From positions 66,386-130,385 of the IMG/VR virus record IMGVR_UViG_3300025085_002722: 64,000 nt of DNA, one strand, 5' to 3'. Both the position numbers and the translations under genes were made by a program. The stretch comes from a virus. Positions 1 through 64,000 of the stretch are shown here, in pieces. The notes beneath the pieces were generated by a model. That model did not search any database. It was not told the DNA's origin and worked only from the letters and a program-made list of their open reading frames with translations. How positions within the stretch are numbered: position 1 is the stretch's first letter; each line of letters begins with the position of its first letter.

Positions 1-567
1 ATGAATCAACTTTGGGCACAGGCAAATGGTGAATGGCTTATGTTATGGAACGACGATGCTATTATGGAAACTAAAGATTGGGATTTAGAAATTGGAAAAT
101 TTGATAATGAATTTGCATTATTAAAATTTAATCAAACAAATCACAAACATCCATACGCATTATTTCCAGTAATACCCACAGACTGGTGCAGGCTTATTGG
201 TACGTTTAGTATGAATGCACAAAATGATGCATGGCTAAACTTAATTGCAAAACCGTTAAATATTATTAAAGATATACCTGTAGATGTATTTCATGACCGA
301 TTCGATCTTACTGGAAACAACGATGACGATATTTTTAGAAGCAGAGAATATGCAGAAGGCAATCCAGAAGATCCAAATGATTTAATGAGTGAAAATAATA
401 TCAGAATGCGAGATGCAGTTATACACAAAATTGCATGGTTCTGTAACAGAATTGGTCAAACAGATACAAGCGATTATTTTGATAAAGTAAAAGCAGGCGA
501 AATAGACCCATTTGATGATTGGAAAAAAATAAGAGAAGAATCCGTGGGATTAGGCTCAGGTTTATAA
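1..567 (+). CDS. GT-A/GT2-like glycosyltransferase, probably 5'-truncated by the window edge
   Basis: ANGEWLMLWNDD (DxD-type) segment and later NDAW motif typical of GT2-like enzymes; ORF begins at base 1. Confidence 0.55.
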   Translation: MNQLWAQANGEWLMLWNDDAIMETKDWDLEIGKFDNEFALLKFNQTNHKHPYALFPVIPTDWCRLIGTFSMNAQNDAWLNLIAKPLNIIKDIPVDVFHDRFDLTGNNDDDIFRSREYAEGNPEDPNDLMSENNIRMRDAVIHKIAWFCNRIGQTDTSDYFDKVKAGEIDPFDDWKKIREESVGLGSGL

Positions 568-570
568 ATA
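563..570 (+). promoter_or_regulatory. T4-type late promoter TATAAATA, 5 nt before the rpmG ATG
   Basis: TATAAATA-gtagc-ATG; the same spacing recurs at 15 other genes. Confidence 0.75.
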
Positions 571-575
571 GTAGC

Positions 576-779
576 ATGGCAAAGAAAGATAAAAGACGAA
601 CTATTGTATACTTAATTCCAGAGGGCGAGACTAGGGATCATCATACTTATCATTATACCGCAGTGAAAACTAAAGCACTTGTGATAGAAAACAGGAAATT
701 AAAACTTAAAAAATATAATCCTGTAAAGAGAATTCATGAGTATTTTGTTGAAGCAAAACTTCCCCCTCATAGTAAATAA
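576..779 (+). CDS. rpmG: 50S ribosomal protein bL33-like (Cys-less)
   Basis: MAKK..RTIVYL...YTAVK...KLKLKKYNPVKRIHEYFVEAK matches the L33 pattern (KLELKKYDP..R.H..F.E.K); true start ATG 576. Confidence 0.8.
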   Translation: MAKKDKRRTIVYLIPEGETRDHHTYHYTAVKTKALVIENRKLKLKKYNPVKRIHEYFVEAKLPPHSK

Positions 780-783
780 ATAG

Positions 784-812
784 TTGACAACTACTATAAA
801 TAGTTGTATAAT
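784..812 (+). promoter_or_regulatory. sigma70-type promoter with an embedded late promoter
   Basis: TTGACA 784-789, 17-nt spacer, TATAAT 807-812; TATAAATA at 795-802. Confidence 0.8.
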
Positions 813-821
813 AAGGTTATT

Positions 822-1259
822 ATGGAAGAAACAAGACATAAAATATTTGTTTACGGCACACTTAAATCTGACGGTATAAGAGGCCTTGATAAGCCTATAT
901 ACGATTTCTATGATTCAACCAAAGAAATTGAAAAAGAATTTATAGGTAAAGCAGTCACAACAGGCTCTAAATTTTCAATGGTAGATCTAGGTTCATTTCC
1001 TGGCGTTATTGTCAATGGTTACAATGACATATATGGCGAAGTATATGAAGGTGGTAACGACTTGTTAGAATACTGCGACATGATAGAGGGGCACCAAGGC
1101 GATAGAGCAAAAAACTTTTATCACAGAGATGAAGTTAATACATCTGAAGGCAAAGCATTCATTTATCATTTAGATCCATACTATGGAGATGAATATCCTA
1201 ACTATAAAGAAAGTAACCGAATTACATTCAAAAATAATATATTAACATGGCTAAATTAG
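822..1259 (+). CDS. gamma-glutamylcyclotransferase (AIG2/GGACT-like)
   Basis: IFVYGTLK, DLGSFPG, GEVY, CDMIEG, Y.R motifs; start at ATG 822. Confidence 0.85.
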   Translation: MEETRHKIFVYGTLKSDGIRGLDKPIYDFYDSTKEIEKEFIGKAVTTGSKFSMVDLGSFPGVIVNGYNDIYGEVYEGGNDLLEYCDMIEGHQGDRAKNFYHRDEVNTSEGKAFIYHLDPYYGDEYPNYKESNRITFKNNILTWLN

Positions 1260-1801
1260 AGTTTGCAAATAAATGGAACACTACACTAGTAGATCCAAAA
1301 CACCCAGCATTAAGAAATGAATGCACAATTGACCCATTAAGTACAGACATAGTATGGCAAACAGTTGAGCAAGAAATGTTTACACTGATGCAGGAAAGAT
1401 TTGGTATAGGCTTAGCCGCACCGCAACTGGGCAATCCAGTAAAAATGTTTGTAATGAGACACAGCACAGAAGGAAATATTGCAGTATACAATCCTAAAAT
1501 ATTAAATGTGTCAGAAGAACTAATTACATTAGAAGAAGGTTGTCTAACATTTCCAGGATTGTTTTTCCACATAACTAGACCAGAAGGCGTACAAGTAACT
1601 TTTCAAAATAGAAAAGGCGAAGAGCAAAGTATGGAACTTACTGGCATGGATTCTCGTTGCTTTCAGCACGAAACAGATCATTTGCATGGCATACTAAATC
1701 TCACTTATGTAAGCGATTTTAAATTACAAAGAGCACTAAAGAAAAGAGATAAACTGATTAAAAAGTATTCTAAGATGAAAAGATCAGTAAGTCGTGTATG
1801 A
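1247..1801 (+). CDS. def: peptide deformylase
   Basis: Three PDF motifs: GIGLAAPQLG, EGCLT, QHETDHLHG. Confidence 0.95.
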   Translation: MAKLEFANKWNTTLVDPKHPALRNECTIDPLSTDIVWQTVEQEMFTLMQERFGIGLAAPQLGNPVKMFVMRHSTEGNIAVYNPKILNVSEELITLEEGCLTFPGLFFHITRPEGVQVTFQNRKGEEQSMELTGMDSRCFQHETDHLHGILNLTYVSDFKLQRALKKRDKLIKKYSKMKRSVSRV

Positions 1802-2379
1802 TTCCTAAATACATTTATGACATTCCTAGTTTTATGTCTAAATCAGATTTAGAATCTATTTATGAATTAGCATATACGTTACCAAGCAATAGCAATATAT
1901 TAGAGATTGGTTGTTTTTTAGGCAGTACTACTTGCACATTAAAAGAAGCAAGACAAGACTCCAATTTATATTGTGTTGACAAATGGACTAACGAAAAACA
2001 CAATGATTACTTAATAGGATATGACAGGAAGACTGTATATGAAAATATAGAGTCTGATAAAAATTTATGGAGACAAAACACAAACCACTTAGATAATGTT
2101 TTTATGTATCATGAGAAGTCCCTAGATGTTGAATTTGACAACGATTTAAAATTTGATTTAATATTCTTAGATGGTGATCATACATATGGTAATGTAATAG
2201 GAGAATTAATTAAATTTTCAAAGTTATTAAAACCAAACGGTATCTTAGCAGGACATGATTACGGATGTGCACCTTGCACAAAAGCAATTACAAAGTTTGC
2301 TACAGACAATAATTTAGCAGTATGGACATTATTAGATAGTGTCTGGTACTATAAACCTTATAGGACTAGACAGAAATGA
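1798..2379 (+). CDS. class I SAM methyltransferase (Methyltransf_24-like)
   Basis: LEIGCFLGST, FDLIFLDGDHTY, GILAGHDY. Confidence 0.85.
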   Translation: MIPKYIYDIPSFMSKSDLESIYELAYTLPSNSNILEIGCFLGSTTCTLKEARQDSNLYCVDKWTNEKHNDYLIGYDRKTVYENIESDKNLWRQNTNHLDNVFMYHEKSLDVEFDNDLKFDLIFLDGDHTYGNVIGELIKFSKLLKPNGILAGHDYGCAPCTKAITKFATDNNLAVWTLLDSVWYYKPYRTRQK

Positions 2380-3221
2380 ATTATCCTTTTTGGGTCTTTG
2401 ATTGGAATCGTGTAAAAGACTATCAAGACAAATATCCACTTTCAAAAGAAATTTTTAAACACCCATTAAGTCTATGGTACGGTAATCGTAGTGCCAAACC
2501 TATAAAAGGTTTAGATAAAAGTTTACGCAGATTATTCAAACGTAGTGGCGACAAAATGCCTGTGCTAGTAGTGTATAATATGCCTAATAGAGATATAGGC
2601 CAATACAGCAAAGGTGGTGCCAAAACACATGACGAGTACTTAGAATTTATACAAGATTTTGCTAATGGTGTAGGCAAAAACAAGCCAATTGTAATTTTTG
2701 AACCTGATGCTATACCTCATTTAACTCATTTAGAAAAAGGAGAAGCAAACAGTAGGATAAAATTAATTAAGCAGGCATTAGAAATTTTAACACAAACTAA
2801 TGCCATTGTGTATATAGATGTAGGGCATAGTAATTGGTTAAGTCCAGAAGAAGTAAATCAATTTTTAAATAAAGTTACCAATACTAAAGTAAGAGGGTTT
2901 AGTGTTAATGTAAGTAACTATAGAACAACAATAGAGTCGGCAAAGTGGGCAAACAAAATATGCGAACTTAGACCACAAGATTATTATGTTATAGATACTA
3001 GTCGTAACGGCAATGGTCCACATGGCAACGATTGGTGTAATCCACCAGGTAGAGCATTAGGTGAGCCGCCTACATGCAATACAGGATTAGAAAAATGCGA
3101 TGCATTTTTATGGATTAAGATACCAGGAGAAAGCGATGGTAAAGCAAACGGTGGCCCAAGAGCAGGAAGAATGTGGGGCGAAATGGCCGAAGAACTAGTA
3201 AGGAATACAAAATGGATTTAA
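2376..3221 (+). CDS. glycoside hydrolase family 6 (cellulase/endoglucanase-like)
   Basis: VVYNMPNRD, IFEPDA, YIDVGHSNW, GFSVNVSNY, IDTSRNG, WCNPPGRALG, LWIKIPGESDG. Confidence 0.9.
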   Translation: MNYPFWVFDWNRVKDYQDKYPLSKEIFKHPLSLWYGNRSAKPIKGLDKSLRRLFKRSGDKMPVLVVYNMPNRDIGQYSKGGAKTHDEYLEFIQDFANGVGKNKPIVIFEPDAIPHLTHLEKGEANSRIKLIKQALEILTQTNAIVYIDVGHSNWLSPEEVNQFLNKVTNTKVRGFSVNVSNYRTTIESAKWANKICELRPQDYYVIDTSRNGNGPHGNDWCNPPGRALGEPPTCNTGLEKCDAFLWIKIPGESDGKANGGPRAGRMWGEMAEELVRNTKWI

Positions 3222-3790
3222 ACTTTTTTATAATAGATAACTTTTATAATAATCCAGACGAAGTTAGAGAATTTGCTCTGAGTAAAGAATTTATAACAGA
3301 AGGCAATTATCCTGGATTTAGAACAGGTCCAGAAGAACTACAACAACATAATTATTTAAAAACATTTTTTGAAGATAGTGTAATTAAAAAACCTATATCA
3401 TACTGGCCAGAAGAATACAACACCGCTTATCAAATTACTACAGAAGAATCTAAAACATGGATACACCATGACGAAACTACATGGGCGGCAGTATTATACT
3501 TAACACCAGATGCACCTGCAGAATCAGGTACAGGAATATACAGACATAAACCAACAGGTATTTATGAATGGGACGGTGTTAAAGATTCTGCATCTGATTT
3601 TAATAATTCTGATTTTCTAGGTGAGGAACATATAGACCAATGGGAGCAGATTGCATTTGTTGGTAATGTGTATAATAGATTAGTATGCTACAAAGGGTCA
3701 CTTTACCATAGAAGTGTATTACCAGGATTTGGAACAGATAAATATTCAGGTAGATTGTTTCAAACATTCTTCTTTGATACACAGGAATAG
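3212..3790 (+). CDS. 2OG-Fe(II) oxygenase (DUF6445-like)
   Basis: IIDNFYNNPD.VR..AL, WIHHD, AAVLYLTP, YNRLV.Y...YH.S, RLFQTFF; start ATG 3212. Confidence 0.8.
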   Translation: MDLNFFIIDNFYNNPDEVREFALSKEFITEGNYPGFRTGPEELQQHNYLKTFFEDSVIKKPISYWPEEYNTAYQITTEESKTWIHHDETTWAAVLYLTPDAPAESGTGIYRHKPTGIYEWDGVKDSASDFNNSDFLGEEHIDQWEQIAFVGNVYNRLVCYKGSLYHRSVLPGFGTDKYSGRLFQTFFFDTQE

Positions 3791-3791
3791 T

Positions 3792-4469
3792 ATGGATAGT
3801 TATTGGGAATGGAATAAAGAAAATTTTGAATGGCATTACGACCCAGCATCTAAGCATTCTGATGTACAATATGTAGGAAAATACATATCTAATCCTAAAT
3901 CATTGCTTACAGACGTTGTAAGTGCGTCTAGTGACGCCTTAAGTGACGATGATGCATACAATGAAGTAAGTATCAAAGGCTCACCCTACAACAAAGAAGC
4001 CGCAGAAATAATGGAAGGGTATCATAACGATTTAACTCGTGCAGGATTTACTCCACATAATACAGGCGGCAGACAAACATGGAATGTATGCGATACGTTT
4101 CGTAAAATGGGCAAATTAAGTGGATTAAAAAATCCGCAAATAATGTTTTTAGAACAACCACCAGGAAAAGCAATTCCATGGCATAGAGACAGTTATAATA
4201 ATTACAGACGTAACTTTGCTAAAGTTAGCGACGACACTGAAGTAATACGTTACCTAGTTCAACTCAATGACTGGAAATGGGGACACTATGTATCAGTGGG
4301 CAATGATGTACTACACCAATACCAGATAGGCGACATACATTGCTGGAAAGAAGGCATCTATCATGCTACCGGTAATGTAGGCTATTGGCCTAGATGGAGT
4401 TTGACTATTACTGGACAAGTAACACCCGATTCATTGCATTTGCACGAACCAAAAGAAATACTAATATGA
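3792..4469 (+). CDS. cupin/2OG-Fe(II) oxygenase-like protein
   Basis: QPPG..IPWHRD ... YHATGN.G..PR facial-triad pattern; start ATG 3792. Confidence 0.65.
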
Positions 4470-4795
4470 CATTTGTAGTTGGAAGTCCTTGTGTAGGGTG
4501 TAAAGATACTGCCTGTGTAAAAGTATGCCCGGTAGATTGCTTTTATGAAGGTCCTGACATGCTTTACATTGATCCTGATGAATGCATTGACTGTGCATTA
4601 TGTGAGCCAGAGTGTCCAGTAGAGGCAATTTGGAGCGATGACGAATTACCACAAGAAGAAATACCATTTATTGAAATCAACGAAAAAGGTGCAGAAAAAT
4701 ACAGAGATGCAAATATCGTAGATCAACAAGACCCAATGGCACATAAATCACCATATACTACTGCTGAAGCAATCAAGGTAGTCCAGATAGATTAG
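4466..4795 (+). CDS. fdxA: 7Fe-type ferredoxin (FdxA family)
   Basis: [50 protein letters not shown]. Confidence 0.92.
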
Positions 4796-4816
4796 AAAAA
4801 AGAGATAAATACTACT

Positions 4817-6934
4817 ATGGACCGTTCAAATATCATAGTAGTATACCCAGGTAGATTCCAACCTTTTCACAAAGGACACAAATCAGTGTTCGATCATCTT
4901 AAAAAAGATTGGCCCAATGTGTATATTGCTACTACAGATAAAGTTCAACCAGGCAAATCACCATTTAATTTCCAAGATAAATTAAATTTTATGCAACTGT
5001 TAGGCATTGATAAAAGCGATGTATTACAAGTAAGAAATACCTATAATGGGCAAGAGTATATAGACCAATTTGGAAAGAAATATACGGCTAGCGACACAGG
5101 GTTAATTATGGTCGTAAGCGAAAAAGATATGGTTGATGACCCAAGATTTAACTTCCCCAATACGGGAATGTCTATTAAAAAGGACGGTAATCCTGCATAT
5201 TTACAAAAATTTACACACGAAGATGATATGAAAAGTATGGCTGAGCATGGTTATATAATGACTGCTCCTATCTTTCCATTTAAAATAGCAGGACACGATT
5301 TAGATAGTGCTAGTCAAATTAGAGAACTAATGAAAGGAGACGAGGAACTAGCAAAACAGGTTTTTGTGGACTTATATGATAAATACAACGAAGACCTATT
5401 TAAACTTATACGAGAGAAACTTATGATAACTGAACAGGAAATATTAGACTTAAATTACATGCGTAAAATGGCAGGTTTACAAGAAGTAGACGTAGAAGAT
5501 GATGACTATGCTGTAAATCCAGGCTACAAAGAATTAGCAATGTTTGACCAATTAGGTAAAATTATTGACAGTGACGAAATGTCCAAAGATGGCGATGACA
5601 TTAAAAATCCTAAAGCAACTGTAAAAACAGATGACGGTTCAGAAATGGAAGTAAGTGTAGGTGAAGCAAAAGCACTAAGAAAAATGGTAAACATGTTAGG
5701 CTCAAATAGAGGAGCAGAAGATAAATCACCTAGAGAAAAGTTTTTAGATGCAATTCAAAAAGAAGAAGGTCTTAGAAATATGATCGAATTTGCTAATTCA
5801 AAAGGTTTAGTAGAAGAAGGTGATGTAGAAGAAGGTAACGCATTTGGTAAAGCGGCTAGAAACACTAAGAAAGGTGATAAATTTTCAGTAGGTGGCAAAA
5901 CATTTACAAAAGAAGAATTACAAGATTTAGACTTAAATGATATTAGATACGAATATGGTGTAAAACCAGTATCAGAAGGCGGTAATGCATTTGATATAGC
6001 AATGACAGATGCAGAAGATGTTATTATGACATGCCAGGATCAAGAACAATGTTTAAAAGATTTAGAAGCATTAATTAAAGATGGTGCAGAAGATTGGGAC
6101 GACAAATATGCAAACGAAGTTGTGCAAGACTACATCACATTAGTAGTTGACAAAGGCATAGAAGGTGCCAAAGAATATGTAGAACAACAAAATAGAGAAC
6201 CAGAAGGTGCACCATTAGAAAGCAAAGGTGCAAAACCAGACTACATTGACATAGACGGCGATGGCGACAAAGAAGAGCCAATGAAAAAAGCAGTCCAAGA
6301 CAAAAAGAAGAAAGAAGAAAGTTTCGATGTTAGTGCAGAACAAAGTCGTGAGGAAGAAGCATACGAAGAACTAATGACTGCATTACAAACTGGCGGTGAA
6401 GAAGCATACGCAAAAGCATGTGGTTTATCAATGAAAGAACTAGATGATGAAATGAGTGAGATTGGCAGAGACCTAAACTTACACATGGATGACGACAGAG
6501 ATGAAATTATTCAAAGACATGCTGAAGATACTGTAGACAATGCAGATTGGAAAGACTATGGTGGAATGGATCATGACATGGAAGAAGATTTAGAAAGAAT
6601 GCGTGAATTAGCAGGCATTGAAGAAATTGCTGAAGAGTGGAACTGGGATAAAGGTAGTTATGATGAAAAAGCAGGCTATGATGCTAACTTTAGTCTGTGG
6701 TCACAAGAAGTACAAAAAGAAAGAAGTCAATATGGCGACAAACCATTTAGCAGTCATGAGGAAATGCATCAAGAGTTTAAGAAAATAATGAAAGATAGAG
6801 GTATCAATGTATTTGCTCAACAACGGTTAAGTCAAAAAATGAAGGCTCAAAAAAGTCAAGCAGAAATAGACAAGTACAGAGGCATTAAGGTGAAGGACTT
6901 TGAGAGAAGAAGATCTGAAATGCAAACGGATTAA
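4817..6934 (+). CDS. HxGH nucleotidyltransferase-like domain fused to a long acidic modular tail; putative virion-internal protein
   Basis: YPGRFQPFHKGH and SASQIR in the N-terminal ~200 aa; acidic C-terminus with LAG helices and a DxDxDG module; late promoter at 4805-4811. Confidence 0.7.
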   Translation: MDRSNIIVVYPGRFQPFHKGHKSVFDHLKKDWPNVYIATTDKVQPGKSPFNFQDKLNFMQLLGIDKSDVLQVRNTYNGQEYIDQFGKKYTASDTGLIMVVSEKDMVDDPRFNFPNTGMSIKKDGNPAYLQKFTHEDDMKSMAEHGYIMTAPIFPFKIAGHDLDSASQIRELMKGDEELAKQVFVDLYDKYNEDLFKLIREKLMITEQEILDLNYMRKMAGLQEVDVEDDDYAVNPGYKELAMFDQLGKIIDSDEMSKDGDDIKNPKATVKTDDGSEMEVSVGEAKALRKMVNMLGSNRGAEDKSPREKFLDAIQKEEGLRNMIEFANSKGLVEEGDVEEGNAFGKAARNTKKGDKFSVGGKTFTKEELQDLDLNDIRYEYGVKPVSEGGNAFDIAMTDAEDVIMTCQDQEQCLKDLEALIKDGAEDWDDKYANEVVQDYITLVVDKGIEGAKEYVEQQNREPEGAPLESKGAKPDYIDIDGDGDKEEPMKKAVQDKKKKEESFDVSAEQSREEEAYEELMTALQTGGEEAYAKACGLSMKELDDEMSEIGRDLNLHMDDDRDEIIQRHAEDTVDNADWKDYGGMDHDMEEDLERMRELAGIEEIAEEWNWDKGSYDEKAGYDANFSLWSQEVQKERSQYGDKPFSSHEEMHQEFKKIMKDRGINVFAQQRLSQKMKAQKSQAEIDKYRGIKVKDFERRRSEMQTD

Positions 6935-6939
6935 TAACT

Positions 6940-7350
6940 ATGAGTAAAGTAAGCAAAGAAGATTTAAAAAAACTACAAGAACTAGCAGGTATCTATTCAG
7001 ATGTATTGAACGAAAAAGATGCTGGTAGTAGTGATAATGTTAAAGTAGCAATAGGTCATGTTGACAACGAAAGAGACATGATTAGAAGACAACTTTATCA
7101 AATGGGAAAATATAGTGTAGAGATCGCAAAGACTCTAAAAGAATTGCCAGATTCAGATTTCCCAAATTGGTGGCAAGCAAAAATTACTAAAGCAGGTGCA
7201 TATCTAAGTGATTGTGCTCACTATTTAGAAAACACAATGCAAGTACCACCGGGTAACGATATGACCAAAGACGGCACACAAGGTGAAGTTGAAGTATCAG
7301 ATCCAGACTATTACGACGATAGAGATCAAGACCCAAGCGGCGTAAGTTAA
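6940..7350 (+). CDS. hypothetical phage protein with LAG helix
   Basis: DLKKLQELAGI N-terminal motif; PNWWQAKITKA..YL helical module. Confidence 0.6.
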   Translation: MSKVSKEDLKKLQELAGIYSDVLNEKDAGSSDNVKVAIGHVDNERDMIRRQLYQMGKYSVEIAKTLKELPDSDFPNWWQAKITKAGAYLSDCAHYLENTMQVPPGNDMTKDGTQGEVEVSDPDYYDDRDQDPSGVS

Positions 7351-7391
7351 ATCCCCCATAAATATCCATAGTATCAAGGATAAATATTACT

Positions 7392-8045
7392 ATGGCGGCT
7401 ACAAAGCAAGAGCAATACATTGATAAGATTTTTAGAGACGGTGCAATAGAATTTGTAGGGTCAGAAAGTCGACTAGATTTTGACTTAATGGGCATAGATC
7501 ATTTTAATTACCTACAGCATCATGGACTTAGATCTCATCATATATTTTTTGATGTTGGTTGTGGAGCATTAAGAACAGGCCAATATGTTATACCCTATCT
7601 AGAGTCAGGTAATTATTTTGGGTTAGACAGAATGCCCCAACTTATAGAGTATGGATTAAATGACGTACTAACACCAGAAATTGTTTTTGAAAAACATCCT
7701 AAATTTTCAGTAAACAATAATTTTAATTGCACGTTTGTAGATAAGCCAGTTGATTTTGCATGGTGTCAAAGTTTAATGTCACATCTTAGTATAGCAGATA
7801 TAACAGAATGCTTAAAAAACGTTAAAGAAACATTAGCACCTAATGGCAGAATTTACTTTACTTACTTCCAATTAGAAGGGTTAGATGAGGAAGAAGCAAT
7901 CTCTCAAGACACTCACTCAAAAGAAGATTTATTCTACAGCGAACAACACATGGATAAAATTGTTGCAAGTTGTGGTCTAACCAAATTATATAACGGTCCA
8001 GTAGGTCATCCAAGAGGCCAATGGATGTACATTTGTAAGGTATAA
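7392..8045 (+). CDS. class I SAM methyltransferase
   Basis: FDVGCGALRTG, YFGLD, DFAWCQSLMSHL; late promoter at 7380-7386. Confidence 0.85.
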   Translation: MAATKQEQYIDKIFRDGAIEFVGSESRLDFDLMGIDHFNYLQHHGLRSHHIFFDVGCGALRTGQYVIPYLESGNYFGLDRMPQLIEYGLNDVLTPEIVFEKHPKFSVNNNFNCTFVDKPVDFAWCQSLMSHLSIADITECLKNVKETLAPNGRIYFTYFQLEGLDEEEAISQDTHSKEDLFYSEQHMDKIVASCGLTKLYNGPVGHPRGQWMYICKV

Positions 8046-8053
8046 ATAAAAGC

Positions 8054-8275
8054 ATGAAAGTTGAAATATATAGCAAACCACAATGTCCATACTGTGATAT
8101 GGCAAAAGCATTAGCAGAACAAAAAGGTCACGACTTAACAGTTAAAATGTTAGACGTTGACTTTGACAGGGAAGCATTAATGGAAGCATTTCCAGGAGCA
8201 AGAACATTCCCACAAATCATTGTAGACGGTGATAAAATTGGTGGGTATCAAGAATACAAAAAATTAGTAGGCTAA
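8054..8275 (+). CDS. grx: glutaredoxin
   Basis: CPYC, RTFPQI, IGGY. Confidence 0.93.
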   Translation: MKVEIYSKPQCPYCDMAKALAEQKGHDLTVKMLDVDFDREALMEAFPGARTFPQIIVDGDKIGGYQEYKKLVG

Positions 8276-8814
8276 CATTGAGTCGCTACGATATGTATTC
8301 TATCCTCATTGCTGAAATTTACTGCAGAATGTAAATAATTCGTACGCATCAAGTACGCATTTCCTGTTTCTAAATTATAGTGTTTAATCGAAATATCAGT
8401 GCCTGTATCGGTTGCTACAGGCTTATCCGTATAGAACATTAAAAAGTTTTGATCGTTTGTTATAACAGGTATATGTAGGCGTAAGACGTGCTCTATGCCG
8501 TCATGATGTACACTATAGCAAGTACGTCTTGCTTTATTCATTATACGCCATCTACAGTAATTAGGTGCTAAACTTTGTATTAATTCGCCTATATAACGGT
8601 CTTTTATGCTGTTATTAACTACAGTAAAGTCGCTTTCTTTATGCTGTAAATCTGCTATTTTACCAATGCTACAATCCCAATCATCATTGCCTGTAATACT
8701 AGTTAGACTGATTTGTTGGTTAGGCCACAGCGGAGTTAAGCCAAGTATATACTCAACATCTTCTAAAAGTTGTTTTTGATCTATTTGTAATGATAGTTTG
8801 TTTATATATTCCAT
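8272..8814 (-). CDS. Asp/Asn beta-hydroxylase-like 2OG-Fe(II) oxygenase
   Basis: YSVHHD, RLHIPVITN, HSAVN...DRIHIV. Confidence 0.8.
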   Translation of the reverse strand: MEYINKLSLQIDQKQLLEDVEYILGLTPLWPNQQISLTSITGNDDWDCSIGKIADLQHKESDFTVVNNSIKDRYIGELIQSLAPNYCRWRIMNKARRTCYSVHHDGIEHVLRLHIPVITNDQNFLMFYTDKPVATDTGTDISIKHYNLETGNAYLMRTNYLHSAVNFSNEDRIHIVATQC

Positions 8815-9437
8815 GGTACTAACTTAAATCGCTCTTTTGGTAAGCCTAAGTATTTAGTAGTCCATTCGCTTTGTCCAACAAAATCTAAGTGTGCCCATTC
8901 TGATTTTTTAGAAATTTTTTCTTGAGCAAAGTTTTTCCAATCAGTGTTTATTAATAATTCTTCTATTACAGATTTCTTTTCTTCTACTTCATCTATACTG
9001 TTACTATCCCACTCATAGTGAAACAGTTCCATAGTATTATATCTACTATCGTCTACATAATCTAAACTGATGTCTATACCCCACTTAGGTTTAAGTTGAG
9101 TCATTTTGTGTATAAGATGATTACCTTCTGCCCAATGCCCTAACTGTTCTAGAGCATATCCGTGATAACCTTTGCGTTCGAATAAGTAAGAATGATTAAT
9201 ATGAGGACCACTAGTTGTGTGTGATTCGAACCAAGGTTTTGCTATTGATCTTCTGTAACGTACAAAGTCTGCTTCGCCCATATTCTTTTTAGCATACTCT
9301 TGCTCAAGTGGACATAAGTCATATCCGCTTTGATCAAATAAATGTAACATATCAGCATTAGGACAATGCATTTGTTCTATGGCTGTACCCCAAGTACCTT
9401 GTGAATTAAATGTATTTTTGCTTTTACTAATGTGCAT
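8802..9437 (-). CDS. hypothetical protein
   Basis: 211-aa ORF overlapping both neighbours in a minus-strand operon. Confidence 0.6.
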   Translation of the reverse strand: MHISKSKNTFNSQGTWGTAIEQMHCPNADMLHLFDQSGYDLCPLEQEYAKKNMGEADFVRYRRSIAKPWFESHTTSGPHINHSYLFERKGYHGYALEQLGHWAEGNHLIHKMTQLKPKWGIDISLDYVDDSRYNTMELFHYEWDSNSIDEVEEKKSVIEELLINTDWKNFAQEKISKKSEWAHLDFVGQSEWTTKYLGLPKERFKLVPWNI

Positions 9438-9966
9438 ACCAATCCAAAATTAAATGTATTCTATCTTCATTTGAATTATTATAAACCGAATGCATATCCT
9501 GATTATCAATTTCAAATATTTCTCCTGATTTCATATAGATAGTCTCAGAACCTACTGTAAATTCAACTTTATTATTAGTAACTATAGGTATATGTATTCT
9601 ACTATTTATAGAAAAAGAATCACCGGTATCAATGTGTGGATATATAAAACATTGTGCTGGTAGAAGAGCAAACATAACCCTTATAGGGTGACCAGTTTTA
9701 TAATTATTAATTTTTTTAAATAACTCTTTAAAAAATACTTCATCCACATATTTGTCCCAATATTCTGTTTTAGGTGCACTTTGAGATGTGTATTCAAACT
9801 TGATAGATTCTAAAGACCACATCAATGGAATTACTTTTGTACTACTGTGAACTGCATAGTACGAATGTCTGATTATTGAATAAGGATTATCCCAATCATT
9901 GGAATTAGATAATTTATTAGTAATAGATTCTATATTGATATCATCAATATAAACAAATGGTTTCAT
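9427..9966 (-). CDS. Asp/Asn beta-hydroxylase-like 2OG-Fe(II) oxygenase
   Basis: IYPHID, RIHIPIVTN, HSVYN...DRIHLILD. Confidence 0.85.
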   Translation of the reverse strand: MKPFVYIDDINIESITNKLSNSNDWDNPYSIIRHSYYAVHSSTKVIPLMWSLESIKFEYTSQSAPKTEYWDKYVDEVFFKELFKKINNYKTGHPIRVMFALLPAQCFIYPHIDTGDSFSINSRIHIPIVTNNKVEFTVGSETIYMKSGEIFEIDNQDMHSVYNNSNEDRIHLILDWYAH

Positions 9967-12234
9967 TTACCACTTACGGCAAGACCAGTAACGTGCCTTT
10001 GTCTTTGGTCCTGGGTTATCACAGTTGTGTCTTGCTCTAAAACTCTTTCTGGCTTTAGGGTTTGACTTTCTAATTTTCATTGTTTTACCTTTGGCACTAC
10101 TTCCACCGTGTCCAAAGTTTACTTTTTTAACATTTCCTGTTTTAGGATCTTTCACATATACTTTAAACTTCTTAACATCGCCTTGCATAGGTTTGTTTAG
10201 TTTAACTGTACGCCCTTGGTATTCTGCTTCTTCTAAGCCTGCTAATTTTTTTAATTCTGCTAATTGCTTTTCTTCTTCAACAATGATTTCTTCTGCTAAA
10301 TTATCCCAACCAACTAAAATATTTTCACCAACAACATGTAATACTGGTACAACAATACCTTCGCCTTCTGCTGTTTCGATCATTAGTTCGTCGCCTACTT
10401 GAATGCTTTCTTCGTTTTTGGCTTTTTTCTTTTCAGGCTTATCGTGTTTATCAATTGTTTTAGTGCCAAATGTATCTTCTATTCTTCCTTCGTCTTTTTT
10501 CATTGGGTGTCCTGGATTATATCCTTTAGTCATCATGTGTTGTTGTGCGTAATCTTTATATGCAGTATTAATAGTAATATCGCTACCATAATTATGTGCT
10601 AACATCACATCGTAATAATCTTTATATACTAGTGGAGCACCGTTCTCATCAAATGGTTCACCATTAATTACTGTATATCTAATTTCTTTACCTGTCATAG
10701 GACTTTTGATTTTTTCAACTTTTAATTGTTCATTCATTTCTGCACCTTCTTTCTTGACACAATTATTAACTGTTTTACCAAACATCTTCTTTGTGCCTTT
10801 CTTTTCATAACCTTTCCAGCAACGTTGTCCTTCATTAGTTAAACCTGCGGCTTTCATGCCTTTGGCAACCAAACTGGCTCTTTGTGCTCTGCCCATGTGC
10901 GGATAATCTATAGCCATTTGTTGCATAGCCATTCTTGGATCATCCATATTCATAACCATATTACGAATCTGTTTGATTACTTCTTCGTCACCTGGATAGT
11001 TGTCTTTTGCTTGTTGTCTATCTACATTACGTTTGTCACTTTTAATAATTTCTGCCCAACTGCATTCATCATTTTTGAAAGTCATTTCACCTTCGTCACA
11101 ACCGTAATTGCCCCAACCGTCACAACTGTCTTCTTCTTCCTCGTAGTCTGCATCAGCATATCCACTTCCAGCACAATTAGGACATATACCGTCCTTGACA
11201 TATTGTGCCTCAGTGCGATCACATTGTTCTAATGCATCTTGCATTTCTTGATATGCCTGCTTTCTGTCCTCTTCGTCATAATAACGATCAGGTTCACCAA
11301 TCATACCATCATTTAAATCTACATCTTCGTTATTGACTACTTTTAATTGTGACCTTCTATAATCTTTTAAAAATTTATCTACTTGTTCGTCTGATAGTCT
11401 TGGAAAGTATTCTCTAAAAACTTGTTCTAATTTATCTATGCCATATGCACTTATAATTTGTTTAATAATTTGATCAGCATCTTTATCTGAAACTTCGTTA
11501 ATTCCAACTTTCTTTAATTCTATTTTTTTAGATGGATGTTTCTTTTTCATCTTGTCTTCCATCTCACCTGCGTCTACATAATCCTTAAAACGTACCTGTG
11601 CATCTTTACCGTCAATGTGTATTGCCCATCTACCTTCTTCCTCAGATTCGGCATGCATAGCCGCCATGTGTTTTTTATACTTTGCACTACCTTTTTTATG
11701 TGGTGATTTACCTTCTTCTAAATCTGAAGTGTCTAATTGTGCCATAACATCATCTATAACACTACTGCTATCTATAACATCTAATACACCGCCACTAGCA
11801 AAGTCGCCTATACGTTGTCCACCGTGTTCCATATCTGGATCAACACAATCTTCAACATCTAATCTTTCTAATTCAGTATAAACAGCATTTTCCAAAGCAT
11901 CTATGCTTTCAAATTCGTCTTCACTATCTAAAAACATATCTACTAGTTTTTCAATACATGCATCACGAATAATACTTCTTTCTTCGCCTTCGTTGACATC
12001 TTCTCTTCTGTATTTAGTAACGCCTTTGCCCTGATAACTATCAGGTACTAAACCATATTTTTTCATTTCTGGTTCAATATATTCGTCCTGTACATCTGTG
12101 CCAGCATAAGCAAACTTTTCTTTGGGTTGGCCTGTATCTTTTGCCCACTTTTCCGCGGCATTATGATAAGCATAGTAACTATCATTACTACCTTCTTGAA
12201 CTTTTGTTGCTTCTATAATGGTTCGTAGTTTCAT
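9967..12234 (-). CDS. modular phage protein, putative head-internal polyprotein
   Basis: N-terminus MKLRTIIEA; short modules (CWKGYEKKG...NCVK; AEYQGR...RARHNC...ARYWSC; CPNCAGSG Zn module) separated by hydrophobic-x-E sites; late promoter at 12241-12247. Confidence 0.65.
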   Translation of the reverse strand: MKLRTIIEATKVQEGSNDSYYAYHNAAEKWAKDTGQPKEKFAYAGTDVQDEYIEPEMKKYGLVPDSYQGKGVTKYRREDVNEGEERSIIRDACIEKLVDMFLDSEDEFESIDALENAVYTELERLDVEDCVDPDMEHGGQRIGDFASGGVLDVIDSSSVIDDVMAQLDTSDLEEGKSPHKKGSAKYKKHMAAMHAESEEEGRWAIHIDGKDAQVRFKDYVDAGEMEDKMKKKHPSKKIELKKVGINEVSDKDADQIIKQIISAYGIDKLEQVFREYFPRLSDEQVDKFLKDYRRSQLKVVNNEDVDLNDGMIGEPDRYYDEEDRKQAYQEMQDALEQCDRTEAQYVKDGICPNCAGSGYADADYEEEEDSCDGWGNYGCDEGEMTFKNDECSWAEIIKSDKRNVDRQQAKDNYPGDEEVIKQIRNMVMNMDDPRMAMQQMAIDYPHMGRAQRASLVAKGMKAAGLTNEGQRCWKGYEKKGTKKMFGKTVNNCVKKEGAEMNEQLKVEKIKSPMTGKEIRYTVINGEPFDENGAPLVYKDYYDVMLAHNYGSDITINTAYKDYAQQHMMTKGYNPGHPMKKDEGRIEDTFGTKTIDKHDKPEKKKAKNEESIQVGDELMIETAEGEGIVVPVLHVVGENILVGWDNLAEEIIVEEEKQLAELKKLAGLEEAEYQGRTVKLNKPMQGDVKKFKVYVKDPKTGNVKKVNFGHGGSSAKGKTMKIRKSNPKARKSFRARHNCDNPGPKTKARYWSCRKW

Positions 12235-12239
12235 ACTAC

Positions 12240-12734
12240 TTATTTATCATCTTTTAGCCACATGGCAAGTGAATACCTTTCTCCTGATGTTAGCATCTTA
12301 ACTCCATGTACAGAATCTGTATTTGAAAAAATCACAGCATCACCTTTATTCATTGGAATTACTTTGTTATTATAAACAAAATCTCCACCAGTGTAATCAG
12401 AATTTAATTGTATGATAATTGTTTCTTCTGTAGGGTCTACATGAGGAACACAAAACTCGCCCTCTTGATATCTAATTACATACATTCTGCTATCCATAGC
12501 AGATACTGGCTTTTTTAAAGATTCACTAATTTTTGATAGGATTGTGTGTGATGCATTAAGTTCGATCCTTGTAGGTAATAATTCTAATCTATACCACGTA
12601 TCTAACGGTACTTCTTCTTTTTCTCTATCTATTGCTGGTGCAGTATTAATATCTAATACCGGTAATTGACTAATAAAGTTGTCACATTCAATAGGAGTAA
12701 GAAACTGTTTAATAAATTTATACGGAGTAGGCAT
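12240..12734 (-). CDS. prolyl-4-hydroxylase-like 2OG-Fe(II) oxygenase
   Basis: RYQEGE..VPHVD, LNSDYTGG, HGV..LTSGERYSL. Confidence 0.85.
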   Translation of the reverse strand: MPTPYKFIKQFLTPIECDNFISQLPVLDINTAPAIDREKEEVPLDTWYRLELLPTRIELNASHTILSKISESLKKPVSAMDSRMYVIRYQEGEFCVPHVDPTEETIIIQLNSDYTGGDFVYNNKVIPMNKGDAVIFSNTDSVHGVKMLTSGERYSLAMWLKDDK

Positions 12735-12753
12735 AAATTTATTTATAGATATT

Positions 12754-12963
12754 TTATTCTTCGGATGGCGATTTCCAAACTAATTTTACACCGCGTCTAT
12801 CTAATTCATTACGGCATTTTTGTTTGATTTTAGGTTTTTGACCATTGTTGATATAGTCGATTAATTCTTCTTTAGGAGTGTTTTTAATATAAAAATGTTG
12901 TGTTACTACATTCTTTGTACCACGTACTAGTGTTTTTTGTGTTGGCTTAAATTTAATTGGCAT
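12754..12963 (-). CDS. small hypothetical protein
   Basis: 69-aa ORF; GGGAG SD upstream. Confidence 0.6.
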   Translation of the reverse strand: MPIKFKPTQKTLVRGTKNVVTQHFYIKNTPKEELIDYINNGQKPKIKQKCRNELDRRGVKLVWKSPSEE

Positions 12964-12964
12964 A

Positions 12965-13123
12965 TTATCTCCCTTGTCCTCTGTATTTTTTATGTGATCG
13001 CTTTTTGCTTTTGTTCATAGTCGACATGCTAATCTTAACACGTCTACCGCGACCACCCGCTCCAATGCTAGAACATTTACGGGATCCTACATGTGATGTT
13101 GAATATGCTTTTGATTTTGCCAT
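12965..13123 (-). CDS. small basic protein (52 aa; missed by the ORF track)
   Basis: Hand translation MAKSKAYSTSHVGSRKCSSIGAGGRGRRVKISMSTMNKSKKRSHKKYRGQGR; AGGAG SD; the K..YRGQG end recalls small proteins of aquatic T4-like phages. Confidence 0.7.
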   Translation of the reverse strand: MAKSKAYSTSHVGSRKCSSIGAGGRGRRVKISMSTMNKSKKRSHKKYRGQGR

Positions 13124-13161
13124 CTGTCTCCTTTTGTTGAAATATATTTATGAAAGGAGAT

Positions 13162-13419
13162 TTACTTTTTCTTCTTAAGTTTGGCCACTTCTTTTTCTAA
13201 GTCTACAATTCGCTGTCCTAGTAACGGATATTGCTTTAACCATTTTTCTTCACGAGTAGCAATCTCTAAATCATATCTCTTTGCTACCCATTCCATTGCG
13301 TTATCCATTTTAACTTGGAACCATACACCCATTTTAGTATTTTTAAACCATTGATAAAAACTACTGCCAATTATACTTGATAGTATAGCCTTTAATGATA
13401 AAATTATTAACCAGTTCAT
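13162..13419 (-). CDS. small membrane-anchored protein
   Basis: Start MNWLIILSLKAILSSIIG (ATG 13419) just after the upstream stop; coiled-coil C-terminus. Confidence 0.6.
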   Translation of the reverse strand: MNWLIILSLKAILSSIIGSSFYQWFKNTKMGVWFQVKMDNAMEWVAKRYDLEIATREEKWLKQYPLLGQRIVDLEKEVAKLKKKK

Positions 13420-13420
13420 A

Positions 13421-13723
13421 TTACTTTCCTTTTGTATTGCTGACGTTCTTTGCTTTGCCCTTTCTATTTTTATTAGGGTCATTACGTCTCTTTTTTGATA
13501 CAGCGGCACCAATTGCCTTTTTGCCACCTTTTGCTCTTAAACTTGCGGCTTTTGATTTGCTTAAACACTTAGGCTTACCTTCGCCTTTTTTAGCATCTCC
13601 GCATTTGCCTATTCTTTCGCCTTTGGTGTTGTATCTATCCCAACCGCCACCACCGGCTCCGCCTTTCTTGCCTTTGCCAAACCAGGCTCTTAAGTCTTCT
13701 GTGAGAATTTCGTTAATTAACAT
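13421..13723 (-). CDS. basic phage module protein (WFGK...GGW...GKC...PKC)
   Basis: Start MLINEILTED (ATG 13723); LRAWF..GGW..KCG..GKPKCL motif recalls conserved aquatic-myovirus modules. Confidence 0.7.
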   Translation of the reverse strand: MLINEILTEDLRAWFGKGKKGGAGGGGWDRYNTKGERIGKCGDAKKGEGKPKCLSKSKAASLRAKGGKKAIGAAVSKKRRNDPNKNRKGKAKNVSNTKGK

Positions 13724-13724
13724 C

Positions 13725-13916
13725 TTACTTCTTTTTCTTCTTAGATTTGTTACCCCAATTTTTAGCACCTACTTTACGGCACTTAACTAAGGCTCCACTT
13801 GCGTATGCACTAGGCCACACTTTATATCTGGATTTTACTTTGTGATAGCAGGCGTCTTTTTCGCCTGCCGCTTCGTCGAATTGTTCTTCTGTAATATACC
13901 TAGAGTCGCTTATCTT
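13725..13916 (-). CDS. start-less 63-codon module in the -1 frame of the upstream gene (frameshift extension)
   Basis: Reads KISDSRYITEEQFDEAAGEKDACYHKVKSRYKVWPSAYASGALVKCRKVGAKNWGNKSKKKKK*; fills the whole gap; no usable start; TAG immediately upstream of the A9 run in this frame. Confidence 0.75.
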   Translation of the reverse strand, partial: KISDSRYITEEQFDEAAGEKDACYHKVKSRYKVWPSAYASGALVKCRKVGAKNWGNKSKKKKK

Positions 13917-14665
13917 TTTTTTTGACTATTTCTAAAGTTTGCTCTAGTAATTGGACTGTTAATTGGATTTTTGCTTACCTTTGTATTGATGCTTGCCGGC
14001 TTATTGATGCTTGCCGGCTCACCTAGTTCAATACCGCCTTTTGGTTGTTGCATAGTTTTGCCTGCTCTTTTATATGCTGGTTCATCATACTTTTTGTAAT
14101 CCTGCTTAGGCTTGTTTAAGACTTTTTCGCCTTTTGCTTTATTCTGTGCGTTTTGGAATTCCATTTGATACTTAACTAAGTTTTGCTCAACTGCGGCATA
14201 AGTCTTATTAGGATGATTTTGAACTATATACTGTCTAAATGCGTCGTGATCAAAAACTATGTTTCTTTGAGAGTCTGCTCTTGCTTGTCTTTGAGCAACG
14301 GCAGTTTGTCTTTGATTATACATTCCTGTATCGTCTGCTTCGCCTACCATTTTACCACGCATTTTATTTGGGGATTCATGTCCAGTAGTAGGTTTTACTT
14401 TCATAGTGTTTTTGTCACTAGTCTTTGCATACTTTTTACTTGCATATTTTTCTTTTAATTTGCTTAATATTGGATCGTTATTTTCCACTTCGTCTTCTCC
14501 TAACTTTGATAAGTCAATACTTAAAGGACCTTTTGGCTTTTTAAAATTTTTGTGTTTTTTGCCTGAGACAATCTTCTCAATCTTCTTTGCTTTTCTTACA
14601 CGAGGCATTTCACCACCGTTATTATTGAGTCCTTGTAATCCGTTTAGTGCCTCTTGAATGTTCAT
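13910..14665 (-). CDS. basic modular phage protein ending at an A9 slippery run
   Basis: True start MNIQEAL (ATG 14665, 5 nt after ATAAATA at 14671-14677); P..MRGKMVGE module; ends CAA AAA AAA AGA TAA. Confidence 0.7.
   Translation of the reverse strand: MNIQEALNGLQGLNNNGGEMPRVRKAKKIEKIVSGKKHKNFKKPKGPLSIDLSKLGEDEVENNDPILSKLKEKYASKKYAKTSDKNTMKVKPTTGHESPNKMRGKMVGEADDTGMYNQRQTAVAQRQARADSQRNIVFDHDAFRQYIVQNHPNKTYAAVEQNLVKYQMEFQNAQNKAKGEKVLNKPKQDYKKYDEPAYKRAGKTMQQPKGGIELGEPASINKPASINTKVSKNPINSPITRANFRNSQKKR
13984..14019. repeat. 18-bp tandem duplication within CDS (PASIN repeated at 6-aa period)
   Basis: tattgatgcttgccggct twice. Confidence 0.85.
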
Positions 14666-14699
14666 ACATGTATTTATCTCAGAGATAGAAATTACGGCC

Positions 14700-14730
14700 A
14701 AAAAAATCCCCCTAAAATTAAGGGGGATTT
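14700..14730 (-). terminator. rho-independent terminator
   Basis: AAATCCCCCT/AGGGGGATTT stem with 7-nt loop, followed by a U-tract on the minus strand, after gene 14747-15724. Confidence 0.85.
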
Positions 14731-14746
14731 GATTTCTATCTTTGGA

Positions 14747-15724
14747 TTATAAAGAACCGTTATCTGTAACAAGTCCGTAATCTGTAGGTTGAATAGAACC
14801 TTCTGTTTCAATTTCCACGGAAACTCTGGCTGTACCTGCCGAAGCGGCACCTTGAGTTACCTCTGCAACTAATTGCACCGTTGCACTACTTGGCCATATG
14901 TAATGGAAGTCCGATCTATATTGCCCGGCTGATGTTAAATCAATATCACTCGCCTTAAATAAAAGATCTGTATCAGTGCTAGTACCAACTGTGATTGCAG
15001 TTGTATTATTAGCATCTGCCCAAGCATCGTCAACTTCGATTATAACTGCTGAGGCTCTGACTGCATTATTGACTAGGAATATGTTTGCAGTACCACTATC
15101 GTATGAAACGTTAGCAGTTGCAAATACCAAGCCATTAGCACCAGAACTAGCACCAACACCTTTTGTACCAACATATTGGTGAGCAACTAAAAATACGTTA
15201 CTACTAATACCTGATGGTACATTGTTAGGGAAGTGTAAAACACCTGCCGTATAATCGAACACCCATTCTTGGTTAGAACTTAAAGCATTCATTTTATTTG
15301 AATCGCCTTTAGCATCTGATTCACTAGTGTAAATCTTTGCTAAGTAAGTACTACCAATTGATGGTGGTATAAAGTCTCTTAGTCTATTAGCACTACCTGG
15401 AACAACGTTACCTGTAGGATCTGCTACTGCTAGCCATGTCTTACCTCCTGAAACGGTCGGGTCAGCAACCATTTGGATTGGTTCAGCAACATAACTGCCA
15501 CTAGCCGCGTTTGCACCGTAATATTTTACTGGTGTATCCGCACTACTTGTAGGTGCTGTTGCAGGAATATCTGAGGATTGTTGCCAAACGTCTTGTGCAA
15601 GTGTTAATGTTTCACTCTTGTAAATTTCGTTAGGCCCGTCTTTGCCATCAATGTTTGTTTCGGTTACACCGTAAACAACCTTCTTCCAAAGGAAATCTAA
15701 TTTATCGCTATCTGTAATTGCCAT
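14747..15724 (-). CDS. putative virion structural protein
   Basis: S/T/G/A-rich, beta-strand character; WVFDYTAGVLHF and YVGTKG motifs seen in phage structural proteins. Confidence 0.6.
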   Translation of the reverse strand: MAITDSDKLDFLWKKVVYGVTETNIDGKDGPNEIYKSETLTLAQDVWQQSSDIPATAPTSSADTPVKYYGANAASGSYVAEPIQMVADPTVSGGKTWLAVADPTGNVVPGSANRLRDFIPPSIGSTYLAKIYTSESDAKGDSNKMNALSSNQEWVFDYTAGVLHFPNNVPSGISSNVFLVAHQYVGTKGVGASSGANGLVFATANVSYDSGTANIFLVNNAVRASAVIIEVDDAWADANNTTAITVGTSTDTDLLFKASDIDLTSAGQYRSDFHYIWPSSATVQLVAEVTQGAASAGTARVSVEIETEGSIQPTDYGLVTDNGSL

Positions 15725-15737
15725 TTATCATTCCTCC

Positions 15738-17576
15738 TTAAGAAACACTAATTGCTGATATAGAGTTTGAACTACCTAGTTTAACTCTAACCAAAACAAC
15801 GTTATTGGTGGCGTTTGTTGTGCTTTCTGTACCTAATGTTATCGAAACTGAGCCGGAACTCCCACTTGCGACTGAACCATTACCACAGCCTGCACCATTA
15901 CCTGTACCACCTGGGTTACCTGAGCCATCGTATAATGTAAATGCATCATACCATGCTCCACCAGTTGCGTTAGGTGATGTGCTATTGCTATCACTAACTC
16001 CTGGCAATCCTATATATAGTCCTGAATAAGAACCTGTTATGCTAATACTAAAAGTACTAACGGCTGATTTGGCAAAATAGAATGTCATATACTGAGTAGC
16101 ATCTTTGCCACTGTAGTCTATTGCATTTTCATTTGGCCAATAGCCTGATGTGTAATCAGTTTGATCAGAACTTAAAATACCTGCAACTACTCCAGCCTCG
16201 TGTTCATAACCACTTGCTGTTAAGTCTTGGGTACTGTCCCATGTTAAACTGCTACTTGGAAGGTTACCTGCGCCTAAAGGTGTATCACCTGTCGCACTCG
16301 AACCTAAGTCTACTCTATTACCGCCAGTTGCTCCTGATGGTATAGATATGTTTTGCTCATCAACATCACTGCTTCGCGCCGTGCCTGCTTTGAGTAAGAT
16401 TGTACCGGATATGCTCTGAGAGCCTGATCCGTTTACGTTTGTGCCTGTTACTGTTAATGAACCTGACGTATGTCTATTAGATCCATTTACATTCACTGTT
16501 AAAGCACTCAATGATTGAGCACTTGTTGTTTGTCTGGTTATTGGAGTACTTACGCCTACATCTGAATAGGAATAACTCTGAGAACTAATAATACTATCAG
16601 AACCTGAAACACTTATCGGGTTTCCGTTATAGTATGTTTCTCCTGCCAAATTCGTCATTGTCAAGTTACCAATTGCAACTGCACCACTAGTACCAAAATG
16701 TTCGATACCTGAACTGTATGCTGTTGTACCATTTGTGTCACCTGTAATAGTCCCTGACGCAACTGTTGGTGATCCTGTTAGATCATCTACTACAAAGTAC
16801 ACTTCATTAGTGTCATCTGTATCAGTTTTTGTCATTTGGATTCTATTCCACCCTGTACTCAGGGCCGATGCTATTCTAATTTGAGCATCACTTTCTGTAT
16901 AAAATCCTGGTGTATCACTTGGCGAGTCAGCATGGCCGCTAACTCTTAAATCAGTATAAGTACCATCTTTGTCTGTGCCGTCGAATGTTACACTACCTGA
17001 GGTAGAGCCATTGACTACAGCCGCTAATGTTCCTGAGTCTGATCTAAAGTTGTCTACTTGACTTGAATTTGGAGTAGTATCAGTTACACGAGTCACACTT
17101 GCCCCAGCACTTGCTGGAAGTGTACCTCCGGAGGTTCTATCTGGAACTGAGCCATCTGCAAGATATGGTGAACTTCCTACACTTGAAACTGTTAAAGTTT
17201 CGCTGTTAGGAAAATCTCCAGGTGCTGTTGGTACTAACAATCCTAAAGTTTCATTTAGTGTATCGATCGCACTTGAAATTTTAGTACTATCTGTTAGTGT
17301 AATTGCACCACCGGCATAACTTCCGTCGCCGTATGATGTAACATCTCCCAAACTAATTTGGAATCCATCTGCACTCCCGGCAATACCTGAGTCAAATTGT
17401 GCTTTAGTTACAAAATGACTTGCGGCTGTACCGTTTGCTCCTGAGATTGTGGCCAGTGCTCCAGCGGCAGTCTTAAGGATAACGTTTCCGCCATCGCTCT
17501 CGATTGTATTACCTCTTTTGCCTAATTCTATATTGGCGCCTACACCTTTTAATCCATAATTTTTAGTGTCTGCCAT
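15738..17576 (-). CDS. putative virion structural (tail/baseplate-associated) protein
   Basis: 612 aa, strongly S/T/G-rich; AIDTLNE heptad segment; GGAG SD. Confidence 0.6.
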   Translation of the reverse strand: MADTKNYGLKGVGANIELGKRGNTIESDGGNVILKTAAGALATISGANGTAASHFVTKAQFDSGIAGSADGFQISLGDVTSYGDGSYAGGAITLTDSTKISSAIDTLNETLGLLVPTAPGDFPNSETLTVSSVGSSPYLADGSVPDRTSGGTLPASAGASVTRVTDTTPNSSQVDNFRSDSGTLAAVVNGSTSGSVTFDGTDKDGTYTDLRVSGHADSPSDTPGFYTESDAQIRIASALSTGWNRIQMTKTDTDDTNEVYFVVDDLTGSPTVASGTITGDTNGTTAYSSGIEHFGTSGAVAIGNLTMTNLAGETYYNGNPISVSGSDSIISSQSYSYSDVGVSTPITRQTTSAQSLSALTVNVNGSNRHTSGSLTVTGTNVNGSGSQSISGTILLKAGTARSSDVDEQNISIPSGATGGNRVDLGSSATGDTPLGAGNLPSSSLTWDSTQDLTASGYEHEAGVVAGILSSDQTDYTSGYWPNENAIDYSGKDATQYMTFYFAKSAVSTFSISITGSYSGLYIGLPGVSDSNSTSPNATGGAWYDAFTLYDGSGNPGGTGNGAGCGNGSVASGSSGSVSITLGTESTTNATNNVVLVRVKLGSSNSISAISVS

Positions 17577-17669
17577 TATTTTTTCTCCACTTATATTTTT
17601 AACCGGTTATAGTATATGTGTGTATGTTTGATAAAAGTATTTATCGTAAAACTGCAATAAGTTAGTACT

Positions 17670-18743
17670 ATGGAATTAAATATGTACATGGGCATCTTAG
17701 ATTTAATACCGTTTGACAGTAAGCACAAAGTACAGCAATTCTTAAATGAAAATAATCTTATATATGTATACGATTTAGATTTACCAAACGGTGTCAAAGG
17801 TAGCGAAGAGTGGCGCAAAGAGGATTTAATTAACATACTAGAGCATTGCGACAGCAAAAATATAGACCCAACAACTGTACTAGTACCCGAAAACTCATTT
17901 AGTGTATCATATAATACACCGTTGGTTCATGTACATTGTCCTGCAAATCTTATGATAATAGACGAGTTCGAAACATTGCCCGAATGTGAGCCTACTAAAC
18001 ATTTTAATTATCTAGCAGGAAACTTTCATCATGATAGATTTATGCTACTTGAAGAATTGTATCAAAAAGATTTACTAAAATGTACGCATTGGTCTGCGTA
18101 CAGAAATATTAATACAGATGCTTTCCCAAATCACAACTACACAGAAAATTTTATAGATTTTTGTAAAAACAATATACCAAGAACAATGAAAAACTTAGAG
18201 GTGTATAATAAATTTCCAGAAGACTTGTTAGAGCCTGCACAATATAGAGAAGGCAGTTTTATACTAGATGCCAACAATTCAGATGCAGAAATATTTAAAG
18301 ATAGTGCAGTAACTATTATACTAGATACTTTAGCAAACACTACACCTTCTCTATATAATAGCAAATGGCATGATGTAGAACAAGAACTAGGAAGAACATC
18401 TTTTTATACTAAAAAAATAGTAAAACCTATTTTGCATAAAAGACCATTTATTGCAAGTATTGGCAGAGGAAAAGGCATTAACAAGCAACTCACTGATATG
18501 GGATTTCAAACATTTGATTCTGTTTGGGATGAATCTTATTTTGATGCAGACACACCAAAAGAAAGAGTTGACCGCATAGCAGATTTGTGTTATAATTTAT
18601 CTAAATTAGAAATATCCGAAATACATGATAAAACTAAAGAAATTTGCGAACACAACTACAATGTACTTACAAAAACGGATTGGGTAGAATGGTTTCTGAG
18701 TCAGATACAAACAACTTTACATACACGGCAGGCGATTACATAA
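17670..18743 (+). CDS. glycosyltransferase-like protein (paralog family A)
   Basis: C-terminal K..KPI..KRPFI...L.DMGFQTFDSVWDESY...ICEHN shared with 23876 and 25251. Confidence 0.5.
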   Translation: MELNMYMGILDLIPFDSKHKVQQFLNENNLIYVYDLDLPNGVKGSEEWRKEDLINILEHCDSKNIDPTTVLVPENSFSVSYNTPLVHVHCPANLMIIDEFETLPECEPTKHFNYLAGNFHHDRFMLLEELYQKDLLKCTHWSAYRNINTDAFPNHNYTENFIDFCKNNIPRTMKNLEVYNKFPEDLLEPAQYREGSFILDANNSDAEIFKDSAVTIILDTLANTTPSLYNSKWHDVEQELGRTSFYTKKIVKPILHKRPFIASIGRGKGINKQLTDMGFQTFDSVWDESYFDADTPKERVDRIADLCYNLSKLEISEIHDKTKEICEHNYNVLTKTDWVEWFLSQIQTTLHTRQAIT

Positions 18744-19258
18744 AAACAAACGTCGGGTGGAATCCTCCGGACCTCAAAACTTTTTGCAAGTTTGCAACTA
18801 AACATCTAGTAAATGCGTTTCCAAAACATGATATTTTTATGCATGGGGCATTCCCTTATGAACCTACATGGGACGTAGATATAGCAATAATAGGCGAACC
18901 CACAGACGAAGCAGGTAAAACCATAATAGACTTGACAAACATCAGTCTAAACGAGTATAATATGCTTGTGGATATTACAATATATGAAACACCTGCAATA
19001 TTCGAAGGTATGTATACATACAATCAAACAGGTGATGTTAGTAAACTAGGTAGAACAGATATGTATAAGCCATTTTACGAAATATATAAAAACGGAGAGC
19101 CAATGCATTACTCAAAACGTAAAGTTGAAAAAATTTCAGAACATTTGTACAAACATTACACTTCGTTAGAAGAACCACAACTAAAATTTAAACAACATAA
19201 AAAATACATATATGAAGCAAAACATATATCAACATTCCTAAAGGTGCATAATGTTTAA
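18689..19258 (+). CDS. Pol-beta-type nucleotidyltransferase-like protein
   Basis: HGAF....TWDVDIAIIG (G...DxD) and later LVDI. Confidence 0.5.
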   Translation: MVSESDTNNFTYTAGDYIKTNVGWNPPDLKTFCKFATKHLVNAFPKHDIFMHGAFPYEPTWDVDIAIIGEPTDEAGKTIIDLTNISLNEYNMLVDITIYETPAIFEGMYTYNQTGDVSKLGRTDMYKPFYEIYKNGEPMHYSKRKVEKISEHLYKHYTSLEEPQLKFKQHKKYIYEAKHISTFLKVHNV

Positions 19259-20330
19259 CAACTCAGTTAAAAGAATTGGTTTTTGTTGTAAATACTTAGA
19301 CAGCGATCAAACACAGAAACCTAAAGTATTAAAAGAAATACAACAACAATACACCGAGAAAGGCACAACTGTTGCATGGTGCAATAGACAAGAAAAAAGT
19401 GTTGCTGAACAAAAACTATTAGACATAGTTGAACACAACATGCAAAGTGCCTACAACCTCGTTGATTACGCCGGCAGTTTACCTGCAGGTAGGAGAATGG
19501 TTAGACTGGGCAGTAACCAAATACCAATGGCAACTGAACCCAGTTGGAGATATGTTTTCGAAGATAAAACAGTTCGTAAGGAACTTGCCCGTGGATTCGG
19601 AAGAATTGGTGATCATGCTCGTGAGCGTGACGTTAGGATCAGTTTTCATCCTGGTCAGTTTTGTGTCCTTGCTTCGGACAATGATGACGTCGTAGAACGT
19701 AGCATTGACGAATTCGAGTATCATGCTGATATGGCCAGATGGATGGGTTACGGCCAAGAGTTCATGGACATGAAACTTAACGTACACATATCAGGTAGAC
19801 GTGGATATCAGGGTATCATAGATGTATTGCCTAGGCTTTCCCCTGAGGCTAGAAACACTATTGCTATTGAGAATGACGAAATGTGTCATGGCTTAGACGC
19901 AAGTCTTATGCTAAAAGATCATGTAGCACTAGTATTGGACATACATCATCATTGGATTAGAGATGAAGAATATATTCAAGCAGATGACGACCGTATTAAA
20001 ATGGTCATTGACAGTTGGCGTGGTGTCAGGCCTACTTTACATTACAGTTACAGCAGAGATGAATGGCTGGACCAGAGTACATCAATCGATGATGGAAACA
20101 GGCACAATTCCTTACATTCCATTCCGGTGCTGTTAGAGTCTGGAGCAAAGAAACAAAAACTTAGAGCACACTCTGACTACTATCCTAATCAAGATGCAAA
20201 TGATTGGGCATTGAGTTTTTGGGACGACTTTGATATACAATGCGAGGCTAAGGCTAAGAATCTAGCAAGTGAACAACTGTACAATAGAGCAGTTGAAACT
20301 AAAAAAGTAAATGAGGTGGATGTATTCTGA
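19251..20330 (+). CDS. uvsE: UV damage endonuclease
   Basis: RIGFCC, RLGS, SFHPGQF.VLAS, NVHISG, IENDE, LDIHHH, RAHSD, EAKAKN. Confidence 0.93.
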   Translation: MFNNSVKRIGFCCKYLDSDQTQKPKVLKEIQQQYTEKGTTVAWCNRQEKSVAEQKLLDIVEHNMQSAYNLVDYAGSLPAGRRMVRLGSNQIPMATEPSWRYVFEDKTVRKELARGFGRIGDHARERDVRISFHPGQFCVLASDNDDVVERSIDEFEYHADMARWMGYGQEFMDMKLNVHISGRRGYQGIIDVLPRLSPEARNTIAIENDEMCHGLDASLMLKDHVALVLDIHHHWIRDEEYIQADDDRIKMVIDSWRGVRPTLHYSYSRDEWLDQSTSIDDGNRHNSLHSIPVLLESGAKKQKLRAHSDYYPNQDANDWALSFWDDFDIQCEAKAKNLASEQLYNRAVETKKVNEVDVF

Positions 20331-20489
20331 TATCGTGTATCTTAGAGTTTCATCAGAGGGACTCAAATTGTTAAAGGTTGTGAGAATTTTATCACAACCT
20401 CATTTACATAATATATTTACAGGATCTGCCTTAAACCGTTTTAAAATAGGTAAAAAATTGTTAAATATGAGCAAGAAAAGGATAAAACC

Positions 20490-21317
20490 ATGTCAAACAT
20501 AGTCAGTATGGCCCTTTGCCGTATTAAAAACAATGATAAACTAGAATACAACACAGATCAGGGTGCCGATAATACCTTTAAACTGTATTCCAGCATGAGT
20601 GAAATAGTTTGCGAAAGTGTCGATACATTTCTAGAAGGTGATTGGGAATTTGAAATCATTGAGAATGAAGTAGACAGTTACCAAGAAGTATTTGATAAAA
20701 ACTTTGGTGAAGTTTATGAAATGTGGGACAGCGGTAATAATAATGTATTCTTTTTAGACTTAGATACAATTATGCTAAAGCCTGTAAATGTTTTTGATCA
20801 ACTTGAACATTTTCAAATGTTTAATTATACAGACCCAAAAACATTAGGTGGCAAAGATGCAAACAACAAATATGGATTACAACATCAACATTACTTTAAT
20901 GCAGGAGTAAGATACTATCCTAAAACAATGTCTCAAGATGTATGGGACTTAGGTTGGAAGTATGCAAGTGATTGGGACTATAACATTTGGGGTACGGAAC
21001 AAATAATATTCAATGAAATGATGTACAGCGAAAACAAGGATGTCAAACATTGGCATGACCCAACAATGAATTTTCAAATGATGAATGCTGTACCACAAGC
21101 AATATTTAATTCACATTACATAGCACAAATAGAAGCATGGAATGGAGCAAATATAGACGATGCAAAAGTTATGCACTTGCACGGAACAAGAGGTGCAGAC
21201 AAAACTGTAATGACACAATGGCAACTTTGGAAACAAGTAACAGGTGAAGAATTTGAATTTGAACACATAAATATTGTTCAAGATAACGGCATAGCCGTAG
21301 GAGTAGAATACAAATAA
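20490..21317 (+). CDS. GT-A nucleotide-diphospho-sugar transferase (GT8-like)
   Basis: FLDLD, YFNAGV, TEQIIFN, HLHGTR. Confidence 0.7.
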   Translation: MSNIVSMALCRIKNNDKLEYNTDQGADNTFKLYSSMSEIVCESVDTFLEGDWEFEIIENEVDSYQEVFDKNFGEVYEMWDSGNNNVFFLDLDTIMLKPVNVFDQLEHFQMFNYTDPKTLGGKDANNKYGLQHQHYFNAGVRYYPKTMSQDVWDLGWKYASDWDYNIWGTEQIIFNEMMYSENKDVKHWHDPTMNFQMMNAVPQAIFNSHYIAQIEAWNGANIDDAKVMHLHGTRGADKTVMTQWQLWKQVTGEEFEFEHINIVQDNGIAVGVEYK

Positions 21318-21490
21318 TGGACGGAGTAATTTTAGTAGCAGTAGTAGTGCCAGCCATAATTGGCTTGTTCAGTTTAATGTTTCAAGTAATTAATAGTGAA
21401 GGTGGTACTAAAGGTATCACACAACCATATATAACAAAAAGCGGAACAAAGCATACAGCACATAAAAGCAGAGAACAACATATAGTATGA
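21317..21490 (+). CDS. small membrane protein (57 aa)
   Basis: Hand translation MDGVILVAVVVPAIIGLFSLMF...; TAATG and ATGA overlaps with neighbours. Confidence 0.6.
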   Translation: MDGVILVAVVVPAIIGLFSLMFQVINSEGGTKGITQPYITKSGTKHTAHKSREQHIV

Positions 21491-21669
21491 AAATTATTAG
21501 AGCAACAATCACAGTAGAAGTTCCGTACGAAAATGAACTAATGAATTACGGTGATAAACTTAATAAAAAATTAAAACAAATTATTGCTGACACAGATTAT
21601 ATACCACACGAAACAGAAGCAGGTGACCTAAAGCCTTGCACAAGACCAGTAGTTAGACATGAAACTTAA
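21487..21669 (+). CDS. hypothetical protein
   Basis: 60-aa ORF coupled to both neighbours. Confidence 0.5.
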   Translation: MKIIRATITVEVPYENELMNYGDKLNKKLKQIIADTDYIPHETEAGDLKPCTRPVVRHET

Positions 21670-22105
21670 TTATAAAGATTGCGGCAGAATAGGTTTTACA
21701 TGTAGTACATTTGATTTGCTACATGCTGGACATATCACAATGTTAGAAGAAGCAAAACATCACTGTGATTATTTGATAGTAGGATTACAAAATGACCCCA
21801 CTGAAGATAGGCCTGAAAAAAACAAACCTGTACAGACAATAGTCGAAAGACAAATACAATTAGCGGCAGTTAAATACGTCGACGAAATTGTAATTTACAA
21901 CACTGAACAAGACCTAGTTGACTTATTACTAACATTACCAATAGATGTTAGAGTGCTAGGCGACGAATACAAAAACAAAGACTTTACAGGTAAAGATATT
22001 GCTAAACAACGTGGCAGTAAGATAGTTTACAACGGTAGAGATCACAGTTTTAGCAGTACGTCATTACGCAAAAGAGTACATTCAGCAGAAGACAGCAAAG
22101 CATAA
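21659..22105 (+). CDS. glycerol-3-phosphate cytidylyltransferase-like (TagD family)
   Basis: STFDLLHAGH, LIVGLQ.DP, YVDEI, RDHSFSSTSLR. Confidence 0.88.
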   Translation: MKLNYKDCGRIGFTCSTFDLLHAGHITMLEEAKHHCDYLIVGLQNDPTEDRPEKNKPVQTIVERQIQLAAVKYVDEIVIYNTEQDLVDLLLTLPIDVRVLGDEYKNKDFTGKDIAKQRGSKIVYNGRDHSFSSTSLRKRVHSAEDSKA

Positions 22106-22109
22106 ATAG

Positions 22110-22138
22110 TTGACACATTCACACAAATTTGTTATAAT
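22110..22138 (+). promoter_or_regulatory. sigma70-type promoter
   Basis: TTGACA-17-TATAAT. Confidence 0.85.
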
Positions 22139-22163
22139 ATAGTTTATAGAAAGGGCAAGAGAT

Positions 22164-22703
22164 ATGAACATTTATAAAAATTTGCTGTTATTAGCAGTCT
22201 TTTTATCACCACAAGTAAAAGCCAACTTTACAGGTCCTATTAACTTAAATGCTGAAGTAGAATGTCTCGCAATGAACATTTACCATGAAGCAAGAAGTGA
22301 AAGAACTGCTGGTATGTGGGCAGTAGCAGATGTAACCATCAACAGAGTTAAAAGTATATCATATCCTAATACAGTATGCGAAGTAGTGTATCAAGGCCCT
22401 GTGTATGAAAGTTGGAAAACTGCAAGGTTTGATCATTTACCAGATAGTGAACGCATTTATAATCCTGTAAAAGGCATGTGTCAGTTCAGTTGGTATTGTG
22501 ACGGTAAGAGCGATGAACCAACAGAACCCGATAGTTGGCAACGAGCATTAGACATAGCACACGGTGTAATGAATCATGATCTTGGATTAGGATTAACTGA
22601 TGGAGCAGACCATTATCACGCAAACTTCATTGAGCCTTTTTGGGCACCTCACATGACACTTGTCACCACAATTGGTAACCACAAGTTTTACAAGTCTAAC
22701 TGA
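22164..22703 (+). CDS. cell wall hydrolase (SleB/Hydrolase_2)
   Basis: CLAMNIYHEARSE, V..VTINRV, YPNTVCEVVYQ, CQFSWYCDG, HYHA, IGNHKFY; N-terminal signal-like segment. Confidence 0.92.
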   Translation: MNIYKNLLLLAVFLSPQVKANFTGPINLNAEVECLAMNIYHEARSERTAGMWAVADVTINRVKSISYPNTVCEVVYQGPVYESWKTARFDHLPDSERIYNPVKGMCQFSWYCDGKSDEPTEPDSWQRALDIAHGVMNHDLGLGLTDGADHYHANFIEPFWAPHMTLVTTIGNHKFYKSN

Positions 22704-22745
22704 TAAATACTCTTATAATCCCGTAGGTGGGAGTAGGAGTAAACA
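22702..22745 (+). promoter_or_regulatory. late promoter overlapping an SD-sequestering hairpin
   Basis: ATAAATA 22703-22709; TACTCTTAT (22708-16) pairs with GTAGGAGTA (22733-41); TCCC/GGGA inner stem. Confidence 0.7.
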
Positions 22746-23225
22746 ATGTACGAGTATAGATGTAAAGTACTCAGAGTTGTAGATGGCGACACAGTAGACG
22801 TAGACATAGATTTAGGCTTCGGTATTGTCCTCAAAGACGAACGAGTACGCATTATGGGTATCGACACCCCAGAAAGTCGAACAAGAGATAAAGTTGAAAA
22901 ACTATTTGGTCTAGCAAGTAAGACAAGACTCAAGGAACTAGTTGGTGGCCGTTCAGGTCCAATCCTCAAAACTCAAATTAACAAAAAAGGCGAAGACATG
23001 AAAGGTAAGTTTGGTAGAATCTTGGGTGACTTCGAAACAGAGGATGGCAGTATGGTTACTGATATATTAGTAGAAGAAGGCCATGCCGTAGCATACTTTG
23101 GTGGTAGCAAAGAAGAAATACAACAAAAGCATATGGCCAATAGAGATAAATTGCTTCGTGAAAGAAAAATATTAAAGAAAGATTACGACCAAGCAGTTAA
23201 GTTGATGGAAGCCAAGAAAAAGTAA
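22746..23225 (+). CDS. staphylococcal-nuclease-like (thermonuclease) protein
   Basis: RVVDGDTVD.DIDLGF, RVRIMGIDTPESRT, GKFGRILG. Confidence 0.9.
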   Translation: MYEYRCKVLRVVDGDTVDVDIDLGFGIVLKDERVRIMGIDTPESRTRDKVEKLFGLASKTRLKELVGGRSGPILKTQINKKGEDMKGKFGRILGDFETEDGSMVTDILVEEGHAVAYFGGSKEEIQQKHMANRDKLLRERKILKKDYDQAVKLMEAKKK

Positions 23226-23232
23226 AAATAGG

Positions 23233-23261
23233 TTGACATTTACCTAAATATACCCTATAAT
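23233..23261 (+). promoter_or_regulatory. sigma70-type promoter
   Basis: TTGACA 23233-38, 17-nt spacer, TATAAT 23256-61. Confidence 0.85.
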
Positions 23262-23287
23262 TACACAATTATTGAGGCATATTACAA

Positions 23288-23776
23288 ATGGCAAAAAGAT
23301 TTTATTCAGGCAAAACATATTCACATGCAACTGGTCACAGTTGTGCGTTCAGACAGTGGCGAGCAGATAGTCACTGCAATCTAATCCATGGTTACGCACT
23401 TCAATTCGAGTTCACTTTTGGTGGAGCAGAACTTGATGAACGTAACTGGATAGTGGACTTTGGGGGATTAAAGCCACTTAAAACTTGGTTGGCAGAAATG
23501 TTTGACCACACATACTTAGTAGCCGAAGATGACCCTGAGTTGGAGACATTTGTTGATCTAGCAAAGAAAGATTTGGTAGATTTAAGAATTGTTTCAGCAA
23601 CAGGTTGTGAGAGGTTTGCTGAGATGGCCTTTGACAAAGCAGAAGAAATTGTAAGTGAACTTACAGATAGAAGATGCTGGGTACAAAGTGTCACAGTAAG
23701 AGAACATGGTCACAATAGTGCCACTGTTGAACTTGCTGATCACCAAAAGATACGTTTTTTAGAAAACGTACAATAA
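23288..23776 (+). CDS. queD: 6-carboxytetrahydropterin synthase (QueD/PTPS family)
   Basis: SHCNLIHGY, W.VDFGGLK, FDH, GCERFAE, VRE..HNSA. Confidence 0.9.
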   Translation: MAKRFYSGKTYSHATGHSCAFRQWRADSHCNLIHGYALQFEFTFGGAELDERNWIVDFGGLKPLKTWLAEMFDHTYLVAEDDPELETFVDLAKKDLVDLRIVSATGCERFAEMAFDKAEEIVSELTDRRCWVQSVTVREHGHNSATVELADHQKIRFLENVQ

Positions 23777-23875
23777 CATAAAGGAGAAAAAGTTACTATA
23801 GAGGACGGCACCCTTAACTGCTCCAAGTAACTAATATAATGATATACGAGAATGTAGAAAAGGTAACCGGTGCCC

Positions 23876-25258
23876 TTACTGATTGAATTCATTGTCAACT
23901 TTTCTTCGCAAATTGTAATAATTATTCACACACTGATTAGTCATATCAGCAAATTGATTTAGTTGAAAATCCGTACTGTAAAATAAATCTAAATTAAATT
24001 TACAAATTTCTAAAATCTTTTCCTTATCTGGTGGATTATCTAAAAACTGCTTAATAGATTTCAATACCATTTGATATCTAACTTCTGGATCAGTTTCTTT
24101 ATCATAATCTTCGTCAATTAAATCCTCAAATGTCTTAAATCCTAATTGCCTAACTTTAAGTAAACTAAAAGCATTTCCCAAAATTATAAAAGGCATACCC
24201 CAAGCAATTGGTTTGAATACTTTTTCACTGATAAATCTAATGGGATAGTGATCGTAACCCTGCTGAAGTGTCTGAGATTCTACTGACATATAACTTTCTG
24301 TGCCAACGTATAATTTTGACTTAAGAATCCAGTCATAATTTGCAACAGAGTCATGTTGCATAAATCCATCATCGCTTATATTATAATCTGGTTCGTTATC
24401 TGCAAGAATAGGCAACGAGAAATCCTTTAAAATATCACTTGCCTCGCCTTCTTGGTTAATTTCTTGTAAACTATAAAAACTATTATCCAAATACCCGTCT
24501 TTGTATAAATCGTTTACTATAGCGGCTCTGTGTGCTTTGTATGTACGGTTTAATAGCAACAAATCCTTGCTTTTTTCTGTTTTTTGTTGTAGTTTAAAAA
24601 ATGAATCAACATTAAAATCTGTTTTGTCATTTAATTTAGAGCCATGATATGTAACACCGCTTTGCACCCATGTATCATACAGAAAATACTCAAAAACCAC
24701 AATATTTGCAGGAATATTATTTACAGATAACCATTTTTGTAACCCGTTATGCGAATTAGGTTTTATAATATTAATATGAAAAGGTGCTACTGCATCATTG
24801 CATTCTTTAATAGATTCAAACACATTATACATAGATAGTTTTGGGTCATGATCTAAAAATTCTGGTTCCCATACATCTGAAATAACTAAATTAAAGTTAG
24901 GAACTGCTTTTAACCAAAATTCACGTGATAGTACACATGCAAGATGCTCACTCATAGTAATATAAATTATTACTTCGTCATTATATGATTCTGATAGGCG
25001 TCTACTGATTTGATCTAACAAATCAATATCATCTACAGCAAGTCTAAATGGACTAATTGAAACTTTTTTACCATATTGCGAAAAATCCAAGTTGCTGTCG
25101 TACATCGGAGATCTTGAAAGTACATGAAAAATATCATGTTCAATATAGTCATTACCTTTTAAACCTAATTCGTCTTCCATACGTTGGACTTTTGTCTCAT
25201 CAACAAAATATCCGTTTGCATAAGTGCTAATATCTAAAGGTACAAAAATATTAATCAT
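23876..25258 (-). CDS. glycosyltransferase-like protein (paralog family A)
   Basis: LLLNR..KAHR, FISEKVFKPIAWGMPFIILG...LGFKTFEDLIDEDYD. Confidence 0.55.
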   Translation of the reverse strand: MINIFVPLDISTYANGYFVDETKVQRMEDELGLKGNDYIEHDIFHVLSRSPMYDSNLDFSQYGKKVSISPFRLAVDDIDLLDQISRRLSESYNDEVIIYITMSEHLACVLSREFWLKAVPNFNLVISDVWEPEFLDHDPKLSMYNVFESIKECNDAVAPFHINIIKPNSHNGLQKWLSVNNIPANIVVFEYFLYDTWVQSGVTYHGSKLNDKTDFNVDSFFKLQQKTEKSKDLLLLNRTYKAHRAAIVNDLYKDGYLDNSFYSLQEINQEGEASDILKDFSLPILADNEPDYNISDDGFMQHDSVANYDWILKSKLYVGTESYMSVESQTLQQGYDHYPIRFISEKVFKPIAWGMPFIILGNAFSLLKVRQLGFKTFEDLIDEDYDKETDPEVRYQMVLKSIKQFLDNPPDKEKILEICKFNLDLFYSTDFQLNQFADMTNQCVNNYYNLRRKVDNEFNQ

Positions 25259-26720
25259 TTATATTGTGTTCGTCAATCCTATCAATTATAATTCGCATCG
25301 GATCTACTAATCTACTAGATACCCAATAGGTATCATGTATCATATTAAAATTATGTACAAGCGAATCTTTAATTTCTTCAATGCTATGCTCTTCTGATAG
25401 GAATTTTTCGTATGAATCAAACATGGCTTGTATCCGTAAGTTAAAATTTTCTAGTTCATCGTAACTTTCATCAAACCATTCTGGGAATGTTCTGAATCCT
25501 AAGTCTCTTATACGTTGTAATCCATGTTGATTGCCTACAAATAAAAATGGCATTCCCCAAGCCATTGCTTTAAATGTTTTTTCTGTTAAAAATCTAACCG
25601 GATGGGGAGGATTGTGTTCTATAATTAAATCTCTTGCTTGGCTTTCTGTGATAATTTTTACTCTACACTTTTGTGGCCATTTCAAACTAAATTTTCTGTC
25701 ATGGTGAATAGGTATTTCATTTCCAGATATATTATCATAGGGTTCAAACTCTGCCTGTTTAGGCAACATGCTAATTACACGAGAATCCAATTCATGATCA
25801 TCGCCTGGTGTAACTAGACCATCTGGCTCATATCCGCAACTCCATATCATGTTATCTAGCAATCCGCGTTTTTCTGCTTCTATTATAGTTGTGAGTCTGT
25901 GTTGCTTGGGCATTCTATTTAAAAGCAATGCATCGTACTCTTTGTTATCGTGCCAAATACTGTCCATAATCTGATCTATGTCAAACGGCTGGTCGTTCAT
26001 TGCTTCTTCCCAATCCATCATATCCATATTTCTACTAGATTTTATACCACATGTATTGCTGGTATCAAATAAAAAGTACTCAAACGGCACAACCTCAAAA
26101 TCTATACCTTGTGACTGCAAGAATACTGTATAATCTTTATCAGAATTCGATTTTATATAAAATCTTTTATTTTTACATTCTCCTGCAGGTTTAAGATGTC
26201 TTTTACAATTTTCTACAAAATATTCCCAAACATTTAACTTGCTAATTTCAGTATGACCATCTGGTCCTAAATTTGGTTTTGTAGTTAATTGGGGTCCACA
26301 TTCCCATATATCAGAAATCATACCACTGAACTCTGGATGATTGAAAAATTTACTAAAAATTTTACCATTTAGCATAAATGCGGCTTTTTCAGAAATGGAA
26401 ATTACTACACGCCAGTCTTGTATTGGTTCAAAACGTTTTATTAAATCCACCCAAAAACCGCTTTCCACGTCAATGGCCTCATTTATATCAATTGATATAG
26501 GATATATAAAATGATCAGATGTTAAATTTATAGAAATTTCTCTACGACGTGCTTTTGTGCTTTTAATTAACCATCCAATGTATTCGTGTTTATTCACATA
26601 ATTTAAAAAATTGTTTTCTTTATCAAATAACGAATCTGCAATAAAGGCTTTTGCTACTTTTTTTTGAACTGTACTGTGATCTGAAGGATTTACAGTTGCA
26701 TTAACGAAAATTGTTCTCAT
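25251..26720 (-). CDS. glycosyltransferase-like protein (paralog family A)
   Basis: LLLNR..KQHR, FLTEKTFKAMAWGMPFLFVG...LGFRTF..WFDESYD. Confidence 0.55.
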   Translation of the reverse strand: MRTIFVNATVNPSDHSTVQKKVAKAFIADSLFDKENNFLNYVNKHEYIGWLIKSTKARRREISINLTSDHFIYPISIDINEAIDVESGFWVDLIKRFEPIQDWRVVISISEKAAFMLNGKIFSKFFNHPEFSGMISDIWECGPQLTTKPNLGPDGHTEISKLNVWEYFVENCKRHLKPAGECKNKRFYIKSNSDKDYTVFLQSQGIDFEVVPFEYFLFDTSNTCGIKSSRNMDMMDWEEAMNDQPFDIDQIMDSIWHDNKEYDALLLNRMPKQHRLTTIIEAEKRGLLDNMIWSCGYEPDGLVTPGDDHELDSRVISMLPKQAEFEPYDNISGNEIPIHHDRKFSLKWPQKCRVKIITESQARDLIIEHNPPHPVRFLTEKTFKAMAWGMPFLFVGNQHGLQRIRDLGFRTFPEWFDESYDELENFNLRIQAMFDSYEKFLSEEHSIEEIKDSLVHNFNMIHDTYWVSSRLVDPMRIIIDRIDEHNIND

Positions 26721-26748
26721 ATGTGTATATTATCCGATAAATATGTGT

Positions 26749-28350
26749 ATGTTATTTGGTATTCTAACATTAATTACTGCACTGGCTATTGCCGGTGTTG
26801 CCGCATGGTTTTCCATTGTCGGCTTAATGCTACTATTTAGTGGTATGCCCCTGAGTATAGCCGTAATGGCTGGCACATTAGAAGTAGGTAAACTCCTAAC
26901 TGCTAGTTGGCTGTACAGATACTGGAACGAAACCAGCATAATGTTGCGTACCTACCTCACGACCGCAGTTGTTGTCTTAATGATTGTTACCAGCATAGGT
27001 ATTTTTGGATATTTGAGTAAAGCCGCTTCTGATCAAGCAGGAGATATAGGCGATGCTGTAGCAGTAGTTGAAAGAATCGACGCTCAAATAGATAGAGAAG
27101 AAAACAAAATTGCATTAATTGAAGATAGAATACTAGGCATAGGCGGTAGTGTTGATATTAGTGCCAGCATAGAAGCACAAGAAGATATTAGAGACGGTGC
27201 TTGGGCAAGAGTACAAGGCGATATAGATTACAACCAAGAGCAGATCGAGAACGTTAGAGAACAACTCAAAGTAGACATTGCTCAACAAGATAGTAGATTA
27301 GCAGAATTAGACAAAGCAGTAAATGAACTTAGAGCAAAAGGTGTAGAAGTTGTTACACTAGATGAGGGCGGAGCATTTAGAAGTGCTGAAACCGAAAAGA
27401 TAGATTACATCGCACAGGCAAATGAACTTAGGGCAAGCCAACAAGCAGAACGTGATGAAATAAAAGCAGAAAAACAAAGTTTACGTGATACAGCAACAGC
27501 AGATATAAATGTATTCCAAACTGCTATTGACAATTATAGACAACAAGCACAAGACGATATAAACGGTGCTAACGCAGAAATAAACAGATTGCGTAATCAA
27601 AGTTCAACACAGGCAGATGATAACATAAACAAGATAAATGCTTTTAACGAGGACATCGACGCCATTTACGCCAACATAGTAACACTTAAAGACGAGAAAT
27701 TTGACGCAGAAAGCAAGATAAGAAACTTAGACAGAGAAGTTGGGCCAATCAAATACTTGGCACAATTAATTTACGGCAGTGAAGAAAGAGATGTATTAGA
27801 TCAGGCAATACGTTTATTCATATTAATGTTAGTGTTTGTGTTTGATCCACTAGCAGTTATGTTAGTTATTGCGGCTAACCAAACATTATTACGTTATGGT
27901 ATTAACTTAGAAAGCAGTGGACCACCAATGCCGCCTAAGGAACCAGAGCCAGAGCCAGAAGTAGAAGTAGAAGAAATAACAGACAAGGATTACGAGTTGC
28001 CACGAGACCCAGAAGGCGACCCAGGTAGTTTCTTTGATAAACCAAGTGCAGTAGATGATGCCGCTGATGTAATGAGCGGGTACGATGGAAGAGACAAAAC
28101 ATTTTTTGAAAGTATAAACGAACCTATTGTAAACATAGACAATCAAAAAACAGAAGACATAGTAAATCAAATTGAGAAAACTGAAAAACTAGAAGACGAC
28201 CTTAACAAAATATTAGGCGGCAAGACAAAAGCACAATTAATGCAGATGGCATTAGATGGTGGAATAGAATTACCTGCACAATTAAGCAAAGCAGAAATGG
28301 TTGCAAACGTTATACAAAATTACGACAGTATCACCAAAAAAAAAATTTAA
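26749..28350 (+). CDS. membrane protein with long coiled coil; ends at an A10 slippery run
   Basis: Three N-terminal TM helices, LEVGKL, GIFGYLSKA, heptads, EVGPIKY, VFDPLAV TM; start ATG 26749, 5 nt after ATAAATA. Confidence 0.8.
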   Translation: MLFGILTLITALAIAGVAAWFSIVGLMLLFSGMPLSIAVMAGTLEVGKLLTASWLYRYWNETSIMLRTYLTTAVVVLMIVTSIGIFGYLSKAASDQAGDIGDAVAVVERIDAQIDREENKIALIEDRILGIGGSVDISASIEAQEDIRDGAWARVQGDIDYNQEQIENVREQLKVDIAQQDSRLAELDKAVNELRAKGVEVVTLDEGGAFRSAETEKIDYIAQANELRASQQAERDEIKAEKQSLRDTATADINVFQTAIDNYRQQAQDDINGANAEINRLRNQSSTQADDNINKINAFNEDIDAIYANIVTLKDEKFDAESKIRNLDREVGPIKYLAQLIYGSEERDVLDQAIRLFILMLVFVFDPLAVMLVIAANQTLLRYGINLESSGPPMPPKEPEPEPEVEVEEITDKDYELPRDPEGDPGSFFDKPSAVDDAADVMSGYDGRDKTFFESINEPIVNIDNQKTEDIVNQIEKTEKLEDDLNKILGGKTKAQLMQMALDGGIELPAQLSKAEMVANVIQNYDSITKKKI

Positions 28351-28859
28351 AAATAGACAAACTAGAAACTGAATTAAAAGATTCAGAATATAGGTATCAA
28401 AAGCAATTAGACGAATTAAACGATAAGTACAATAGAACACTAGAAAGTCTCGAAGATGCCAAGAATTCGCTTGACATAAAACCAAAAGAAGTTATAATAG
28501 AAAAAGAAATCATTAAGGAAGTAATTAAGGAGGTTCCTGTTGAGGTCGAGAAAATTGTCGAAGTTGAACGCAAGGTCGAGGTCCCAAAGGAGGTTGTGGT
28601 CACTCGCGAAGTCGAAGTCCCAGGACCCGAGCGTATTGTTGAGGTCCCCGGACCAGAACGAATCGTGGAACGAATCGTGGAAGTCGAAGTCCCCGGACCA
28701 GAAAGAATAGTCGAAAAGATTGTCGAAGTACCAGTAGAATCTAAACCCAAACCCAAAGTACCCAACAGTTGGACATTTACTCCAAAGAAAGATCTGCCAG
28801 TAGATAACGCAGATAATCCTACAGATAGTAAATACTACATTAAGAAACCTAAAAGTTAA
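28344..28859 (+). CDS. start-less -1-frame continuation (coiled coil plus V/E/P repeats)
   Basis: Reads NLKIDKLETELKDSEYRYQKQLDELNDKYNRTLESLEDAKNSLDIKPKEVIIEKEIIKEV...; first possible start is GTG 28596, inside the repeats. Confidence 0.7.
   Translation, partial: NLKIDKLETELKDSEYRYQKQLDELNDKYNRTLESLEDAKNSLDIKPKEVIIEKEIIKEVIKEVPVEVEKIVEVERKVEVPKEVVVTREVEVPGPERIVEVPGPERIVERIVEVEVPGPERIVEKIVEVPVESKPKPKVPNSWTFTPKKDLPVDNADNPTDSKYYIKKPKS
28485..28739 (+). repeat. VEVPGPERIV / EKIVEV protein repeats (articulin/alveolin-like)
   Basis: EVPGPERIV three times plus flanking (E/K)(I/V)VEV units, with varied synonymous codons. Confidence 0.85.
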
Positions 28860-30097
28860 TGACAGACGACAACAACACAGATAAAAGTTCACTATCTTGT
28901 AATTTTTGTGGTAAGCACAGGAACGAAGTTAATAAACTTGTAGCAGGTCCAGATGTTTACATTTGCAACGAATGTATAGAATTATCATACAAAATCATAG
29001 ACGATGAGTTCACCGAAGAAGATCTGCAATTAGATAATATTGCCGACCCTAAAGAGATACGTGAATACTTGGACAAATATATTACTGGTCAAGATTATGC
29101 TAAAAAAGTTTTAAGTGTAAGTGCATACAATCATTACAAACGGATTGAGTCACCTGTAGTAGATGATGTTGAAATAGAAAAAAGCAATATACTTATGCTA
29201 GGACCATCTGGTGTTGGTAAAACATTACTTGCAAAAACATTATCTAAAAAACTAAAAGTGCCATTTACAATAGCAGATGCTACAACACTAACTGAAGCAG
29301 GTTATGTTGGTGAAGATGCAGAAAGTGTACTAGAACGTTTAATACAAGCCGCTAATGGAGATATAACATTAGCAGAAAAAGGCATAGTGTTTATAGACGA
29401 AGTTGATAAAAAGGCCCGTAGCAGTGAATCTAACACGTCTACACGTGATGTTAGTGGCGAGGGTGTGCAACAAGCACTCTTAAGATTAATAGAGGGCACA
29501 ACAACGTATATTAATGTTGGTTCCAATAAATTATCAAGTGAAAAAATTGAATTCAGTACTGAAAACATTCTGTTCATATTGGGCGGTGCATTTGTTGGAT
29601 TAGATAAAGTGATTAAGGCCAGGCTCAACAAGAAAAATAAAATAGGATTCAATTCTGCACTTGACAACGAAAACGATTTAGACAAAGATGTTTATTTACA
29701 TGCCACACACGAAGATATTATACAATACGGTTTGATACCAGAACTAGTTGGTAGACTTCCTGTGTTGTCAGGTTTAACAGACTTAGATGTAAGCGACTTA
29801 ACACACATACAGAAAGAAAGTAAAAATAGTGTAAGCAATCAAGTCAAAGCATTGTATAAACTTGAAGGTATTGATGTAGGCTTTACAGATAATTTTTATA
29901 AAATTGTATCAAAAGAAGCAATTAAATTAAAAACAGGTGCCAGAGGAATACGAAGTGTATTAGAACAATTTTTTATTGAACTAACATATAACATTACAGA
30001 TCTTAAGGCACAAAAAGTCAAAGAAATTTACATTGATAATCTTGATCATGAAACTATTTCATATATCAAAGAGGTTGACAATGAAGAAGATAACTAG
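28859..30097 (+). CDS. clpX: ATP-dependent Clp protease ATP-binding subunit ClpX
   Basis: CNFC..CNEC zinc domain, GPSGVGKT, DATTLTEAGYVGED, RDVSGEGVQQALL, IGF loop, TGARG. Confidence 0.96.
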   Translation: MTDDNNTDKSSLSCNFCGKHRNEVNKLVAGPDVYICNECIELSYKIIDDEFTEEDLQLDNIADPKEIREYLDKYITGQDYAKKVLSVSAYNHYKRIESPVVDDVEIEKSNILMLGPSGVGKTLLAKTLSKKLKVPFTIADATTLTEAGYVGEDAESVLERLIQAANGDITLAEKGIVFIDEVDKKARSSESNTSTRDVSGEGVQQALLRLIEGTTTYINVGSNKLSSEKIEFSTENILFILGGAFVGLDKVIKARLNKKNKIGFNSALDNENDLDKDVYLHATHEDIIQYGLIPELVGRLPVLSGLTDLDVSDLTHIQKESKNSVSNQVKALYKLEGIDVGFTDNFYKIVSKEAIKLKTGARGIRSVLEQFFIELTYNITDLKAQKVKEIYIDNLDHETISYIKEVDNEEDN

Positions 30098-30103
30098 TAT
30101 AAT
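30075..30103 (+). promoter_or_regulatory. sigma70-type promoter for rpsU
   Basis: TTGACA 30075-80, 17-nt spacer, TATAAT 30098-103; GAGGT SD at 30121-25. Confidence 0.85.
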
Positions 30104-30129
30104 AAAAATAATATTAAAAAGAGGTAATT

Positions 30130-30543
30130 TTGAGTAATAAATTTAAAGGCAACGATATCAAGAAAGGATATCAATATGATCGCAAAAAGAAGCAAGACTT
30201 CAAAAAGAAGTACGAGCCACGTGATCCATTTGATTCTGCAATATATGTTCGCAATGGTAATGTAGACCAAGCAATTAGAACTCTTAAGAAAAAGTTATTA
30301 AAAGATAACTTTCAAAAAGAACTTGCTAAAAGAGAGTACTACGAAAAGCCATGTGAAAAACGCAAACGCAAAAAAGCACAAGGCGTAAAAAAAGCACAGA
30401 AATCTTTTCGTGATAAAGTAATGAGAGGTGAAGCATTGCCTCCTGTTAGAGGTGGTCAAAAACATCTTAAAGGTAAAAGATCACTGAACAAATATCGTGC
30501 AACTAAGAGGCTCCTACAACAAAGAGATTGGGCAAGGAAGTAA
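30130..30543 (+). CDS. rpsU: 30S ribosomal protein bS21 with N- and C-terminal extensions
   Basis: VRNGNVDQAIRTLKKK...ELAKREYYEKPCEKRKRKK core; TTG start with SD. Confidence 0.85.
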   Translation: MSNKFKGNDIKKGYQYDRKKKQDFKKKYEPRDPFDSAIYVRNGNVDQAIRTLKKKLLKDNFQKELAKREYYEKPCEKRKRKKAQGVKKAQKSFRDKVMRGEALPPVRGGQKHLKGKRSLNKYRATKRLLQQRDWARK

Positions 30544-30545
30544 GT

Positions 30546-31346
30546 ATGAAATATGACTTTGCACTTGTAAGTGGTGGGTTTGATCCTGTACACTTAGGAC
30601 ACTTACAAATGTTTCAAGATGCAAGTAAGTTAGCAGACAATGTAGTAGTGCTACTTAACAGCGACGAATGGCTCACTAGAAAGAAGGGCAGACCTTTTAT
30701 GGACCAAGTCCAAAGAAAAGCCATACTAGAAGAAATGAATTGTGTTAGTCAAGTAATCATACAGTCCCAAGATGCAGATGATAGTAGCAGTAATGCTATT
30801 ATGAACTTTGCTATAAGACATCCTGAAGCAAAAATATGTTTCTGTAACGGAGGTGATCGTAGTGACACCAAAAGAATACGAGAAACAGATGTATGCAATA
30901 AATACCATGTAGCACTAGAGTTTGGCATCGGTGGTGAAGCCAAAGTTGCAAGTAGTAGTAAATTACTGCAAGATTATACAACCACAGTCATAGAAAGACC
31001 GTGGGGTAGATATAAACAACTATATGCTGGTGAAGGATATGTTGTTAAGGAACTTGAAATAGATCCAGGGAAAGAACTAAGCGATCAATTTCATTTTCAC
31101 AGAAGCGAACACTGGATAGTATTAAGCGGTATAGGACATCTTAGGCAAGGTGCTACTAGACAAATGCCTGAAAGAGAATTTTATATTCCAGAAGGCGAAA
31201 GTGTATATATTAGGCCAGCACAGACACACAAACTAAGCAACCCAGGCCAAGTGCCGTTGCGTATAGTTGAAGTTTGGGCAGGAGAGATATTAGAAGAAAC
31301 CGACATTAAAAGATTGGATGTTGGACCAAACTACGGAGAAAAATGA
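30546..31346 (+). CDS. HxGH cytidylyltransferase fused to a type II PMI-like cupin
   Basis: SGGFDPVHLGH, NGGDR; ERPWG.Y, LS.QFHFHRSEHW, HKLSNPG, IVEV. Confidence 0.85.
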   Translation: MKYDFALVSGGFDPVHLGHLQMFQDASKLADNVVVLLNSDEWLTRKKGRPFMDQVQRKAILEEMNCVSQVIIQSQDADDSSSNAIMNFAIRHPEAKICFCNGGDRSDTKRIRETDVCNKYHVALEFGIGGEAKVASSSKLLQDYTTTVIERPWGRYKQLYAGEGYVVKELEIDPGKELSDQFHFHRSEHWIVLSGIGHLRQGATRQMPEREFYIPEGESVYIRPAQTHKLSNPGQVPLRIVEVWAGEILEETDIKRLDVGPNYGEK

Positions 31347-31792
31347 GAGAATTAGGAATGGCTTTATTAGGAACAATGGCAATAGCATTGTTCTTTGGAT
31401 TTAAAATTTATCCAGATTTAGAATACACAGGCGGTAGCAGTAATACCAGTTGCACAGGCGAATGTTATGTTGCTTATGTTGAACAGTTTGGTACACCAGC
31501 AGAAATAGAGCAACGTAAAAAAGAATTAGCAAGTGCTGATGAGTTCAGTAGTATTAGAAGTTTATGGGCAGGTTGTGCCGCATGTCACGGAGCAGATGGC
31601 GGTGGTATGGGACCATTTCCAAGTTTACAAGGTAGAGATAAATCATACATTGTAAACAGACTTGTACAATACAAAAACAAAGAACAAGTTGGTGCAATGA
31701 GTAGCACCATGTGGGCACAGGCAGGAATGCTAAGTGATCAAGACATGGAAACAATAGGTAAGTTCATAGAAGCAGGCTTACCAGGAAAATAA
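31343..31792 (+). CDS. membrane-anchored class I c-type cytochrome
   Basis: N-terminal TM; CAACHGADG, PSLQG, MW.QA..LSDQD. Confidence 0.9.
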   Translation: MRELGMALLGTMAIALFFGFKIYPDLEYTGGSSNTSCTGECYVAYVEQFGTPAEIEQRKKELASADEFSSIRSLWAGCAACHGADGGGMGPFPSLQGRDKSYIVNRLVQYKNKEQVGAMSSTMWAQAGMLSDQDMETIGKFIEAGLPGK

Positions 31793-31798
31793 GGACTT

Positions 31799-32239
31799 AT
31801 GGAATTGAAAGAATTGAACACATCGAAAGTATGCGATATACTAAACAGAATTGTGGAAATGGAAATGGCTGGAGTTGTACGTTATGCTCACAGTTCACTA
31901 ATGGTAACAGGACCTAACAGGATTCCTATTGTTGCCTTCTTACAAGAACAAGCAAACGAAAGTTTAGCACACGCCTTACAAGCAGGTGAATACATCACAG
32001 GCTTTGGTGGACACCCAAGTCAAAACATTTCTGCTATCGAAGAAAATCACAATCATAGTGTTGAACAAATTCTCACAGAAAGTTTACAACACGAAATGGG
32101 TGCTGTAGAAATGTACAAAGAATTGCTAATGGAAGTTGCTGATGCAAGTATTATGCTTGAAGAATATGCTAGAGGTCAAATTGGCATGGAAGAACAACAC
32201 GCATTAGAAATAAGGAAGATGCTACAAGATTATTCATAA
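31799..32239 (+). CDS. bfr: bacterioferritin/ferritin-like protein
   Basis: E..GVVRY, EQANESLAHA, HE..AV..Y, EEQH ferroxidase-type pattern. Confidence 0.8.
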   Translation: MELKELNTSKVCDILNRIVEMEMAGVVRYAHSSLMVTGPNRIPIVAFLQEQANESLAHALQAGEYITGFGGHPSQNISAIEENHNHSVEQILTESLQHEMGAVEMYKELLMEVADASIMLEEYARGQIGMEEQHALEIRKMLQDYS

Positions 32240-32463
32240 TGGACAACTCGCAAAAAATACATCTATCTAAAGCAGTAACATGGCGTATTTTAGCAAGTAT
32301 TATCACAGCAAGTTTGGCACTAGCATTTGGTATGCCTCAAAAGGCAGTAGGCGGTTTATTTGTAGCAGATTTAATTATTAAGTTTATATTATACTATGGC
32401 CATGAAAGATTGTGGTATAATTTAGCAAAATTGTTTGAAAATGATCAGAAAGGTAATTCGTAA
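32239..32463 (+). CDS. DUF2061-like membrane protein
   Basis: KAVTWRILAS ... LYYGHERLW. Confidence 0.8.
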   Translation: MDNSQKIHLSKAVTWRILASIITASLALAFGMPQKAVGGLFVADLIIKFILYYGHERLWYNLAKLFENDQKGNS

Positions 32464-33140
32464 CCAAACGCCTTACAATCCTTATAATACATATCAGTAA
32501 ATAACTCTTTAAACTCGTTACTAGGATTAGGATGTGTTGTTGGTCTTTCTATATGTTTGTCCAATGAACTGTTTTGTTCACCCGGAGATTCAATACCATA
32601 TTTGTTTTTCATCTCAGGCCAAAACTTTGTATCCATTTCTTCAAACCAATAAATGTTCCATGAATCCGTAATAAAATGTTCCTGGGGTCTAAAATGATTA
32701 TCAAATACAAAACTTTGTTTGCCTTCTTTGAATTGTGTTTTACTCAATTGATATTGTGCTTCGTTGGCCTTGTATGCTTTGAAATGTGCTACAGCAAACT
32801 CGTCTAATGTTTTAAAAAAGATATCTGTATATCCATGTTGTTTAACATGATTGTTTGCTCCTGTTCGCCACATAAACTCAGACATTAACCTTGTGTAAGG
32901 ATTACGAATTACTGTAAATTGATCTGTGCAATTTTCACTAGGCATAATTAATTCTTCAATTAGTTCTGCGTGAAAATGCTGTGGGTTACATGGTCTTTCA
33001 TCATACCCAGTTTTCTTAGGTTCGTTAAGATATCCCCATTCCCAACCAGCATTTCTAAATGAATTTTCAATTGCTGTGCCACCGCATTTAGGAACATGAA
33101 CAAATAAAACTAAGTCGTCTCCGTTATGAAATAGAGGCAT
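32445..33140 (-). CDS. sulfotransferase family protein
   Basis: FVHVPKCGGTAIE (5'-PAPS loop), RNPYTRLMS, HFRPQ, Y.KD..AFGY. Confidence 0.85.
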   Translation of the reverse strand: MPLFHNGDDLVLFVHVPKCGGTAIENSFRNAGWEWGYLNEPKKTGYDERPCNPQHFHAELIEELIMPSENCTDQFTVIRNPYTRLMSEFMWRTGANNHVKQHGYTDIFFKTLDEFAVAHFKAYKANEAQYQLSKTQFKEGKQSFVFDNHFRPQEHFITDSWNIYWFEEMDTKFWPEMKNKYGIESPGEQNSSLDKHIERPTTHPNPSNEFKELFTDMYYKDCKAFGYELPF

Positions 33141-33147
33141 TTTTTTC

Positions 33148-33176
33148 TTGACCTTTGTTGCTCATTGTGTTATATT
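33148..33176 (+). promoter_or_regulatory. sigma70-type promoter overlapping a minus-strand late promoter
   Basis: TTGACC-17-TATATT with TG extension; ATAAATA on the minus strand at 33173-79. Confidence 0.6.
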
Positions 33177-33183
33177 TATAACT

Positions 33184-33672
33184 ATGACAATGCATTTACA
33201 ACAAGGTCTGAGTACCATAAACACTCGTAAGACACGCAAGATGCCTAAGTTGACTAAGGCGAAACTTGCTGAACTAGAACTTAGATGGCGTAAACATAAC
33301 AAAGAAATGAAACGTACTCACATGCATCATATGAGATATGAGACTTTGCAGGAGTATATTGATTACTGTTACGGTAGAGTAAAAATGCCTGACCCACGTG
33401 ATTATAGACACTTCAAAGTAAACAAGCCTACTCCAAGTTGGCGAGTCGAACAAGACAAAGAGCACAGAGAAAAGTATCCAAGTCTTATGGAACAACAAAT
33501 GAAACAAGGCACGTTTAATACTGGCATGGATGGTAAAGGTACTAAGAAGGAGCCTATGAAGTACACAGGCGACCTTATACAGGGTATTGCTACTATGCAC
33601 AAAAGTAATGCGGTGCCTGTAATGAAAGGCACAGATCAAGCAAAAGACATAGCAAGAATGAGGAGAGGCTAA
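33184..33672 (+). CDS. conserved hypothetical myovirus protein
   Basis: C-terminal YTG..I.GIATMHKSNAVPV...AKDIARMRR; ATG 33184. Confidence 0.7.
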   Translation: MTMHLQQGLSTINTRKTRKMPKLTKAKLAELELRWRKHNKEMKRTHMHHMRYETLQEYIDYCYGRVKMPDPRDYRHFKVNKPTPSWRVEQDKEHREKYPSLMEQQMKQGTFNTGMDGKGTKKEPMKYTGDLIQGIATMHKSNAVPVMKGTDQAKDIARMRRG

Positions 33673-33827
33673 TGTTTGAGAAGATAGTTGAATTTATTGT
33701 TATAGCCATGGTTTTAGGAATTTTAGGTGCTGGTATTTATGTAGCATTTGATAGTCGTTATGAAATGATAGAAAAACAAAAATACTTCGATGATGCAAAT
33801 AATTTAGATACAGATAAAATTGCATGA
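33672..33827 (+). CDS. small membrane protein (51 aa)
   Basis: Hand translation MFEKIVEFIVIAMVLGILGAGIYVAF...; AGGAG SD; overlaps both neighbours. Confidence 0.6.
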   Translation: MFEKIVEFIVIAMVLGILGAGIYVAFDSRYEMIEKQKYFDDANNLDTDKIA

Positions 33828-34018
33828 ATCAAAATTATCAAGAACTATTGAGACAACACTATGCCGCACAAGGTATAGTAATACCTGCAGAATTTGAATT
33901 GCCTGTATGTGATCACCCAATAGAAAAATGGTGTAGTAACTGCGACTACGATTGTGAAACTTATGAGAAGATAACGCATACTAGAAAATATCCTCAAATT
34001 TATTTTTTCGATGATTGA
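33824..34018 (+). CDS. hypothetical Cys-rich small protein
   Basis: CDH...WCSNCDYDC. Confidence 0.5.
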   Translation: MNQNYQELLRQHYAAQGIVIPAEFELPVCDHPIEKWCSNCDYDCETYEKITHTRKYPQIYFFDD

Positions 34019-34268
34019 ATTAGCAAAATTACAAAACAGTGAATTAATCTACGGCACATACGAAGAATGCGAGGCCTATGCAGAACAGCAAGACTCTTGT
34101 GTTGATAGATATTTTGACCACGTTAATCCCTCCACAGTATACAAAAACTTTAAATATGTAGGCAATAACATCAGTAACCCTTATAGTGTAAGTGTACCTT
34201 TTGATTACAGAAAGCAAAGGACTAAAGGCACATTTAACAATGCAGGGGTGAATCAAGATAAATGGTAA
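34011..34268 (+). CDS. hypothetical protein
   Basis: 85-aa ORF in operon. Confidence 0.55.
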   Translation: MIELAKLQNSELIYGTYEECEAYAEQQDSCVDRYFDHVNPSTVYKNFKYVGNNISNPYSVSVPFDYRKQRTKGTFNNAGVNQDKW

Positions 34269-34274
34269 ACAAAC

Positions 34275-34415
34275 ATGTCAGCAGATAAGCACTTCACAGG
34301 CAAAGGCTCTAAACAAAGACCAATTAAAGATCAAAAACAGTTTGACGATAATTGGGACAGAATATTTGGTAAAAAGAAATCAAAAGATGATAAAAATAAA
34401 TCCAACCCCAGTTGA
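34275..34415 (+). CDS. small phage protein (46 aa; missed by the ORF track)
   Basis: Hand translation MSADKHFTGKGSKQRPIKDQKQFDDNWDRIFGKKK...; GKGS..RP...NWDRIF motif. Confidence 0.7.
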   Translation: MSADKHFTGKGSKQRPIKDQKQFDDNWDRIFGKKKSKDDKNKSNPS

Positions 34416-35010
34416 TAGCGGCATTCCTATTTGGGAGGGTTCTTTAACATGGAAACTCAAACCAGAAGAGATTATCAATCAAACCGAATGGGCCAAAATC
34501 GAAGATGGTAAACACTTATTAACTGAGCCATCAGGTAATACTATTAGAAATTTAGAAAATCTATTAGGCTATTTTGGTTCTCATAGAATTATTAATAATC
34601 TACCAATAGAAGAAATTGGCGACCATCTATATGAACAATGGGCAACTGACAACATAAGAGATCCCGAATATTTAAAAACAATATTAAGTTATCATTCTAG
34701 TATTGTTAAGCACGATGTAGGATATAAAAAAGTCCCATTTAATGATAATAGGATTATATTTGGTAAAATTATTGTAAATTTAAATGATTATCTATTAACA
34801 CCGCCAGTATTATTTACAAGTAATATGGATTGGCCAGTTACCGATGTAATAGTAGAAAAGGACTGGGATTATCTAGATGCACTTTTCTTTCTAAATAGTA
34901 ACAATTTTTATTATGGCTCACAAAATAACACCAAGCGAGAATGCTACTTTTTAGAGTGCGATTTAGCACTTGAGCCACTTTTTCTGGTTGACAGAGACTC
35001 CTTAATTTAG
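34387..35010 (+). CDS. hypothetical protein
   Basis: Long ORF; likely ATG 34387. Confidence 0.55.
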   Translation: MIKINPTPVDSGIPIWEGSLTWKLKPEEIINQTEWAKIEDGKHLLTEPSGNTIRNLENLLGYFGSHRIINNLPIEEIGDHLYEQWATDNIRDPEYLKTILSYHSSIVKHDVGYKKVPFNDNRIIFGKIIVNLNDYLLTPPVLFTSNMDWPVTDVIVEKDWDYLDALFFLNSNNFYYGSQNNTKRECYFLECDLALEPLFLVDRDSLI

Positions 35011-35016
35011 TATAAT
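34988..35016 (+). promoter_or_regulatory. sigma70-type promoter
   Basis: TTGACA-17-TATAAT. Confidence 0.85.
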
Positions 35017-35041
35017 ATACTTAAATTGTTAGGAGTTAAAT

Positions 35042-35347
35042 ATGATCGAAATACTACAGGAAATAACTGATTGGGGCAAGTATCCAGTTGCCAATGGTGT
35101 GTATCATGTTAATAGTGCAGGTCAACTTGTTCAGCACAATGATACAGTATTTAAAAATCCAATTAAACAGTTTTCTAAAGCAAGGCGTAAGTTTACTAAG
35201 ATAGGCGAACGACCAGAAGAACTTGCCGCCGATGTTATCCAAGTACAAGGTAGCAATGGCAAAGTATACACTATTGAAGATGGCAAATGCAGTTGCCCTG
35301 GTTATACGTTTAGGGGGAACTGTAAGCATGTTAAACAAGTTGCTTAA
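35042..35347 (+). CDS. SWIM zinc-finger protein
   Basis: V.GS.G..Y ... CSCPGYTFRGNCKH; AGGAG SD. Confidence 0.85.
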   Translation: MIEILQEITDWGKYPVANGVYHVNSAGQLVQHNDTVFKNPIKQFSKARRKFTKIGERPEELAADVIQVQGSNGKVYTIEDGKCSCPGYTFRGNCKHVKQVA

Positions 35348-37130
35348 AACTATAGTCGATATAAGTGTTGTTGCTTTATTAGTATTTGGCTTAACAGCAT
35401 GTGGAGGCGGTGGTGGTTCATCGGCTGTCGCTACAACTACATCTGCACCAACATATCCTGCTAATGGTACAAAATCAGGTAGTGAATATTGTGGCACCGA
35501 TGACAATGAATGGACATTATATCAAGACTATCATAACGGTAGCGGTGGTACTTACACATCAGTAGTTGAAGAAAATTCTGCTACTTGTGGCTGGAAAGAA
35601 TTACCAGCATGGCAAGGCGAAGACTATAGCGAGTATGACAGCAACTCTGATCAATATGCAGTAATACAATACAACAGAAAAGAATTTGACGAGTATGACT
35701 TGTCTGCAATGGAACTTAATTTAGAAGGTAATGAATACTTTGCATACAAAAATACAGGCATGATGTATTCTGAAAACACAGGTTGGCGTAATGCAAGTAC
35801 ATGGCATGAACACGAACAATCAGAAGCCGGCTACTCATATAGTTACGAAAAAGGCCCAGCACCTATTGTAATGGACATTAACGGCGATGGCTTACAAGAC
35901 ATGATGTATGCACATAGGTTTGGTCCCAACCACAACGACTGGTTACCACGTACAAAACTTATACCACTTGTGAATCAAGGCAATGGAAGACTACATGTTG
36001 ATCCAGATGTATTTGTAGGTTACGAGATTCCATTTAGTAGTAACATGTATGTAAGTCATGTTGCTGATTTTAATGGAGATGGCAAAGACGACTTTCTAAA
36101 TATAGGTGAAGGTCCTGTGCTATTGCTGTCTGAGTATGGTGGACTTGCTAACCACACAGATAGATTGATATCACAAATGACCGATATAGGTTCATTAAAT
36201 AGCGAAAAATATGCAAATGGCATAGTAGAATTTAATGTATGGACTCACACTACTGCAATTGGCGACTTAGACGGTAATGGTACTATAGATGTATTTGTGC
36301 CGTCTCCATTAGTAGATCAAAATCATAATTGCCCAGATGCACTTTATTGTATTGCATTCACTATGTTAAATGACGGTGATGGCAATTTTACATTAGGTTC
36401 AGTGAACATGCCTTTTGTAGCAAGTGCAGGTGGCAGTTGGATAGACGACTTTAATAACGATGGTTATGGCGATATTGCAATACTATCTAGTTCAGAACAT
36501 AACCCATGTACTGACTGCAATGGATATGTAATGTATGGTAATGCAGACGGAGACTATACCAGAGATATTAGACCGCTACCTAAGAATTCAGAAAGCCAAA
36601 ATGGTTCATTGCAAATTATAGGTACTGACTTAAATGACGATGGCTTAACAGATTTAATTACAGGCCACACAGGTTCAGAAGGATACTATGTTGGGCATCA
36701 GTATCAAGTTTTTATTAACGGTGGCGATGGCAATTGGACTAATGAAACTCAAACATACATAGAAACAAAAGAAGTAGAAGGGCACCCAACCCACGGAGTT
36801 CAATTAGCATACGCCAAGTATGTTGATATGAATGGAGATGGCCATGAAGATATTGTATCAACAGGTTCGTGGTCATCACCTATTTATATTTGGGAGAATG
36901 GTAAATTTGTAATGCAGGGCAGACTAATAGACTACCTACCATATGCAGGTACAACAGCCAACTGTGACCCTACACAAGACCATACATGTGGTAGTGTAAT
37001 ACAAGGACACAACCCTATTAACATTAACGGAGATAACATATTAGATTTTGTACAAGTTATAGAATACGGCTCAGATCAAATGTCTGGAATAGTATTAACG
37101 CAAATAAATGGTAAAAAATTGCCTTTTTAG
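35328..37130 (+). CDS. FG-GAP/VCBS repeat lipoprotein
   Basis: Lipobox LTAC then GGGGGSS; about 7 DxNxDG repeats (DINGDGLQD, DFNGDGKDD, DLDGNGTID, DFNNDGYGD, DLNDDGLTD, DMNGDGHED). Confidence 0.85.
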   Translation: MLNKLLKTIVDISVVALLVFGLTACGGGGGSSAVATTTSAPTYPANGTKSGSEYCGTDDNEWTLYQDYHNGSGGTYTSVVEENSATCGWKELPAWQGEDYSEYDSNSDQYAVIQYNRKEFDEYDLSAMELNLEGNEYFAYKNTGMMYSENTGWRNASTWHEHEQSEAGYSYSYEKGPAPIVMDINGDGLQDMMYAHRFGPNHNDWLPRTKLIPLVNQGNGRLHVDPDVFVGYEIPFSSNMYVSHVADFNGDGKDDFLNIGEGPVLLLSEYGGLANHTDRLISQMTDIGSLNSEKYANGIVEFNVWTHTTAIGDLDGNGTIDVFVPSPLVDQNHNCPDALYCIAFTMLNDGDGNFTLGSVNMPFVASAGGSWIDDFNNDGYGDIAILSSSEHNPCTDCNGYVMYGNADGDYTRDIRPLPKNSESQNGSLQIIGTDLNDDGLTDLITGHTGSEGYYVGHQYQVFINGGDGNWTNETQTYIETKEVEGHPTHGVQLAYAKYVDMNGDGHEDIVSTGSWSSPIYIWENGKFVMQGRLIDYLPYAGTTANCDPTQDHTCGSVIQGHNPININGDNILDFVQVIEYGSDQMSGIVLTQINGKKLPF

Positions 37131-37131
37131 G

Positions 37132-37159
37132 TTGATTTTTATCCAAAAAGCACTATAAT
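37132..37159 (+). promoter_or_regulatory. sigma70-type promoter upstream of the hsp20 leader
   Basis: TTGATT-16-TATAAT. Confidence 0.55.
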
Positions 37160-37169
37160 ATATATTATA

Positions 37170-37430
37170 GATGGTAAATAAAAATGCGAAGAGATCTTCA
37201 AAAGAGCACGGGCCTTTAAATGTAGGTCTTCAAAAGTGCTCGGGTTGAACGCAAATGTAGAAGGAAAGCGGAAAGCAATCCTTTTTAGGCTACCCAACAA
37301 AGGACTGGAGATGGCAACATCAAAGGAAACCAAGAAGTGTAGCAAGTGTGGTGAGGAGATACGGACACACACAAACAGAAACGACCTCACAACGCGACTT
37401 TTTCATTCGCCATAATGGGTATGAAAATTT
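37170..37430 (+). ncRNA. candidate structured RNA / long 5' leader
   Basis: GC-enriched intergenic region with several stems, including GATG-GCAA-CATC (GNRA loop); family not recognised. Confidence 0.35.
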
Positions 37431-37446
37431 TAGGAAAATAAAATAA

Positions 37447-37473
37447 CTTGCTAAATTATAGGAGATTATTATG
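37447..37473 (+). promoter_or_regulatory. ROSE-like RNA thermometer hairpin
   Basis: CUUGCU (37447-52) opposite AGGAG SD (37460-64), directly before a small HSP gene. Confidence 0.65.
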
Positions 37474-37911
37474 GTAAACAAGCAAATCAGATTCTCTACA
37501 GAATCACTTTCCCCACTATTTAAAGCCAGCATTGGCTTCGACAACTTAGTAAACGAGTTCTTCAATGAGCCTCAGTTTACAAATTCTACAGGGTATCCCC
37601 CTTACAACATATCTAAAAACAAAGACGATGTCTATGAAATTACTCTTGCAGTTGCAGGATTTAAAAAGTCAGATATCGAAATTGAACTTGAAGACGGTAC
37701 ACTAAAAATTACTGGAACTTCTAATGTTTTAGATGCTGATGAAGTTGAATACTTACACAAAGGTATTGCAGAACGCAACTTTGTGAGAACATTCAAACTT
37801 GCAGAATATGTCGAAGTTAGTTCAGCAAAACTCGAAGATGGTATTCTAAGAGTTGGCTTAGAGAGAAATGTTCCTGAGGCAATGAAGCCTAAGAAAATAG
37901 ATATTTCTTAA
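37471..37911 (+). CDS. small heat shock protein Hsp20 (IbpA-like)
   Basis: IGFD, YPPYNI, LAVAGF, YLHKGIAERNFVRTFKLAEYVEV, A.LEDGIL, KI.I. Confidence 0.95.
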   Translation: MVNKQIRFSTESLSPLFKASIGFDNLVNEFFNEPQFTNSTGYPPYNISKNKDDVYEITLAVAGFKKSDIEIELEDGTLKITGTSNVLDADEVEYLHKGIAERNFVRTFKLAEYVEVSSAKLEDGILRVGLERNVPEAMKPKKIDIS

Positions 37912-37920
37912 TTTTAACTA

Positions 37921-37955
37921 GTGGCGGGATATTGCCAATGTGTGGTACCCGCCAC
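37921..37955 (+). terminator. GC-rich hairpin after hsp20 (no U-tract; terminator or stabiliser)
   Basis: GTGGCGGG / CCCGCCAC. Confidence 0.55.
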
Positions 37956-37979
37956 ACCATAAACAAGTAAATAAGTGTA

Positions 37980-38276
37980 ATGAGTAAAGCAGATATTAGA
38001 ACTAGAAAAACAGTAAACCTCAAATATCCTGACAGGTTTAAAATTGTTATTTTAAATGATGATTATACACCATTTGATTTTGTTATACAATTACTTGTAG
38101 AGTTGTTTAATAAAAACATAGACGAAGCAAAAAAAATTACTTCGCAAGTGCATGAACAAGGGCAAGGTGTCATAGGTTACTACAATGCCGAGATAGCCGA
38201 GCAAAAAACCAATGAAGCAACTGTGGCTTCACGAACAGCAGGGTATCCTCTAGTCGTGAAGGTGCAGAAAGCATGA
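37980..38276 (+). CDS. clpS: N-degron adaptor ClpS
   Basis: [26 protein letters not shown]. Confidence 0.93.
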
Positions 38277-39721
38277 AGCAATTTGACGAAGTAAATAAAA
38301 CTTATAAAGAAGGCTTTTCAACTGACATCGAGTCATTCTCATTGCCGCCAGGTTTAGATGAAGACGTAGTTCGTACTATAAGTAGTATGAAAAATGAACC
38401 CGAGTGGTTACTTGACTTTAGACTAAAAGCATTTGCACATTGGAAAAATAGTGTCGAGCCTACATGGGCAGAACTAGATTTCAAACCGATTGACTACCAG
38501 AGTATTTCTTATTACTCGGCACCAGAAAAATTTAACAAAGACGACATACCACAAGAGATTTTAGATACGTTTGAAAAGTTAGGCGTACCTTTACATGAAC
38601 GTAATGCATTACTAGGACTAGAAGAACCAGATCCAAATATCATTCCCACAGTGGCCATTGACGCAGTATTTGATAGTGTCAGTGTTGCTACAACATTTAA
38701 AGCAGAATTAGAAAAACACGGCATTATATTTTGCAGTATCAGTGAAGCAATAGAACAACACGAGGACTTAGTTAAAAAATATTTAGGTACAGTAATACCT
38801 ATTAAAGATAATTATTTTGCTACACTTAACTCAGCAGTATTCACAGACGGCACATTTTGTTACATACCACCAGGTGTAACATGCCCAATGGAACTAAACA
38901 CTTACTTTAGAATAAATGCTCGTAACACAGGGCAGTTTGAACGCACACTTATCATAGCAGACAAGGACAGCAAGGTTAGTTACTTAGAAGGCTGTACTGC
39001 ACCTGCTTACTCACAAAACACGTTACACGCGGCCTGTGTAGAACTAGTGGCCCATGAAAACGCAAATATCAAATACAGTACAGTACAAAATTGGTATCCA
39101 GGAGATGAGAACGGTGTAGGTGGTGTATATAATTTTGTAACCAAAAGAGGACTATGTAAAGGTGATAACAGTAAAATATCTTGGACCCAAGTTGAAACAG
39201 GTTCCGCAATTACTTGGAAGTATCCTTCCTGTATATTACGAGGTGACAATAGTGTTGGCGAGTTCTATAGTGTTGCGGTAACAAAAGGCAAACAACAAGC
39301 AGACACAGGAACCAAAATGTTCCATGTCGGAAAGAACACAAAGAGCACTATCATAAGCAAGGGCATAAGTTTTGATGATAGTGTAAACACTTACAGAGGC
39401 AAAGTAAGAGTAAACAAAGGTGCCACAGGTAGTAGAAACTACACTAGGTGTGACAGTTTAATGTTAGACAACAGTCTAGCAATTACACTACCAACAGTAG
39501 AACAACACAATAACGATAGTGTTGTTGAACACGAAGCAAGTACAAACAAAGTATCTGAAGACCAATTGTACTACTTAAACACGTTAGGCATTGATGAAGA
39601 AAATGCAACTAATCTAATTGTAAACGGGTTCTGCAAAGAAGTTTTTAAAGAACTTCCTTTGGAATTTGCCGCTGAGGCAAGACAACTTTTAAACGTAACA
39701 CTAGAAGGAGCAGTTGGATGA
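38273..39721 (+). CDS. sufB: Fe-S cluster assembly protein SufB
   Basis: [74 protein letters not shown]. Confidence 0.97.
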
Positions 39722-40845
39722 AGCCACTAATTATATGCGGTGGATGTAGTTTTACACATGCCCCAGATAGTTGGGCACAGGTCCTTGGCGGATATAAAAA
39801 AATCTGGAATGATCAGGCTCAATATCAGTATAGTCTATGGAAAGAGTACGGTAAAGTAGTTGCCAATGCAAACATGGATCATTTGCCGGAAAGCATATAT
39901 GATGTATGGGACGAGGGAGAGGATATATCTAAATATGCAGATGTAATGGTAGTAGGCCAAGGTGCAAGTGGTAATCAACTTAACAGCAGAGTTATTAGAC
40001 ACGCAGTTGAACAAAACGAAGGTAGACAAATTATTGTATTATGGCAATTAAGTAGTTGGTCTAGAAATGAATATGCCATTAATAGATTTGACTCTATTGA
40101 CTACAACACAATAATAAATGAACACGATGCACATCATATGTATAGCATACCTTATGCTAGAAGATTTAGAAATTGTGCTCATATAGACGGAGGCGAACAT
40201 GACCCGAATGTTCCTGCAGGTTGGGGGTATGATTTTGAAGAAACTGTAAATGAGAATTATGCTGGGATTACTCCGCCTCAATACAGAGCCGAACACAGAG
40301 TATGGATGAAGCAAGGCGGCGGATATACAGGCTGGGAAAACAGGCGACTATTTGAAGTATTTAAAGAAGATTATATAAATCTTAATACCGCGGATAATCA
40401 GTCAGTAAAAAATTTAGAAAACGTAGAATATATGAAACTTTTTTGCGAATCTAAAAACGTGCAATTATTAATGTTCCCTGGTTGGTATTGGTGCTGGGAT
40501 GGTATGTTTAATTTTGTTTCATCTGAGAGCACACTATATTCCAAAGATGTATTAGATAGAGTAGGATTAAGTGCAGTTGATAATATAAACAATACCGGAG
40601 GTATAGCAGAATATGGTATACAAGACGAACTATATTGTACACCTGATGCAACTAACCAGAACCCAGAAATAATGTTACTAAGCGGTGACGTATATACTGC
40701 TAACGAAACATCAAGTATTTACGAAAAGGCAAAACTAGACGACGGCACATGGTGGTGTGGTAATCATCCGAGTGGATATAATCATGCAAAATTTTGCAAC
40801 AAATGGCTAAAGCCTAAAGTACTAGAAATGCTTGACAACGCATAA
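39718..40845 (+). CDS. SGNH-like hydrolase/acyltransferase (paralog family B) inserted in the suf cluster
   Basis: GGCSFT, GASGN, C-terminal NHP. Confidence 0.5.
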
Positions 40846-40861
40846 TAAATTAGTGTATAAT
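40832..40861 (+). promoter_or_regulatory. sigma70-type promoter, 6 nt before the sufC ATG
   Basis: TTGACA-18-TATAAT, then ATG 40868. Confidence 0.7.
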
Positions 40862-40867
40862 AACAAT

Positions 40868-41566
40868 ATGAAATTCCAAGACGTAAGTATAACAATCGAC
40901 AATAAAGAGTTACTAAAAAACTTTAATAAAACAATTTTACCCGGTGAAACCGTTGTTGTTATTGGACCTAATGGTTGCGGTAAAAGTACATTAGCACATG
41001 GCATCATGGGCCGAGGCGACATCGATGTAGAAGGTTCAATAAAATTTAATAACAAAGAAATTACTGATATGGAAACATTTGAGAGATCAAAAGAAGGAAT
41101 ATTTGTCAGTTGGCAAACTCCTCCAGAACTACCAGGCGTTTCTACATTCGGACTAATTAAAGAAATCAAAGAAATTAAGTCTGCACAAATAGGTACAGAA
41201 TTAAAAGAATTTAAAAACACATTGACTAAAGTAGGATTACCTGAATCATGGACTACTAGACCAGTTAATGTCGGCGGCAGTGGCGGAGAAAGAAAAAGAG
41301 CAGAGTTATCTAATTTACTTACATTACAACCACAATGTGCTATATTAGATGAAATAGATACAGGTTTAGATTCAAATGGATTAAAACTTGTTGTTGAAGT
41401 TATTAATGACCGCAAAGAGAAAAACTTATCAACTATTATGATAACACACAATATCAATACTGTACAAAACTTAGAATACGATTATGGTTTAATGTTTGAA
41501 GACGGTAAATTAGTTGAAGTTGACAGCAATGTAGTTGAAAAGAAATTAAAGGAAGGTTATGACTAA
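40868..41566 (+). CDS. sufC: Fe-S assembly ABC-type ATPase SufC
   Basis: GPNGCGKSTL, Q.P.ELPGV, RPVNVG.SGGERKR.E, ILDEIDTGLD, ITH. Confidence 0.92.
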   Translation: MKFQDVSITIDNKELLKNFNKTILPGETVVVIGPNGCGKSTLAHGIMGRGDIDVEGSIKFNNKEITDMETFERSKEGIFVSWQTPPELPGVSTFGLIKEIKEIKSAQIGTELKEFKNTLTKVGLPESWTTRPVNVGGSGGERKRAELSNLLTLQPQCAILDEIDTGLDSNGLKLVVEVINDRKEKNLSTIMITHNINTVQNLEYDYGLMFEDGKLVEVDSNVVEKKLKEGYD

Positions 41567-42734
41567 GTCATGCGAGGATTTACTAGATTTATTAATCGAA
41601 GTTGGCGGTGAACAGTGGTCTATAAATGCAACTAAAGAATTCTTAAGCAAGTCCTTACATGATTCTTACACACCAGTAAATTACAAACTTGAAGAATATT
41701 CTTCTGCTGTATTCAAACGTCTTTGGACAAAAGAATTAGACTTTCCGTTTAATGGTCAAGGTAATGCCAGTGTATACAGTAACGGCTTTAATGACGAAGT
41801 GCCACAAAATGTTAGATTCAAGGCAGGACAATTTTCGGGTAATCACGAACTAAACCAACTCGGTGGCCATATATGGCATGATACCGGTGATGCACACGGA
41901 AACGTTTATGACTACTATACAAGGTCAATAGATGTTTTTAAAAACAGCACTATACCAGGATTACTAGCAACTGCATTAACAGGTGGAACAAGTGTATGCA
42001 TGTTAAGTACATGGGAAAACAAACATGCATTAAATTTTGTTAATGAAGATGTAGACAATGAAAATAATTCATTAAATGCAGGTGTATACATAGTGCATAT
42101 TAGAGACAAGTCTAATCTTACAGTTAAAGAATCTATCCTTAACGGAAAAGATATGTACTTAAACAAATGGATTTATATTATTGGGTATGACAGTAAATTA
42201 GAACTTACTAGAGAGGTAATTAACAGCAATGGCGTAGTTGATGATGTCAGTATAATTCAGTATCCTGGCAGTGAACTAATTGTGAATACATATGACAAAG
42301 ACCCACAATGGCGGCACTTAGATATTACTGCATACCAAAACACAACAACAACTGTCAATGGTAGTGTGTTATGCAAAAACTCTAGTTCATCTCATAATGT
42401 AATTGTTAACCATAAAGGTAATAATAGCACTAGCACAATAAAATATCACTCTGCAATTTACAACAACAATGTAACAGATTTTATTGGCAGTATAAATGTT
42501 GATAAAAAAGCAGTAGGTACAAACTCCAGTATGATAAACAAAAATCTATTAATGGACAAGACTAGCAAAGCAAAGTCAATACCGAAACTAAATATCAATA
42601 CCAAAGAGATACAATGTACACACGGTTGTACAATAAGCAATGTAGATGAAAACGAGATATATTATCTTGAAACATTAGGAGTTAGCAAAACAAATGCAAG
42701 AAAAATGATTGCAGACGGGCACATACAAATATGA
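41559..42734 (+). CDS. sufD: SufD-like Fe-S assembly protein (divergent)
   Basis: F.G.I.V...A.GT, NLL....A.SIP.L.I....CTHGCTI...DE..IYYL...G. Confidence 0.85.
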   Translation: MTKSCEDLLDLLIEVGGEQWSINATKEFLSKSLHDSYTPVNYKLEEYSSAVFKRLWTKELDFPFNGQGNASVYSNGFNDEVPQNVRFKAGQFSGNHELNQLGGHIWHDTGDAHGNVYDYYTRSIDVFKNSTIPGLLATALTGGTSVCMLSTWENKHALNFVNEDVDNENNSLNAGVYIVHIRDKSNLTVKESILNGKDMYLNKWIYIIGYDSKLELTREVINSNGVVDDVSIIQYPGSELIVNTYDKDPQWRHLDITAYQNTTTTVNGSVLCKNSSSSHNVIVNHKGNNSTSTIKYHSAIYNNNVTDFIGSINVDKKAVGTNSSMINKNLLMDKTSKAKSIPKLNINTKEIQCTHGCTISNVDENEIYYLETLGVSKTNARKMIADGHIQI

Positions 42735-43909
42735 TTAACAGTAACACAAGAGATCAATTTAAGGCACTAAAGTCTGGCAAGGTGTATTTTGATACAGCGG
42801 CAACCAGCCTTACTCCTGATGAAGTTGTAGATAAGATGGCTGAGTACTACAACGAGTACCCTAGCAATGTACACAGAGGTAACTATGCTTGGGGAGATGT
42901 TGCTACAACAGAATACGAAGGCGTAAGAGACAAAGTAAAAGACTGGTGTAATGCACACAATTATGAAGTAGTATTTACATCAGGTGCTACATTTTCTTCT
43001 AACTTAATTTATTACAATTTAAAAAATTTAGGTATATCTAAATCCATAGTAAGTCTTAACGACCATCATGCTAATATTGTACCTTACAGATTACACAACT
43101 CTAACGTTGAACAAATACCTGTACCAGATAACGGAGTATTTAATGAACAAGAACTGTTTAAATACGGGTCACTAGACGCACACATTTTGCATATAAGCGG
43201 GGTTTTCAATGCAACTGGGCAAATACTGGATATAGAAAAAATTACGCACACAGCAAAAGAATTAGGTGGCTTAGTAGCATTAGACATGAGTCAACATATG
43301 AGTCATGAAAGTTTAGACGCAGATAAAGTCAATGCAGATTTTTACTACTGGAGTTCACATAAACACTATGGGCCAACAGGAACAGGTATATTATTAATTA
43401 AAAAGTCTATTGCAGAACACATGGAACCACTAATAGGTGGCGGTGCCCAAGTAAGCAATGTAACTGATAGTAAAACAGAGTTTTGGGAAATACCGTTAAA
43501 GTTAGAAGCAGGCACACCTAACATAGCAGGAGTTATAGGCACCGGTGCAAGTATAGACTTTATGCAAAAGATTGGCATGGATGTAATACACAGTCACACA
43601 CAAAACCTATTAGGAATCATTATCAAAGAATTAAGAGAAAGAAAGATACCTATTATATGCGACGAACTACCACTAGAGAAAAGAGGTGGCTTGGTAAGTT
43701 TTACCATACCAGGTCAACATTCATATGATGTTAGTGTAGCATTAGGATTAAAAGATATATATGTTAGGTCAGGCAAACTATGTGCCCACCCTGTGGTAAA
43801 CAAATTATCGGACAATGGATTTATTAGAGTAAGTGTCGGTGTAAACAACAACGAAGTTGATGTTGCAAGATTCTTAGAATCGCTAGACCAAGTATTAACA
43901 TATGGATGA
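42731..43909 (+). CDS. sufS: cysteine desulfurase SufS
   Basis: YFDTAAT, SNVHRG, HHANIVP, SSHKHYGPTG (PLP Lys), EAGTPN, RSGKLCAHP (catalytic Cys). Confidence 0.92.
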   Translation: MINSNTRDQFKALKSGKVYFDTAATSLTPDEVVDKMAEYYNEYPSNVHRGNYAWGDVATTEYEGVRDKVKDWCNAHNYEVVFTSGATFSSNLIYYNLKNLGISKSIVSLNDHHANIVPYRLHNSNVEQIPVPDNGVFNEQELFKYGSLDAHILHISGVFNATGQILDIEKITHTAKELGGLVALDMSQHMSHESLDADKVNADFYYWSSHKHYGPTGTGILLIKKSIAEHMEPLIGGGAQVSNVTDSKTEFWEIPLKLEAGTPNIAGVIGTGASIDFMQKIGMDVIHSHTQNLLGIIIKELRERKIPIICDELPLEKRGGLVSFTIPGQHSYDVSVALGLKDIYVRSGKLCAHPVVNKLSDNGFIRVSVGVNNNEVDVARFLESLDQVLTYG

Positions 43910-44219
43910 TTTAAGAAAATTTATTGCTGGCAAAGTAAAAGCAGAACTAACAAAAATATTTGATCCTGAAGTACCAGTAAACATTGTTGACTTAGGTCTT
44001 ATATACAATGTAGAAATCAATCAAGAAATGGACTGCCAAGTACTAATGACACTAACAGCACCAAATTGCCCAGCCGCAGAAATATTACCAGCAGAAGTAC
44101 ATGCCGCGGCGGCAACTGTCGAAGGCGTACAAAAAGTAAATGTTGATATTACTTTTAACCCACCTTGGAATCCAGATCTTATATCAGAAGAAGCACGTTT
44201 TACACTAGGCATAGAATAA
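43902..44219 (+). CDS. sufT: DUF59/SufT (FeS_assembly_P) protein
   Basis: DPEVPVNIVDLGLIY, MTLTAPNCPAA, FNPPW. Confidence 0.9.
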   Translation: MDDLRKFIAGKVKAELTKIFDPEVPVNIVDLGLIYNVEINQEMDCQVLMTLTAPNCPAAEILPAEVHAAAATVEGVQKVNVDITFNPPWNPDLISEEARFTLGIE

Positions 44220-44257
44220 ATAAATGCTTACGCCACAACAGGTGTAAAAGGAAATAT

Positions 44258-44680
44258 ATGAATATAATAAATCACATCACTACTAACCTGAAAACAGTAT
44301 TAGTAGACAGATGGAAAGACTGGAGCGGAAGAAGTAATAGACCAGAGTATTGGTTCTTTACATTGTACGCAAGTCTTATTGCCTTAGTGGCAATGGGAAT
44401 AGATAACCTTATAGGATTCACATTCTTTAATTGGCTTGATCCATTCTCAGAAAGCAAGAACTCAGGAATATTTGTAGCGATCTGGATATTGGCAACATTA
44501 CCAGCATCACTAAGTGTTACTGTAAGACGACTACATGACAGAGGTCATAGTGGTTGGTGGGTAATTGCTTTCTTTGTACCTGTGCTAAACTTCTTACCAT
44601 TATATTGGTTAGTGAGAGCGGCAAAGGATACACCAGAAGCAAAGAAATACAAAAACCCTTATGGAAAACTACCTAAGTAA
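44258..44680 (+). CDS. DUF805 membrane protein
   Basis: GRSNRPEYWFF, VRRLHDRGHSGWW, NPYG. Confidence 0.9.
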   Translation: MNIINHITTNLKTVLVDRWKDWSGRSNRPEYWFFTLYASLIALVAMGIDNLIGFTFFNWLDPFSESKNSGIFVAIWILATLPASLSVTVRRLHDRGHSGWWVIAFFVPVLNFLPLYWLVRAAKDTPEAKKYKNPYGKLPK

Positions 44681-44692
44681 AGGAGAAAAATA

Positions 44693-45250
44693 ATGTCATC
44701 AATTAAGAGAAAAGTACCAGTAATGGATTTTCCTGTCAGAGTAGAAACTGACGAGAACCCAGGATGGAAATGGGATACACTTACTTATGACCAAATTTTT
44801 GCAGGTAAAAAAGTTATAGTATTTGGATTACCAGGTGCTTATACTCCTACTTGCACAACTAATCAATTACCAGGCTATGAGGCTTTCTACGAGCAATTCA
44901 AAGCAGAAGGCATTGATGAAATCTTTTGTTGTTCAGTAAATGATACATTCGTAATGAACTCTTGGTTCAGAGAAGTTAATGTAGAAAAAGTAAAACCAAT
45001 ACCAGACGGTACAGGTAAATTTACTAGACAAATGGGATTCTTAGTTGATAAGAGTGTCATAGGTTTTGGACTTAGAAGTTGGAGATATGCAATGATTGTT
45101 AATGATGGTAACATTGAAGCAATTTTTGAAGAGCCAGGATACAGCGATGAATGTCCTGATGATCCATATCAAGTCAGTGATCCAAACACAGTTTTACAGT
45201 TTATCAAATCAGGTACACTACCTAGCATAGACGACCAAAACGAAGAATAA
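44693..45250 (+). CDS. peroxiredoxin (Prx5/Redoxin type)
   Basis: GLPGAYTPTC, SVND.FVM, DG.G.FT, G.RSWRYAM. Confidence 0.93.
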   Translation: MSSIKRKVPVMDFPVRVETDENPGWKWDTLTYDQIFAGKKVIVFGLPGAYTPTCTTNQLPGYEAFYEQFKAEGIDEIFCCSVNDTFVMNSWFREVNVEKVKPIPDGTGKFTRQMGFLVDKSVIGFGLRSWRYAMIVNDGNIEAIFEEPGYSDECPDDPYQVSDPNTVLQFIKSGTLPSIDDQNEE

Positions 45251-45252
45251 GA

Positions 45253-45286
45253 TTAGGGCGGCCTTAACGCCCTAACCTTTTTATTT
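45253..45286 (+). terminator. rho-independent terminator
   Basis: TTAGGGCG/CGCCCTAA stem followed by TTTTTATTT. Confidence 0.85.
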
Positions 45287-45305
45287 CCACATAATAAATA
45301 CTAGC

Positions 45306-46001
45306 ATGTCCACAAAACACATCACAGATGTGCTGTTCGTAGTACAGGCTAGAGTAAACAGCACAAGAGTACCAAGAAAAATGATTAGACCATTTGCTAG
45401 TACCAGTTTGATCGATGTGTGTTTACGAAAAATTAAAAAGTCCAAGATACCACAAGAACAATTTATTCTCAGTGCTAACGAAATTCATTTAAAACGATTA
45501 GCAGAACATCACGGACTAAATGTGTTCGATAGAAGTGTTAAGAGTGCTAACGAAGAAAAAGATTTACAGTCATTATACGAATGGTACGATAAGTTTCCAC
45601 AATATAAATATGTAGTTCTAATAAATGCATGTAACTTATTTTTAACTGTAGAAACAATAAACAATTTTATTGATACATATCTTAACTCTCCAAACGATGG
45701 ACTGTTTGCTGTTACCAATAAGAAAAATTACTTTTGGAATAGCAACGGAGATCTTACAACACCATGGCCAGAAGGATATGAACTAATGAATACTAAAGCA
45801 GTAACACCTACATACGAAGGTGCTCATTGCTTGTATGCTAGTAGACTAGACTTAATAGGCGAAGGCAGTTTTATGGGCAAGGCACCATTCAAGAAAGACA
45901 ATCCAGAAATATTTGTTATAGATGAGTTTGAAAGTCTTGACATAGATTATGAATGGCAATTTGATTTATACACATCGTATTGGAAAAAGTTAAATGGTTA
46001 A
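45306..46001 (+). CDS. neuA: CMP-nonulosonate synthetase (NeuA-like cytidylyltransferase)
   Basis: VQARVNSTRVPRKMIR, ESLDIDYEWQF. Confidence 0.85.
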   Translation: MSTKHITDVLFVVQARVNSTRVPRKMIRPFASTSLIDVCLRKIKKSKIPQEQFILSANEIHLKRLAEHHGLNVFDRSVKSANEEKDLQSLYEWYDKFPQYKYVVLINACNLFLTVETINNFIDTYLNSPNDGLFAVTNKKNYFWNSNGDLTTPWPEGYELMNTKAVTPTYEGAHCLYASRLDLIGEGSFMGKAPFKKDNPEIFVIDEFESLDIDYEWQFDLYTSYWKKLNG

Positions 46002-46809
46002 AGTAATAGCAGAAATAGGAATCAATCACAACGGAGACTTAGATCTTTGTAAAAAAATGATAGCCGCGGCAAAAGAAGCCGGTGCTTATGCAGTAAAGTT
46101 TCAAAAACGTGACCCAGACACTTGTGTACCGGAACACCAAAAAAGTATGATGCGTCAGACCCCATGGGGCGAAATGACGTATTTAGAATACAAACATAAA
46201 ATAGAATTTGGCAAAGACGAATATGATGAGATACGCAGGTACTGTAAAGAAATAGACATAGACTGGTTTCTTAGTGTGTGGGATATCAAAAGTTTACACT
46301 TTGCATTACTGTATGGTAACAGACTTGTCAAAATACCAAGTGCATTAGCAACAGACGAAGAACTGGTTAGACGTGCTGGTAGTAACTTTGATAATGTTAT
46401 AGTTAGTACAGGCATGTGCAACTTCCAAGAGGTTGTACAAATGACAAAAAGGTTTGAACGTACAAGAAACTTAATACTGTTTTATACAGTAAGTGCCTAT
46501 CCGGCTCCACTAGATCAACTGAACTTAGATACATTAGACTTGTACAAAGAGTTTGGTCACCCAATAGGTTATAGCAGTCATGACGTAGGTGTATATCCTG
46601 CGGCCGCCACAGTATTAAAAGGTGTAAAGTATATTGAAAAACATTTTACCACTGATAAAACTTTATGGGGAACAGACCAATCAGCAAGTATGGAGCCAAG
46701 CGAATTAAAAGAATTAGTAGAGCAAGTAAGAATGCTAGAGCAAACTGTAGGCAAACGTTTTGATGTATTACCTTGTGAAGAGCCAAATAGAAAAAAATTA
46801 AGACCATGA
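45994..46809 (+). CDS. neuB: nonulosonate synthase (NeuB family, no C-terminal SAF domain)
   Basis: IAEIGINHNGD, VKFQKR, KIPS, STGM, SAYP, GYSSH, IEKHFT, DQSAS. Confidence 0.93.
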   Translation: MVKVIAEIGINHNGDLDLCKKMIAAAKEAGAYAVKFQKRDPDTCVPEHQKSMMRQTPWGEMTYLEYKHKIEFGKDEYDEIRRYCKEIDIDWFLSVWDIKSLHFALLYGNRLVKIPSALATDEELVRRAGSNFDNVIVSTGMCNFQEVVQMTKRFERTRNLILFYTVSAYPAPLDQLNLDTLDLYKEFGHPIGYSSHDVGVYPAAATVLKGVKYIEKHFTTDKTLWGTDQSASMEPSELKELVEQVRMLEQTVGKRFDVLPCEEPNRKKLRP

Positions 46810-47627
46810 AAGTAGCATATTGTTTATCAGGATTAATCGATAATATTACGCCAACAATACATGGCTTAAATGAAATACAATTATCACAGGAGATGGATTT
46901 CTTTTGCCATACTTGGGACGATCCTAAAAATCCAGGCATAGATATTGTAAATCAATTTCCCTTTAAAAGAACAAGGACATCAACATATAAAGAATTCGAA
47001 GATCATATACTATCACAGCCAAATGCAGAAGAATTACATATTAGATCAAACTCTCAAAAAAATATAAAACACTTTTTTAGAACTCATATGGCGCAATTCT
47101 ATAGCACTATAAAATGTATCGAAAGAGCATTAGAATACGGAGATTATGATATAATCATAAAAGCAAGATCTAATCTTAGATACGAAAAAAGTTTATGTAA
47201 TAATTTAAAAAGTAATTTAGAACAAAATATTCAGCCAATCGTAAATAGAGAACCTGGAGCATGGACTCATTTCCAAAGACCAGATAGCGACGACCGGACT
47301 GGTACAAAATGGGAACACTGGCCTTCCTGCATAGATGGTGTACAAACGGTTTTTGCACCTTCTTTTACTTTTCCTATATGGAAAAACAATGCACCATTTA
47401 TAGATACAATGTTTGCAATGGAAAAAGCATTTGCAAAAAAACATATACTAGAGCCAGACTTTTTAGAAAATATCATTAATACATTTATGTATTTTGCCGA
47501 TAATATAGATTCTCTTTCAATGGAGGCTGATAAAGTATGGTTTAGATATTTAATGGATAACAACATAGCAATTTTTGGTTTTCCAGTTGAGATGTGGATG
47601 ACAAGGAATCAAAAGATAATAATATGA
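46806..47627 (+). CDS. hypothetical, putative glycan-transfer protein
   Basis: MKVAYCLSG, FCHTWD, YDIIIKARS.L pattern; located inside the neu cluster. Confidence 0.45.
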   Translation: MKVAYCLSGLIDNITPTIHGLNEIQLSQEMDFFCHTWDDPKNPGIDIVNQFPFKRTRTSTYKEFEDHILSQPNAEELHIRSNSQKNIKHFFRTHMAQFYSTIKCIERALEYGDYDIIIKARSNLRYEKSLCNNLKSNLEQNIQPIVNREPGAWTHFQRPDSDDRTGTKWEHWPSCIDGVQTVFAPSFTFPIWKNNAPFIDTMFAMEKAFAKKHILEPDFLENIINTFMYFADNIDSLSMEADKVWFRYLMDNNIAIFGFPVEMWMTRNQKIII

Positions 47628-48535
47628 TAGCAATATGGGGCCTAGGTTCAGCAGGTGGTAGATATAAAAATATTGCCAACGACTTAGGTTATACAACAAA
47701 GATTTTAAAAAGGCAAGACAACGGAGACAGTTTTGATTTTGATGAGTTAGATTTATCAGAAATAGAAGCCGCTATTATATGTACGCCAACTGTATTCCAC
47801 AAAGAACAATCAATAAAGTTTTTAGAAAATAATATTCCTGTGTTATGCGAAAAGCCAATCGCACATACATACCAAGATGGTAGAGAAATAATAGACGTTG
47901 CTGTTAAACACGGAACCAATTTTATGGTAGGTTACAATCAAAGATATTTTGCGGCCTACAAAAAGTTTCAAGAGGCCCAGTGGGGCAAACCCATCTATGC
48001 AGAAAGCAAATGGAGTGAACTAGTATCCGGGTGGCATCCACACGAAGACTACAGAGAATCCTATGCTGTTAGACCTGACCTAGGTGGAGGTGTACCTTTG
48101 ACTTTGAGCCACGACTTTGACTGGTGGACAGGTCTATTTGGTGACTTAACTGTTTTAAGTGTACACCACTCCGCTGGTGCTCTTGATGTTGATATTCCTA
48201 CATCATATGACATTTTACTAGACAATCATGATTCGTCATTGCAAGTAAATATGCATTTGGATTATGAAGGTTCGCCTACTGAAAGATACTATAAAGTAGA
48301 GTACGAGAAAGGCACGTTATACTATAACCCAATAGAGTCAGTTTGCGAGTTTACATACAAGGATAGCACAATTGAAGAAGTAATGATACCTTCCTTCAGC
48401 AATGAAAGAAGCAGTTCTTTTGTAAATACATTTATTAAATTTATGAATGAAGACGATCGCATAGGAAACAAAACCGATTGGGAGTTAGGATTAACTGCAT
48501 TAGAAATAGCAGACACAGTTGAGAATTGGAAATGA
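47624..48535 (+). CDS. Gfo/Idh/MocA oxidoreductase
   Basis: GLGSAG, ICTPT..H, VLCEKP, VGYN.R, GGG....SHDFD. Confidence 0.9.
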   Translation: MIAIWGLGSAGGRYKNIANDLGYTTKILKRQDNGDSFDFDELDLSEIEAAIICTPTVFHKEQSIKFLENNIPVLCEKPIAHTYQDGREIIDVAVKHGTNFMVGYNQRYFAAYKKFQEAQWGKPIYAESKWSELVSGWHPHEDYRESYAVRPDLGGGVPLTLSHDFDWWTGLFGDLTVLSVHHSAGALDVDIPTSYDILLDNHDSSLQVNMHLDYEGSPTERYYKVEYEKGTLYYNPIESVCEFTYKDSTIEEVMIPSFSNERSSSFVNTFIKFMNEDDRIGNKTDWELGLTALEIADTVENWK

Positions 48536-49218
48536 GTAATAGAGTATTAATTTTAGGTAATGGAATAATAGGAACACAGGCAAAAATTGCGGCTACTCAA
48601 TTAGGCTATTCTGTAGCAACAGCAGATTTGAAAGGTGCAACATTTACTGTAGACTTACGAGACGAAGAACAATACAACGAAGTATTACACGACTGGAAGC
48701 CTAATGTAATTTTTAATACAGCAGGCAAAGATCAAAAGTTAGGCGAAGATGCAAAACCTTTACATGAAATGCACAACACTGACTGGGATAGTTTATTTGG
48801 ACATAACACAGATCTACTGTTTAATGTAGCAAGAACATCATTAGCATACTTAATGGAAAGCAAAAAGCAAAATAAAAAATTAATATTCACACCCAGCACT
48901 TACAGTTTTACAGCACCCAATCCAAATTTTTATGATGATGATTTTGTAAAAAGTTTTGCGTATGTTGGTTCTCAAAGTGTGTATGTAAACTTAGTACAAT
49001 ACATTGCAAGGCATTATGCTAAACACGGCATATCATGTAATGGCCTTGTACCACATTTAGTAATGCACGAACTTAAAAATGTTGATAGCACTTACTCACC
49101 AGTAGGAAGAACATGTTTGCCAGAAGAACTATTACCTGTATTAAAAATGCTTATGGACGAAAATAACACTTATATGAATGGAGAGTTTATTAAAGTTAAC
49201 GGAGGATGGTTGTGCTAG
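48532..49218 (+). CDS. SDR-family oxidoreductase (divergent)
   Basis: LG.GIIG, NTAG, S.Y, Y..S, YMNGEFIKVNGGW. Confidence 0.7.
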   Translation: MSNRVLILGNGIIGTQAKIAATQLGYSVATADLKGATFTVDLRDEEQYNEVLHDWKPNVIFNTAGKDQKLGEDAKPLHEMHNTDWDSLFGHNTDLLFNVARTSLAYLMESKKQNKKLIFTPSTYSFTAPNPNFYDDDFVKSFAYVGSQSVYVNLVQYIARHYAKHGISCNGLVPHLVMHELKNVDSTYSPVGRTCLPEELLPVLKMLMDENNTYMNGEFIKVNGGWLC

Positions 49219-49616
49219 ATGTAATTAAAAATTTAGTTAAGGACACTAGTACAGAGGGCGGTGTAAAAAATATTATATTATGGTCTAACAGTCATGACCT
49301 TGCACAGGAATATTATGAGTCTTATATTAAAATGCAGTTAGGTCTCAAACTAGTAGGACCATTAAACGTCACATTACATTCTATACCAGTATGGAGCCAG
49401 TTTACTAACTTTTCAGATGAGATGCCATGGTGCCTTTCAATGACACCAGCAGAATTGTTTTTAGGAGATTACGAGTACGGAGTAAGTGATCAAGTAAAAA
49501 GAACACACGAAGAATTAATTAAATACTGGATGTACACTCAACAAATTTTAACAATACAAATTGATTATACACCAGGTTTAGATCACCCGAATATTATTAA
49601 ACATGAGCAGTGGTAA
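49206..49616 (+). CDS. hypothetical protein
   Basis: 136-aa ORF in operon; GGAGG SD. Confidence 0.55.
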   Translation: MVVLDVIKNLVKDTSTEGGVKNIILWSNSHDLAQEYYESYIKMQLGLKLVGPLNVTLHSIPVWSQFTNFSDEMPWCLSMTPAELFLGDYEYGVSDQVKRTHEELIKYWMYTQQILTIQIDYTPGLDHPNIIKHEQW

Positions 49617-50805
49617 TTTAGTAGCAATTGATTTTGAAATAGCAAGTACATGCAATGCAGTATGTCCTGTATGCATCAGGCGTAACCACGGGCAACTTGC
49701 TGAGTTTTCTCAACAATACAGAACAGCAGAAGAAGTACAACGAATCTTAAGCGATACTATACATCAATTACAACATATACAGTTCTGTGGCAATTACGGT
49801 GACCCAATGACTAATCCTGAAATATTAGATATATGCGAATGGATTAGAGGTGAAAACGAACATGTGAGTATTAGAATCAGTACTAATGGCGGCATAGGCA
49901 GTCCTAAACACTACAAAAGATTAGGACAATTAGGTGTACATCTCATATGGGGCATTGATGGTGCAAGTAAAGAAGTAAATGAATTACACCGGGTAAGGGT
50001 TGACTTTGATAAAGTTATGCGTAACATGGACGAATATTTAAGCGACATTAAAGACGGGACTTATCACGAATGGCAGTATATTGTGTGGCAAGAGAATGTA
50101 CATGAATTAGAAGAAGCAATTAAAATTGCACATAGTAAAAATATTAAAGTATTTTATATAAGACGCCCGAATGGAGCAGATTGGGGACCTATTCATGTTT
50201 ATAACTTCCAAGGCGAGCATACACATTTGCTTCATGGTCCAAGTGAAACAGAGTTATTAGATACTCACTGGTCACTTAAAACACAATATCCAGAACTAAT
50301 GCAAAAGTTACAAACACAAAATATCTTTTTTACTCCGCCTAGAAAAGCAGAGTTTGATAACGTGCCACCTAATATAAAAGGTAAGCCTTTTCCTGCTAAT
50401 GCGCCATATAGCGAATCGTTACACGAAAGCGAACAGTTACAAGCCGATTCTATTACGGAACAAACATGTTTCAGTAAGAATTTTGAAAACCCAAAAAATA
50501 TATCAGAAAATAAAAATTATGTGTTTATAAGTTTTGATAACTATGTGTACCCATGTTGTATGATAGGCAGTAATGTTGCTCAATCTAAAACTAGTATATT
50601 CGAAGGTGGACCGATAAATTCTATATTGAATAAAATAAATAGTATTGGCGAACAAGCATTTAGTGTCGAAGATAAAACACTTAAACAAGTACTTGATAGT
50701 GGTGTATTAAATACCACATACTTCGATAACATGGAAAACAATGCAGACGCATTTTGCAAACTCACATGTGGCAAATGCGATAATAACAAGTACAAGGTTG
50801 TTTAA
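49603..50805 (+). CDS. radical SAM protein with SPASM/twitch-like C-terminal cysteines
   Basis: CNAVCPVC, GNYGDP, STNG, GIDG, VYPCC, C...CGKC. Confidence 0.9.
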   Translation: MSSGNLVAIDFEIASTCNAVCPVCIRRNHGQLAEFSQQYRTAEEVQRILSDTIHQLQHIQFCGNYGDPMTNPEILDICEWIRGENEHVSIRISTNGGIGSPKHYKRLGQLGVHLIWGIDGASKEVNELHRVRVDFDKVMRNMDEYLSDIKDGTYHEWQYIVWQENVHELEEAIKIAHSKNIKVFYIRRPNGADWGPIHVYNFQGEHTHLLHGPSETELLDTHWSLKTQYPELMQKLQTQNIFFTPPRKAEFDNVPPNIKGKPFPANAPYSESLHESEQLQADSITEQTCFSKNFENPKNISENKNYVFISFDNYVYPCCMIGSNVAQSKTSIFEGGPINSILNKINSIGEQAFSVEDKTLKQVLDSGVLNTTYFDNMENNADAFCKLTCGKCDNNKYKVV

Positions 50806-51488
50806 TGGAAGAACGAATAAGAGCAAGAGATTTCATTGATTGGGACGCATTATGGAATGCAGAAATCCAGACACACCCTTACATATACTGTGAAGTTGAT
50901 TTGATAAAACCAGAGTTCTGTGAACTAGTATACGAAGAACTAAAGCCAGGATTTTATGATAACTACGATCCAGATCTACATGACAGAGACGGTGCCTTTC
51001 CTGTGTTTTCAACAGGACCAATTAATGAATCATATGCAGGTGATCTAGTAGATGCACTCAACACCTGGGACGACTGGAACGAATGGTTTATACAAAAGTT
51101 TGATGCAGATTTAGGTCTATCACACGAAACATGGCCTAAATTTGGATACCAGGGAGCAAATCCAAACAGCAACTTTGAACCACACACTGATGAAATAGGT
51201 ATCACAGAAGTATGGGCAAAAGGTCTGATATACTTACACGATTCTGTAGGTACAAAGATGTACGAAAGTGAATTAATTACACACAAAGATATTATAGATC
51301 CAGATGGTAATACTGTAAGTAACCCTGTTCCAGAACCGTATTACGAGGCAAGAAACGAATACAAAGAATCTAACGGTATTGGTAAATTGTTTCTATTCAA
51401 GTGCAATAGACAAAGTTTCCATGGCACAGACTTTTCTTCTTTAAATCACGAGTCAAAAAGAGTTATACTAGCCGGCACATTCAAATAA
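50805..51488 (+). CDS. 2OG-Fe(II) oxygenase
   Basis: EPHTD, LIYL, SFHG, KR. Confidence 0.65.
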   Translation: MEERIRARDFIDWDALWNAEIQTHPYIYCEVDLIKPEFCELVYEELKPGFYDNYDPDLHDRDGAFPVFSTGPINESYAGDLVDALNTWDDWNEWFIQKFDADLGLSHETWPKFGYQGANPNSNFEPHTDEIGITEVWAKGLIYLHDSVGTKMYESELITHKDIIDPDGNTVSNPVPEPYYEARNEYKESNGIGKLFLFKCNRQSFHGTDFSSLNHESKRVILAGTFK

Positions 51489-51497
51489 ATATTTTAC

Positions 51498-51878
51498 ATG
51501 AAAATAAGACTTATATGGAATTTTATTCCAATCCTTATTTTTATATCTAACTGGATGCCTAAAAGATTTAGCGGATACCATGTAGGAACTCTAGTATTAA
51601 TCAGACCAGATTACAAAGATGACGAAGGATTAATACAACACGAATTAACACATGTAAAGCAAAATATAAGAACATTAGGTTGGTCAGGTATAAAACAAAT
51701 ATGGAATAAAAACCACAAATTAAATAGAGAGTGTGAAGCATACGCAGAACAGTTAAAGTATGTACCAGCAAATCAGTACAAAACAGTAAGCACTAGATTC
51801 GTAAACTTCATGTATACCAAATACAACTTAGGAATGAGCAAGAACTTCATTAGAAGAAGGTTCGAAGAGTACAAGTAG
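51498..51878 (+). CDS. HExxH zincin-like protein (DUF4157-like)
   Basis: LIQHELTHVKQ ... ECEAY. Confidence 0.75.
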   Translation: MKIRLIWNFIPILIFISNWMPKRFSGYHVGTLVLIRPDYKDDEGLIQHELTHVKQNIRTLGWSGIKQIWNKNHKLNRECEAYAEQLKYVPANQYKTVSTRFVNFMYTKYNLGMSKNFIRRRFEEYK

Positions 51879-51954
51879 TAGGGTACCGGCAGGCGTAGAC
51901 TCCGGCTCCGCTTAAACGATTTTTTTGACTCCTAATTGGATAAAGGACATTATA

Positions 51955-52755
51955 ATGGCAGGCAAACTATGGATCATAGGTGACAGTTTCTGGACTAGAT
52001 GTATTCAACGAGACACCAATTACCGTTTGCCTGGTGCTTCATGGGTAGACACCTTTGCAACTGAATGTCAACTAGATTTCAACTGGAGCAACAGTTGGAG
52101 TCACCCTGGTGCAAGTAATGACTGGAATCTGTATGGTTTAGACTGTATAACAAAAAATCCACAGTTTAACTGCAACACAGACACCATACTGTTTGGTATA
52201 ACCACTGTGGACCGTTGGGTAACATCAGGTAGGTCAGACACACACTTTGATGTACACAATGGCGAACGTAACCTTGTTGAAAAGAACATACACATAACCA
52301 ACAGAGACATGATGTTGATGCTAGAGCAAAATCGCAGTAGTGATATGTTATACACAGAAGCAATGACACACAACTGGGAGTTGCCATTACTACACTCAGC
52401 AATAGATTACGACATACTGAACTACGATGCGGCATGGCATCATTGGCGTCATTGCAGTCACATAGATAACTGTGTTACCAGTGCAAAACATCGTGGCATA
52501 GACATAGTGTTACATCGTGGCTGTTTAAACTGGTGGGATATATGGACAGAACAAACCAGTTCACAGTTAGAAGAATTCACAGAACCGCTGACAGATCCGC
52601 TGTATGATTGGCAAAACACAGAACTGTGGGATATGCCAAGTTTCACCCTGGGCATTACCCATCATGAGGATATATACAAGTACAGCAATCACATGAGCCC
52701 AGCAGGAGCAAAAATATATGGCGAAGCATTCGCACAATGGTGGAACAACAGATGA
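51955..52755 (+). CDS. SGNH-like protein (paralog family B)
   Basis: LWIIGDSF, GASND, NHMS. Confidence 0.6.
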   Translation: MAGKLWIIGDSFWTRCIQRDTNYRLPGASWVDTFATECQLDFNWSNSWSHPGASNDWNLYGLDCITKNPQFNCNTDTILFGITTVDRWVTSGRSDTHFDVHNGERNLVEKNIHITNRDMMLMLEQNRSSDMLYTEAMTHNWELPLLHSAIDYDILNYDAAWHHWRHCSHIDNCVTSAKHRGIDIVLHRGCLNWWDIWTEQTSSQLEEFTEPLTDPLYDWQNTELWDMPSFTLGITHHEDIYKYSNHMSPAGAKIYGEAFAQWWNNR

Positions 52756-53114
52756 CTAGAACAGTAAAGCCACACTCAGAAAAATTAGACGATGTGATCA
52801 TCGAAACGGCCAAGGGTCAAGAATTCACTGTGGGTGAGATCAAACACTCAAGTAGGATACAAAAGAGCGCCACACCCAAACAAGACCTTAGTTGGTATAT
52901 CAAATGGACTGCCAGTACTTTTATACTGGCAAGTATGAGTATGCGAGGCATAGAAGGCTTTCAAATGTATGATCTCATACTGAGCCTTGTGGGTGTAGCA
53001 GGATGGATGTGGGTAGGCTTCTTGTGGAAAGACAGGGCACTTATACTGTTGAACGGTGTGGGTATTATACTGTTTATGCGTACACTACTGCAAGATTACC
53101 TGTTGATATCATGA
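52752..53114 (+). CDS. small membrane protein (DUF6552-like)
   Basis: LSWYIKWTAS, GWMWVG.LWKDRALILLN. Confidence 0.7.
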   Translation: MTRTVKPHSEKLDDVIIETAKGQEFTVGEIKHSSRIQKSATPKQDLSWYIKWTASTFILASMSMRGIEGFQMYDLILSLVGVAGWMWVGFLWKDRALILLNGVGIILFMRTLLQDYLLIS

Positions 53115-53917
53115 GCAAACTGTGGATATTTGGCGACAGTTTCTGGAGCAGAAACACACTCACACCCAGGTATTCGCATAACACAGGCCAAGCAACAAAC
53201 GTCAGTTATGATCACTTCTGTGAAGTGTTTGCACAACACAGCAATTTGGATTTCAGTTGGGGGTCTACAGCATTAAGCAATCGCGGAGCAAGTAATGACA
53301 TCATCATGTATTACTTTGACTGGGCAACACATCAACCCAATTTCAACATAGATCAAGACATTTGCATTGTGGGACTTACCACATTTGACAGACGTGCAAC
53401 CAAACCTGTGCCCAATGATATCACATGGGACTGGAACATTGGCATAGAAAATGTACGTGAACAGCGACTCAGCAGTACTAACCACGACAGCATGATGACT
53501 TTGTACAGGGAAAAAGGCAGTCAACGATATTCTGCAAACACAGAATACTTTATAAATCGCTGGAACAAAGAAAGCCTTGACACTGAAATGAATCACATGA
53601 TATTCAATACTGATCCTGTTTGGGAAGAATACAAATTGTGTAACATGATAGATGGCATGATCACACACGCAAAACAAAGAGGTGTGAACGTGATACTACA
53701 CGAAGGTTGTAGCAAACTGTGGGCCAATAGATTAAACGTATCAGGCGATAGAGTAAATCAGTTACAGTCAACGTACAACTGGCACAACATGAGCGATGCA
53801 CCTGGATTTGAAAACTATGTTACCAAAGAAAGTGCGAAACAATATGTTAATCACATGAGTCCTGATGCTAATCGTGAATTAGGCGAATGCCTTGCTGACT
53901 GGTATAAAAATCAATAA
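53111..53917 (+). CDS. SGNH-like protein (paralog family B)
   Basis: LWIFGDSF, GASND, NHMS; clear paralog of 51955. Confidence 0.6.
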   Translation: MSKLWIFGDSFWSRNTLTPRYSHNTGQATNVSYDHFCEVFAQHSNLDFSWGSTALSNRGASNDIIMYYFDWATHQPNFNIDQDICIVGLTTFDRRATKPVPNDITWDWNIGIENVREQRLSSTNHDSMMTLYREKGSQRYSANTEYFINRWNKESLDTEMNHMIFNTDPVWEEYKLCNMIDGMITHAKQRGVNVILHEGCSKLWANRLNVSGDRVNQLQSTYNWHNMSDAPGFENYVTKESAKQYVNHMSPDANRELGECLADWYKNQ

Positions 53918-54705
53918 AAAGGTTTTTTGCTGGATTCGTCGTGCAAGTCTCTATTGCCAATGTAACTGACTTTATTAAATCGTTTTGCACTATGTTTGTG
54001 TATGTGTTCTGCTAACACGTCGGTCATCATCTCTGTGGGTATATTATCTTTGCTCATTAAACCCTTGTCCTGCAACAGTTCATACTGTTTGAATTTTTCC
54101 ATAATCATTGTGATTACTTTATGCTCATTGGGGTCAATCTTGCTGTTTAAAAATATTCTATCTCGATCATCACTGAAAGGTGAACTCATATAGTCTTCAT
54201 CTACAAATTTACACCAACTGCCCACTATTGATAAACCATGTTTATCACTGTTATCATCTGCTATTTGTTCGATCAATTTATGACCTATATCTGTGCTACC
54301 ACCAACCACATACCATTGTGAATTACTTGACGTTTCCTCCTTGCTACACGCAGGTAATCTTTCCTTAGATAAAATACTCAGTCTTTTTAAAACGTTCAGC
54401 ACAGAGCGTCTGTGTGCGTCTAAGATACCGGTTTTAGGTATATCAAAGTCACGAAATGTGTTTCCTAGCACAAATAATACTGTGATGTTACTTCGTGGAT
54501 ACATGCCTTTTAAATCTAAGTTACGCAAGTAATTTTCTAATGCGTCTATAGATTCTTGTGGTGACTGCATAGGAAAACCCAAATTGGTTACATTGAAAAA
54601 CTTTCTAAAACTGTTTTCTACACAAAGGTTACTGCTTGTAACAGCATCTATATAACTGCCCTGCGTCCATTCGTCTCCTGCTATTATCAGTTTAGGTTTA
54701 TCCAT
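53911..54705 (-). CDS. degenerate SGNH-like protein
   Basis: LIIAGDEWT (Ser replaced), NLG. Confidence 0.4.
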   Translation of the reverse strand: MDKPKLIIAGDEWTQGSYIDAVTSSNLCVENSFRKFFNVTNLGFPMQSPQESIDALENYLRNLDLKGMYPRSNITVLFVLGNTFRDFDIPKTGILDAHRRSVLNVLKRLSILSKERLPACSKEETSSNSQWYVVGGSTDIGHKLIEQIADDNSDKHGLSIVGSWCKFVDEDYMSSPFSDDRDRIFLNSKIDPNEHKVITMIMEKFKQYELLQDKGLMSKDNIPTEMMTDVLAEHIHKHSAKRFNKVSYIGNRDLHDESSKKPFY

Positions 54706-55360
54706 TGTGTTCTAATCTATTCCATAAACCCATAAGTGTATCTCCTTCATTGTAAATCAAAGTTAAGTGAGACTGTAACTCTAATAATAACTTATCGTTT
54801 TGCATAACAGTATGTACACGAGTTGCTACATTCTTTGGGATATCAGTTGTCATATTAGTAACTGTTTTTTGACCTTTTAATCCTGGTATGGGTTTTGGTT
54901 CGCCAAACTTTCCTGGTCCGTTTGGAAAGAGTGGATCTGGTGAAAGAGGTGCTTTGCTTAATATGTTGTTGTGATTAATCTCCCAATTGGTTAAATGCAA
55001 AAACAGGCTGTCTGTAATTAAACTTTTTTTGTATATTGCTGATAACCATGTAGCATTTACTTTACGAGTTGAAGGCAAATTTGTATCTGGATCATTAGGA
55101 GCATCTGCAAGTGTGTCTAGCACACTACATGTCCAACGCATATTTAAATTAGGTATAATTATTTTTTTGTATCTCTCTAGATACTCTTCAAACTTATCCC
55201 AATCTGTATTTTCTTTTCTGCGTAATTCCACAATCATTCTTTTGATTGTATAGACACACATTGGTAATCCAAAATCTTTTTGCCATTCTTTTTTTAAATG
55301 TTTATCAATGTCATCAACTATTGGTTGATTTGCTGATATAATTTCTAAATTCTGATCCAC
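54698..55360 (-). CDS. hypothetical protein
   Basis: 220-aa ORF with GTG start; LNMRW.CS.LDT.AD. Confidence 0.55.
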   Translation of the reverse strand: MDQNLEIISANQPIVDDIDKHLKKEWQKDFGLPMCVYTIKRMIVELRRKENTDWDKFEEYLERYKKIIIPNLNMRWTCSVLDTLADAPNDPDTNLPSTRKVNATWLSAIYKKSLITDSLFLHLTNWEINHNNILSKAPLSPDPLFPNGPGKFGEPKPIPGLKGQKTVTNMTTDIPKNVATRVHTVMQNDKLLLELQSHLTLIYNEGDTLMGLWNRLEHNG

Positions 55361-55362
55361 TG

Positions 55363-56886
55363 TTAGCCGCCGTGTTTCAAAATTGTTGATCTAATATAAT
55401 TTTCTGTGTGCATCATTCCTAACTGATATAGCCTATCTGGATCTTGATCTTTTGCTGTGTCAGGATGACTTTGGCCGCCTAATGCTTTGTCTTTTAGATA
55501 TTCCCAATTAGTGTATTCCATGAAATTACCAAACCCAAGTCTAGTAGATGTTTCTCTTCTAAATTTTTCTTTAAGAACAATTGACTCTTCTGATGTTATC
55601 CAATCGTTTTTCCATTCGTGCATATGAGTAGTTTCTGCACCATCGGCTGTTACTGTAAATCCAAACTTCTCTGGATTTTTGCTAAAGTCACTTGCCCATG
55701 TGTCACCCGGATACGGTGCGCCAATGCCTACTTGATTAATGTATGTGTTATGCAACAACTGATGTTCAACTATGTAATCAAAGCCTGCTTGAATTTTTTC
55801 TTCGCTGTCATAAGTTAATCCTATCATAAAAGAACCAAACCTATATAAGTCAGGCACATTCTCTTTTAACAATCTAAGTGACTCTAAGTTTTTAGCACCA
55901 CCTGTAATTTTTCTTATGTTCTTACCGGCTTTGTTATCTAATGTTTCAATGCCAAAGAAAACACCTTTAAATCCTATTTCGGCCATTTGTTCTATTTGAT
56001 ATCTCTTTGCACTCAACATGTCAAGTCTTGCGTAACCTGTGAACTCGGGTTGATAATCTAATTGTCTTACTGCGGTTAGTAAATTTTCATACTTCTGATC
56101 TACTTCATTAGTTGTTTCATCTGATAAATTAAAATGTTTTACTCCGTATCTGCTGTGTGCTTCACTTAAAAACTCTACTAAATTATCTACGCTCTGAAAT
56201 TGTGTTGCTGATTTTTTAAATGGTGTATTACAAAAACTGCAATTAAATTTACACCCTACACCTAACTCAATTGTCAAGACATCACGTGGATTGAAAGAAT
56301 CGCTATCATGTAATGCCATTACAATAGGTGGCTCTGGTATAACGTCTGGATTTTTTAATTTGTACCATATACTGTTATTGTGATCTGTTTCGTAGTAATG
56401 TTCGCTCATGTCTCCTTTGTTTAACCAAGTAGGAAACATTGTTAAACTTCTACCAATAAAGTATGCATCAATTAAATAAGGTAATTGTGTTTCAGCAGTA
56501 AATTCTTTTCTTTTTACAGGCAACGGCCTATATAATCCGCCTGCCGCAACTCTAACATTATAGTTTTTTCTAACTGCTTCAATGATTTTAACTAAACGCG
56601 AATCACCTAAAACAGCATGATGCCCAATTGTTAAACTAAGGCCTATGACACCATCTGTACAACCTGAAAAATGTTTTTCCATTATCAACGTTAATCCAGA
56701 AACAAACTCTGGCTTTGCTAACCAATCGTTGATGTATTCTATATTAATAGTATCGTATCCGTTGTCTCGCATACATTGTGCTACCATGTGAGCCCCGGGT
56801 GCTCTAGCAGTATTTTTGCCTAAACGTGTTTCATGTCCGCCGGATGTGAGTGCCGCCGGTGCACTTAATACTATTGCTTTCTTCAT
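55363..56886 (-). CDS. radical SAM protein (B12-binding class B-like architecture)
   Basis: GCKFNCSFC, SDETTN, YARLD, FFGIET, FMIGL. Confidence 0.85.
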   Translation of the reverse strand: MKKAIVLSAPAALTSGGHETRLGKNTARAPGAHMVAQCMRDNGYDTINIEYINDWLAKPEFVSGLTLIMEKHFSGCTDGVIGLSLTIGHHAVLGDSRLVKIIEAVRKNYNVRVAAGGLYRPLPVKRKEFTAETQLPYLIDAYFIGRSLTMFPTWLNKGDMSEHYYETDHNNSIWYKLKNPDVIPEPPIVMALHDSDSFNPRDVLTIELGVGCKFNCSFCNTPFKKSATQFQSVDNLVEFLSEAHSRYGVKHFNLSDETTNEVDQKYENLLTAVRQLDYQPEFTGYARLDMLSAKRYQIEQMAEIGFKGVFFGIETLDNKAGKNIRKITGGAKNLESLRLLKENVPDLYRFGSFMIGLTYDSEEKIQAGFDYIVEHQLLHNTYINQVGIGAPYPGDTWASDFSKNPEKFGFTVTADGAETTHMHEWKNDWITSEESIVLKEKFRRETSTRLGFGNFMEYTNWEYLKDKALGGQSHPDTAKDQDPDRLYQLGMMHTENYIRSTILKHGG

Positions 56887-56934
56887 GCAAGTATTTATCG
56901 TTGAGTATATTACATTTCTATAAATACTTGCATG
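56884..56934. repeat. perfect 15-bp inverted repeat forming two divergent late promoter/start units
   Basis: CATGCAAGTATTTAT (56884-98) / ATAAATACTTGCATG (56920-34). Confidence 0.85.
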
Positions 56935-57108
56935 TCAGTACAATCGCCATGTAAAGGAATTTGCAATTTAGATTTTGCAACTCACACGGTTTGTCAAGGC
57001 TGTGGTAGAAATGTAGACGATATTAGGAACTGGCGTATATACACTGATGAACAAAAACAAACAGCAGTTAATGAGGCAGAAATTAGATTGAGAGAAATAG
57101 AAGGATGA
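56932..57108 (+). CDS. DUF1289 (YdhL-like) Cys-rich putative Fe-S protein (58 aa; missed by the ORF track)
   Basis: Hand translation MSVQSPCKGICNLD....VCQGCGRNVDDIRNW. Confidence 0.85.
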   Translation: MSVQSPCKGICNLDFATHTVCQGCGRNVDDIRNWRIYTDEQKQTAVNEAEIRLREIEG

Positions 57109-57839
57109 AAGCATGGATAGTGGGCGACAGTTTCAGTACACCATGTGTAACCACAGACATATTTCCAGTTGACGAAGGATTACCTGATAATCAGGTTGTC
57201 AAAGACACAGAATGGGTTAAACAAGTTGTCGAAAATTTAGGCTATACTTATATGCCTGAATTAAATCTTTCTATGCAAGGTTGTAGCAATGATTATATAT
57301 TACATAATATTGATTGGATATTAAACACTGACAGATTTGACAAACAAGAAGATTTACTTGTAATAGTACCTACTGCACCAGTTAGGTTTATGTATCGAGC
57401 CCAACCTGATTCATATATAAATGGTAAAGGACATAAATTTGATTTTGCACTTAACCGCACACCGCATTTAAATACTGCTGGTTCTCATACTACTGGAATC
57501 AATACTATAGACGAGTATTCTGCAATATACCGAGATCAAGATTTTGAATATTATAAAACATTGAGTGTGTATGATAAAACATTGGGATTCCTAAATTTAT
57601 ATAACATAGACTATTTGTTCTGTAATGCATTTTGGTGCGACTACGAATATGGCGATAGCATTACAGGATACAGTCCACAGTTTATTAGTTTTGATTTTCC
57701 CAGATATGAAATAGGTTTCAATGCAGACTTAGAAGAATACAATCAACCTGTTGAAAATTTCTACAGTAATCATTTTACACACATAGGCAATAATGCTTAT
57801 GCAAAAGCAATACTGGATTATATAAATGAAAGGAGTTGA
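57105..57839 (+). CDS. SGNH-like protein (paralog family B)
   Basis: WIVGDSFS, GCSND, NHFT. Confidence 0.6.
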   Translation: MKAWIVGDSFSTPCVTTDIFPVDEGLPDNQVVKDTEWVKQVVENLGYTYMPELNLSMQGCSNDYILHNIDWILNTDRFDKQEDLLVIVPTAPVRFMYRAQPDSYINGKGHKFDFALNRTPHLNTAGSHTTGINTIDEYSAIYRDQDFEYYKTLSVYDKTLGFLNLYNIDYLFCNAFWCDYEYGDSITGYSPQFISFDFPRYEIGFNADLEEYNQPVENFYSNHFTHIGNNAYAKAILDYINERS

Positions 57840-58053
57840 GTTTTGGATACCTTCCGGAGGAGCCGGCATACCTGCAAAAATGAAAAGCGGACAGGTAAGC
57901 AGACACATGCGAGAGTGGTGTGAACGTTATAATGTTGAACCTGTAGACGTAATCAAAAGCAAAGGTGCACTCACATACTATTTTCTAAACACAGATATTC
58001 CAAAATTTGTATTGACGTGGAACGGTGACTTTGCTTACAAACTCACAGAGTGA
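57826..58053 (+). CDS. hypothetical protein
   Basis: 75-aa ORF coupled to neighbours. Confidence 0.5.
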   Translation: MKGVEFWIPSGGAGIPAKMKSGQVSRHMREWCERYNVEPVDVIKSKGALTYYFLNTDIPKFVLTWNGDFAYKLTE

Positions 58054-58064
58054 TAAATACTGTT

Positions 58065-59144
58065 ATGAGACTAAATGAATTAAAAGGTGATCAAAGAGAA
58101 CGAGTCGAAGCAATTTATGATAAGTTGAATGATATATTCTATAAAAAAATTGCTCCTGCTATGAAAGAGTTAGGAAATTACTATGCTCAACAATATCCTA
58201 AACCAACGTGGATTGCTTATACAAAAAATTTAGAATCAGTAATTAAAGGCTGGCAAACATTACAAAAATTAATAATTGATCAAACTAATGTTACACGCAA
58301 ACAAGAACCTGCTTATAGATTTCCAGCAGTTGTCATTGATACTTTAACAAAAAGTCATGCACAAATGGTTAAGAATGCTAGACTAACAGCAAGTGATATC
58401 AATATGAATAAATCCACTGCTGGTAGATTAATGTATACTGATGATCCTAATGATCAAATTCTTAATGACGTACGAAATAAAATTAATGAATTAGTAACAG
58501 CATTAAGAGGTAGTTTTCCAACTAAACAAAAATGGAGTAAACTATTAGACTTACCCAAAGGAACACAAACTATAGTAGATCCTGTTGAACCGGCTGAACC
58601 AGGTACAGACATTAGTACTGATGTTAAACTTAAACAAATACCAAACCTGCATCCAATGGGAACTATTGACGGTGAACTTATTCGTAAAGGTCAAGAAAAG
58701 ACAGCAGGTGATTTAGAAAAGTTTGGGCAAATTATAGACGGCGAGTGGGAAGTCATAGACAACACTATGAAACAATTACCTGACCTAAGACCAAAACAGT
58801 TACTAGATATGAGACCTAAACCAGGTGACTATGTTATGTGGACTGGTGGTGCAAGGAGTAGTAGACCCAATCAACCAAACTACGGTAAAGTAGTTAGTGT
58901 TAGAGATAACGGTGTATTAAATATTACCAGTGTTAACCAACAACCTAATCCTAGTAGGCAAGGCAGAGAATTTGGCTTGAATCCTACCAGCATACAAAAA
59001 GTCCTTAAACAAGCAGATGCACAAAAATTAATGCCACAACAAGATCCAGACAAATACAGAAAAGGCAATGCGTTCAAACAAGGAATAAAAAAAGTAGCAA
59101 GTACCAACCAAGGATACAAGTACAAAGGTAACCAAAACGTCTAA
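58065..59144 (+). CDS. hypothetical, putative head-internal protein
   Basis: Start MRLNEL, 5 nt after ATAAATA (58053-59); KPGDYV.W SH3-like C-terminal module. Confidence 0.6.
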   Translation: MRLNELKGDQRERVEAIYDKLNDIFYKKIAPAMKELGNYYAQQYPKPTWIAYTKNLESVIKGWQTLQKLIIDQTNVTRKQEPAYRFPAVVIDTLTKSHAQMVKNARLTASDINMNKSTAGRLMYTDDPNDQILNDVRNKINELVTALRGSFPTKQKWSKLLDLPKGTQTIVDPVEPAEPGTDISTDVKLKQIPNLHPMGTIDGELIRKGQEKTAGDLEKFGQIIDGEWEVIDNTMKQLPDLRPKQLLDMRPKPGDYVMWTGGARSSRPNQPNYGKVVSVRDNGVLNITSVNQQPNPSRQGREFGLNPTSIQKVLKQADAQKLMPQQDPDKYRKGNAFKQGIKKVASTNQGYKYKGNQNV

Positions 59145-59395
59145 TAGATTTTTCTAATCATATAATCAAAAGGCTGTACAGTTCTAATTTCAAATGCTTT
59201 GCCATCTAACTCTACACCTTTAACATGTGTAGGAGTTCTTTTTGAAATACTTTTTAATAGAAATACTTTTTTGCTTTTAGGATTGGGTGTTAGATTGCCC
59301 TCAGCATCTTCTCGTGTACCGCCATCAAACCACACAGTTAATTCAAACTCTTCTTTGATTAATGTGTTCCACCAATTAATTATTGCTCTGATCAT
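59141..59395 (-). CDS. hypothetical protein
   Basis: ATAAATA at 59401-07, 5 nt before the ATG. Confidence 0.65.
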   Translation of the reverse strand: MIRAIINWWNTLIKEEFELTVWFDGGTREDAEGNLTPNPKSKKVFLLKSISKRTPTHVKGVELDGKAFEIRTVQPFDYMIRKIY

Positions 59396-59403
59396 AATAC
59401 TAT

Positions 59404-60210
59404 TTATGATACCGATATCGGTTTATTAGTAATCGATTCTATATAGCAATATTTAAGAAATGCAGGATAAGGCATTTTGGCATTCCAACTTTGACATGTA
59501 TCGTTCATATTGGTACATGTAATATTAAAATCTTTATCGAATCCTACTTCCCAAATAATATCACCATAGTAATGCTTTTCTTTTATGTAATCAGGAATAG
59601 GATCACGCAAGTCTATTGTGCATAATTCTTGTACATTACTTGCAGTCAGACCCACATACTCGTTAATATGAATAGAGTTCCATTCAAAGTCTGGTAAAAA
59701 TTCTGTAAATTTTTGTACATCTTTGTGCAACTGATGTATGCCATTGTGCTGAGGATCACTTGGCACTTTTTTATCAAACTGTACATCACCTACACTAATT
59801 TTAGCATGTGACGGATATACGTTAGTGATATTTTGTGAACGCATATTTGAAAACATTTGAGCCATGCCTTCGCCTAATAGTGCATTACTAATTATTTCAT
59901 GTATGTATAAATCACCTACCGGCAATAAATCAGTGCAGATATTTAATTCAACTACTGATACATTAGGCGTATCTGCAAATACTTTTCTCAAATACTCACA
60001 AGTATTAGGATTATGATCACATGATATTACAGAACTTGCTCCACCGCATAATGCCAAGTAAGTTAGTATTCCTGAACCAGCACCGCAATCTACTACAACT
60101 TTGTCTCGACATATACCGCTTGTTAAAAATTCAGCATACGCATTTGTACGTTTATAATCGCAAACTAAAGAATGTAGATCTTGAATAGTGTAATTTGAAA
60201 AACTCTTCAC
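59404..60210 (-). CDS. SAM methyltransferase, PRMT-like
   Basis: RTNAY, VVVDCGAGSGILT..A..GA..V, IHEIISNALLGEG double-E-loop-like motif, YP. Confidence 0.7.
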   Translation of the reverse strand: MKSFSNYTIQDLHSLVCDYKRTNAYAEFLTSGICRDKVVVDCGAGSGILTYLALCGGASSVISCDHNPNTCEYLRKVFADTPNVSVVELNICTDLLPVGDLYIHEIISNALLGEGMAQMFSNMRSQNITNVYPSHAKISVGDVQFDKKVPSDPQHNGIHQLHKDVQKFTEFLPDFEWNSIHINEYVGLTASNVQELCTIDLRDPIPDYIKEKHYYGDIIWEVGFDKDFNITCTNMNDTCQSWNAKMPYPAFLKYCYIESITNKPISVS

Positions 60211-60228
60211 AATGATATTTATATGTTT

Positions 60229-61092
60229 TTATGATGTAGGTGCTGAATTCTTATACGGATGATCTGATGGTAATGCTGAAGTTCTACCCCACTTGTGAGC
60301 AAGATAACCTTCTGCTTTTTCCAGTATAGATATGTCAGTACCGCTGGTACCTGGAATGTCTGCTACAGCAAAGAACTCTCCTAACTTACCATCAAGTTCT
60401 TGTGACGCTCTGTTTCTCATCAATCTTAATTCTTGATTTGTTTGTAAACTGTTGTCATAGTCATTTACTGGTGTAAATGCGTTAGAACCATCTACCCTAA
60501 TACCAATTTGATTGCCTGACTTGTTAAACCAACAAGCAACGATGTGCCAACTGTTTCTGGTTAAACTTTTTAAACTCCATAATTCCAAATTACCAATACT
60601 GCTACTGATCCTGTTAGAACTTAATCCATCTAAATCTAATTCACCTGGCCAAGAGTTTGATGAGTTACCACTACTTATTGCATAATCTCTTTTTGGTGAA
60701 CTATTTGTTTCATAACTCCAAAGAGAATCTTGGGTACTATTTGATCCTTCAAATCTAAACACACCTATTGCCCAGTGATTACCACTTGATACCTGTGCCG
60801 AATATGTTGTACTCTGTAAGTAATCACTGTTGCCGTCAAAATCAAACACATTCAAACCGTTTTGTGTGCTGGAATTTGTTACTGGGTTACCACCTACATT
60901 CATAGTGTATGTACCTGCTTTGTCAGTTACTGACTGTAATGATGTTCCGCTTCTTGAATAACTTGAACTGTCACTGGCGTCTATCCAAGCAACTGCGGTT
61001 ATATCTGTGCTTGGTGACCATGGTGTTGATTCTTCGGCAACACTTCTTCTACCTGCGTAAAATGATCCTGTTGTTGAACTGATGAATGGCAT
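60229..61092 (-). CDS. LamG/concanavalin-like putative tail protein
   Basis: WIDASD...TDK, NGLNVFDFDG, GE.., EGYLAHKWG...LP.DHPYK. Confidence 0.7.
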   Translation of the reverse strand: MPFISSTTGSFYAGRRSVAEESTPWSPSTDITAVAWIDASDSSSYSRSGTSLQSVTDKAGTYTMNVGGNPVTNSSTQNGLNVFDFDGNSDYLQSTTYSAQVSSGNHWAIGVFRFEGSNSTQDSLWSYETNSSPKRDYAISSGNSSNSWPGELDLDGLSSNRISSSIGNLELWSLKSLTRNSWHIVACWFNKSGNQIGIRVDGSNAFTPVNDYDNSLQTNQELRLMRNRASQELDGKLGEFFAVADIPGTSGTDISILEKAEGYLAHKWGRTSALPSDHPYKNSAPTS

Positions 61093-62399
61093 TATGTGAA
61101 GTCAACTAACTGTCCAAGTACTACATAACTTCCACTTACTCTTAGTATGGTAAATGAAACAGCATCTATGCCGTTAGCAGTTCCTGTTGGTGCTGAACCT
61201 CCTTGCCAATTAATTGTTTGTGCTGATCCACTTATTTGTACAGCACTTGGTATTCTTGCTGTAGCACCTTGATCCAATATCAATGTTAGGTTAGTACTGT
61301 AGTTACTGCTGAGTCCTAAGTTTGTAAAATTAGCAGTAAAGTTAGCACTGATACTGCTGTGATAAAATATATGTCCATTATCGCAATCGTGTGTAACTAC
61401 ACCTGTAGCACCTGTGAGTGAACTGAACTTTTCACTTACACCATCTTCTATAATTAATTGATTGTTTACTGTGAGTGGACCTGTTACACCAATTGCAGTA
61501 CTGCTGTTGGCACCAATATAAACTGCACTACTATTTTGGCCTATGTTTACATAACCGTTTTGTAATGCTCCACTACCTGCATCAATGTCTACATTACCAC
61601 CTGTGCTGTTTAGTCCTGTGGCATCACCACCTTCTAAAGCAAGTGATGTACCGTCTGTGCTATCAGTACTAATACTTGCAGGTTGTACATCTGCGCCATG
61701 ATTTGCTAATTTGTTCCAACTACCACCGTGAGCAAAGTATAATGCTCCTTCGGCATGTACGTGAGCAATAGCACCGTGATATGTACTTGCACTTGGCAAG
61801 TCACTGGTACTACTATACAAGTATTGTGTTTGACGTAGGTCAACATTGTTTCCACCTAATATACTGAGGTTACCGTTAGCACCTAATGTTAATGTTTGTG
61901 ATCCACCTGCTCCAGTATCTCCTTTGTCTCCAGTAGCACCTGCGGGTCCAGTTGGTCCAGTTGCTCCTGCAGGTCCTTGTGGTCCTACTGGTCCTACTAC
62001 TGTACTTGCTTCACCTTTCTCGCCTTTGGCTCCTGCTGGTCCTTGTGGCCCAGTGGGTCCTGGTACTGTACTGTCTGCACCAGTTGGTCCTACATTACCT
62101 TGTGGTCCTGCTCCGCCTGATTCTCCCTTTTGACCTTTGGCTCCGTCTACTCCGCTGGTACCTGCTGGTCCAGTTGCGCCAGTTCCGGTTTCACCCTTTT
62201 CACCTTTGCCTCCAGTAGGTCCTGTGGCTCCAGTTGGGCCAACCTCACCTTTTTCTCCGCCGCCGGGTCCAGGTTCTCCTTTGTCGCCTTTACTGCCGCC
62301 GGAAGTTTCCCACTTCTCGCCATCGTAGGTCCATAGTTTACTATCGAACGTGTAAGTATCGCCGTTACTGGGTGAGTTTGGAAAATCGATATTGCTCAT
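61092..62399 (-). CDS. collagen-repeat tail fibre-like protein
   Basis: [13 protein letters not shown]...W.YDG.KW N-terminus, long Gly-X-Y tract, [17 protein letters not shown]-terminal domain. Confidence 0.8.
61908..62300 (-). repeat. collagen-like Gly-X-Y repeat
   Basis: [13 protein letters not shown] and GPQGP triplets. Confidence 0.85.
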
Positions 62400-62472
62400 G
62401 TAAATCCTCTTTAAGTGTATTTATCGAAATCACAGTGATAGCATATAGTTTGAAAAAGTGATAAATACTGTA

Positions 62473-64000
62473 ATGCGATTATTTGAAGTAATACAATTAT
62501 TGGAATACAATAAAGGTGCCACACTAAACAACTGGGGCGAACGTATTGCTCAAGCGGCAAAATTTAATCGGAAGTACATATCAGATCAATTCTTTAATAA
62601 TTTTGATGGTGAAATGGAATACGAGGGTCACGATCCTGAAGACGACGGTGATATTGCTAACGTTGTACTGATGAATTTAGAACGCATGGACCCCACTCCT
62701 AACAAACAGTATGTAATGACCTTAGTACGTTGGTATATAGGCAACAGCAAAAAATTCAAACAACTACAACAAGATTACACTGATTGGCGTAGAGATACTA
62801 ATTTTGACATATATGGCGAATACGATCATCCAGACTCTCAATATCCAGAAGACATCCGAGACTTAGAAGACTTTGCAGATGAGTTTGATGATTTCGAAAA
62901 CGACATGAGTAATTATGTAATGGACGCAGAAAACTTGAACACATTCAAGTTAGAAGATGCTGATCAAATACGTGACGCATTAGAAACCTATGAAAGAATA
63001 AAACCACAACTGCAACCCAATGAACGTGACATAGGCAGATTTAAATCATTCTATCGCTTTGAAGACTTTGTGGACAGCAAGAACAGTTTTGATGCCGATG
63101 ACGGTGAAATCAAAGATGAACTAAACAGAAGTGATGTAAAAGTATTATACAACGGTCCATTGGGCACAGTCACAGTACCTAAAAGTGAAGAAGCCAGTTG
63201 TCTATTAGGTAAAGGCACCAAATGGTGTACTGCCAGTACACGAGGAGACAATTGGTTTGATCATTACAACAAAAAAGGCGATTTGATAATATACAACGAA
63301 AAGCCAGGCAATAACAAGTATCAGTTCCATGTGACATTAGATGGCATAGAAGCCAGAGATGCACGTGATAGGCTTTTATCATTTTCACAGCAAAGTAAAT
63401 TTGTAAATGAACATCCTATAATGAGCAAAGTCATAAAAGGTGAACAAGAAAAGATATTTGCAACCATGGCACAACAACCATGGACCACTGATGCTATAAC
63501 CAATGACGGTGGCGACCCTACTAGGTTAGTGAGACACTTTATAAAGTTCAATGAAAAACACAAAGGTGGTGTGATGCGTTATGTAGATGAATACTATGTT
63601 AAGTTTGCATTACCATCTATTTTAGACAGCAGAGTCACAATACCCAATAGAGAAATGGTAGACTTAATGCTCACATACGCAAAACAACGTGGCAAGCCAT
63701 GGCCTGAAATGATGGCGTTGATGATGCAGATATTACGCAAAGCGGCTGAAAGGGCAGATTTCTCCAGCAACATAGAATTAAAATCAATCAATAGACTGGT
63801 TGCTCAATTAGACACAGTTGTAGGACCAGTGGGCAACAACCCTGAACTAGAGCAGTTCAAAGCAGAAATGATAGACAAAATAAAGGCCAGTCAAGTAGGC
63901 GAAAGCAATGTGTACAAAGCCGATAGAGAATTCCCCACATACGAACTGTGGAATTTTCCCAAACACCCAACAGAGTTCGGAGAACGTGTTATGACCACAC
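62473..64000 (+). CDS. large phage protein with PcfJ-like motif; runs off the window end (missed by the ORF track)
   Basis: Hand translation MRLFEVIQLLEY...DPTPNKQY...VPKSEEASCLLGKGTKWCTAS...FDHYN...KYQFH; open to base 64000; ATAAATA at 62461-67. Confidence 0.75.
   Translation, partial: MRLFEVIQLLEYNKGATLNNWGERIAQAAKFNRKYISDQFFNNFDGEMEYEGHDPEDDGDIANVVLMNLERMDPTPNKQYVMTLVRWYIGNSKKFKQLQQDYTDWRRDTNFDIYGEYDHPDSQYPEDIRDLEDFADEFDDFENDMSNYVMDAENLNTFKLEDADQIRDALETYERIKPQLQPNERDIGRFKSFYRFEDFVDSKNSFDADDGEIKDELNRSDVKVLYNGPLGTVTVPKSEEASCLLGKGTKWCTASTRGDNWFDHYNKKGDLIIYNEKPGNNKYQFHVTLDGIEARDARDRLLSFSQQSKFVNEHPIMSKVIKGEQEKIFATMAQQPWTTDAITNDGGDPTRLVRHFIKFNEKHKGGVMRYVDEYYVKFALPSILDSRVTIPNREMVDLMLTYAKQRGKPWPEMMALMMQILRKAAERADFSSNIELKSINRLVAQLDTVVGPVGNNPELEQFKAEMIDKIKASQVGESNVYKADREFPTYELWNFPKHPTEFGERVMTT

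Follow-up and report, generated by a model that had tools for sequence, protein, structure and literature searches.

The DNA analyzed is a non-circular 130,385-bp contig that covers approximately 25% of the genome of a giant marine phage, uncultured and T4-like, according to CheckV; the window is a stretch of 64,000 nt within it. A sequence-only reading of the window had listed 16 start codons placed five or six nucleotides (N5 or N6) after the heptamer ATAAATA. All 16 were present with the claimed spacing (13 N5-ATG, one N5-GTG, and two N6-ATG), and the ORFs behind these fused starts are all between 58 and 755 aa long. Units are given below as box, start codon, and extent; the spacer is N5 unless stated.

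Ten fused units lie on the plus strand. The first precedes a weak bL33-like 67-aa ORF at 576-779 (box 564-570, ATG 576, unit 564-578), and the TAA of its box is the stop codon of the upstream gene. It is followed by the units of a 705-aa cytidylyltransferase-domain protein (4805-4811, ATG 4817, 4805-4819), a methyltransferase (7380-7386, ATG 7392, 7380-7394) with an additional box 22 nt upstream at 7358-7364, and a glutaredoxin (8042-8048, ATG 8054, 8042-8056) with a Pfam match from residue 3. A 533-aa protein (26737-26743, ATG 26749, 26737-26751) has a divergent upstream gene, while a CMP-sugar cytidylyltransferase (45294-45300, ATG 45306, 45294-45308) heads a NeuB-containing operon and has a GC hairpin with a T-run immediately upstream. 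The remaining plus-strand units belong to a 126-aa protein (51485-51491, N6, ATG 51498, 51485-51500), a DUF1289 protein (56920-56926, ATG 56932, 56920-56934), a 359-aa protein (58053-58059, ATG 58065, 58053-58067), and an ORF of at least 509 aa and unknown function that leaves the contig end (62461-62467, ATG 62473, 62461-62475).

On the minus strand, fused units precede a 755-aa protein of unknown function (12247-12241, N6, ATG 12234, 12232-12247), a 2OG-Fe(II) oxygenase (12746-12740, ATG 12734, 12732-12746), and a 251-aa protein (14677-14671, ATG 14665, 14663-14677) with a terminator-like hairpin (14725-14708) and T-run immediately upstream. A radical SAM protein (56898-56892, ATG 56886, 56884-56898) forms a divergent pair with the DUF1289 gene across an intergenic region of 45 nt. 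The last two units belong to an 84-aa protein (59407-59401, ATG 59395, 59393-59407) and a 268-aa methyltransferase-like protein with a GTG start (60222-60216, GTG 60210, 60208-60222). Since the Pfam domains of the glutaredoxin, DUF1289, and both cytidylyltransferases open 3-11 residues in, the fused ATGs are real starts.

Two variant boxes had also been proposed. GTAAATA (37967-37973) precedes the ClpS gene at N6 (ATG 37980; unit 37967-37982, plus strand). However, the start at 17670 has no good box; the in-frame ATG 17688, 18 nt inside the ORF assigned to that start, has TTAAATA-N5 instead (17676-17682; unit 17676-17690, plus strand). Sigma-70-type promoters with the fused geometry were found at both places where they had been suggested, namely, TTGACC-17-TATATT-N7-ATG 33184 (33148-33186, plus strand) and, before SufC, TTGACA-18-TATAAT-N6-ATG 40868 (40832-40870, plus strand). 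A composite promoter at 776-824 (plus strand) interleaves late boxes 776-782 and 796-802 with TTGACA (784)-17-TATAAT (812); its sigma-70 part is perfect and lies 9 nt 5' of ATG 822.

Spacing between the box and the start codon

The heptamer itself is not enriched in the window (37 occurrences against 34.8 expected). Its position is: the window holds 15 boxes at N5/N6-ATG, while 300 dinucleotide-preserving shuffles gave a mean of 1.43 (SD 1.25, maximum 6), and the claimed spacing was thus borne out. N5-ATG follows 24 of the 71 boxes in the whole contig, against three at N6 and one at N4; 200 shuffles gave a mean of 1.5 and a maximum of 6 at N5. ATAAATA was the sole 7-mer outlier for N5-ATG in the contig (24, with the runner-up at 7). 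Fused starts account for approximately one gene in five of the fragment, with 16 genes in the window and 28 in the contig. Two contig fused starts are GTG, one of which is inside the window. Leaderless initiation in Escherichia coli strongly prefers AUG, and the two GTG starts thus count against the leaderless reading.

The fused starts were said to leave no room for a Shine-Dalgarno (SD) sequence, and this was confirmed: an AGGA/GGAG/GAGG core at -17 to -5 occurred in 1/28 fused starts versus 35/96 other ATG starts. Fused ORFs showed no reduction in structure over their first 40 nt relative to other genes (-1.77 vs -2.53 kcal/mol, p = 0.23). There was no -35 element: in 26 aligned sites, the sequence upstream of the box had no conserved position at all. 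The base preceding the box in these 26 sites was G in 12, T in 7, A in 4, and C in 3, and the full T4 octamer was not matched. The base immediately before the start codon was a pyrimidine in 25/26 sites.

Measured to the ORF start, the 71 contig boxes showed a bimodal distribution: 25 at N5, three at N6, one at N8, and none at N9-N16, followed by 25 at N17-N66, 19 of which have an SD-like core in the final 16 nt. The remaining boxes are three N1 artefacts and 14 without a nearby start. Such bimodality is what a promoter at the box predicts, as its transcripts would have no leader at all or one that can accommodate an SD. Leadered units on the minus strand include that of a collagen-repeat tail fibre (62397-62424; box 62424-62418, 18 nt with AAGAGGA, ATG 62399), one at 13121-13151 (box 13151-13145, 21 nt with AAGGAG, ATG 13123), and that of a 612-aa phrog_8578 protein (17574-17644; box 17644-17638, 61-nt leader with GGAGA, ATG 17576).

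Transcription start site and rival explanations

The leadered boxes point to the same start site. A pyrimidine at box+5 followed by a purine at box+6 was found in 14/18 leadered boxes (12 Y-A), but in only 2/19 boxes without a nearby start (Fisher p = 4.7e-5). Since this step is common to the leadered boxes, +1 is expected on the A of the ATG in the fused class. The T4 late promoter, TATAAATA, is recognized by gp55 together with gp33 and the clamp gp45 (PMC2988020), and its box lies at -13 to -6 (PMC1524935); a start at the sixth base past the box therefore follows. We propose that ATAAATA represents the -12 to -6 part of a T4-type late promoter, a lone -10-like box without a -35 element, read presumably by the host RNA polymerase with a gp55-like phage sigma factor. 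The start codon would then coincide exactly with +1, in 16 genes of the window and 28 of the contig. The predicted transcript would have AUG first and no SD, and would be translated by ribosomes that bind this AUG at the 5' terminus. Other boxes, including those of the sheath, tube, and tail-fibre genes, would instead give ordinary leaders of approximately 11-60 nt with strong AGGAG-type sites. Several host-type TTGACA/TATAAT promoters are fused to ATG likewise, at N6/N7.

Overall, the mRNAs of the fused genes most likely begin at the start codon itself, without a ribosome-binding leader. We consider it probable that the box is a T4-type late promoter and that the fused transcripts start on AUG and are read by the leaderless route. 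Of the leaderless late mRNA originally proposed, the sequence shows the motif with its spacing, gene contexts, and conservation, and several independent sequence arguments support a promoter positioned for +1 on the A of the ATG. We infer the start site, the sigma factor and its gp55 dependence, late expression, and the route of translation.

The promoter may be real with an inexact start, such that +1 is scattered by 1-3 nt or falls on the next purine, giving very short leaders or starts inside the codon, with some genes served by read-through. Three contig sites at N6 and one at N8, sigma-70-type fusions ranging from N6 to N10, and a terminase box at N5 or N6 in relatives fit such scatter. 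Contigs from RNA libraries also run on from the preceding gene across two fused starts (X4, 5426-6053, over 5553; X7, 15829-16503, over 15960), although neither strand nor transcript can be read from them. However, N5 is sharply preferred over its neighbors, the pyrimidine-purine step at box+5/+6 is present in both the fused and leadered classes, and the T4 geometry predicts +1 at box+6. We regard an inexact start as unlikely.

The genomic context bears on whether the box acts on DNA or RNA. Fourteen of the 29 fused sites overlap or abut a same-strand upstream stop codon, and the TAA of the box is that stop in six; translational coupling could therefore contribute at these sites. Together with the position of the box at -12 to -6, the usual place of the SD, this overlap would fit an A/U-rich ribosome-loading or termination-reinitiation element in polycistronic messages, with no promoter. 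Such an element appears improbable, as boxes located 17-66 nt upstream are still followed by a canonical SD in 19/25, and the SD is thus not replaced. Moreover, approximately seven fused sites face a divergent gene and three lie after terminator-like hairpins, the pyrimidine-purine step of the leadered boxes has no role as a translation signal, and the motif equals the late promoter of the T4 family. An endoribonuclease that recognizes the box and cuts five bases downstream would generate 5'-AUG mRNAs by processing; only the constant spacing and the pyrimidine-purine step, a possible cleavage site, favor it, and no nuclease candidate was tied to the box. We consider this highly improbable because the motif is identical to a known promoter class, boxes head divergent units and come after terminators, and they are associated with virion genes, as in T4.

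The boxes are associated with late genes. They precede the genes for the large terminase, a gp13-like adaptor, virion proteins, sheath, tube, and tail fibre, and one lies ahead of a gene whose product is homologous to a structural protein of PA5oct and aligns with it from residue 1. However, most of the 16 window genes encode enzymes or proteins of unknown function rather than virion components or other classical late products.

The sequence-only reading also suggested looking for a gp55-like sigma factor elsewhere in the genome. Searches with PHROGs, Pfam, tblastn, and a family search did not find gp55, gp33, or gp45 in the 130-kb contig, which is uninformative because the contig is a fragment. 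Among five relatives searched, a gp55-like gene was found in G003 (phrog_234, E 1.3e-23), with no match in G001 or G002, which are both closer to the phage and both fragments. The gp55-like family of G003 occurs in at least 600 stretches in IMG/VR, and 80 loci around its members showed an N5 peak (27/268 boxes).

As had been noted, the window encodes peptide deformylase (1247-1801, plus strand; Pfam 4.7e-37) and bS21 (ORF 30130-30543, plus strand; Pfam 1.7e-14), whose S21 domain spans residues 38-88. bL33, named beside them, is a weaker candidate: the 67-aa ORF at ATG 576 matched PF00471 with E 7e-4 and 17.8 bits, under the 25-bit cut-off, while bL33 accounted for 20/21 matches in a PDB sequence search (best E 0.014). 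In E. coli, ribosomes without uS2 and bS21 have been associated with enhanced translation of lambda cI mRNA, which is leaderless (PMC10491246). The suggestion that these three proteins retune host ribosomes found no support; bS21 itself has a sigma-70-type promoter (TTGACA-17-TATAAT at 30075; 30075-30543 with the ORF) and a 26-nt leader with AAGAGG.

Relatives and known systems

The fused layout is conserved in relatives. N5 was found for 58/165 boxes in 32 close loci, and 12 distant loci with 49 boxes had 11 at N5 and four at N6. G006, G007, G008, and G009 contained 7, 10, 11, and 15 matches, respectively, against one each for a reversed-pattern control, and G004 showed the layout at 9/43. 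Terminase orthologues with 53-59% protein identity keep TTAAATA-N6, ATAAGTA-N5, or CTAAATA-N5. The box and N5 of the 4817 unit are retained in G006-G009, and also in G001 despite a 1-nt deletion immediately upstream; the N5 bases of the glutaredoxin unit are changed in G008 and G009 with the spacing retained. The layout was absent from three baseline genomes: T4 (100 of 169 kb; N5-ATG after 1/44 ATAAATA and 0/21 TATAAATA), PA5oct (8/145, control 4), and Syn9 (TAAATA-N5-ATG 3, control 3).

The core heptamer is the T4 late box minus its first T. This T is poorly conserved among T4-like phages, and CTAAATA occurs in Aeh1 (PMC1524935); it is not conserved in the present phage either, which differs from the T4 octamer in this respect. 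As in T4, the box has no -35 element, precedes virion and packaging genes, is often found within the preceding gene, at its end, or in back-to-back divergent pairs, and shows a pyrimidine-purine step at box+5/+6 (approximately 13/21 T4 sites by inspection). However, T4 late genes have SD leaders, whereas 24/71 boxes here are N5-ATG.

The layout is also conserved in the cultured pelagiphage HTVC008M (NC_020484), in which 9/45 ATAAATA are at N5 and 13 N5/N6 fused sites are annotated CDS starts. These include the divergent pair 18916/18943, the 26-nt gap of which contains two boxes and little else. HTVC008M also encodes bS21, Hsp20, and homologues of gp55, gp33, and gp45. However, it is a distant relative (large terminase 33% identical) with a lower fused share. 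Our literature search found no published description of its fused layout.

Leaderless genes with a -10 box by the ORF have been described in Actinobacteria and Deinococcus-Thermus (PMC3160421, PMC3898074, PMC12340547). The standard signature by which such genes are recognized is a -10-type box set a constant short interval from the start codon, with no SD; however, those are host housekeeping-sigma promoters of cellular genomes, whereas the promoter here is of a phage late type. Since other genes of the present phage use a strong SD (the 35/96 above), it appears to mix leaderless and SD modes. The textbook leaderless phage message is lambda cI mRNA from pRM, which starts directly at AUG and is translated by 70S ribosomes (PMC10491246). 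The predicted fused transcripts resemble it in these features, but lambda cI is one regulatory gene, whereas the layout here covers approximately one gene in five, with a dedicated promoter class.

Spacing between the late box and the start codon

The sequence-only reading had placed the heptamer ATAAATA (hereafter the box, a candidate T4-type late promoter) 5 or 6 nt before 16 start codons in the window, and every one of them was present with exactly this spacing. The number of boxes was not enriched (37 in the window versus 34.8 expected). Thirteen of the 37 were separated from ATG by 5 nt (N5), one was at N5 from GTG, and two were at N6 from ATG. The expected enrichment in spacing was borne out by 300 dinucleotide-preserving shuffles of the window, in which the mean number of N5/N6-ATG arrangements was 1.43 and the maximum was 6, against 15 observed. 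Across the contig, the 71 boxes included 24 at N5-ATG (shuffle mean, 1.5) and 3 at N6-ATG. ATAAATA was also the most frequent 7-mer at N5 before ATG in the contig, with 24 occurrences versus 7 for the runner-up, and boxes with one mismatch (CTAAATA, TTAAATA, and GTAAATA) occurred 12 times at N5 versus 1–6 times at each other spacing.

Alignment of 26 sites fused to a start codon in this manner yielded [G/T]ATAAATA-c-T-a-g-T-ATG, in which ATAAATA is invariant by selection. The base at -1 was a pyrimidine in 25 of the 26 sites, and the -13 base of the box was G/T-rich rather than T-specific. The N5 consensus contains a palindrome (ATACTAGTAT) that was not upheld in the individual site sequences. 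Among 28 fused genes in the contig, 26 started with ATG and 2 with GTG; in E. coli, leaderless initiation prefers AUG. Since every N5/N6-ATG opened an ORF, in several cases with a Pfam domain beginning 3–11 residues in, these starts are real. The start of the longest ORF differed from the fused ATG at 576, 14665, 26749, 58065, and 62473, and gene prediction based on Shine-Dalgarno (SD) sites would misplace fused starts.

The box as a candidate promoter

Four results, namely, the spacing, the bases downstream of the box, the geometry of T4 late promoters, and the genomic contexts, point to the box being a promoter. The distances from the 71 contig boxes to the next ORF start were bimodal: 28 were at N5/N6, one at N8, and none at N9–N16, while 25 were at N17–N66, including those of the sheath, tube, and tail fibre genes. 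An AGGAG-type core lay just before the start in 19 of these 25. A promoter predicts either no leader or a leader of SD length, which matches this distribution exactly. A pyrimidine-purine step at the fifth and sixth bases after the box was found at 14 of 18 boxes with leaders (pyrimidine-A in 12) versus 2 of 19 intragenic boxes without a nearby start (Fisher p = 4.7e-5), the two classes having been set without regard to these bases. The sixth base after the box thus appears to mark the transcription start, with or without an ATG there. The T4 late box is located at -13 to -6, and among other T4-like phages the conservation of its first base is loose (PMC1524935); this location also places +1 at the sixth base after the box. 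Base counts in the aligned sites revealed no conserved column for a -35 element in the 20 positions upstream of the box. Approximately 7 fused sites face divergent genes, and 3 come after terminator-like hairpins, as suits transcription units. Between two minus-strand units, at 14704–14730 of the window, a hairpin (CCCCC...GGGGG) with T-runs on either strand resembles a bidirectional terminator.

Based on the distance between the box and ATG, we infer that the transcript begins with the A of its start codon. The sequence-only reading had argued that this layout leaves no room for an SD site, and the counts agree: positions -17 to -5 are taken up by the box, and an SD core was found there at 1 of 28 fused starts versus 35 of 96 other starts. 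The 5' folding energy did not separate fused genes from other genes. Counting against the promoter reading, 14 of 29 fused sites abut or overlap the stop codon of the upstream gene, and read-through coupling may therefore add expression at these sites.

The box was found ahead of genes for the terminase, gp13-like adaptor, sheath, tube, tail fibre, and virion structural proteins, and many enzyme genes also carry it. A gp55-like sigma factor was sought as a partner of these candidate promoters. PHROGs, Pfam, and tblastn searches for gp55, gp33, and gp45 identified none in the 130-kb contig, a fragment with a CheckV completeness of 25%; the tblastn queries were HTVC008M gp55, gp33, and gp45, phrog_234 and phrog_12791 (E ≤ 10), and the gp55-like protein of G003, a related phage. 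G003 was the only one of five relatives' records searched, all fragments, to contain a gp55-like gene (E 1.3e-23), and this gene is a member of a large IMG/VR family.

Host-type promoters had been proposed to share the same geometry at 33184 and 40868 of the window, and both were recovered. The contig has approximately 20 near-consensus TTGACN-16/18-TATAAT sites; five, including these two, are at N6/N7 from ATG, and the remainder have leaders of at least 18 nt. At 776–824 of the window, two late boxes and a perfect TTGACA-17-TATAAT promoter are interleaved, and the string ATAAATAGTTGACA occurs again at 22102; this region is possibly a combined early/late promoter. At contig 64516–64556 (10516–10556 of the piece L004), TTGACA-16-TATAAT and a late box overlap (TATAATAAATA), and the N5-ATG of a 48-aa ORF comes next, such that the early and late candidate promoters would have one start region in common.

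Assembled contigs from RNA libraries (three marine metatranscriptome runs of one sample, X4, X6, and X7, and the salt-marsh run X8; two studies) matched virion and replication genes in contig 1–20000 with 90–99% identity. The phage or its close kin are, by these matches, present in the sampled marine and salt-marsh sites; matches to RNA libraries do not prove transcription. Among the 32 of 412 pieces listed, the RNA contigs begin 11–38 nt within predicted transcripts, and these are assembly ends rather than 5' ends, with ends and gaps being uninformative on transcript starts. They begin at 10050 and 10053 for the tube gene (predicted +1 near 10038), 15979 and 15983 for the fused site at 15960 (predicted +1, 15960), 4009 and 4020 for a minus-strand unit (predicted +1, 4047), and 4111 for the unit at 4099 (predicted +1, 4099). 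The divergent gap 4047–4099 was uncovered among the listed pieces, and this lack of cover is equally uninformative.

The phage, its contig, and accessory loci

The window is the final 64 kb of one 130,385-bp virus contig (G+C 35.5%), which is linear according to IMG/VR and 25% complete according to CheckV. Gene content was assigned with PHROGs and Pfam on 176 ORFs (≥45 aa, selected greedily without overlap) and a few added ORFs, and indicates that the phage is a distant T4-like myophage. Packaging and structural genes encode a gp15-like sheath stabiliser, sheath, tube, gp4-like head closure protein, gp13-like adaptor, and large terminase, and those for recombination and replication encode gp32, UvsX, UvsY, UvsW, gp41, and gp61. 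The best isolate match of the large terminase was PA5oct (58%); its identity to that of HTVC008M, a cultured Pelagibacter phage, was 33%. The contig start (1–555) is the interior of a membrane-anchored adenylate/guanylate cyclase gene, the missing N-terminal part of which (approximately 460 aa with transmembrane stretches) is supplied by the relative G002 (locus L057). A circular contig with the two halves of this gene at its ends was rejected because G002 has a different N-terminus for the cyclase; by the same comparison, the final ORF of the window is not a cyclase. The relative's contig runs past the start of the present contig and is unlike the window's end there, and, thus, the contig is a linear fragment. 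Identities of SufB were 61–66% across many unrelated Proteobacteria as well as other phyla, and allowed no host call.

Auxiliary genes in the window encode peptide deformylase, ferritin, cytochrome c, peroxiredoxin, radical SAM enzymes, a SUF operon, and a NeuB operon. Many are located at 28859–45250, where proteostasis, iron-sulfur, and redox genes form an island (ClpX-like, bS21, cytochrome c, ferritin, Hsp20, ClpS, SufB, SufC, SufD, SufS, SufT-like, DUF805, and peroxiredoxin). A 375-aa ORF without a family match lies between SufB and SufC (39718–40845); within the end of this ORF is a fused sigma-70-type promoter that belongs to SufC. The products of the seven-gene operon at 45306–51488, with a fused late box at its head, include a CMP-sugar cytidylyltransferase, NeuB, an oxidoreductase, a short-chain dehydrogenase, and a radical SAM enzyme. 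This content suggests that nonulosonic acid is synthesized under the control of a late promoter. A pattern scan of IMG/VR found no relatives of the radical SAM gene at 56886, and a 485-aa fused gene had no match in the phage collection. A protein with a glycosyl hydrolase family 6 (cellulase-type) domain, unusual in a phage, is encoded at 2376–3221 (Pfam, 1.6e-53). Outside the window, at contig 44253–44267 (8253–8267 of the piece L003), a box-N5-ATG lies in frame within a gene of 2,222 aa, and a C-terminal isoform of 569 aa could be made from it, as from the internal starts of T4 gene 17.

Leaderless translation and related phages

The sequence-only reading had also listed bS21, bL33, and peptide deformylase in the window. 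bS21 and the deformylase were confirmed, whereas the likeness to bL33 was weak. The bS21 gene is preceded by a host-type promoter, and its leader contains an SD site. According to PMC10491246, the translation of leaderless lambda cI mRNA is enhanced in an E. coli uS2-deficient mutant, the ribosomes of which also lack bS21. A joint reading would be a marine clade of giant T4-like phages with two translation channels, in which SD-bearing late mRNAs serve abundant virion proteins and leaderless mRNAs, from late and early promoters fused to ATG, serve approximately one-fifth of genes (chiefly those for enzymes and minor components of the virion), while early bS21 (host-type promoter) and a fused bL33-like protein alter host ribosomes for the efficient reading of 5'-AUG. 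We consider this scheme as a whole to be very unlikely.

If the starts are as predicted, a large proportion of the proteins of a widespread marine phage group is translated from leaderless messages, in hosts otherwise reliant on SD sites, and this would be the first phage programme, beyond a single gene, on the leaderless route. The layout would also tie promoter position to translation level, which is a testable link, and offers a simple rule to spot late genes in uncultured T4-like phages. Our literature search, which covered subscription journals in part, found no account of late boxes fused to starts in T4-like phages.

The layout recurred in relatives. In 32 close loci, 58 of 165 boxes were at N5, and in 12 distant loci, 11 of 49 were at N5 and 4 at N6. 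At identities as low as 53–59%, the terminase orthologue still had a variant box at N5/N6, and four relatives' records each had 7–15 matches versus 1 for a reversed-pattern control. The layout was absent in T4 (1 of 44 boxes at N5), PA5oct (8 of 145 versus 4 in the control), and Syn9 (3 versus 3). In contrast, 9 of 45 boxes in HTVC008M were at N5, and 13 fused sites were on annotated CDS starts. The 26-nt gap between its divergent genes gp025 and gp026 (18917–18942) is almost entirely taken up by two box-N5 units arranged back to back, with no space for any leader. Since HTVC008M has the layout and both this phage and Pelagibacter are cultured, the claim is directly testable.

Follow-up and report, generated by a model that had tools for sequence, protein, structure and literature searches.

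The A9 locus and its reading frames

The locus lies on the minus strand of the window (the whole stretch of viral DNA that was analysed, 64,000 nucleotides) and comprises a carrier gene that ends at a run of nine A's, a start-less -1 open reading frame containing a small domain designated module B, and a gene for a second module, module A. Their coordinates, together with those of a second site of the same design, are collected in Table 1. As the preliminary description had read it, the carrier gene ends in the zero frame with AGT CAA AAA AAA AGA TAA, the run appearing as T9 on the plus strand, and the -1 frame across it reads TAG TCA AAA AAA AAG ATA AGC. This TAG closes the -1 frame, so that entry is confined to the A9 run; together with the zero-frame stop it bears out the earlier claim that flanking stops limit the shift to the A's. 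Counted from the TAG, the -1 reading frame has 66 codons, of which 63 follow the slip point as had been claimed, and ends in ...GNKSKKKKK TAA, one base (G, 13724) ahead of the module A start codon. Its only canonical start, a GTG, lies in KVWPS (codon offset 35, extension codon 33), again in agreement with the preliminary description; ATG, GTG and TTG are absent from the -1 frame ahead of the module B core. The heptamer A_AAA_AAA within the run does fit the slippery pattern X_XXY_YYZ, and it is in phase in 10 of 10 loci (the window and nine relatives) as well as at the second site.

Table 1. Features of the A9 locus and of the second site, in window coordinates.
Feature	Position	Strand	Remarks
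Module A gene	13421..13723	-	100 aa, own ATG; also matches phrog_727
Predicted trans-frame extension	13728..13916	-	63 codons (KISDSRYITEEQFDEAAGEKDACYHKV...KSKKKKK); stop TAA 13725-13727
Module B core	13749..13856	-	DACYHKVKSRYKVWPSAYASGALVKCRKVGAKNWGN; 27 invariant columns in 78 aligned sequences
Zero-frame stop TAA	13910..13912	-	One codon past the A9 run; short isoform ends ...NSQKKR
Carrier gene	13913..14665	-	251 aa from ATG 14665; stop TAA 13910-13912
Mechanical ORF of the carrier gene		-	Start TTG 14701, giving 263 aa
Candidate slip site, A9 (T9 on + strand)	13915..13923	-	Zero frame CA[A AAA AAA A]GA
TAG shutting the -1 frame	13926..13928	-	Just upstream of the A9 run
ATAAATA box (putative)	14671..14677	-	5 nt before ATG 14665; T4-late-promoter-like
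Terminator-like hairpin	14708-14725		Just upstream of the ATAAATA box
Candidate second slip site, A10	28336..28345	+	End of gene 26743-28350, ACC AAA AAA AAA ATT TAA
Start-less -1 ORF of the second site	28344..28856	+	171 codons; coiled-coil-like, then V/E/P repeats

The N-terminus of the carrier protein, MNIQEALNGLQGLNNNGGEMPRV, is conserved. The protein has no matching family in Pfam or PHROG and, like module B, no sequence match in the PDB; by the tests applied, namely Pfam and PHROG searches without a match, nothing marks the carrier as a tail chaperone or a capsid gene. By eye, carrier proteins start with MNIQE or MKIDE. On the evidence of the ATAAATA box and the terminator-like hairpin just upstream of it, the transcription unit probably starts at this box, ahead of the carrier ATG. 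No tRNA genes were found within the window, and no Rfam match above threshold in window positions 13300-14300.

The neighbouring gene encodes a 612-aa protein whose closest relatives are tail proteins of phiCbK-like Caulobacter phages (43-44% identity), so the phage that hosts the A9 locus is probably not a cyanomyovirus. Searches of the 130-kb fragment for the T4-type protease, capsid and portal families (PF03420, PF07068 and PF07230) brought up none of them, the controls being silent for the first two.

Module B and its distribution

Module B matches the profile phrog_727 with an E-value of 4.9e-26. Its score against Pfam DUF5872, 15.7 bits, lies below the cut-off of 27.5, and it is not assigned to that family; in the literature search, DUF5872 turned up in one paper, on an algal virus. 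The predicted model (pLDDT 67.5) suggests a small helical domain. Foldseek returned 0 matches for it in the PDB, the best Z of a wide VIA-align search was 2.7, which is not meaningful, and matches in the Atlas were hypothetical viral clusters only, one of them with 13% DUF5872. By eye, FDE, IDE or LLE precedes the module B core.

The DNA of the module (window 13734-13892) matches 193 GenBank cyanophage records, and a relative of module B is encoded in 540 of 600 pattern-matched IMG/VR stretches. The module is thus recurrent, as the preliminary description held, and this distribution fits the label of an aquatic-myovirus module given there, although the label need not suit this phage. Module B often occurs as a stand-alone gene of about 62 aa, beginning with MKINEV.. 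or MRLDD... An ordinary in-frame ATG, GTG or TTG lies upstream of the module in 79 of 80 IMG/VR loci, and loss of the start codon is therefore a peculiarity of loci that have the A9 run.

Related loci and selection on the -1 frame

The comparison set consisted of 19 related metagenome loci, nine of which carry module B and ten of which do not. All nine module-bearing relatives share the same arrangement: an invariant C-A9-G, a zero-frame stop one codon on (AGA TAA, AGA TAG or AGG TAA), and a start-less -1 reading frame of 66-133 codons that ends in module B and is closed 2-3 codons ahead of the run. These loci form six distinct lineages besides the window (seven with it), with upstream protein identities of 58-82% and upstream gene divergence between lineages of dS 0.4-1.5. 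The conservation of run, stop and -1 continuation in homologous loci, for which the preliminary description had recommended an alignment, is accordingly present in 9 of 19. ATG, GTG and TTG are absent throughout the -1 frame of L141/L142 and L150. Scans of IMG/VR with the carrier alignment found no relative (the patterns were poor), and those with the L147 protein returned only three contigs already known, so that IMG/VR adds no module-bearing lineage.

The peptide directly after the run is kept as KKK[IV][SGT]DS, with conservative replacements (ATA AGC to GTA ACT) that took several base changes. In the short forms, dN/dS of the -1 frame is 0.012-0.101 over six pairs (0.01-0.10 for the extension against L141, L145 and L150); in the long forms it is 0.18-0.22, with 0.33 for the 87-codon linker by itself. 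The -1 frame is under strong purifying selection.

In the ten module-free loci the carrier gene ends within a few codons of the same spot and the next gene follows directly, the block of modules B and A (about 490 bp) being missing. On the tree of the upstream protein, loci with and without the module are intermingled, a pattern that requires at least 3-4 changes. A database protein search retrieved 52 carrier homologues of 167-409 aa from a collection of 5.8 billion sequences, and none of them has a length that fits a fusion of carrier and module B. In-frame fusions, sought in relatives as a refutation of the frame switch, were thus found in 0 of 9 loci and, judged by length, in 0 of 52 homologous proteins. 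Because the gene stops at the same point in module-free relatives and no homologue has fusion length, these comparisons indicate that the short carrier protein is complete and that module B is an add-on. A truncated larger gene, that is, a broken homologue of S-RIM8 gp114 or S-SSM5_108, was considered and rejected, since relatives of the upstream gene end naturally here. The relatives include an A8 variant without the module.

A second run in the same record

The preliminary description had pointed to the same design at 28336, and this is confirmed: an A10 run lies one codon before a stop, just as the A9 run does, and is followed by a long start-less -1 reading frame, which ends with TAATG at a clpX-like gene and whose first canonical start is a GTG at codon 84. 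The junction is identical in L087 and L088 at dS 0.37-0.73, and the -1 frame has a dN/dS of 0.156 against L087 (dS 0.37). In more distant relatives, the protein of this -1 frame is encoded by a separate ATG gene.

The entire 130,385-base record has just these two A/T runs of at least nine, against about ten expected from base composition. The depletion is about five-fold at length 8 and at length 9 alike; four A8 runs occur, and the frame is unbroken at each. Since the only two runs of this length are both followed by a stop and a start-less -1 reading frame, a chance origin of two such runs is unlikely.

How the frame may be switched

Taken together, the alignments strongly support a conserved programmed frame switch that is confined to the A-run and adds a start-less module. 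Recoding at the A9 run, by either polymerase or ribosome, is in our view highly probable. The programmed recoding of the preliminary description thus stands as a conserved switch (9 of 19 loci, dS 0.4-1.5, selection), with ribosome and polymerase both in contention as its agent. The comparisons show the architecture, its conservation in seven lineages, the missing start codon and purifying selection in the -1 frame, whereas the slip itself, the slipping machine, the isoform ratio and the role of the module are inferred.

We propose that one late gene of this phage family makes two proteins as follows: on unaltered mRNA ribosomes would read CAA AAA AAA AGA TAA and release the 251-aa protein, and that in a fraction of transcripts RNA polymerase would slip on the T9 template and add one A. 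Ordinary translation of such A10 transcripts would yield ...SQKKK-ISDSRYITEEQFDEAAGEKDACYHKV..., that is, 63 more codons, with module B appended at the C-terminus; the predicted junction peptide of the long isoform is ...NSQKKKISDSRY.... The same protein would result from -1 slippage of ribosomes on the in-phase A_AAA_AAA, which may contribute. Polymerase slippage as the main route is the reading that we favour by a modest degree. The evidence leans this way because no stimulator is conserved and conservation takes in all nine A's, not just seven. Among the loci compared, no hairpin is conserved 5-9 nt downstream of the run; the 70 nt downstream give z-scores of -2.0 to +1.0 without a structure in common, the only recurrent downstream hairpin starts 46 nt away and occurs in short forms only, and the sequence downstream of the run differs between short and long forms. 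An upstream Shine-Dalgarno-like element is not conserved among the loci either, the 6-10 nt upstream being variable. Bacterial RNA polymerase, for its part, is described in PMC5009743 as slipping with high efficiency on runs of nine A/T, as in Thermus dnaX. On the other hand, depletion in the record is equal at lengths 8 and 9, and polymerase is thus not singled out by any abrupt threshold at 9.

The in-phase heptamer, kept in all ten loci and at the second site, makes ribosomal -1 frameshifting a live alternative, in which Lys-tRNAs in the P and A sites would slip back one base on A_AAA_AAA without any help from polymerase. As sole explanation we consider this possible and rather unlikely. 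The lack of a hairpin at the canonical spacing and of a conserved Shine-Dalgarno-like element counts against it; PMC5009743 mentions some tailed-phage frameshifts of low efficiency without stimulators, and the missing stimulator therefore lowers the ribosomal claim and does not remove it. Ordinary genes hold thirteen further in-phase A_AAA_AAA heptamers, which also counts against the ribosomal route: twelve enter -1 frames of 2-19 codons, and the thirteenth (window position about 46791) lies where its gene overlaps, in the ordinary way, another that starts at its own ATG. Furthermore, the two A's beyond the heptamer are invariant too. The conservation of the run, taken alone, is only moderately improbable, since QKK(R) may be no more than a Lys-rich tail and AAA dominates the Lys codons (80% of them, with AAAAAA encoding 88 of 163 KK pairs); as a rough estimate, its chance over 4-6 independent lineages is 0.01-0.05.

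Three further explanations dispense with recoding, and we consider each of them far less credible. Module B might be translated independently from a non-canonical start, either the ATA past the run or the ATT/ATC at YITEE, perhaps in a manner tied to termination at the TAA. The ATT of YITEE aligns with the ATG of L006, L010 and L013 (MTEEQF), and stand-alone module B genes are common; yet none of these codons occurs in every lineage, the ATA being GTA in L152-154, the ATT being ATC in L145 and L150, and the long forms having no equivalent. The codons between the run and these candidate starts are moreover conserved at the protein level, and nearly all other module B loci have an ordinary upstream start, which leaves this reading very improbable. 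It is equally hard to credit a homopolymer miscount, with A10 (and A11 at the second site) in the true DNA and plainly fused genes. One extra A would mend both sites, in the usual direction of under-calling, and run lengths were taken from assembled contigs. Nevertheless, the first site has A9 in all ten contigs, which carry JGI, TARA and GenBank-WGS naming styles, and the second has A10 in three contigs and in an independent Logan contig (run X9) that spans 27876-29000 with 0 differences; the four A8 runs break no frame, base changes (TAA/TAG, AGA/AGG) have left the stop one codon past the run in place, and module-free relatives end the protein at the same position. Among the Logan contigs listed, those of RNA run X15 included, none spans 13915-13923, and X15 gave no usable evidence at the second site either. 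When the junction DNA was sought as a pattern, the run length being left variable, there were 0 matches in viral contigs and 0 in metagenome contigs. The start-less frame might, lastly, be an untranslated remnant of a module inserted out of frame, as the insertion of B and A relative to ten of 19 loci and the interleaved tree could suggest. This we hold to be the most improbable of all, and a dead remnant is rejected because the -1 frame evolves under selection (dN/dS 0.01-0.22, for dS as high as 1.7) and is free of stops and indels in seven lineages.

Relation to known systems

Programmed -1 ribosomal frameshifting in phages is exemplified by the lambda G/GT tail assembly chaperone and by T7 gene 10A/10B. 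The present locus resembles both in having isoforms (here predicted) that share an N-terminus, a heptamer near the end of the upstream frame, and a layout kept in relatives; it differs in that the carrier has no Pfam or PHROG match, no stimulator was found among the loci compared, and the run is longer than the heptamer. Tail chaperone frameshifting of this type is treated in PMC10885494.

Polymerase-based systems offer a closer parallel in the run itself. In Citrobacter rodentium tssM1, an A11 directly before a stop yields two required length variants, according to Gueguen et al. (2014, PMC4256274). In this gene and in Yersinia pseudotuberculosis tssM3, poly-A before a stop, A's added by polymerase, and short and C-terminally extended variants correspond to what is proposed above; tssM1 has A11, is a bacterial secretion gene and has slippage shown experimentally, whereas here an A9 in a phage gene is argued from sequence, and the appended part is a mobile module with its own start codon in other phages. 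Atkins et al. (2016, PMC5009743) describe heterogeneous mRNA populations for Thermus dnaX and Shigella spa13, with a C-terminal extension on 25-30% of the spa13 product. As presented there, Thermus thermophilus dnaX (tau/gamma) also has exactly nine A/T and gives two products by standard translation; unlike here, where the zero frame leads to the short form, its zero frame encodes the long product, and the short one arises by slippage. The gene families of dnaX and spa13 are unrelated to the carrier gene.

Modules B and A themselves are those of phrog_727, S-RIM8 gp114 and S-SSM5_108 of cyanomyoviruses. In those phages they lie inside one ordinary reading frame or form small ATG genes, whereas here B is start-less and would be reached only via the A9 run. 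A search of the literature outside subscription journals found no description of the gene family, of module B or of the site. The proposed slip-site device is of a known kind, in a gene family for which that search returned no description.

Implications for the phage family

T4-type internal head proteins, which are targeted to the capsid and processed by a protease, have a targeting leader at the N-terminus and cleavage sites of the form (I/L)-x-E. One reading, which we put forward as speculative and rather doubtful, is that this phage family uses poly-A slippage as a general docking device for mobile cargo modules. Stripped of the start and the short N-terminal leader that they have elsewhere, modules would be joined, in a fixed proportion, to the C-terminus of a carrier with a leader of its own; they might in this way reach the capsid and be released there by a protease. 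The A9 run with module B and the A10 run with a former stand-alone gene would then be two instances, and run length would tune the dose.

Gene callers stop the upstream gene at the TAA and leave the module unannotated or truncated; with no fusion in the 5.8-billion-sequence collection either, a conserved predicted isoform is therefore invisible in annotation, and the marine phage family that carries it is widespread. The loci form a natural series, with and without the module, with short and long extensions, and with a module-free A8 variant, which could show how a slip site captures a start-less mobile module. Together, the two sites suggest that large aquatic phages may use poly-A recoding as a regular means of expression and not as a curiosity.

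Two reading frames at the end of the carrier gene

Recoding at a run of nine A's closing the carrier gene (site 1), by which a C-terminally extended isoform would be made besides the short zero-frame product, is very probable, as the preliminary description had proposed; the conserved design and the dN/dS values support the -1 ORF as coding. Marine metagenomes yielded the source, an IMG/VR virus record of 130,385 bases, of which the window (G+C content 36%) forms the final 64 kb. The carrier 3' end reads AGT CAA AAA AAA AGA TAA, and the -1 ORF (TCA AAA AAA AAG ATA AGC...) spans 66 codons, between a TAG that shuts the -1 frame upstream of the run and a TAA separated by 1 base from the ATG of the next gene. 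This ORF contains a single canonical start (ATG, GTG and TTG counted), a GTG in the KVWPS stretch of the conserved core. The locus had been described in these terms, and the run, the frames and the internal start all held when checked against the sequence.

Positions of the features discussed, in window coordinates
Feature	Position	Strand	Remarks
Carrier gene	13910-14701	minus	mechanical ORF; start most likely ATG 14665
ATAAATA box	5 nt upstream of ATG 14665	minus	read from the sequence
Terminator-like hairpin	14708-14725	minus	precedes ATAAATA box
TAG closing the -1 frame	13926-13928	minus	
Site 1, A9 run	13915-13923	minus	
Hairpin within module B	13847-13869	minus	
Stop of -1 ORF (TAA)	13725-13727	minus	
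Block of modules B and A	13420-13909		~490 bp; minus strand
Module A gene	13421-13723	minus	phrog_727 match
MNWLIIL gene	start 13419		
612-aa protein	15738-17576	minus	
Gene upstream of site 2	26743-28350	plus	
Site 2, A10 run	28336-28345	plus	ends gene 26743-28350
Site 2 -1 ORF (region)	28336-28856	plus	171 codons
ClpX homologue	28859-30097	plus	zinc finger and AAA domain (Pfam)
Small gene	37980-38276	plus	ClpS-like by eye only

Conservation of the design

Aligning homologous loci, a check suggested in the preliminary description, showed that A-run, stop and -1 continuation are kept in nine of 19 metagenome relatives (L138, L141, L142, L145, L147, L150 and L152-154), which represent six distinct lineages, carry contig names of several naming schemes and encode carrier proteins 58-82% identical to that of the window. 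All nine have exactly C-A9-G, a zero frame that reads QKKR and then stops (AGA TAA, AGA TAG or AGG TAA), a -1 frame shut 2-3 codons upstream of the run, and a -1 ORF of 66-133 codons with KKK[IV][SGT]DS at its start and module B at its end. In none of them is the run interrupted, and in none do the two parts share a frame, an arrangement that had been named as contrary to recoding. The extension is of three types, namely a 63-codon form (the window's), an 82-codon form, and a 129-130-codon form with a CPxCGG piece before module B. The -1 ORFs of L141/L142 and L150 are devoid of any canonical start codon; in the remaining ones, canonical starts are limited to the core GTG (plus a TTG in L145) and an ATG at codon 48 of L138.

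Carrier gene dS between module-bearing lineages is 0.4-1.5, a divergence that gave the A9 run every opportunity to change. That the run by itself is kept is only moderately improbable, because AAA accounts for 80% of Lys codons and AAAAAA encodes 88 of 163 KK pairs; what counts as evidence is the design taken as a whole. Substitutions in the -1 ORF follow the pattern of a sequence coding in the -1 frame, with dN/dS of 0.012-0.101 in six short-form pairs (dS 0.39-1.74), 0.18-0.22 in long-form pairs, and 0.33 in the 87-codon linker compared between L138 and L147.

An optional block behind a complete gene

On sequence comparison, the carrier gene is complete without module B. Its 52 homologues measure 167-409 aa; none has a length fitting a fusion to module B, and no database protein among them represents the long form. 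Module-free relatives (3 IMG/VR loci and 10 of the 19 metagenome loci, L136-L154) terminate at almost the same point as the window's gene, a few codons away at most, with C-termini such as ...SPITRANFKNTNK, ...NEIS, ...PTK and ...NQKK, and there the carrier directly adjoins the MNWLIIL gene. Modules B and A therefore constitute an optional block, present in 9/19 and absent in 10/19 metagenome relatives. On the carrier-protein tree, module-bearing and module-free loci are interleaved and at least 3-4 gains or losses are needed, so that the design is either old and repeatedly lost, or spreads by recombination, the QKKR tail moving with it.

The locus downstream of the carrier looks like a hot spot for the swapping of short modules. 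Small basic genes after the extension differ among relatives (e.g., MKTLREYINIIE..., MKLEDFNKDL... and MKLDEIYKALEGKSPHKKG...). At L146 (1101-1237), the carrier ends QKK with an A8 run directly before TAA-ATG and carries no module; this would represent the state before the slip site arose, or the one left by module loss. In a Logan contig of run X13, from a different metagenome, position 13699 is connected back to 13237 (window 13237-13699), a sign that other phages may carry the module A region in rearranged copies.

Spread and identity of module B

Module B, the 3' two thirds of the window's -1 ORF (DACYHKVKSRYKVWPSAYASGALVKCRKVGAKNWGN), ranks among the best-conserved short segments in the genomes of aquatic phages, in line with its earlier recognition as a recurrent module. 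Its DNA matched 193 GenBank cyanophage records (identity 74-80% among the 40 matches listed), it is encoded in 540 of 600 pattern-matched IMG/VR stretches, and 27 columns are invariant in an alignment of 78 sequences. It matches the phrog_727 profile (E 4.9e-26), a family of unknown function, while Pfam DUF5872 scored under the cut-off; the predicted structure is a small helical model (pLDDT 67.5), for which the PDB offered neither a sequence nor a fold match. Module B is internal to long modular proteins in S-RIM8 gp114 and S-SSM5_108, and at the best 80 IMG/VR loci it is a piece of a long ORF or a stand-alone gene of ~62 aa (MKINEVTGITEEEF...). The start-less form is unusual, since 79 of these 80 loci have an ordinary in-frame start upstream, the remaining one being cut by the contig end.

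A second site and the scarcity of long A/T runs

The same design had been noted at 28336, and it is indeed found there: the gene ends ACC AAA AAA AAA ATT TAA, with A10 and a stop one codon on, and a -1 ORF without a canonical start before codon 84 runs up to the TAATG of the clpX-like gene. Over 27876-29000, an independently assembled Logan contig (run X9) agrees with this sequence with 0 differences. The junction is identical in the related loci L087/L088, with dS of 0.37 in the extension and 0.73 in the upstream gene, and an extension dN/dS of 0.156; these share IMG/VR contigs with L004/L005, which are without module B at site 1. In the more distant L089-L096, the extension protein is an ordinary ATG gene overlapping the end of the upstream gene.

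The whole record (130,385 bases) contains six A/T runs of ≥8 and two of ≥9, where composition predicts ~30 and ~10, respectively; long A/T homopolymers are thus about five-fold rarer than predicted, and both runs of ≥9 sit one codon before a stop.

RNA polymerase or ribosome

Two routes would give the same product, ...NSQKKK-ISDSRY...: RNA polymerase would add one A on the T9 template, or two Lys-tRNAs would slip back on A_AAA_AAA. Polymerase slippage is favoured, as the likelier route, because no hairpin stands at the usual 5-9 nt spacing and the downstream sequence varies with extension type, the 6-10 nt upstream of the run vary freely, nine A's rather than seven are fixed, and the genome tolerates bare heptamers elsewhere. 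In 106 long ORFs the A_AAA_AAA heptamer occurs in phase 15 times: 12 cases are internal to ordinary genes and open into -1 frames of only 2-19 codons, one is part of an ordinary overlap between genes, and sites 1 and 2 are the other two. The only recurrent hairpin, restricted to short-form relatives, is perfect (7-8 bp stem GCAGGCG, loop of 7, CGCCTGC; ~-16 kcal/mol for a 70-nt stretch) and falls in the AAGEKDAC codons of module B, but its start lies 46 nt beyond the run, a greater distance than is expected of a classical frameshift stimulator. Ribosomal -1 slippage is accordingly the less likely route, yet a real alternative. The verdict is not a clean one, since depletion is as strong at length 8 as at length 9.

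Poly-A recoding that yields two isoforms, one short and one extended at the C-terminus, is of a known kind. In published work, the threshold for efficient slippage of bacterial RNA polymerase is 9 A/T, Thermus dnaX makes productive use of such a run, and 25-30% of the Shigella spa13 product gains a C-terminal extension (PMC5009743); in Citrobacter tssM1 the stop directly follows an A11 run, and both length variants are needed (PMC4256274). The carrier gene family, the module and the two sites were not described in the literature searched.

Phage identity and possible role

The 612-aa protein, the only neighbouring structural protein compared, resembles tail proteins of phiCbK-like siphophages rather than T4, aligning at 43-44% identity and 86-87% coverage with (putative tail) proteins from giant Caulobacter phages of the phiCbK type. 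On this sequence likeness, the host may be an alphaproteobacterium and the phage a large siphophage, not a cyanomyovirus; modules A and B are common to this phage and the Kyanoviridae. T4-type protease, capsid and portal families had no match in the 130-kb fragment, where the controls were uninformative.

Stand-alone B genes and neighbouring small genes in relatives open with a short leader, M-[KRQ]-hydrophobic-x-[DE]; the carrier N-terminus is MNIQE or MKIDE, and a hydrophobic-x-E motif (FDE, IDE, LLE) precedes the module B core. These could represent T4-like capsid-targeting leaders and prohead-protease sites. If so, and in keeping with the idea of a head-cargo protein in the preliminary description, a start-less and leader-less module B would enter the head on the C-terminus of the carrier, in a fixed fraction.

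Follow-up and report, generated by a model that had tools for sequence, protein, structure and literature searches.

A conserved A10 run at the anchor-tail boundary of a membrane protein gene in an uncultured marine T4-like phage as a probable slip site for two isoforms

A membrane protein gene just upstream of clpX in an uncultured marine T4-like phage probably uses a conserved slip site, a run of ten A's, to yield both a short and a long isoform; transcriptional slippage is the favoured route and a ribosomal -1 shift a possible one. The gene lies in the window, i.e., the 64,000-nt stretch analysed here (positions 66,386 to 130,385 of IMG/VR record IMGVR_UViG_3300025085_002722), and its features are collected in Table 1. 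Most expression would end at the TAA one codon past the run, giving a short isoform of 533 aa, and a fraction would shift frame within the run to give a 704-aa long isoform with the junction ..T-K-K-K-N-L-K-I-D... By the favoured route, host RNA polymerase starting from a T4-type late promoter would add one untemplated A, so that A10 in the DNA is copied as A11 in the transcript; the same protein would result from a ribosomal -1 shift on A_AAA_AAA, which may play a part as well. That slippage occurs, how efficient it would be and that both isoforms are needed are our inferences.

The 0-frame codons at the end of the gene are ACC AAA AAA AAA ATT TAA. This ending and the position of the run were confirmed from the sequence as given in the initial annotation, and so was its -1 frame of 171 codons reaching the clpX TAATG with no ATG, GTG or TTG before 28596. 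The -1 frame is open from 28206; counted from AAT 28344, the first codon after a -1 shift on A_AAA_AAA, 171 codons lead to a stop (28857-28859) that overlaps the clpX ATG at 28859. The first ATG, GTG or TTG in this frame is GTG 28596, which leaves the initial 83 codons without a canonical start. In the relative L005, the -1 frame opens just nine codons ahead of the junction.

Table 1. Features of the anchor-tail gene and its surroundings (window coordinates).
Feature	Position	Strand	Basis or remark
ATAAATA box, T4-type late-promoter-like	26737..26743	+	5 nt before ATG 26749
0-frame ORF, putative short isoform	26749..28350	+	ORF list; start backed by alignment
Pro/Glu-rich linker, residues 391-409	27919..27975	+	translation; after fourth hydrophobic helix
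Helix-extended-helix-like stretch, residues 490-525	28216..28323	+	translation; just before A10
Candidate slip site A10	28336..28345	+	exact A10 in 11/11 pattern-matched contigs
TAA stop of putative short isoform	28348..28350	+	sequence and ORF list
-1-frame extension, 171 codons and stop	28344..28859	+	sequence, translation, dN/dS
Tail heptad/coiled-coil stretch	28344-28475	+	translation
Tail V/E/K/P repeats	28479-28739	+	translation
Tail conserved C-terminal motif	28740-28856	+	translation; W..LP..Y..K end
clpX homologue	28859..30097	+	Pfam zf-C4_ClpX E 9.9e-18, AAA_2 E 1.5e-29

The -1 frame is under purifying selection, as strongly as the upstream ORF. Between the window and L005, the tail had a dN/dS of 0.156, the upstream ORF one of 0.163 and clpX one of 0.087; the 55 tail differences were spread 14/8/33 over first, second and third codon positions in the -1 frame, and the two alternative frames across the tail contained 11-20 stops. 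Moreover, four of the six changes just past the TAA in strains of 2024 were synonymous in the -1 frame. Glu makes up 17% of the tail, Val 15%, Lys 14% and Pro 10%, and the tail contains a 45-nt unit (1.9 copies at 28644-28729) and a 12-nt unit (2.2 copies). The initial annotation had suggested checking whether homologues end in KKK and a stop with a conserved -1 continuation: the protein ended in ..ITKKKI in 116 of the best 120 of 4,558 relatives (73-97% identity). The evidence supports the tail as genuine coding sequence that is reachable only via a frame change at the A run. As for the original proposal of a -1 shift at A10 extending the protein, the tail is real and a frame change is needed, but the mechanism need not be ribosomal.

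Among relatives, the two protein parts, anchor and tail, occurred fused in frame, separated by a frame change at A9 or at A10, or split into two genes, four arrangements in all. Duplicates, eight loci cut by contig ends, 37 distant loci without a recognisable tail and L062 (on a very long branch) were left out, and L098-L100, three of the eight loci flagged “-1”, were counted as split, their scored match lying further downstream. i) In a second clade, TCC-A9-GACTAG stands at the homologous junction with the tail in the -1 frame, which opens seven codons before the stop without a start; the arrangement held in all five contigs, 39 of 40 protein matches ended in ..KKK[D/V/G], and tail dN/dS was 0.11-0.17 at dS 0.27-0.68. 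No near-cognate start was found near this junction, and a scan of genome contigs for the ..KKKV variant returned one distant locus only. ii) In-frame fusions of 630-650 aa carried one unbroken in-frame A9 at the junction in 7/7 genes; given the residues and each gene's own codon usage, the chance of such an A9 was 0.16-0.32 per lineage, or 0.0007 for five fused lineages jointly if these are independent, a figure whose significance is overstated by shared ancestry. iii) In 25 distinct split relatives, a gene of its own in the +1 frame encoded the tail, starting from an ATG that overlaps the end of the upstream ORF by 11-26 nt. A run of at least nine at the homologous junction was present in 11/11 single-unit genes versus 3/25 split ones (Fisher p = 6e-7, overstated in that shared ancestry is uncorrected). 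The distant in-frame fusions with A9 at the same place argue for a slip site, not against one. In these fusions the long form would be made by default, and slippage would cut it short; a single expression unit encoding both anchor and tail would obtain both isoforms through the run. Across the gene family, the A run is conserved at the anchor-tail boundary.

In a tree of residues 1-400, the A10 and A9 junctions needed two changes (AU test p = 3e-114), and the A10 clade grouped with the fused genes in a clade of 13 rows. One gene, L047, looked recombinant, its N-terminal part being near a split gene and its tail near L081. A reading in which the A10 and the A9 junction arose independently of each other was softened in view of L047 and of the run in the fused genes. 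Since fused genes also carry the run, it may be old, with only the frame relation changed.

A rival reading is that an indel beside an old A run broke a fused gene, background slippage leaks some long protein, and the ratio is functionless, the short form being a by-product. Fused relatives do carry the run in frame, so a 1-nt indel beside it gives the observed state, the A10 clade does group with fused genes, and bacteria are known to overcome frameshifts through slippage at long A runs (compare PMC5009743). We nevertheless regard such a tolerated frameshift as unlikely. A10/A11 changes are frequent, yet the out-of-frame state was found in 116/120 and 39/40 clusters across dS 0.3-1.2; the in-frame fusions keep an unbroken run beyond the codon-usage prediction; and the anchor without tail is a normal product in split relatives.

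On the tail side, the closest relatives of the window tail were separate genes (70-73% identity), which shows that a tail protein standing on its own can work. The tail might be made separately by re-initiation after the TAA at the non-canonical Ile codon 28353-28355, which sits 3 nt past the stop, much as the 25 distinct relatives use the tail's own ATG overlapping the upstream stop and as the likeness of the window tail to separate-gene tails would suggest. Against this, the Ile codon varied among ATA, ATT and ATC between strains, all of them very weak starts; no Shine-Dalgarno-like sequence was visible; the A9 clade has no near-cognate start at the junction; and the conserved run and the natural fused forms would be left unexplained. 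We consider re-initiation quite improbable.

The length of the run was compared among near relatives with a length-tolerant contig pattern that would match A7 to A13. Exactly A10 was found in 11/11 independent contigs (two viral and nine metagenomic, with at least five flank variants). A 2,351-nt Logan contig from another sample was identical over 27900-28631; the Logan contigs of two 2024 runs carried 6 and 37 substitutions, and none of these three sequencing runs showed an indel in A10, a comparison that rests on assembled contigs, which lose rare variants. The sole RNA contig (run X19) spans 28581-28900, outside A10. The A10 run is not an assembly slip. Support for A11 and fusion without a slippery run in close relatives had both been named at the outset as evidence that would speak against a slip site: A11 was absent from the assemblies of the window's own strain and from the near-strain contigs examined, and close relatives kept the run. 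The lack of AAG interruptions in the run was also considered as a test of selection and was rejected, the loci having been chosen by a run-requiring pattern. Moreover, Lys codons that are AAA in the window were AAA throughout the five clade members at 22 of 30 alignment columns, which puts the empirical chance of three such codons in succession at 0.39.

Among the best 120 protein clusters, A10, A11-like and A9-like forms stood at 116 : 2 : 1. P0005 and P0108 are natural fused forms of the A10 clade whose junction is exactly as predicted; these two and one A9-reading form were singletons from contigs of 3.3-4.8 kb, and genuine DNA length variation possibly lies behind them. Homopolymers are indel hot spots, and the two A11-like clusters and the A9-like one would fit phase variation at the DNA level, with replication slippage toggling A10 (tail off) and A11 (tail on). 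But a locus of that kind should hold both run-length states in common use, and all 11 contigs had A10, the variants being singletons throughout; 116:2:1 points to a single fixed state with some noise rather than to a balanced switch, albeit from contigs, which hide minor alleles. This toggling therefore seems very improbable. A sequencing or assembly error hiding a true A11 and a simple fusion can be set aside: homopolymer length is error-prone on some platforms, but the same length recurred in independent IMG/VR, JGI, ENA and Logan assemblies, in studies of 2017 and 2024, and in diverged strains.

With a programmed slip at A10 as the preferred reading, the surrounding sequence bears on its mechanism. 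A slippery heptamer A_AAA_AAA of the X_XXY_YYZ type lies at 28338-28344 in the 0 frame, with 0-frame codons AAA AAA. Folding of 28300-28440 gave z = -1.09, no stimulatory RNA structure being detected there; the sole local helix in this interval was a 7-bp A/U-rich hairpin starting ~24 nt past A10, and the stimulatory hairpin or pseudoknot 5-9 nt downstream that is typical of programmed -1 ribosomal shifting was not found in it. By eye, the 20 nt upstream of A10 held no Shine-Dalgarno-like, GGAG-type purine-rich element. Transcriptional slippage is more likely because neither a stimulatory RNA structure nor a Shine-Dalgarno-like element was found, and sequence alone does not separate it from ribosomal slippage. 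Three sequence features of programmed transcriptional realignment were present: i) an A/T run of about nine or more stands exactly at the frame junction; ii) a conserved part of the protein, under selection, lies in the frame that a single added A would open (by dN/dS and by the separate and fused relatives); iii) the run is conserved in diverged relatives (A10 clade, A9 clade and fused genes). The interval open to the shift, bounded by the -1-frame opening and the 0-frame stop, was nine codons in L005 and seven in the A9 clade.

Recoding by slippage is itself known, and a literature search limited to main texts turned up no account of such a site for this gene family or for pelagimyophages. 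An A11 precedes the stop of C. rodentium tssM1, where transcriptional slippage yields ~20% full-length protein and both forms are needed (PMC4256274). Citrobacter rodentium tssM1 and Yersinia pseudotuberculosis tssM3 share with the phage gene an inner-membrane protein product, a stop just past a long A run and a C-terminal domain in the other frame, with no nearby Shine-Dalgarno sequence or RNA structure; untemplated A's restore the frame to give two length variants there, as predicted here (PMC4256274). The differences are that the tssM genes belong to bacterial type VI secretion and encode unrelated proteins, and that tssM1 has A11 with the stop 28 nt after, whereas the phage gene has A10 with the stop 3 nt after. 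For tssM1, slippage and the need for both forms are experimental, whereas for the phage gene they are predicted, and the phage gene family, unlike tssM1, also has in-frame and split versions. In Shigella type III secretion genes such as spa13 and mxiE, slippage at a homopolymer gives a C-terminally extended protein amounting to 25-30% of products (PMC5009743). The likeness is polymerase slippage at a homopolymer run that extends a C-terminus, and the difference lies in virulence-plasmid genes, other run contexts and unrelated proteins.

Runs of more than seven A's are a recognised realignment signal, and A10 runs of dnaX in several species have been read as programmed transcriptional realignment (PMC3711429). 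The phage gene resembles dnaX (tau/gamma) in having a Lys-coding A run at a domain boundary that would give a long and a short product, and the fused phage genes, having their A9 in frame, are laid out as dnaX is, with the long product by default and the short one by slip. On the other hand, dnaX is a cellular replication gene, and in the phage A10 gene, unlike dnaX, the short form would be the default product. Poly-A slippage in dnaX is of the Thermus thermophilus type; E. coli dnaX uses a ribosomal -1 shift on A_AAA_AAG, with an upstream Shine-Dalgarno-like element and a downstream hairpin, and these E. coli stimulators were not found at the phage A10. The tail assembly chaperone genes G/GT of tailed phages reportedly use a -1 frameshift (Xu, Hendrix and Duda, 2004; cited in PMC5009743 and PMC8163748). 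Like the case proposed here, G/GT involves a late gene of a phage whose product is lengthened at the C-terminus, in a fixed fraction of molecules, by shifting -1 close to the 3' end; the difference is that the G/GT shift is ribosomal, at a short heptamer, just upstream of the tape measure gene. Unlike G/GT, the phage gene has a run of 9-10 A's, encodes a membrane protein upstream of clpX and matches no chaperone family: Pfam and PHROGs gave no match to tail assembly chaperones or tail families, and the adjoining genes were clpX and a ribosomal protein S21 gene, with no tape measure layout.

The 0-frame ORF (26743..28350) is 535 aa long when read from ATG 26743 and 533 aa when read from ATG 26749. 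ATG 26749 appears the likelier start because its Met is common to 13/13 aligned sequences and an ATAAATA box lies 5 nt upstream; three relatives in the 13-sequence alignment reach one or two residues upstream of this Met. The box stood 5-9 nt before the start codon in 18/19 relatives, in keeping with the putative late promoter annotated initially beside the start of the gene. In an AlphaFold2 model of residues 1-395 (mean pLDDT 73), three N-terminal hydrophobic helices (2-30, 34-57 and 64 onward) were followed by an extended antiparallel coiled-coil hairpin, tipped by a beta-hairpin at 199-219, and by a fourth hydrophobic helix at 347-382. The gene product is best explained as an inner-membrane-anchored coiled-coil protein whose C-terminal tail faces the cytoplasm or periplasm. 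Residues 490-525 of the short form resemble an HeH element, and the endonuclease VII family of PHROGs weakly matched residues 472-523 (E 0.002). A Pfam search of the short-form protein found no family at or above the cut-off, and a PHROGs search of the membrane-anchor protein found nothing above its cut-off. Foldseek against PDB with the anchor model gave no match at E <= 0.001, its sub-threshold matches being generic coiled-coil arms (SMC, Rad50, chemoreceptors and long helical toxin shafts); matches in the ESM Atlas were unnamed viral clusters only, and those in BFVD were uncharacterised phage proteins. The anchor loops carry too few charges to assign a membrane topology.

For the 171-aa tail, Pfam PF12314 (IMCp, alveolin-articulin repeats) scored 7.8 bits (E 5.7) against a cut-off of 21.1 bits, and two longer tails had no match to it. 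A bacterial protein, P0165, shares the tail repeats and bears the source name “IMCp domain-containing”; the tail's likeness to IMCp proteins is one of composition only. Downstream, the clpX match begins at most 35 nt from the tail stop in 30/30 of the distinct relatives listed. We raise, as speculation to which we attach little probability, that the run is an ancient dosing device: the C-terminal W..LP..acidic..Y..K-K of the tail would dock onto or feed the phage ClpX, and the slip would set the amount of membrane-tied ClpX activity. Slippage would then fix the ratio of tail-less to tailed anchors whatever frame the tail occupies, and the family would have moved repeatedly among fused genes with slip, frameshifted genes with slip, and split genes in which the run was lost. 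A complex prediction of two copies of ClpX 1-70 with the tail's last 45 residues (alignments of 11 rows each) scored 0.02 against a mark of 0.32, which counts neither way.

The protein had 4,558 relatives at E <= 0.001, and the family occurs in marine metagenomes, the sequencing runs that contain the stretch coming from 16 studies, perhaps not all independent. Gene callers split or truncate the gene, the database entry being the short form for 116/120 of the best relatives (best 120 of 4,558), and no separate gene model exists for the 171-codon tail. The relatives form a natural series of arrangements that ties the long A run to single expression units supplying both forms (11/11 versus 3/25 split), making the family a good system for how slip sites arise and vanish and how recoding replaces gene fission; it also adds a recoding case outside the tail-assembly genes of tailed phages. 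For annotation, a rule follows: an A run of at least nine, a stop at most two codons on, and a long open -1 frame.

Within the window, the A10 and a T9 at 13915-13923 had been noted as the only A/T runs of at least nine, and this held for the window and for the whole 130,385-base record. The record contains 254 sense-strand A runs of at least six, three of which have a 0-frame stop at most two codons on after at least 100 codons; the open -1 frames at these three were 171 codons (A10), 63 codons (A9) and 27 codons (A8, outside the window). The scan for an A9+ run followed by a stop and an open -1 frame, suggested in the initial annotation, thus returned two loci with at least 60 open codons in 130 kb. 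Among the 46 listed runs of seven or eight, the -1 frame was open for at least 19 codons in five (27, 31, 57, 83 and 19) and for fewer in the rest. Runs of eight and nine fell short of the numbers extrapolated log-linearly from lengths 3-7 (4 and 1 observed versus 17 and 5.6 expected). A poly-A device shared by A10 and the site at 13915-13923, as first proposed, did not hold up: that A9 and its appended module were absent from 3/3 relatives of its gene, and the two sites are therefore without shared history.

The A10 run that ends the gene for a membrane coiled-coil protein is, as judged from sequence, a real and conserved poly-A slip site, with the slip itself predicted, and its family context is unusually informative. 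The window comprises bases 66386-130385 of a 130,385-base IMG/VR virus record (G+C 36%); among named phages, Pelagibacter phage Mosig, a member of the Kyanoviridae, is the closest. ATG 26749 is the likelier start of the 0-frame ORF: i) Met at this position is common to 13/13 aligned sequences (three relatives reach 1-2 residues further upstream); ii) it follows an ATAAATA box at a distance of 5 nt, and 18 of 19 relatives retain one 5-9 nt ahead of the start. In the -1 frame an open stretch begins at 28206; counted from AAT 28344 it amounts to 171 codons, and its closing stop and the clpX start overlap in TAATG. The first ATG/GTG/TTG of this frame is GTG 28596. The encoded tail has a high content of E, V, K and P, and its DNA contains tandem units of 45 nt and 12 nt. 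The run, the length of the -1 frame and its earliest canonical start, as claimed in the initial annotation, were all confirmed in the sequence.

Features around the two long A runs (window coordinates)
Feature	Coordinates	Strand	Details
0-frame ORF	26743..28350	+	3' end ACC AAA AAA AAA ATT TAA
Helix-extended-helix-like stretch	28216-28323		directly before the run in the short form of the window's clade
A10 run	28336-28345	+
Conserved tail C-terminus	28740-28856		W..LP..acidic..Y..K (..K-K); motif in 30/30 distinct relatives
clpX	28859-30097		starts at most 35 nt from tail stop in 30/30 distinct relatives
Ribosomal protein S21 homologue	30130-30543		Pfam PF01165, E 1.7e-14; two genes downstream of slip site, next to clpX
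A9 run	13923-13915	minus	ends ORF 14665..13910 as CAA AAA AAA AGA TAA
-1 frame behind A9	13725-13923	minus	63 codons; small basic Cys-containing module

The run length is reproducible. A contig search pattern tolerating A7 to A13 between conserved flanks matched two viral and nine metagenomic contigs, and exactly A10 was found in 11/11 of these assemblies (not raw reads, so that minor alleles are not visible in them), and no fewer than five flank variants were represented. The site is also spanned by Logan contigs from three additional DNA sequencing runs: that of a different sample matches the window without a difference for 732 bases across the run, and two from a 2024 study carry 6 and 37 substitutions and no indel in the run. 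At the protein level, 116 of the best 120 of 4,558 relatives (E <= 0.001) end in ..ITKKKI. The other four of these 120 comprise two fusions, one A9-like reading and one different end. Both fusions (703-704 aa) have the junction exactly as predicted; each is a singleton, encoded on a contig of 3.3-3.6 kb, and a second search covering junction and tail found no further fusions in this clade.

Comparison with L005, an 80% identical relative, indicated selection on the -1 frame: dN/dS was 0.156 in the tail (upstream ORF 0.163, clpX 0.087). Of the 55 tail substitutions, 33 fell at third codon positions when read in the -1 frame; the remaining two frames contained 11-20 stops. For the first 83 tail codons (the start-free part), dN/dS was 0.27. 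Moreover the -1 frame of L005 opens only 9 codons before the junction, thus the frame change must occur at or next to the run.

Chance expectation was assessed over the whole record, where A10 and the minus-strand A9 are the only A/T runs of at least 9, as the initial annotation had noticed for the window. The stop of a long ORF follows within two codons in 3 of the 254 sense A runs of at least 6, and these three are the longest candidates (A10, A9 and one A8), behind which the -1 frame is open for 171, 63 and 27 codons respectively. Behind 41 of the 46 listed runs of 7 or 8 it is shorter than 20 codons, the other five having 27, 31, 57, 83 and exactly 19. The A8, at about 38311 of the window's own record (G000:C1) on the minus strand and 28 kb before the window start, completes the three A runs of the record at most two codons from the stop of an ORF of at least 100 codons.

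Loci collected by anchor and by tail searches fell into four layouts: i) split (25 distinct loci), in which the tail is its own gene in the +1 frame, its ATG overlapping the upstream stop by 11-26 nt; ii) fused (7 loci, about 4 lineages), a single ORF of 630-650 aa; iii) the A10 clade, with the tail in the -1 frame behind A10 as in the window; iv) the A9 clade (L047/L089, L081-L084), with the junction TCC-A9-GAC TAG and the tail in a start-free -1 frame that is open from 7 codons ahead of the stop. The A9-clade tail has a dN/dS of 0.11-0.17 at dS 0.27-0.68, and 39 of 40 protein matches to its anchor C-terminus end in ..KKK followed by D, V or G, with no fused form among the 40. The Lys-rich junction is, by its residues, homologous across layouts: fusions have ..ESAS-(E/Q)KKR.., the A9 clade ..ESAS-KKK / RLE.. 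and the window ..ITKKK / NLK... A putative helix-extended-helix-like stretch precedes the run in the window's clade, and a comparable one sits near the tail end in other relatives; since it changes place, post-anchor modules appear shuffled between clades.

An in-frame fusion without a slippery run, which would have spoken against recoding, was not found among the fused loci: in 7/7 of them the region after the membrane part holds a single unbroken A9, placed in frame at the junction (xAA AAA AAA AGA). At this point the +1 frame meets a stop within 0-3 codons and the -1 frame within 8-22. From the residues and the codon usage of each gene, the chance of an unbroken A9 is 0.16-0.32 per lineage, and jointly 0.0007 with five lineages treated as independent, which they are not fully. 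Among 37 distinct loci, a run of at least 9 occurs in 11/11 single-unit genes (7 fused, 3 A9, 1 A10) vs 3/25 split genes (Fisher p = 6e-7, uncorrected for ancestry); thus the run goes with a need for one unit to supply both forms. For fused genes the default would be the long form, which a slip would truncate; for the window it would be the short form, which a slip would extend.

A single clade of all frameshifted rows was rejected (AU p = 3e-114) in trees of residues 1-400, where the A10 clade (support 99-100) joins the fused genes in a starred clade of 13 rows, apart from the A9 rows. L047 (= L089, IMGVR_UViG_3300037573_000241) looks like a recombinant within the gene; its anchor (residues 1-400) clusters with split-type L044, L037 and L039, and over junction and tail it shares 73% identity with A9-clade L081. 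Because L047 looks recombinant and fusions carry the run too, we read the run as old, its frame relation having been altered at least twice via adjacent indels.

One extra A in the mRNA would yield a 704-aa protein, and a ribosomal -1 shift on A_AAA_AAA would yield the identical product. No downstream RNA structure (z = -1.09) or upstream Shine-Dalgarno-like element was found, and runs of 9-10 A are described as classic polymerase slip sites (PMC3711429, PMC5009743). The closest worked case is tssM1 of C. rodentium, in which A11 precedes a stop and the mRNAs carry 10-15 A's; full-length protein makes up about 20% of the product there, and neither form is dispensable (PMC4256274). On these grounds we modestly prefer slippage of the host polymerase during transcription to a ribosomal shift alone. 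Our literature search found no published report of a slip site in this gene; where the Mosig paper treats frameshifting, it mentions tail genes and S21 only (PMC8163748).

Of the proposal that A10 and A9 form a shared poly-A device, the local details at A9 were borne out. A stop comes one codon after A9, the -1 frame behind it is 63 codons long, and an ATAAATA box lies 5 nt before the start of its gene. A shared conserved device was not supported: run and appended module are absent in 3/3 relatives of the A9-site gene (L078-L080, 69-82% identical), in which the gene runs directly into the next, and the A9 site therefore looks recent and not conserved.

An AlphaFold2 model of residues 1-395 (pLDDT 73) begins with three hydrophobic helices, followed by a long antiparallel coiled-coil hairpin with beta structure at its tip and then by a fourth hydrophobic helix; structure searches returned generic coiled coils and uncharacterised phage proteins only, and Pfam, PHROGs and Atlas gave no family assignment. 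The tail end motif and the adjacent clpX, which abuts or overlaps the tail stop in about half of the 30 relatives, hold in fused, frameshifted and separate-gene layouts alike, and this constancy suggests, as a guess, a functional link of the tail with the phage ClpX. Resemblance to alveolin/articulin (IMCp) repeats is compositional only (7.8 bits vs a cut-off of 21.1). VEVPGPER-type repeats also occur in a cable-bacterium protein (P0165; 69% identity over 30% of the query), to which its source gives the name 'IMCp domain-containing'. Bacterial genome bins ('bacterium', 'Hellea sp.') are given as the source of one A9-clade anchor (P0160), probably because phage DNA was binned with a host or bystander.
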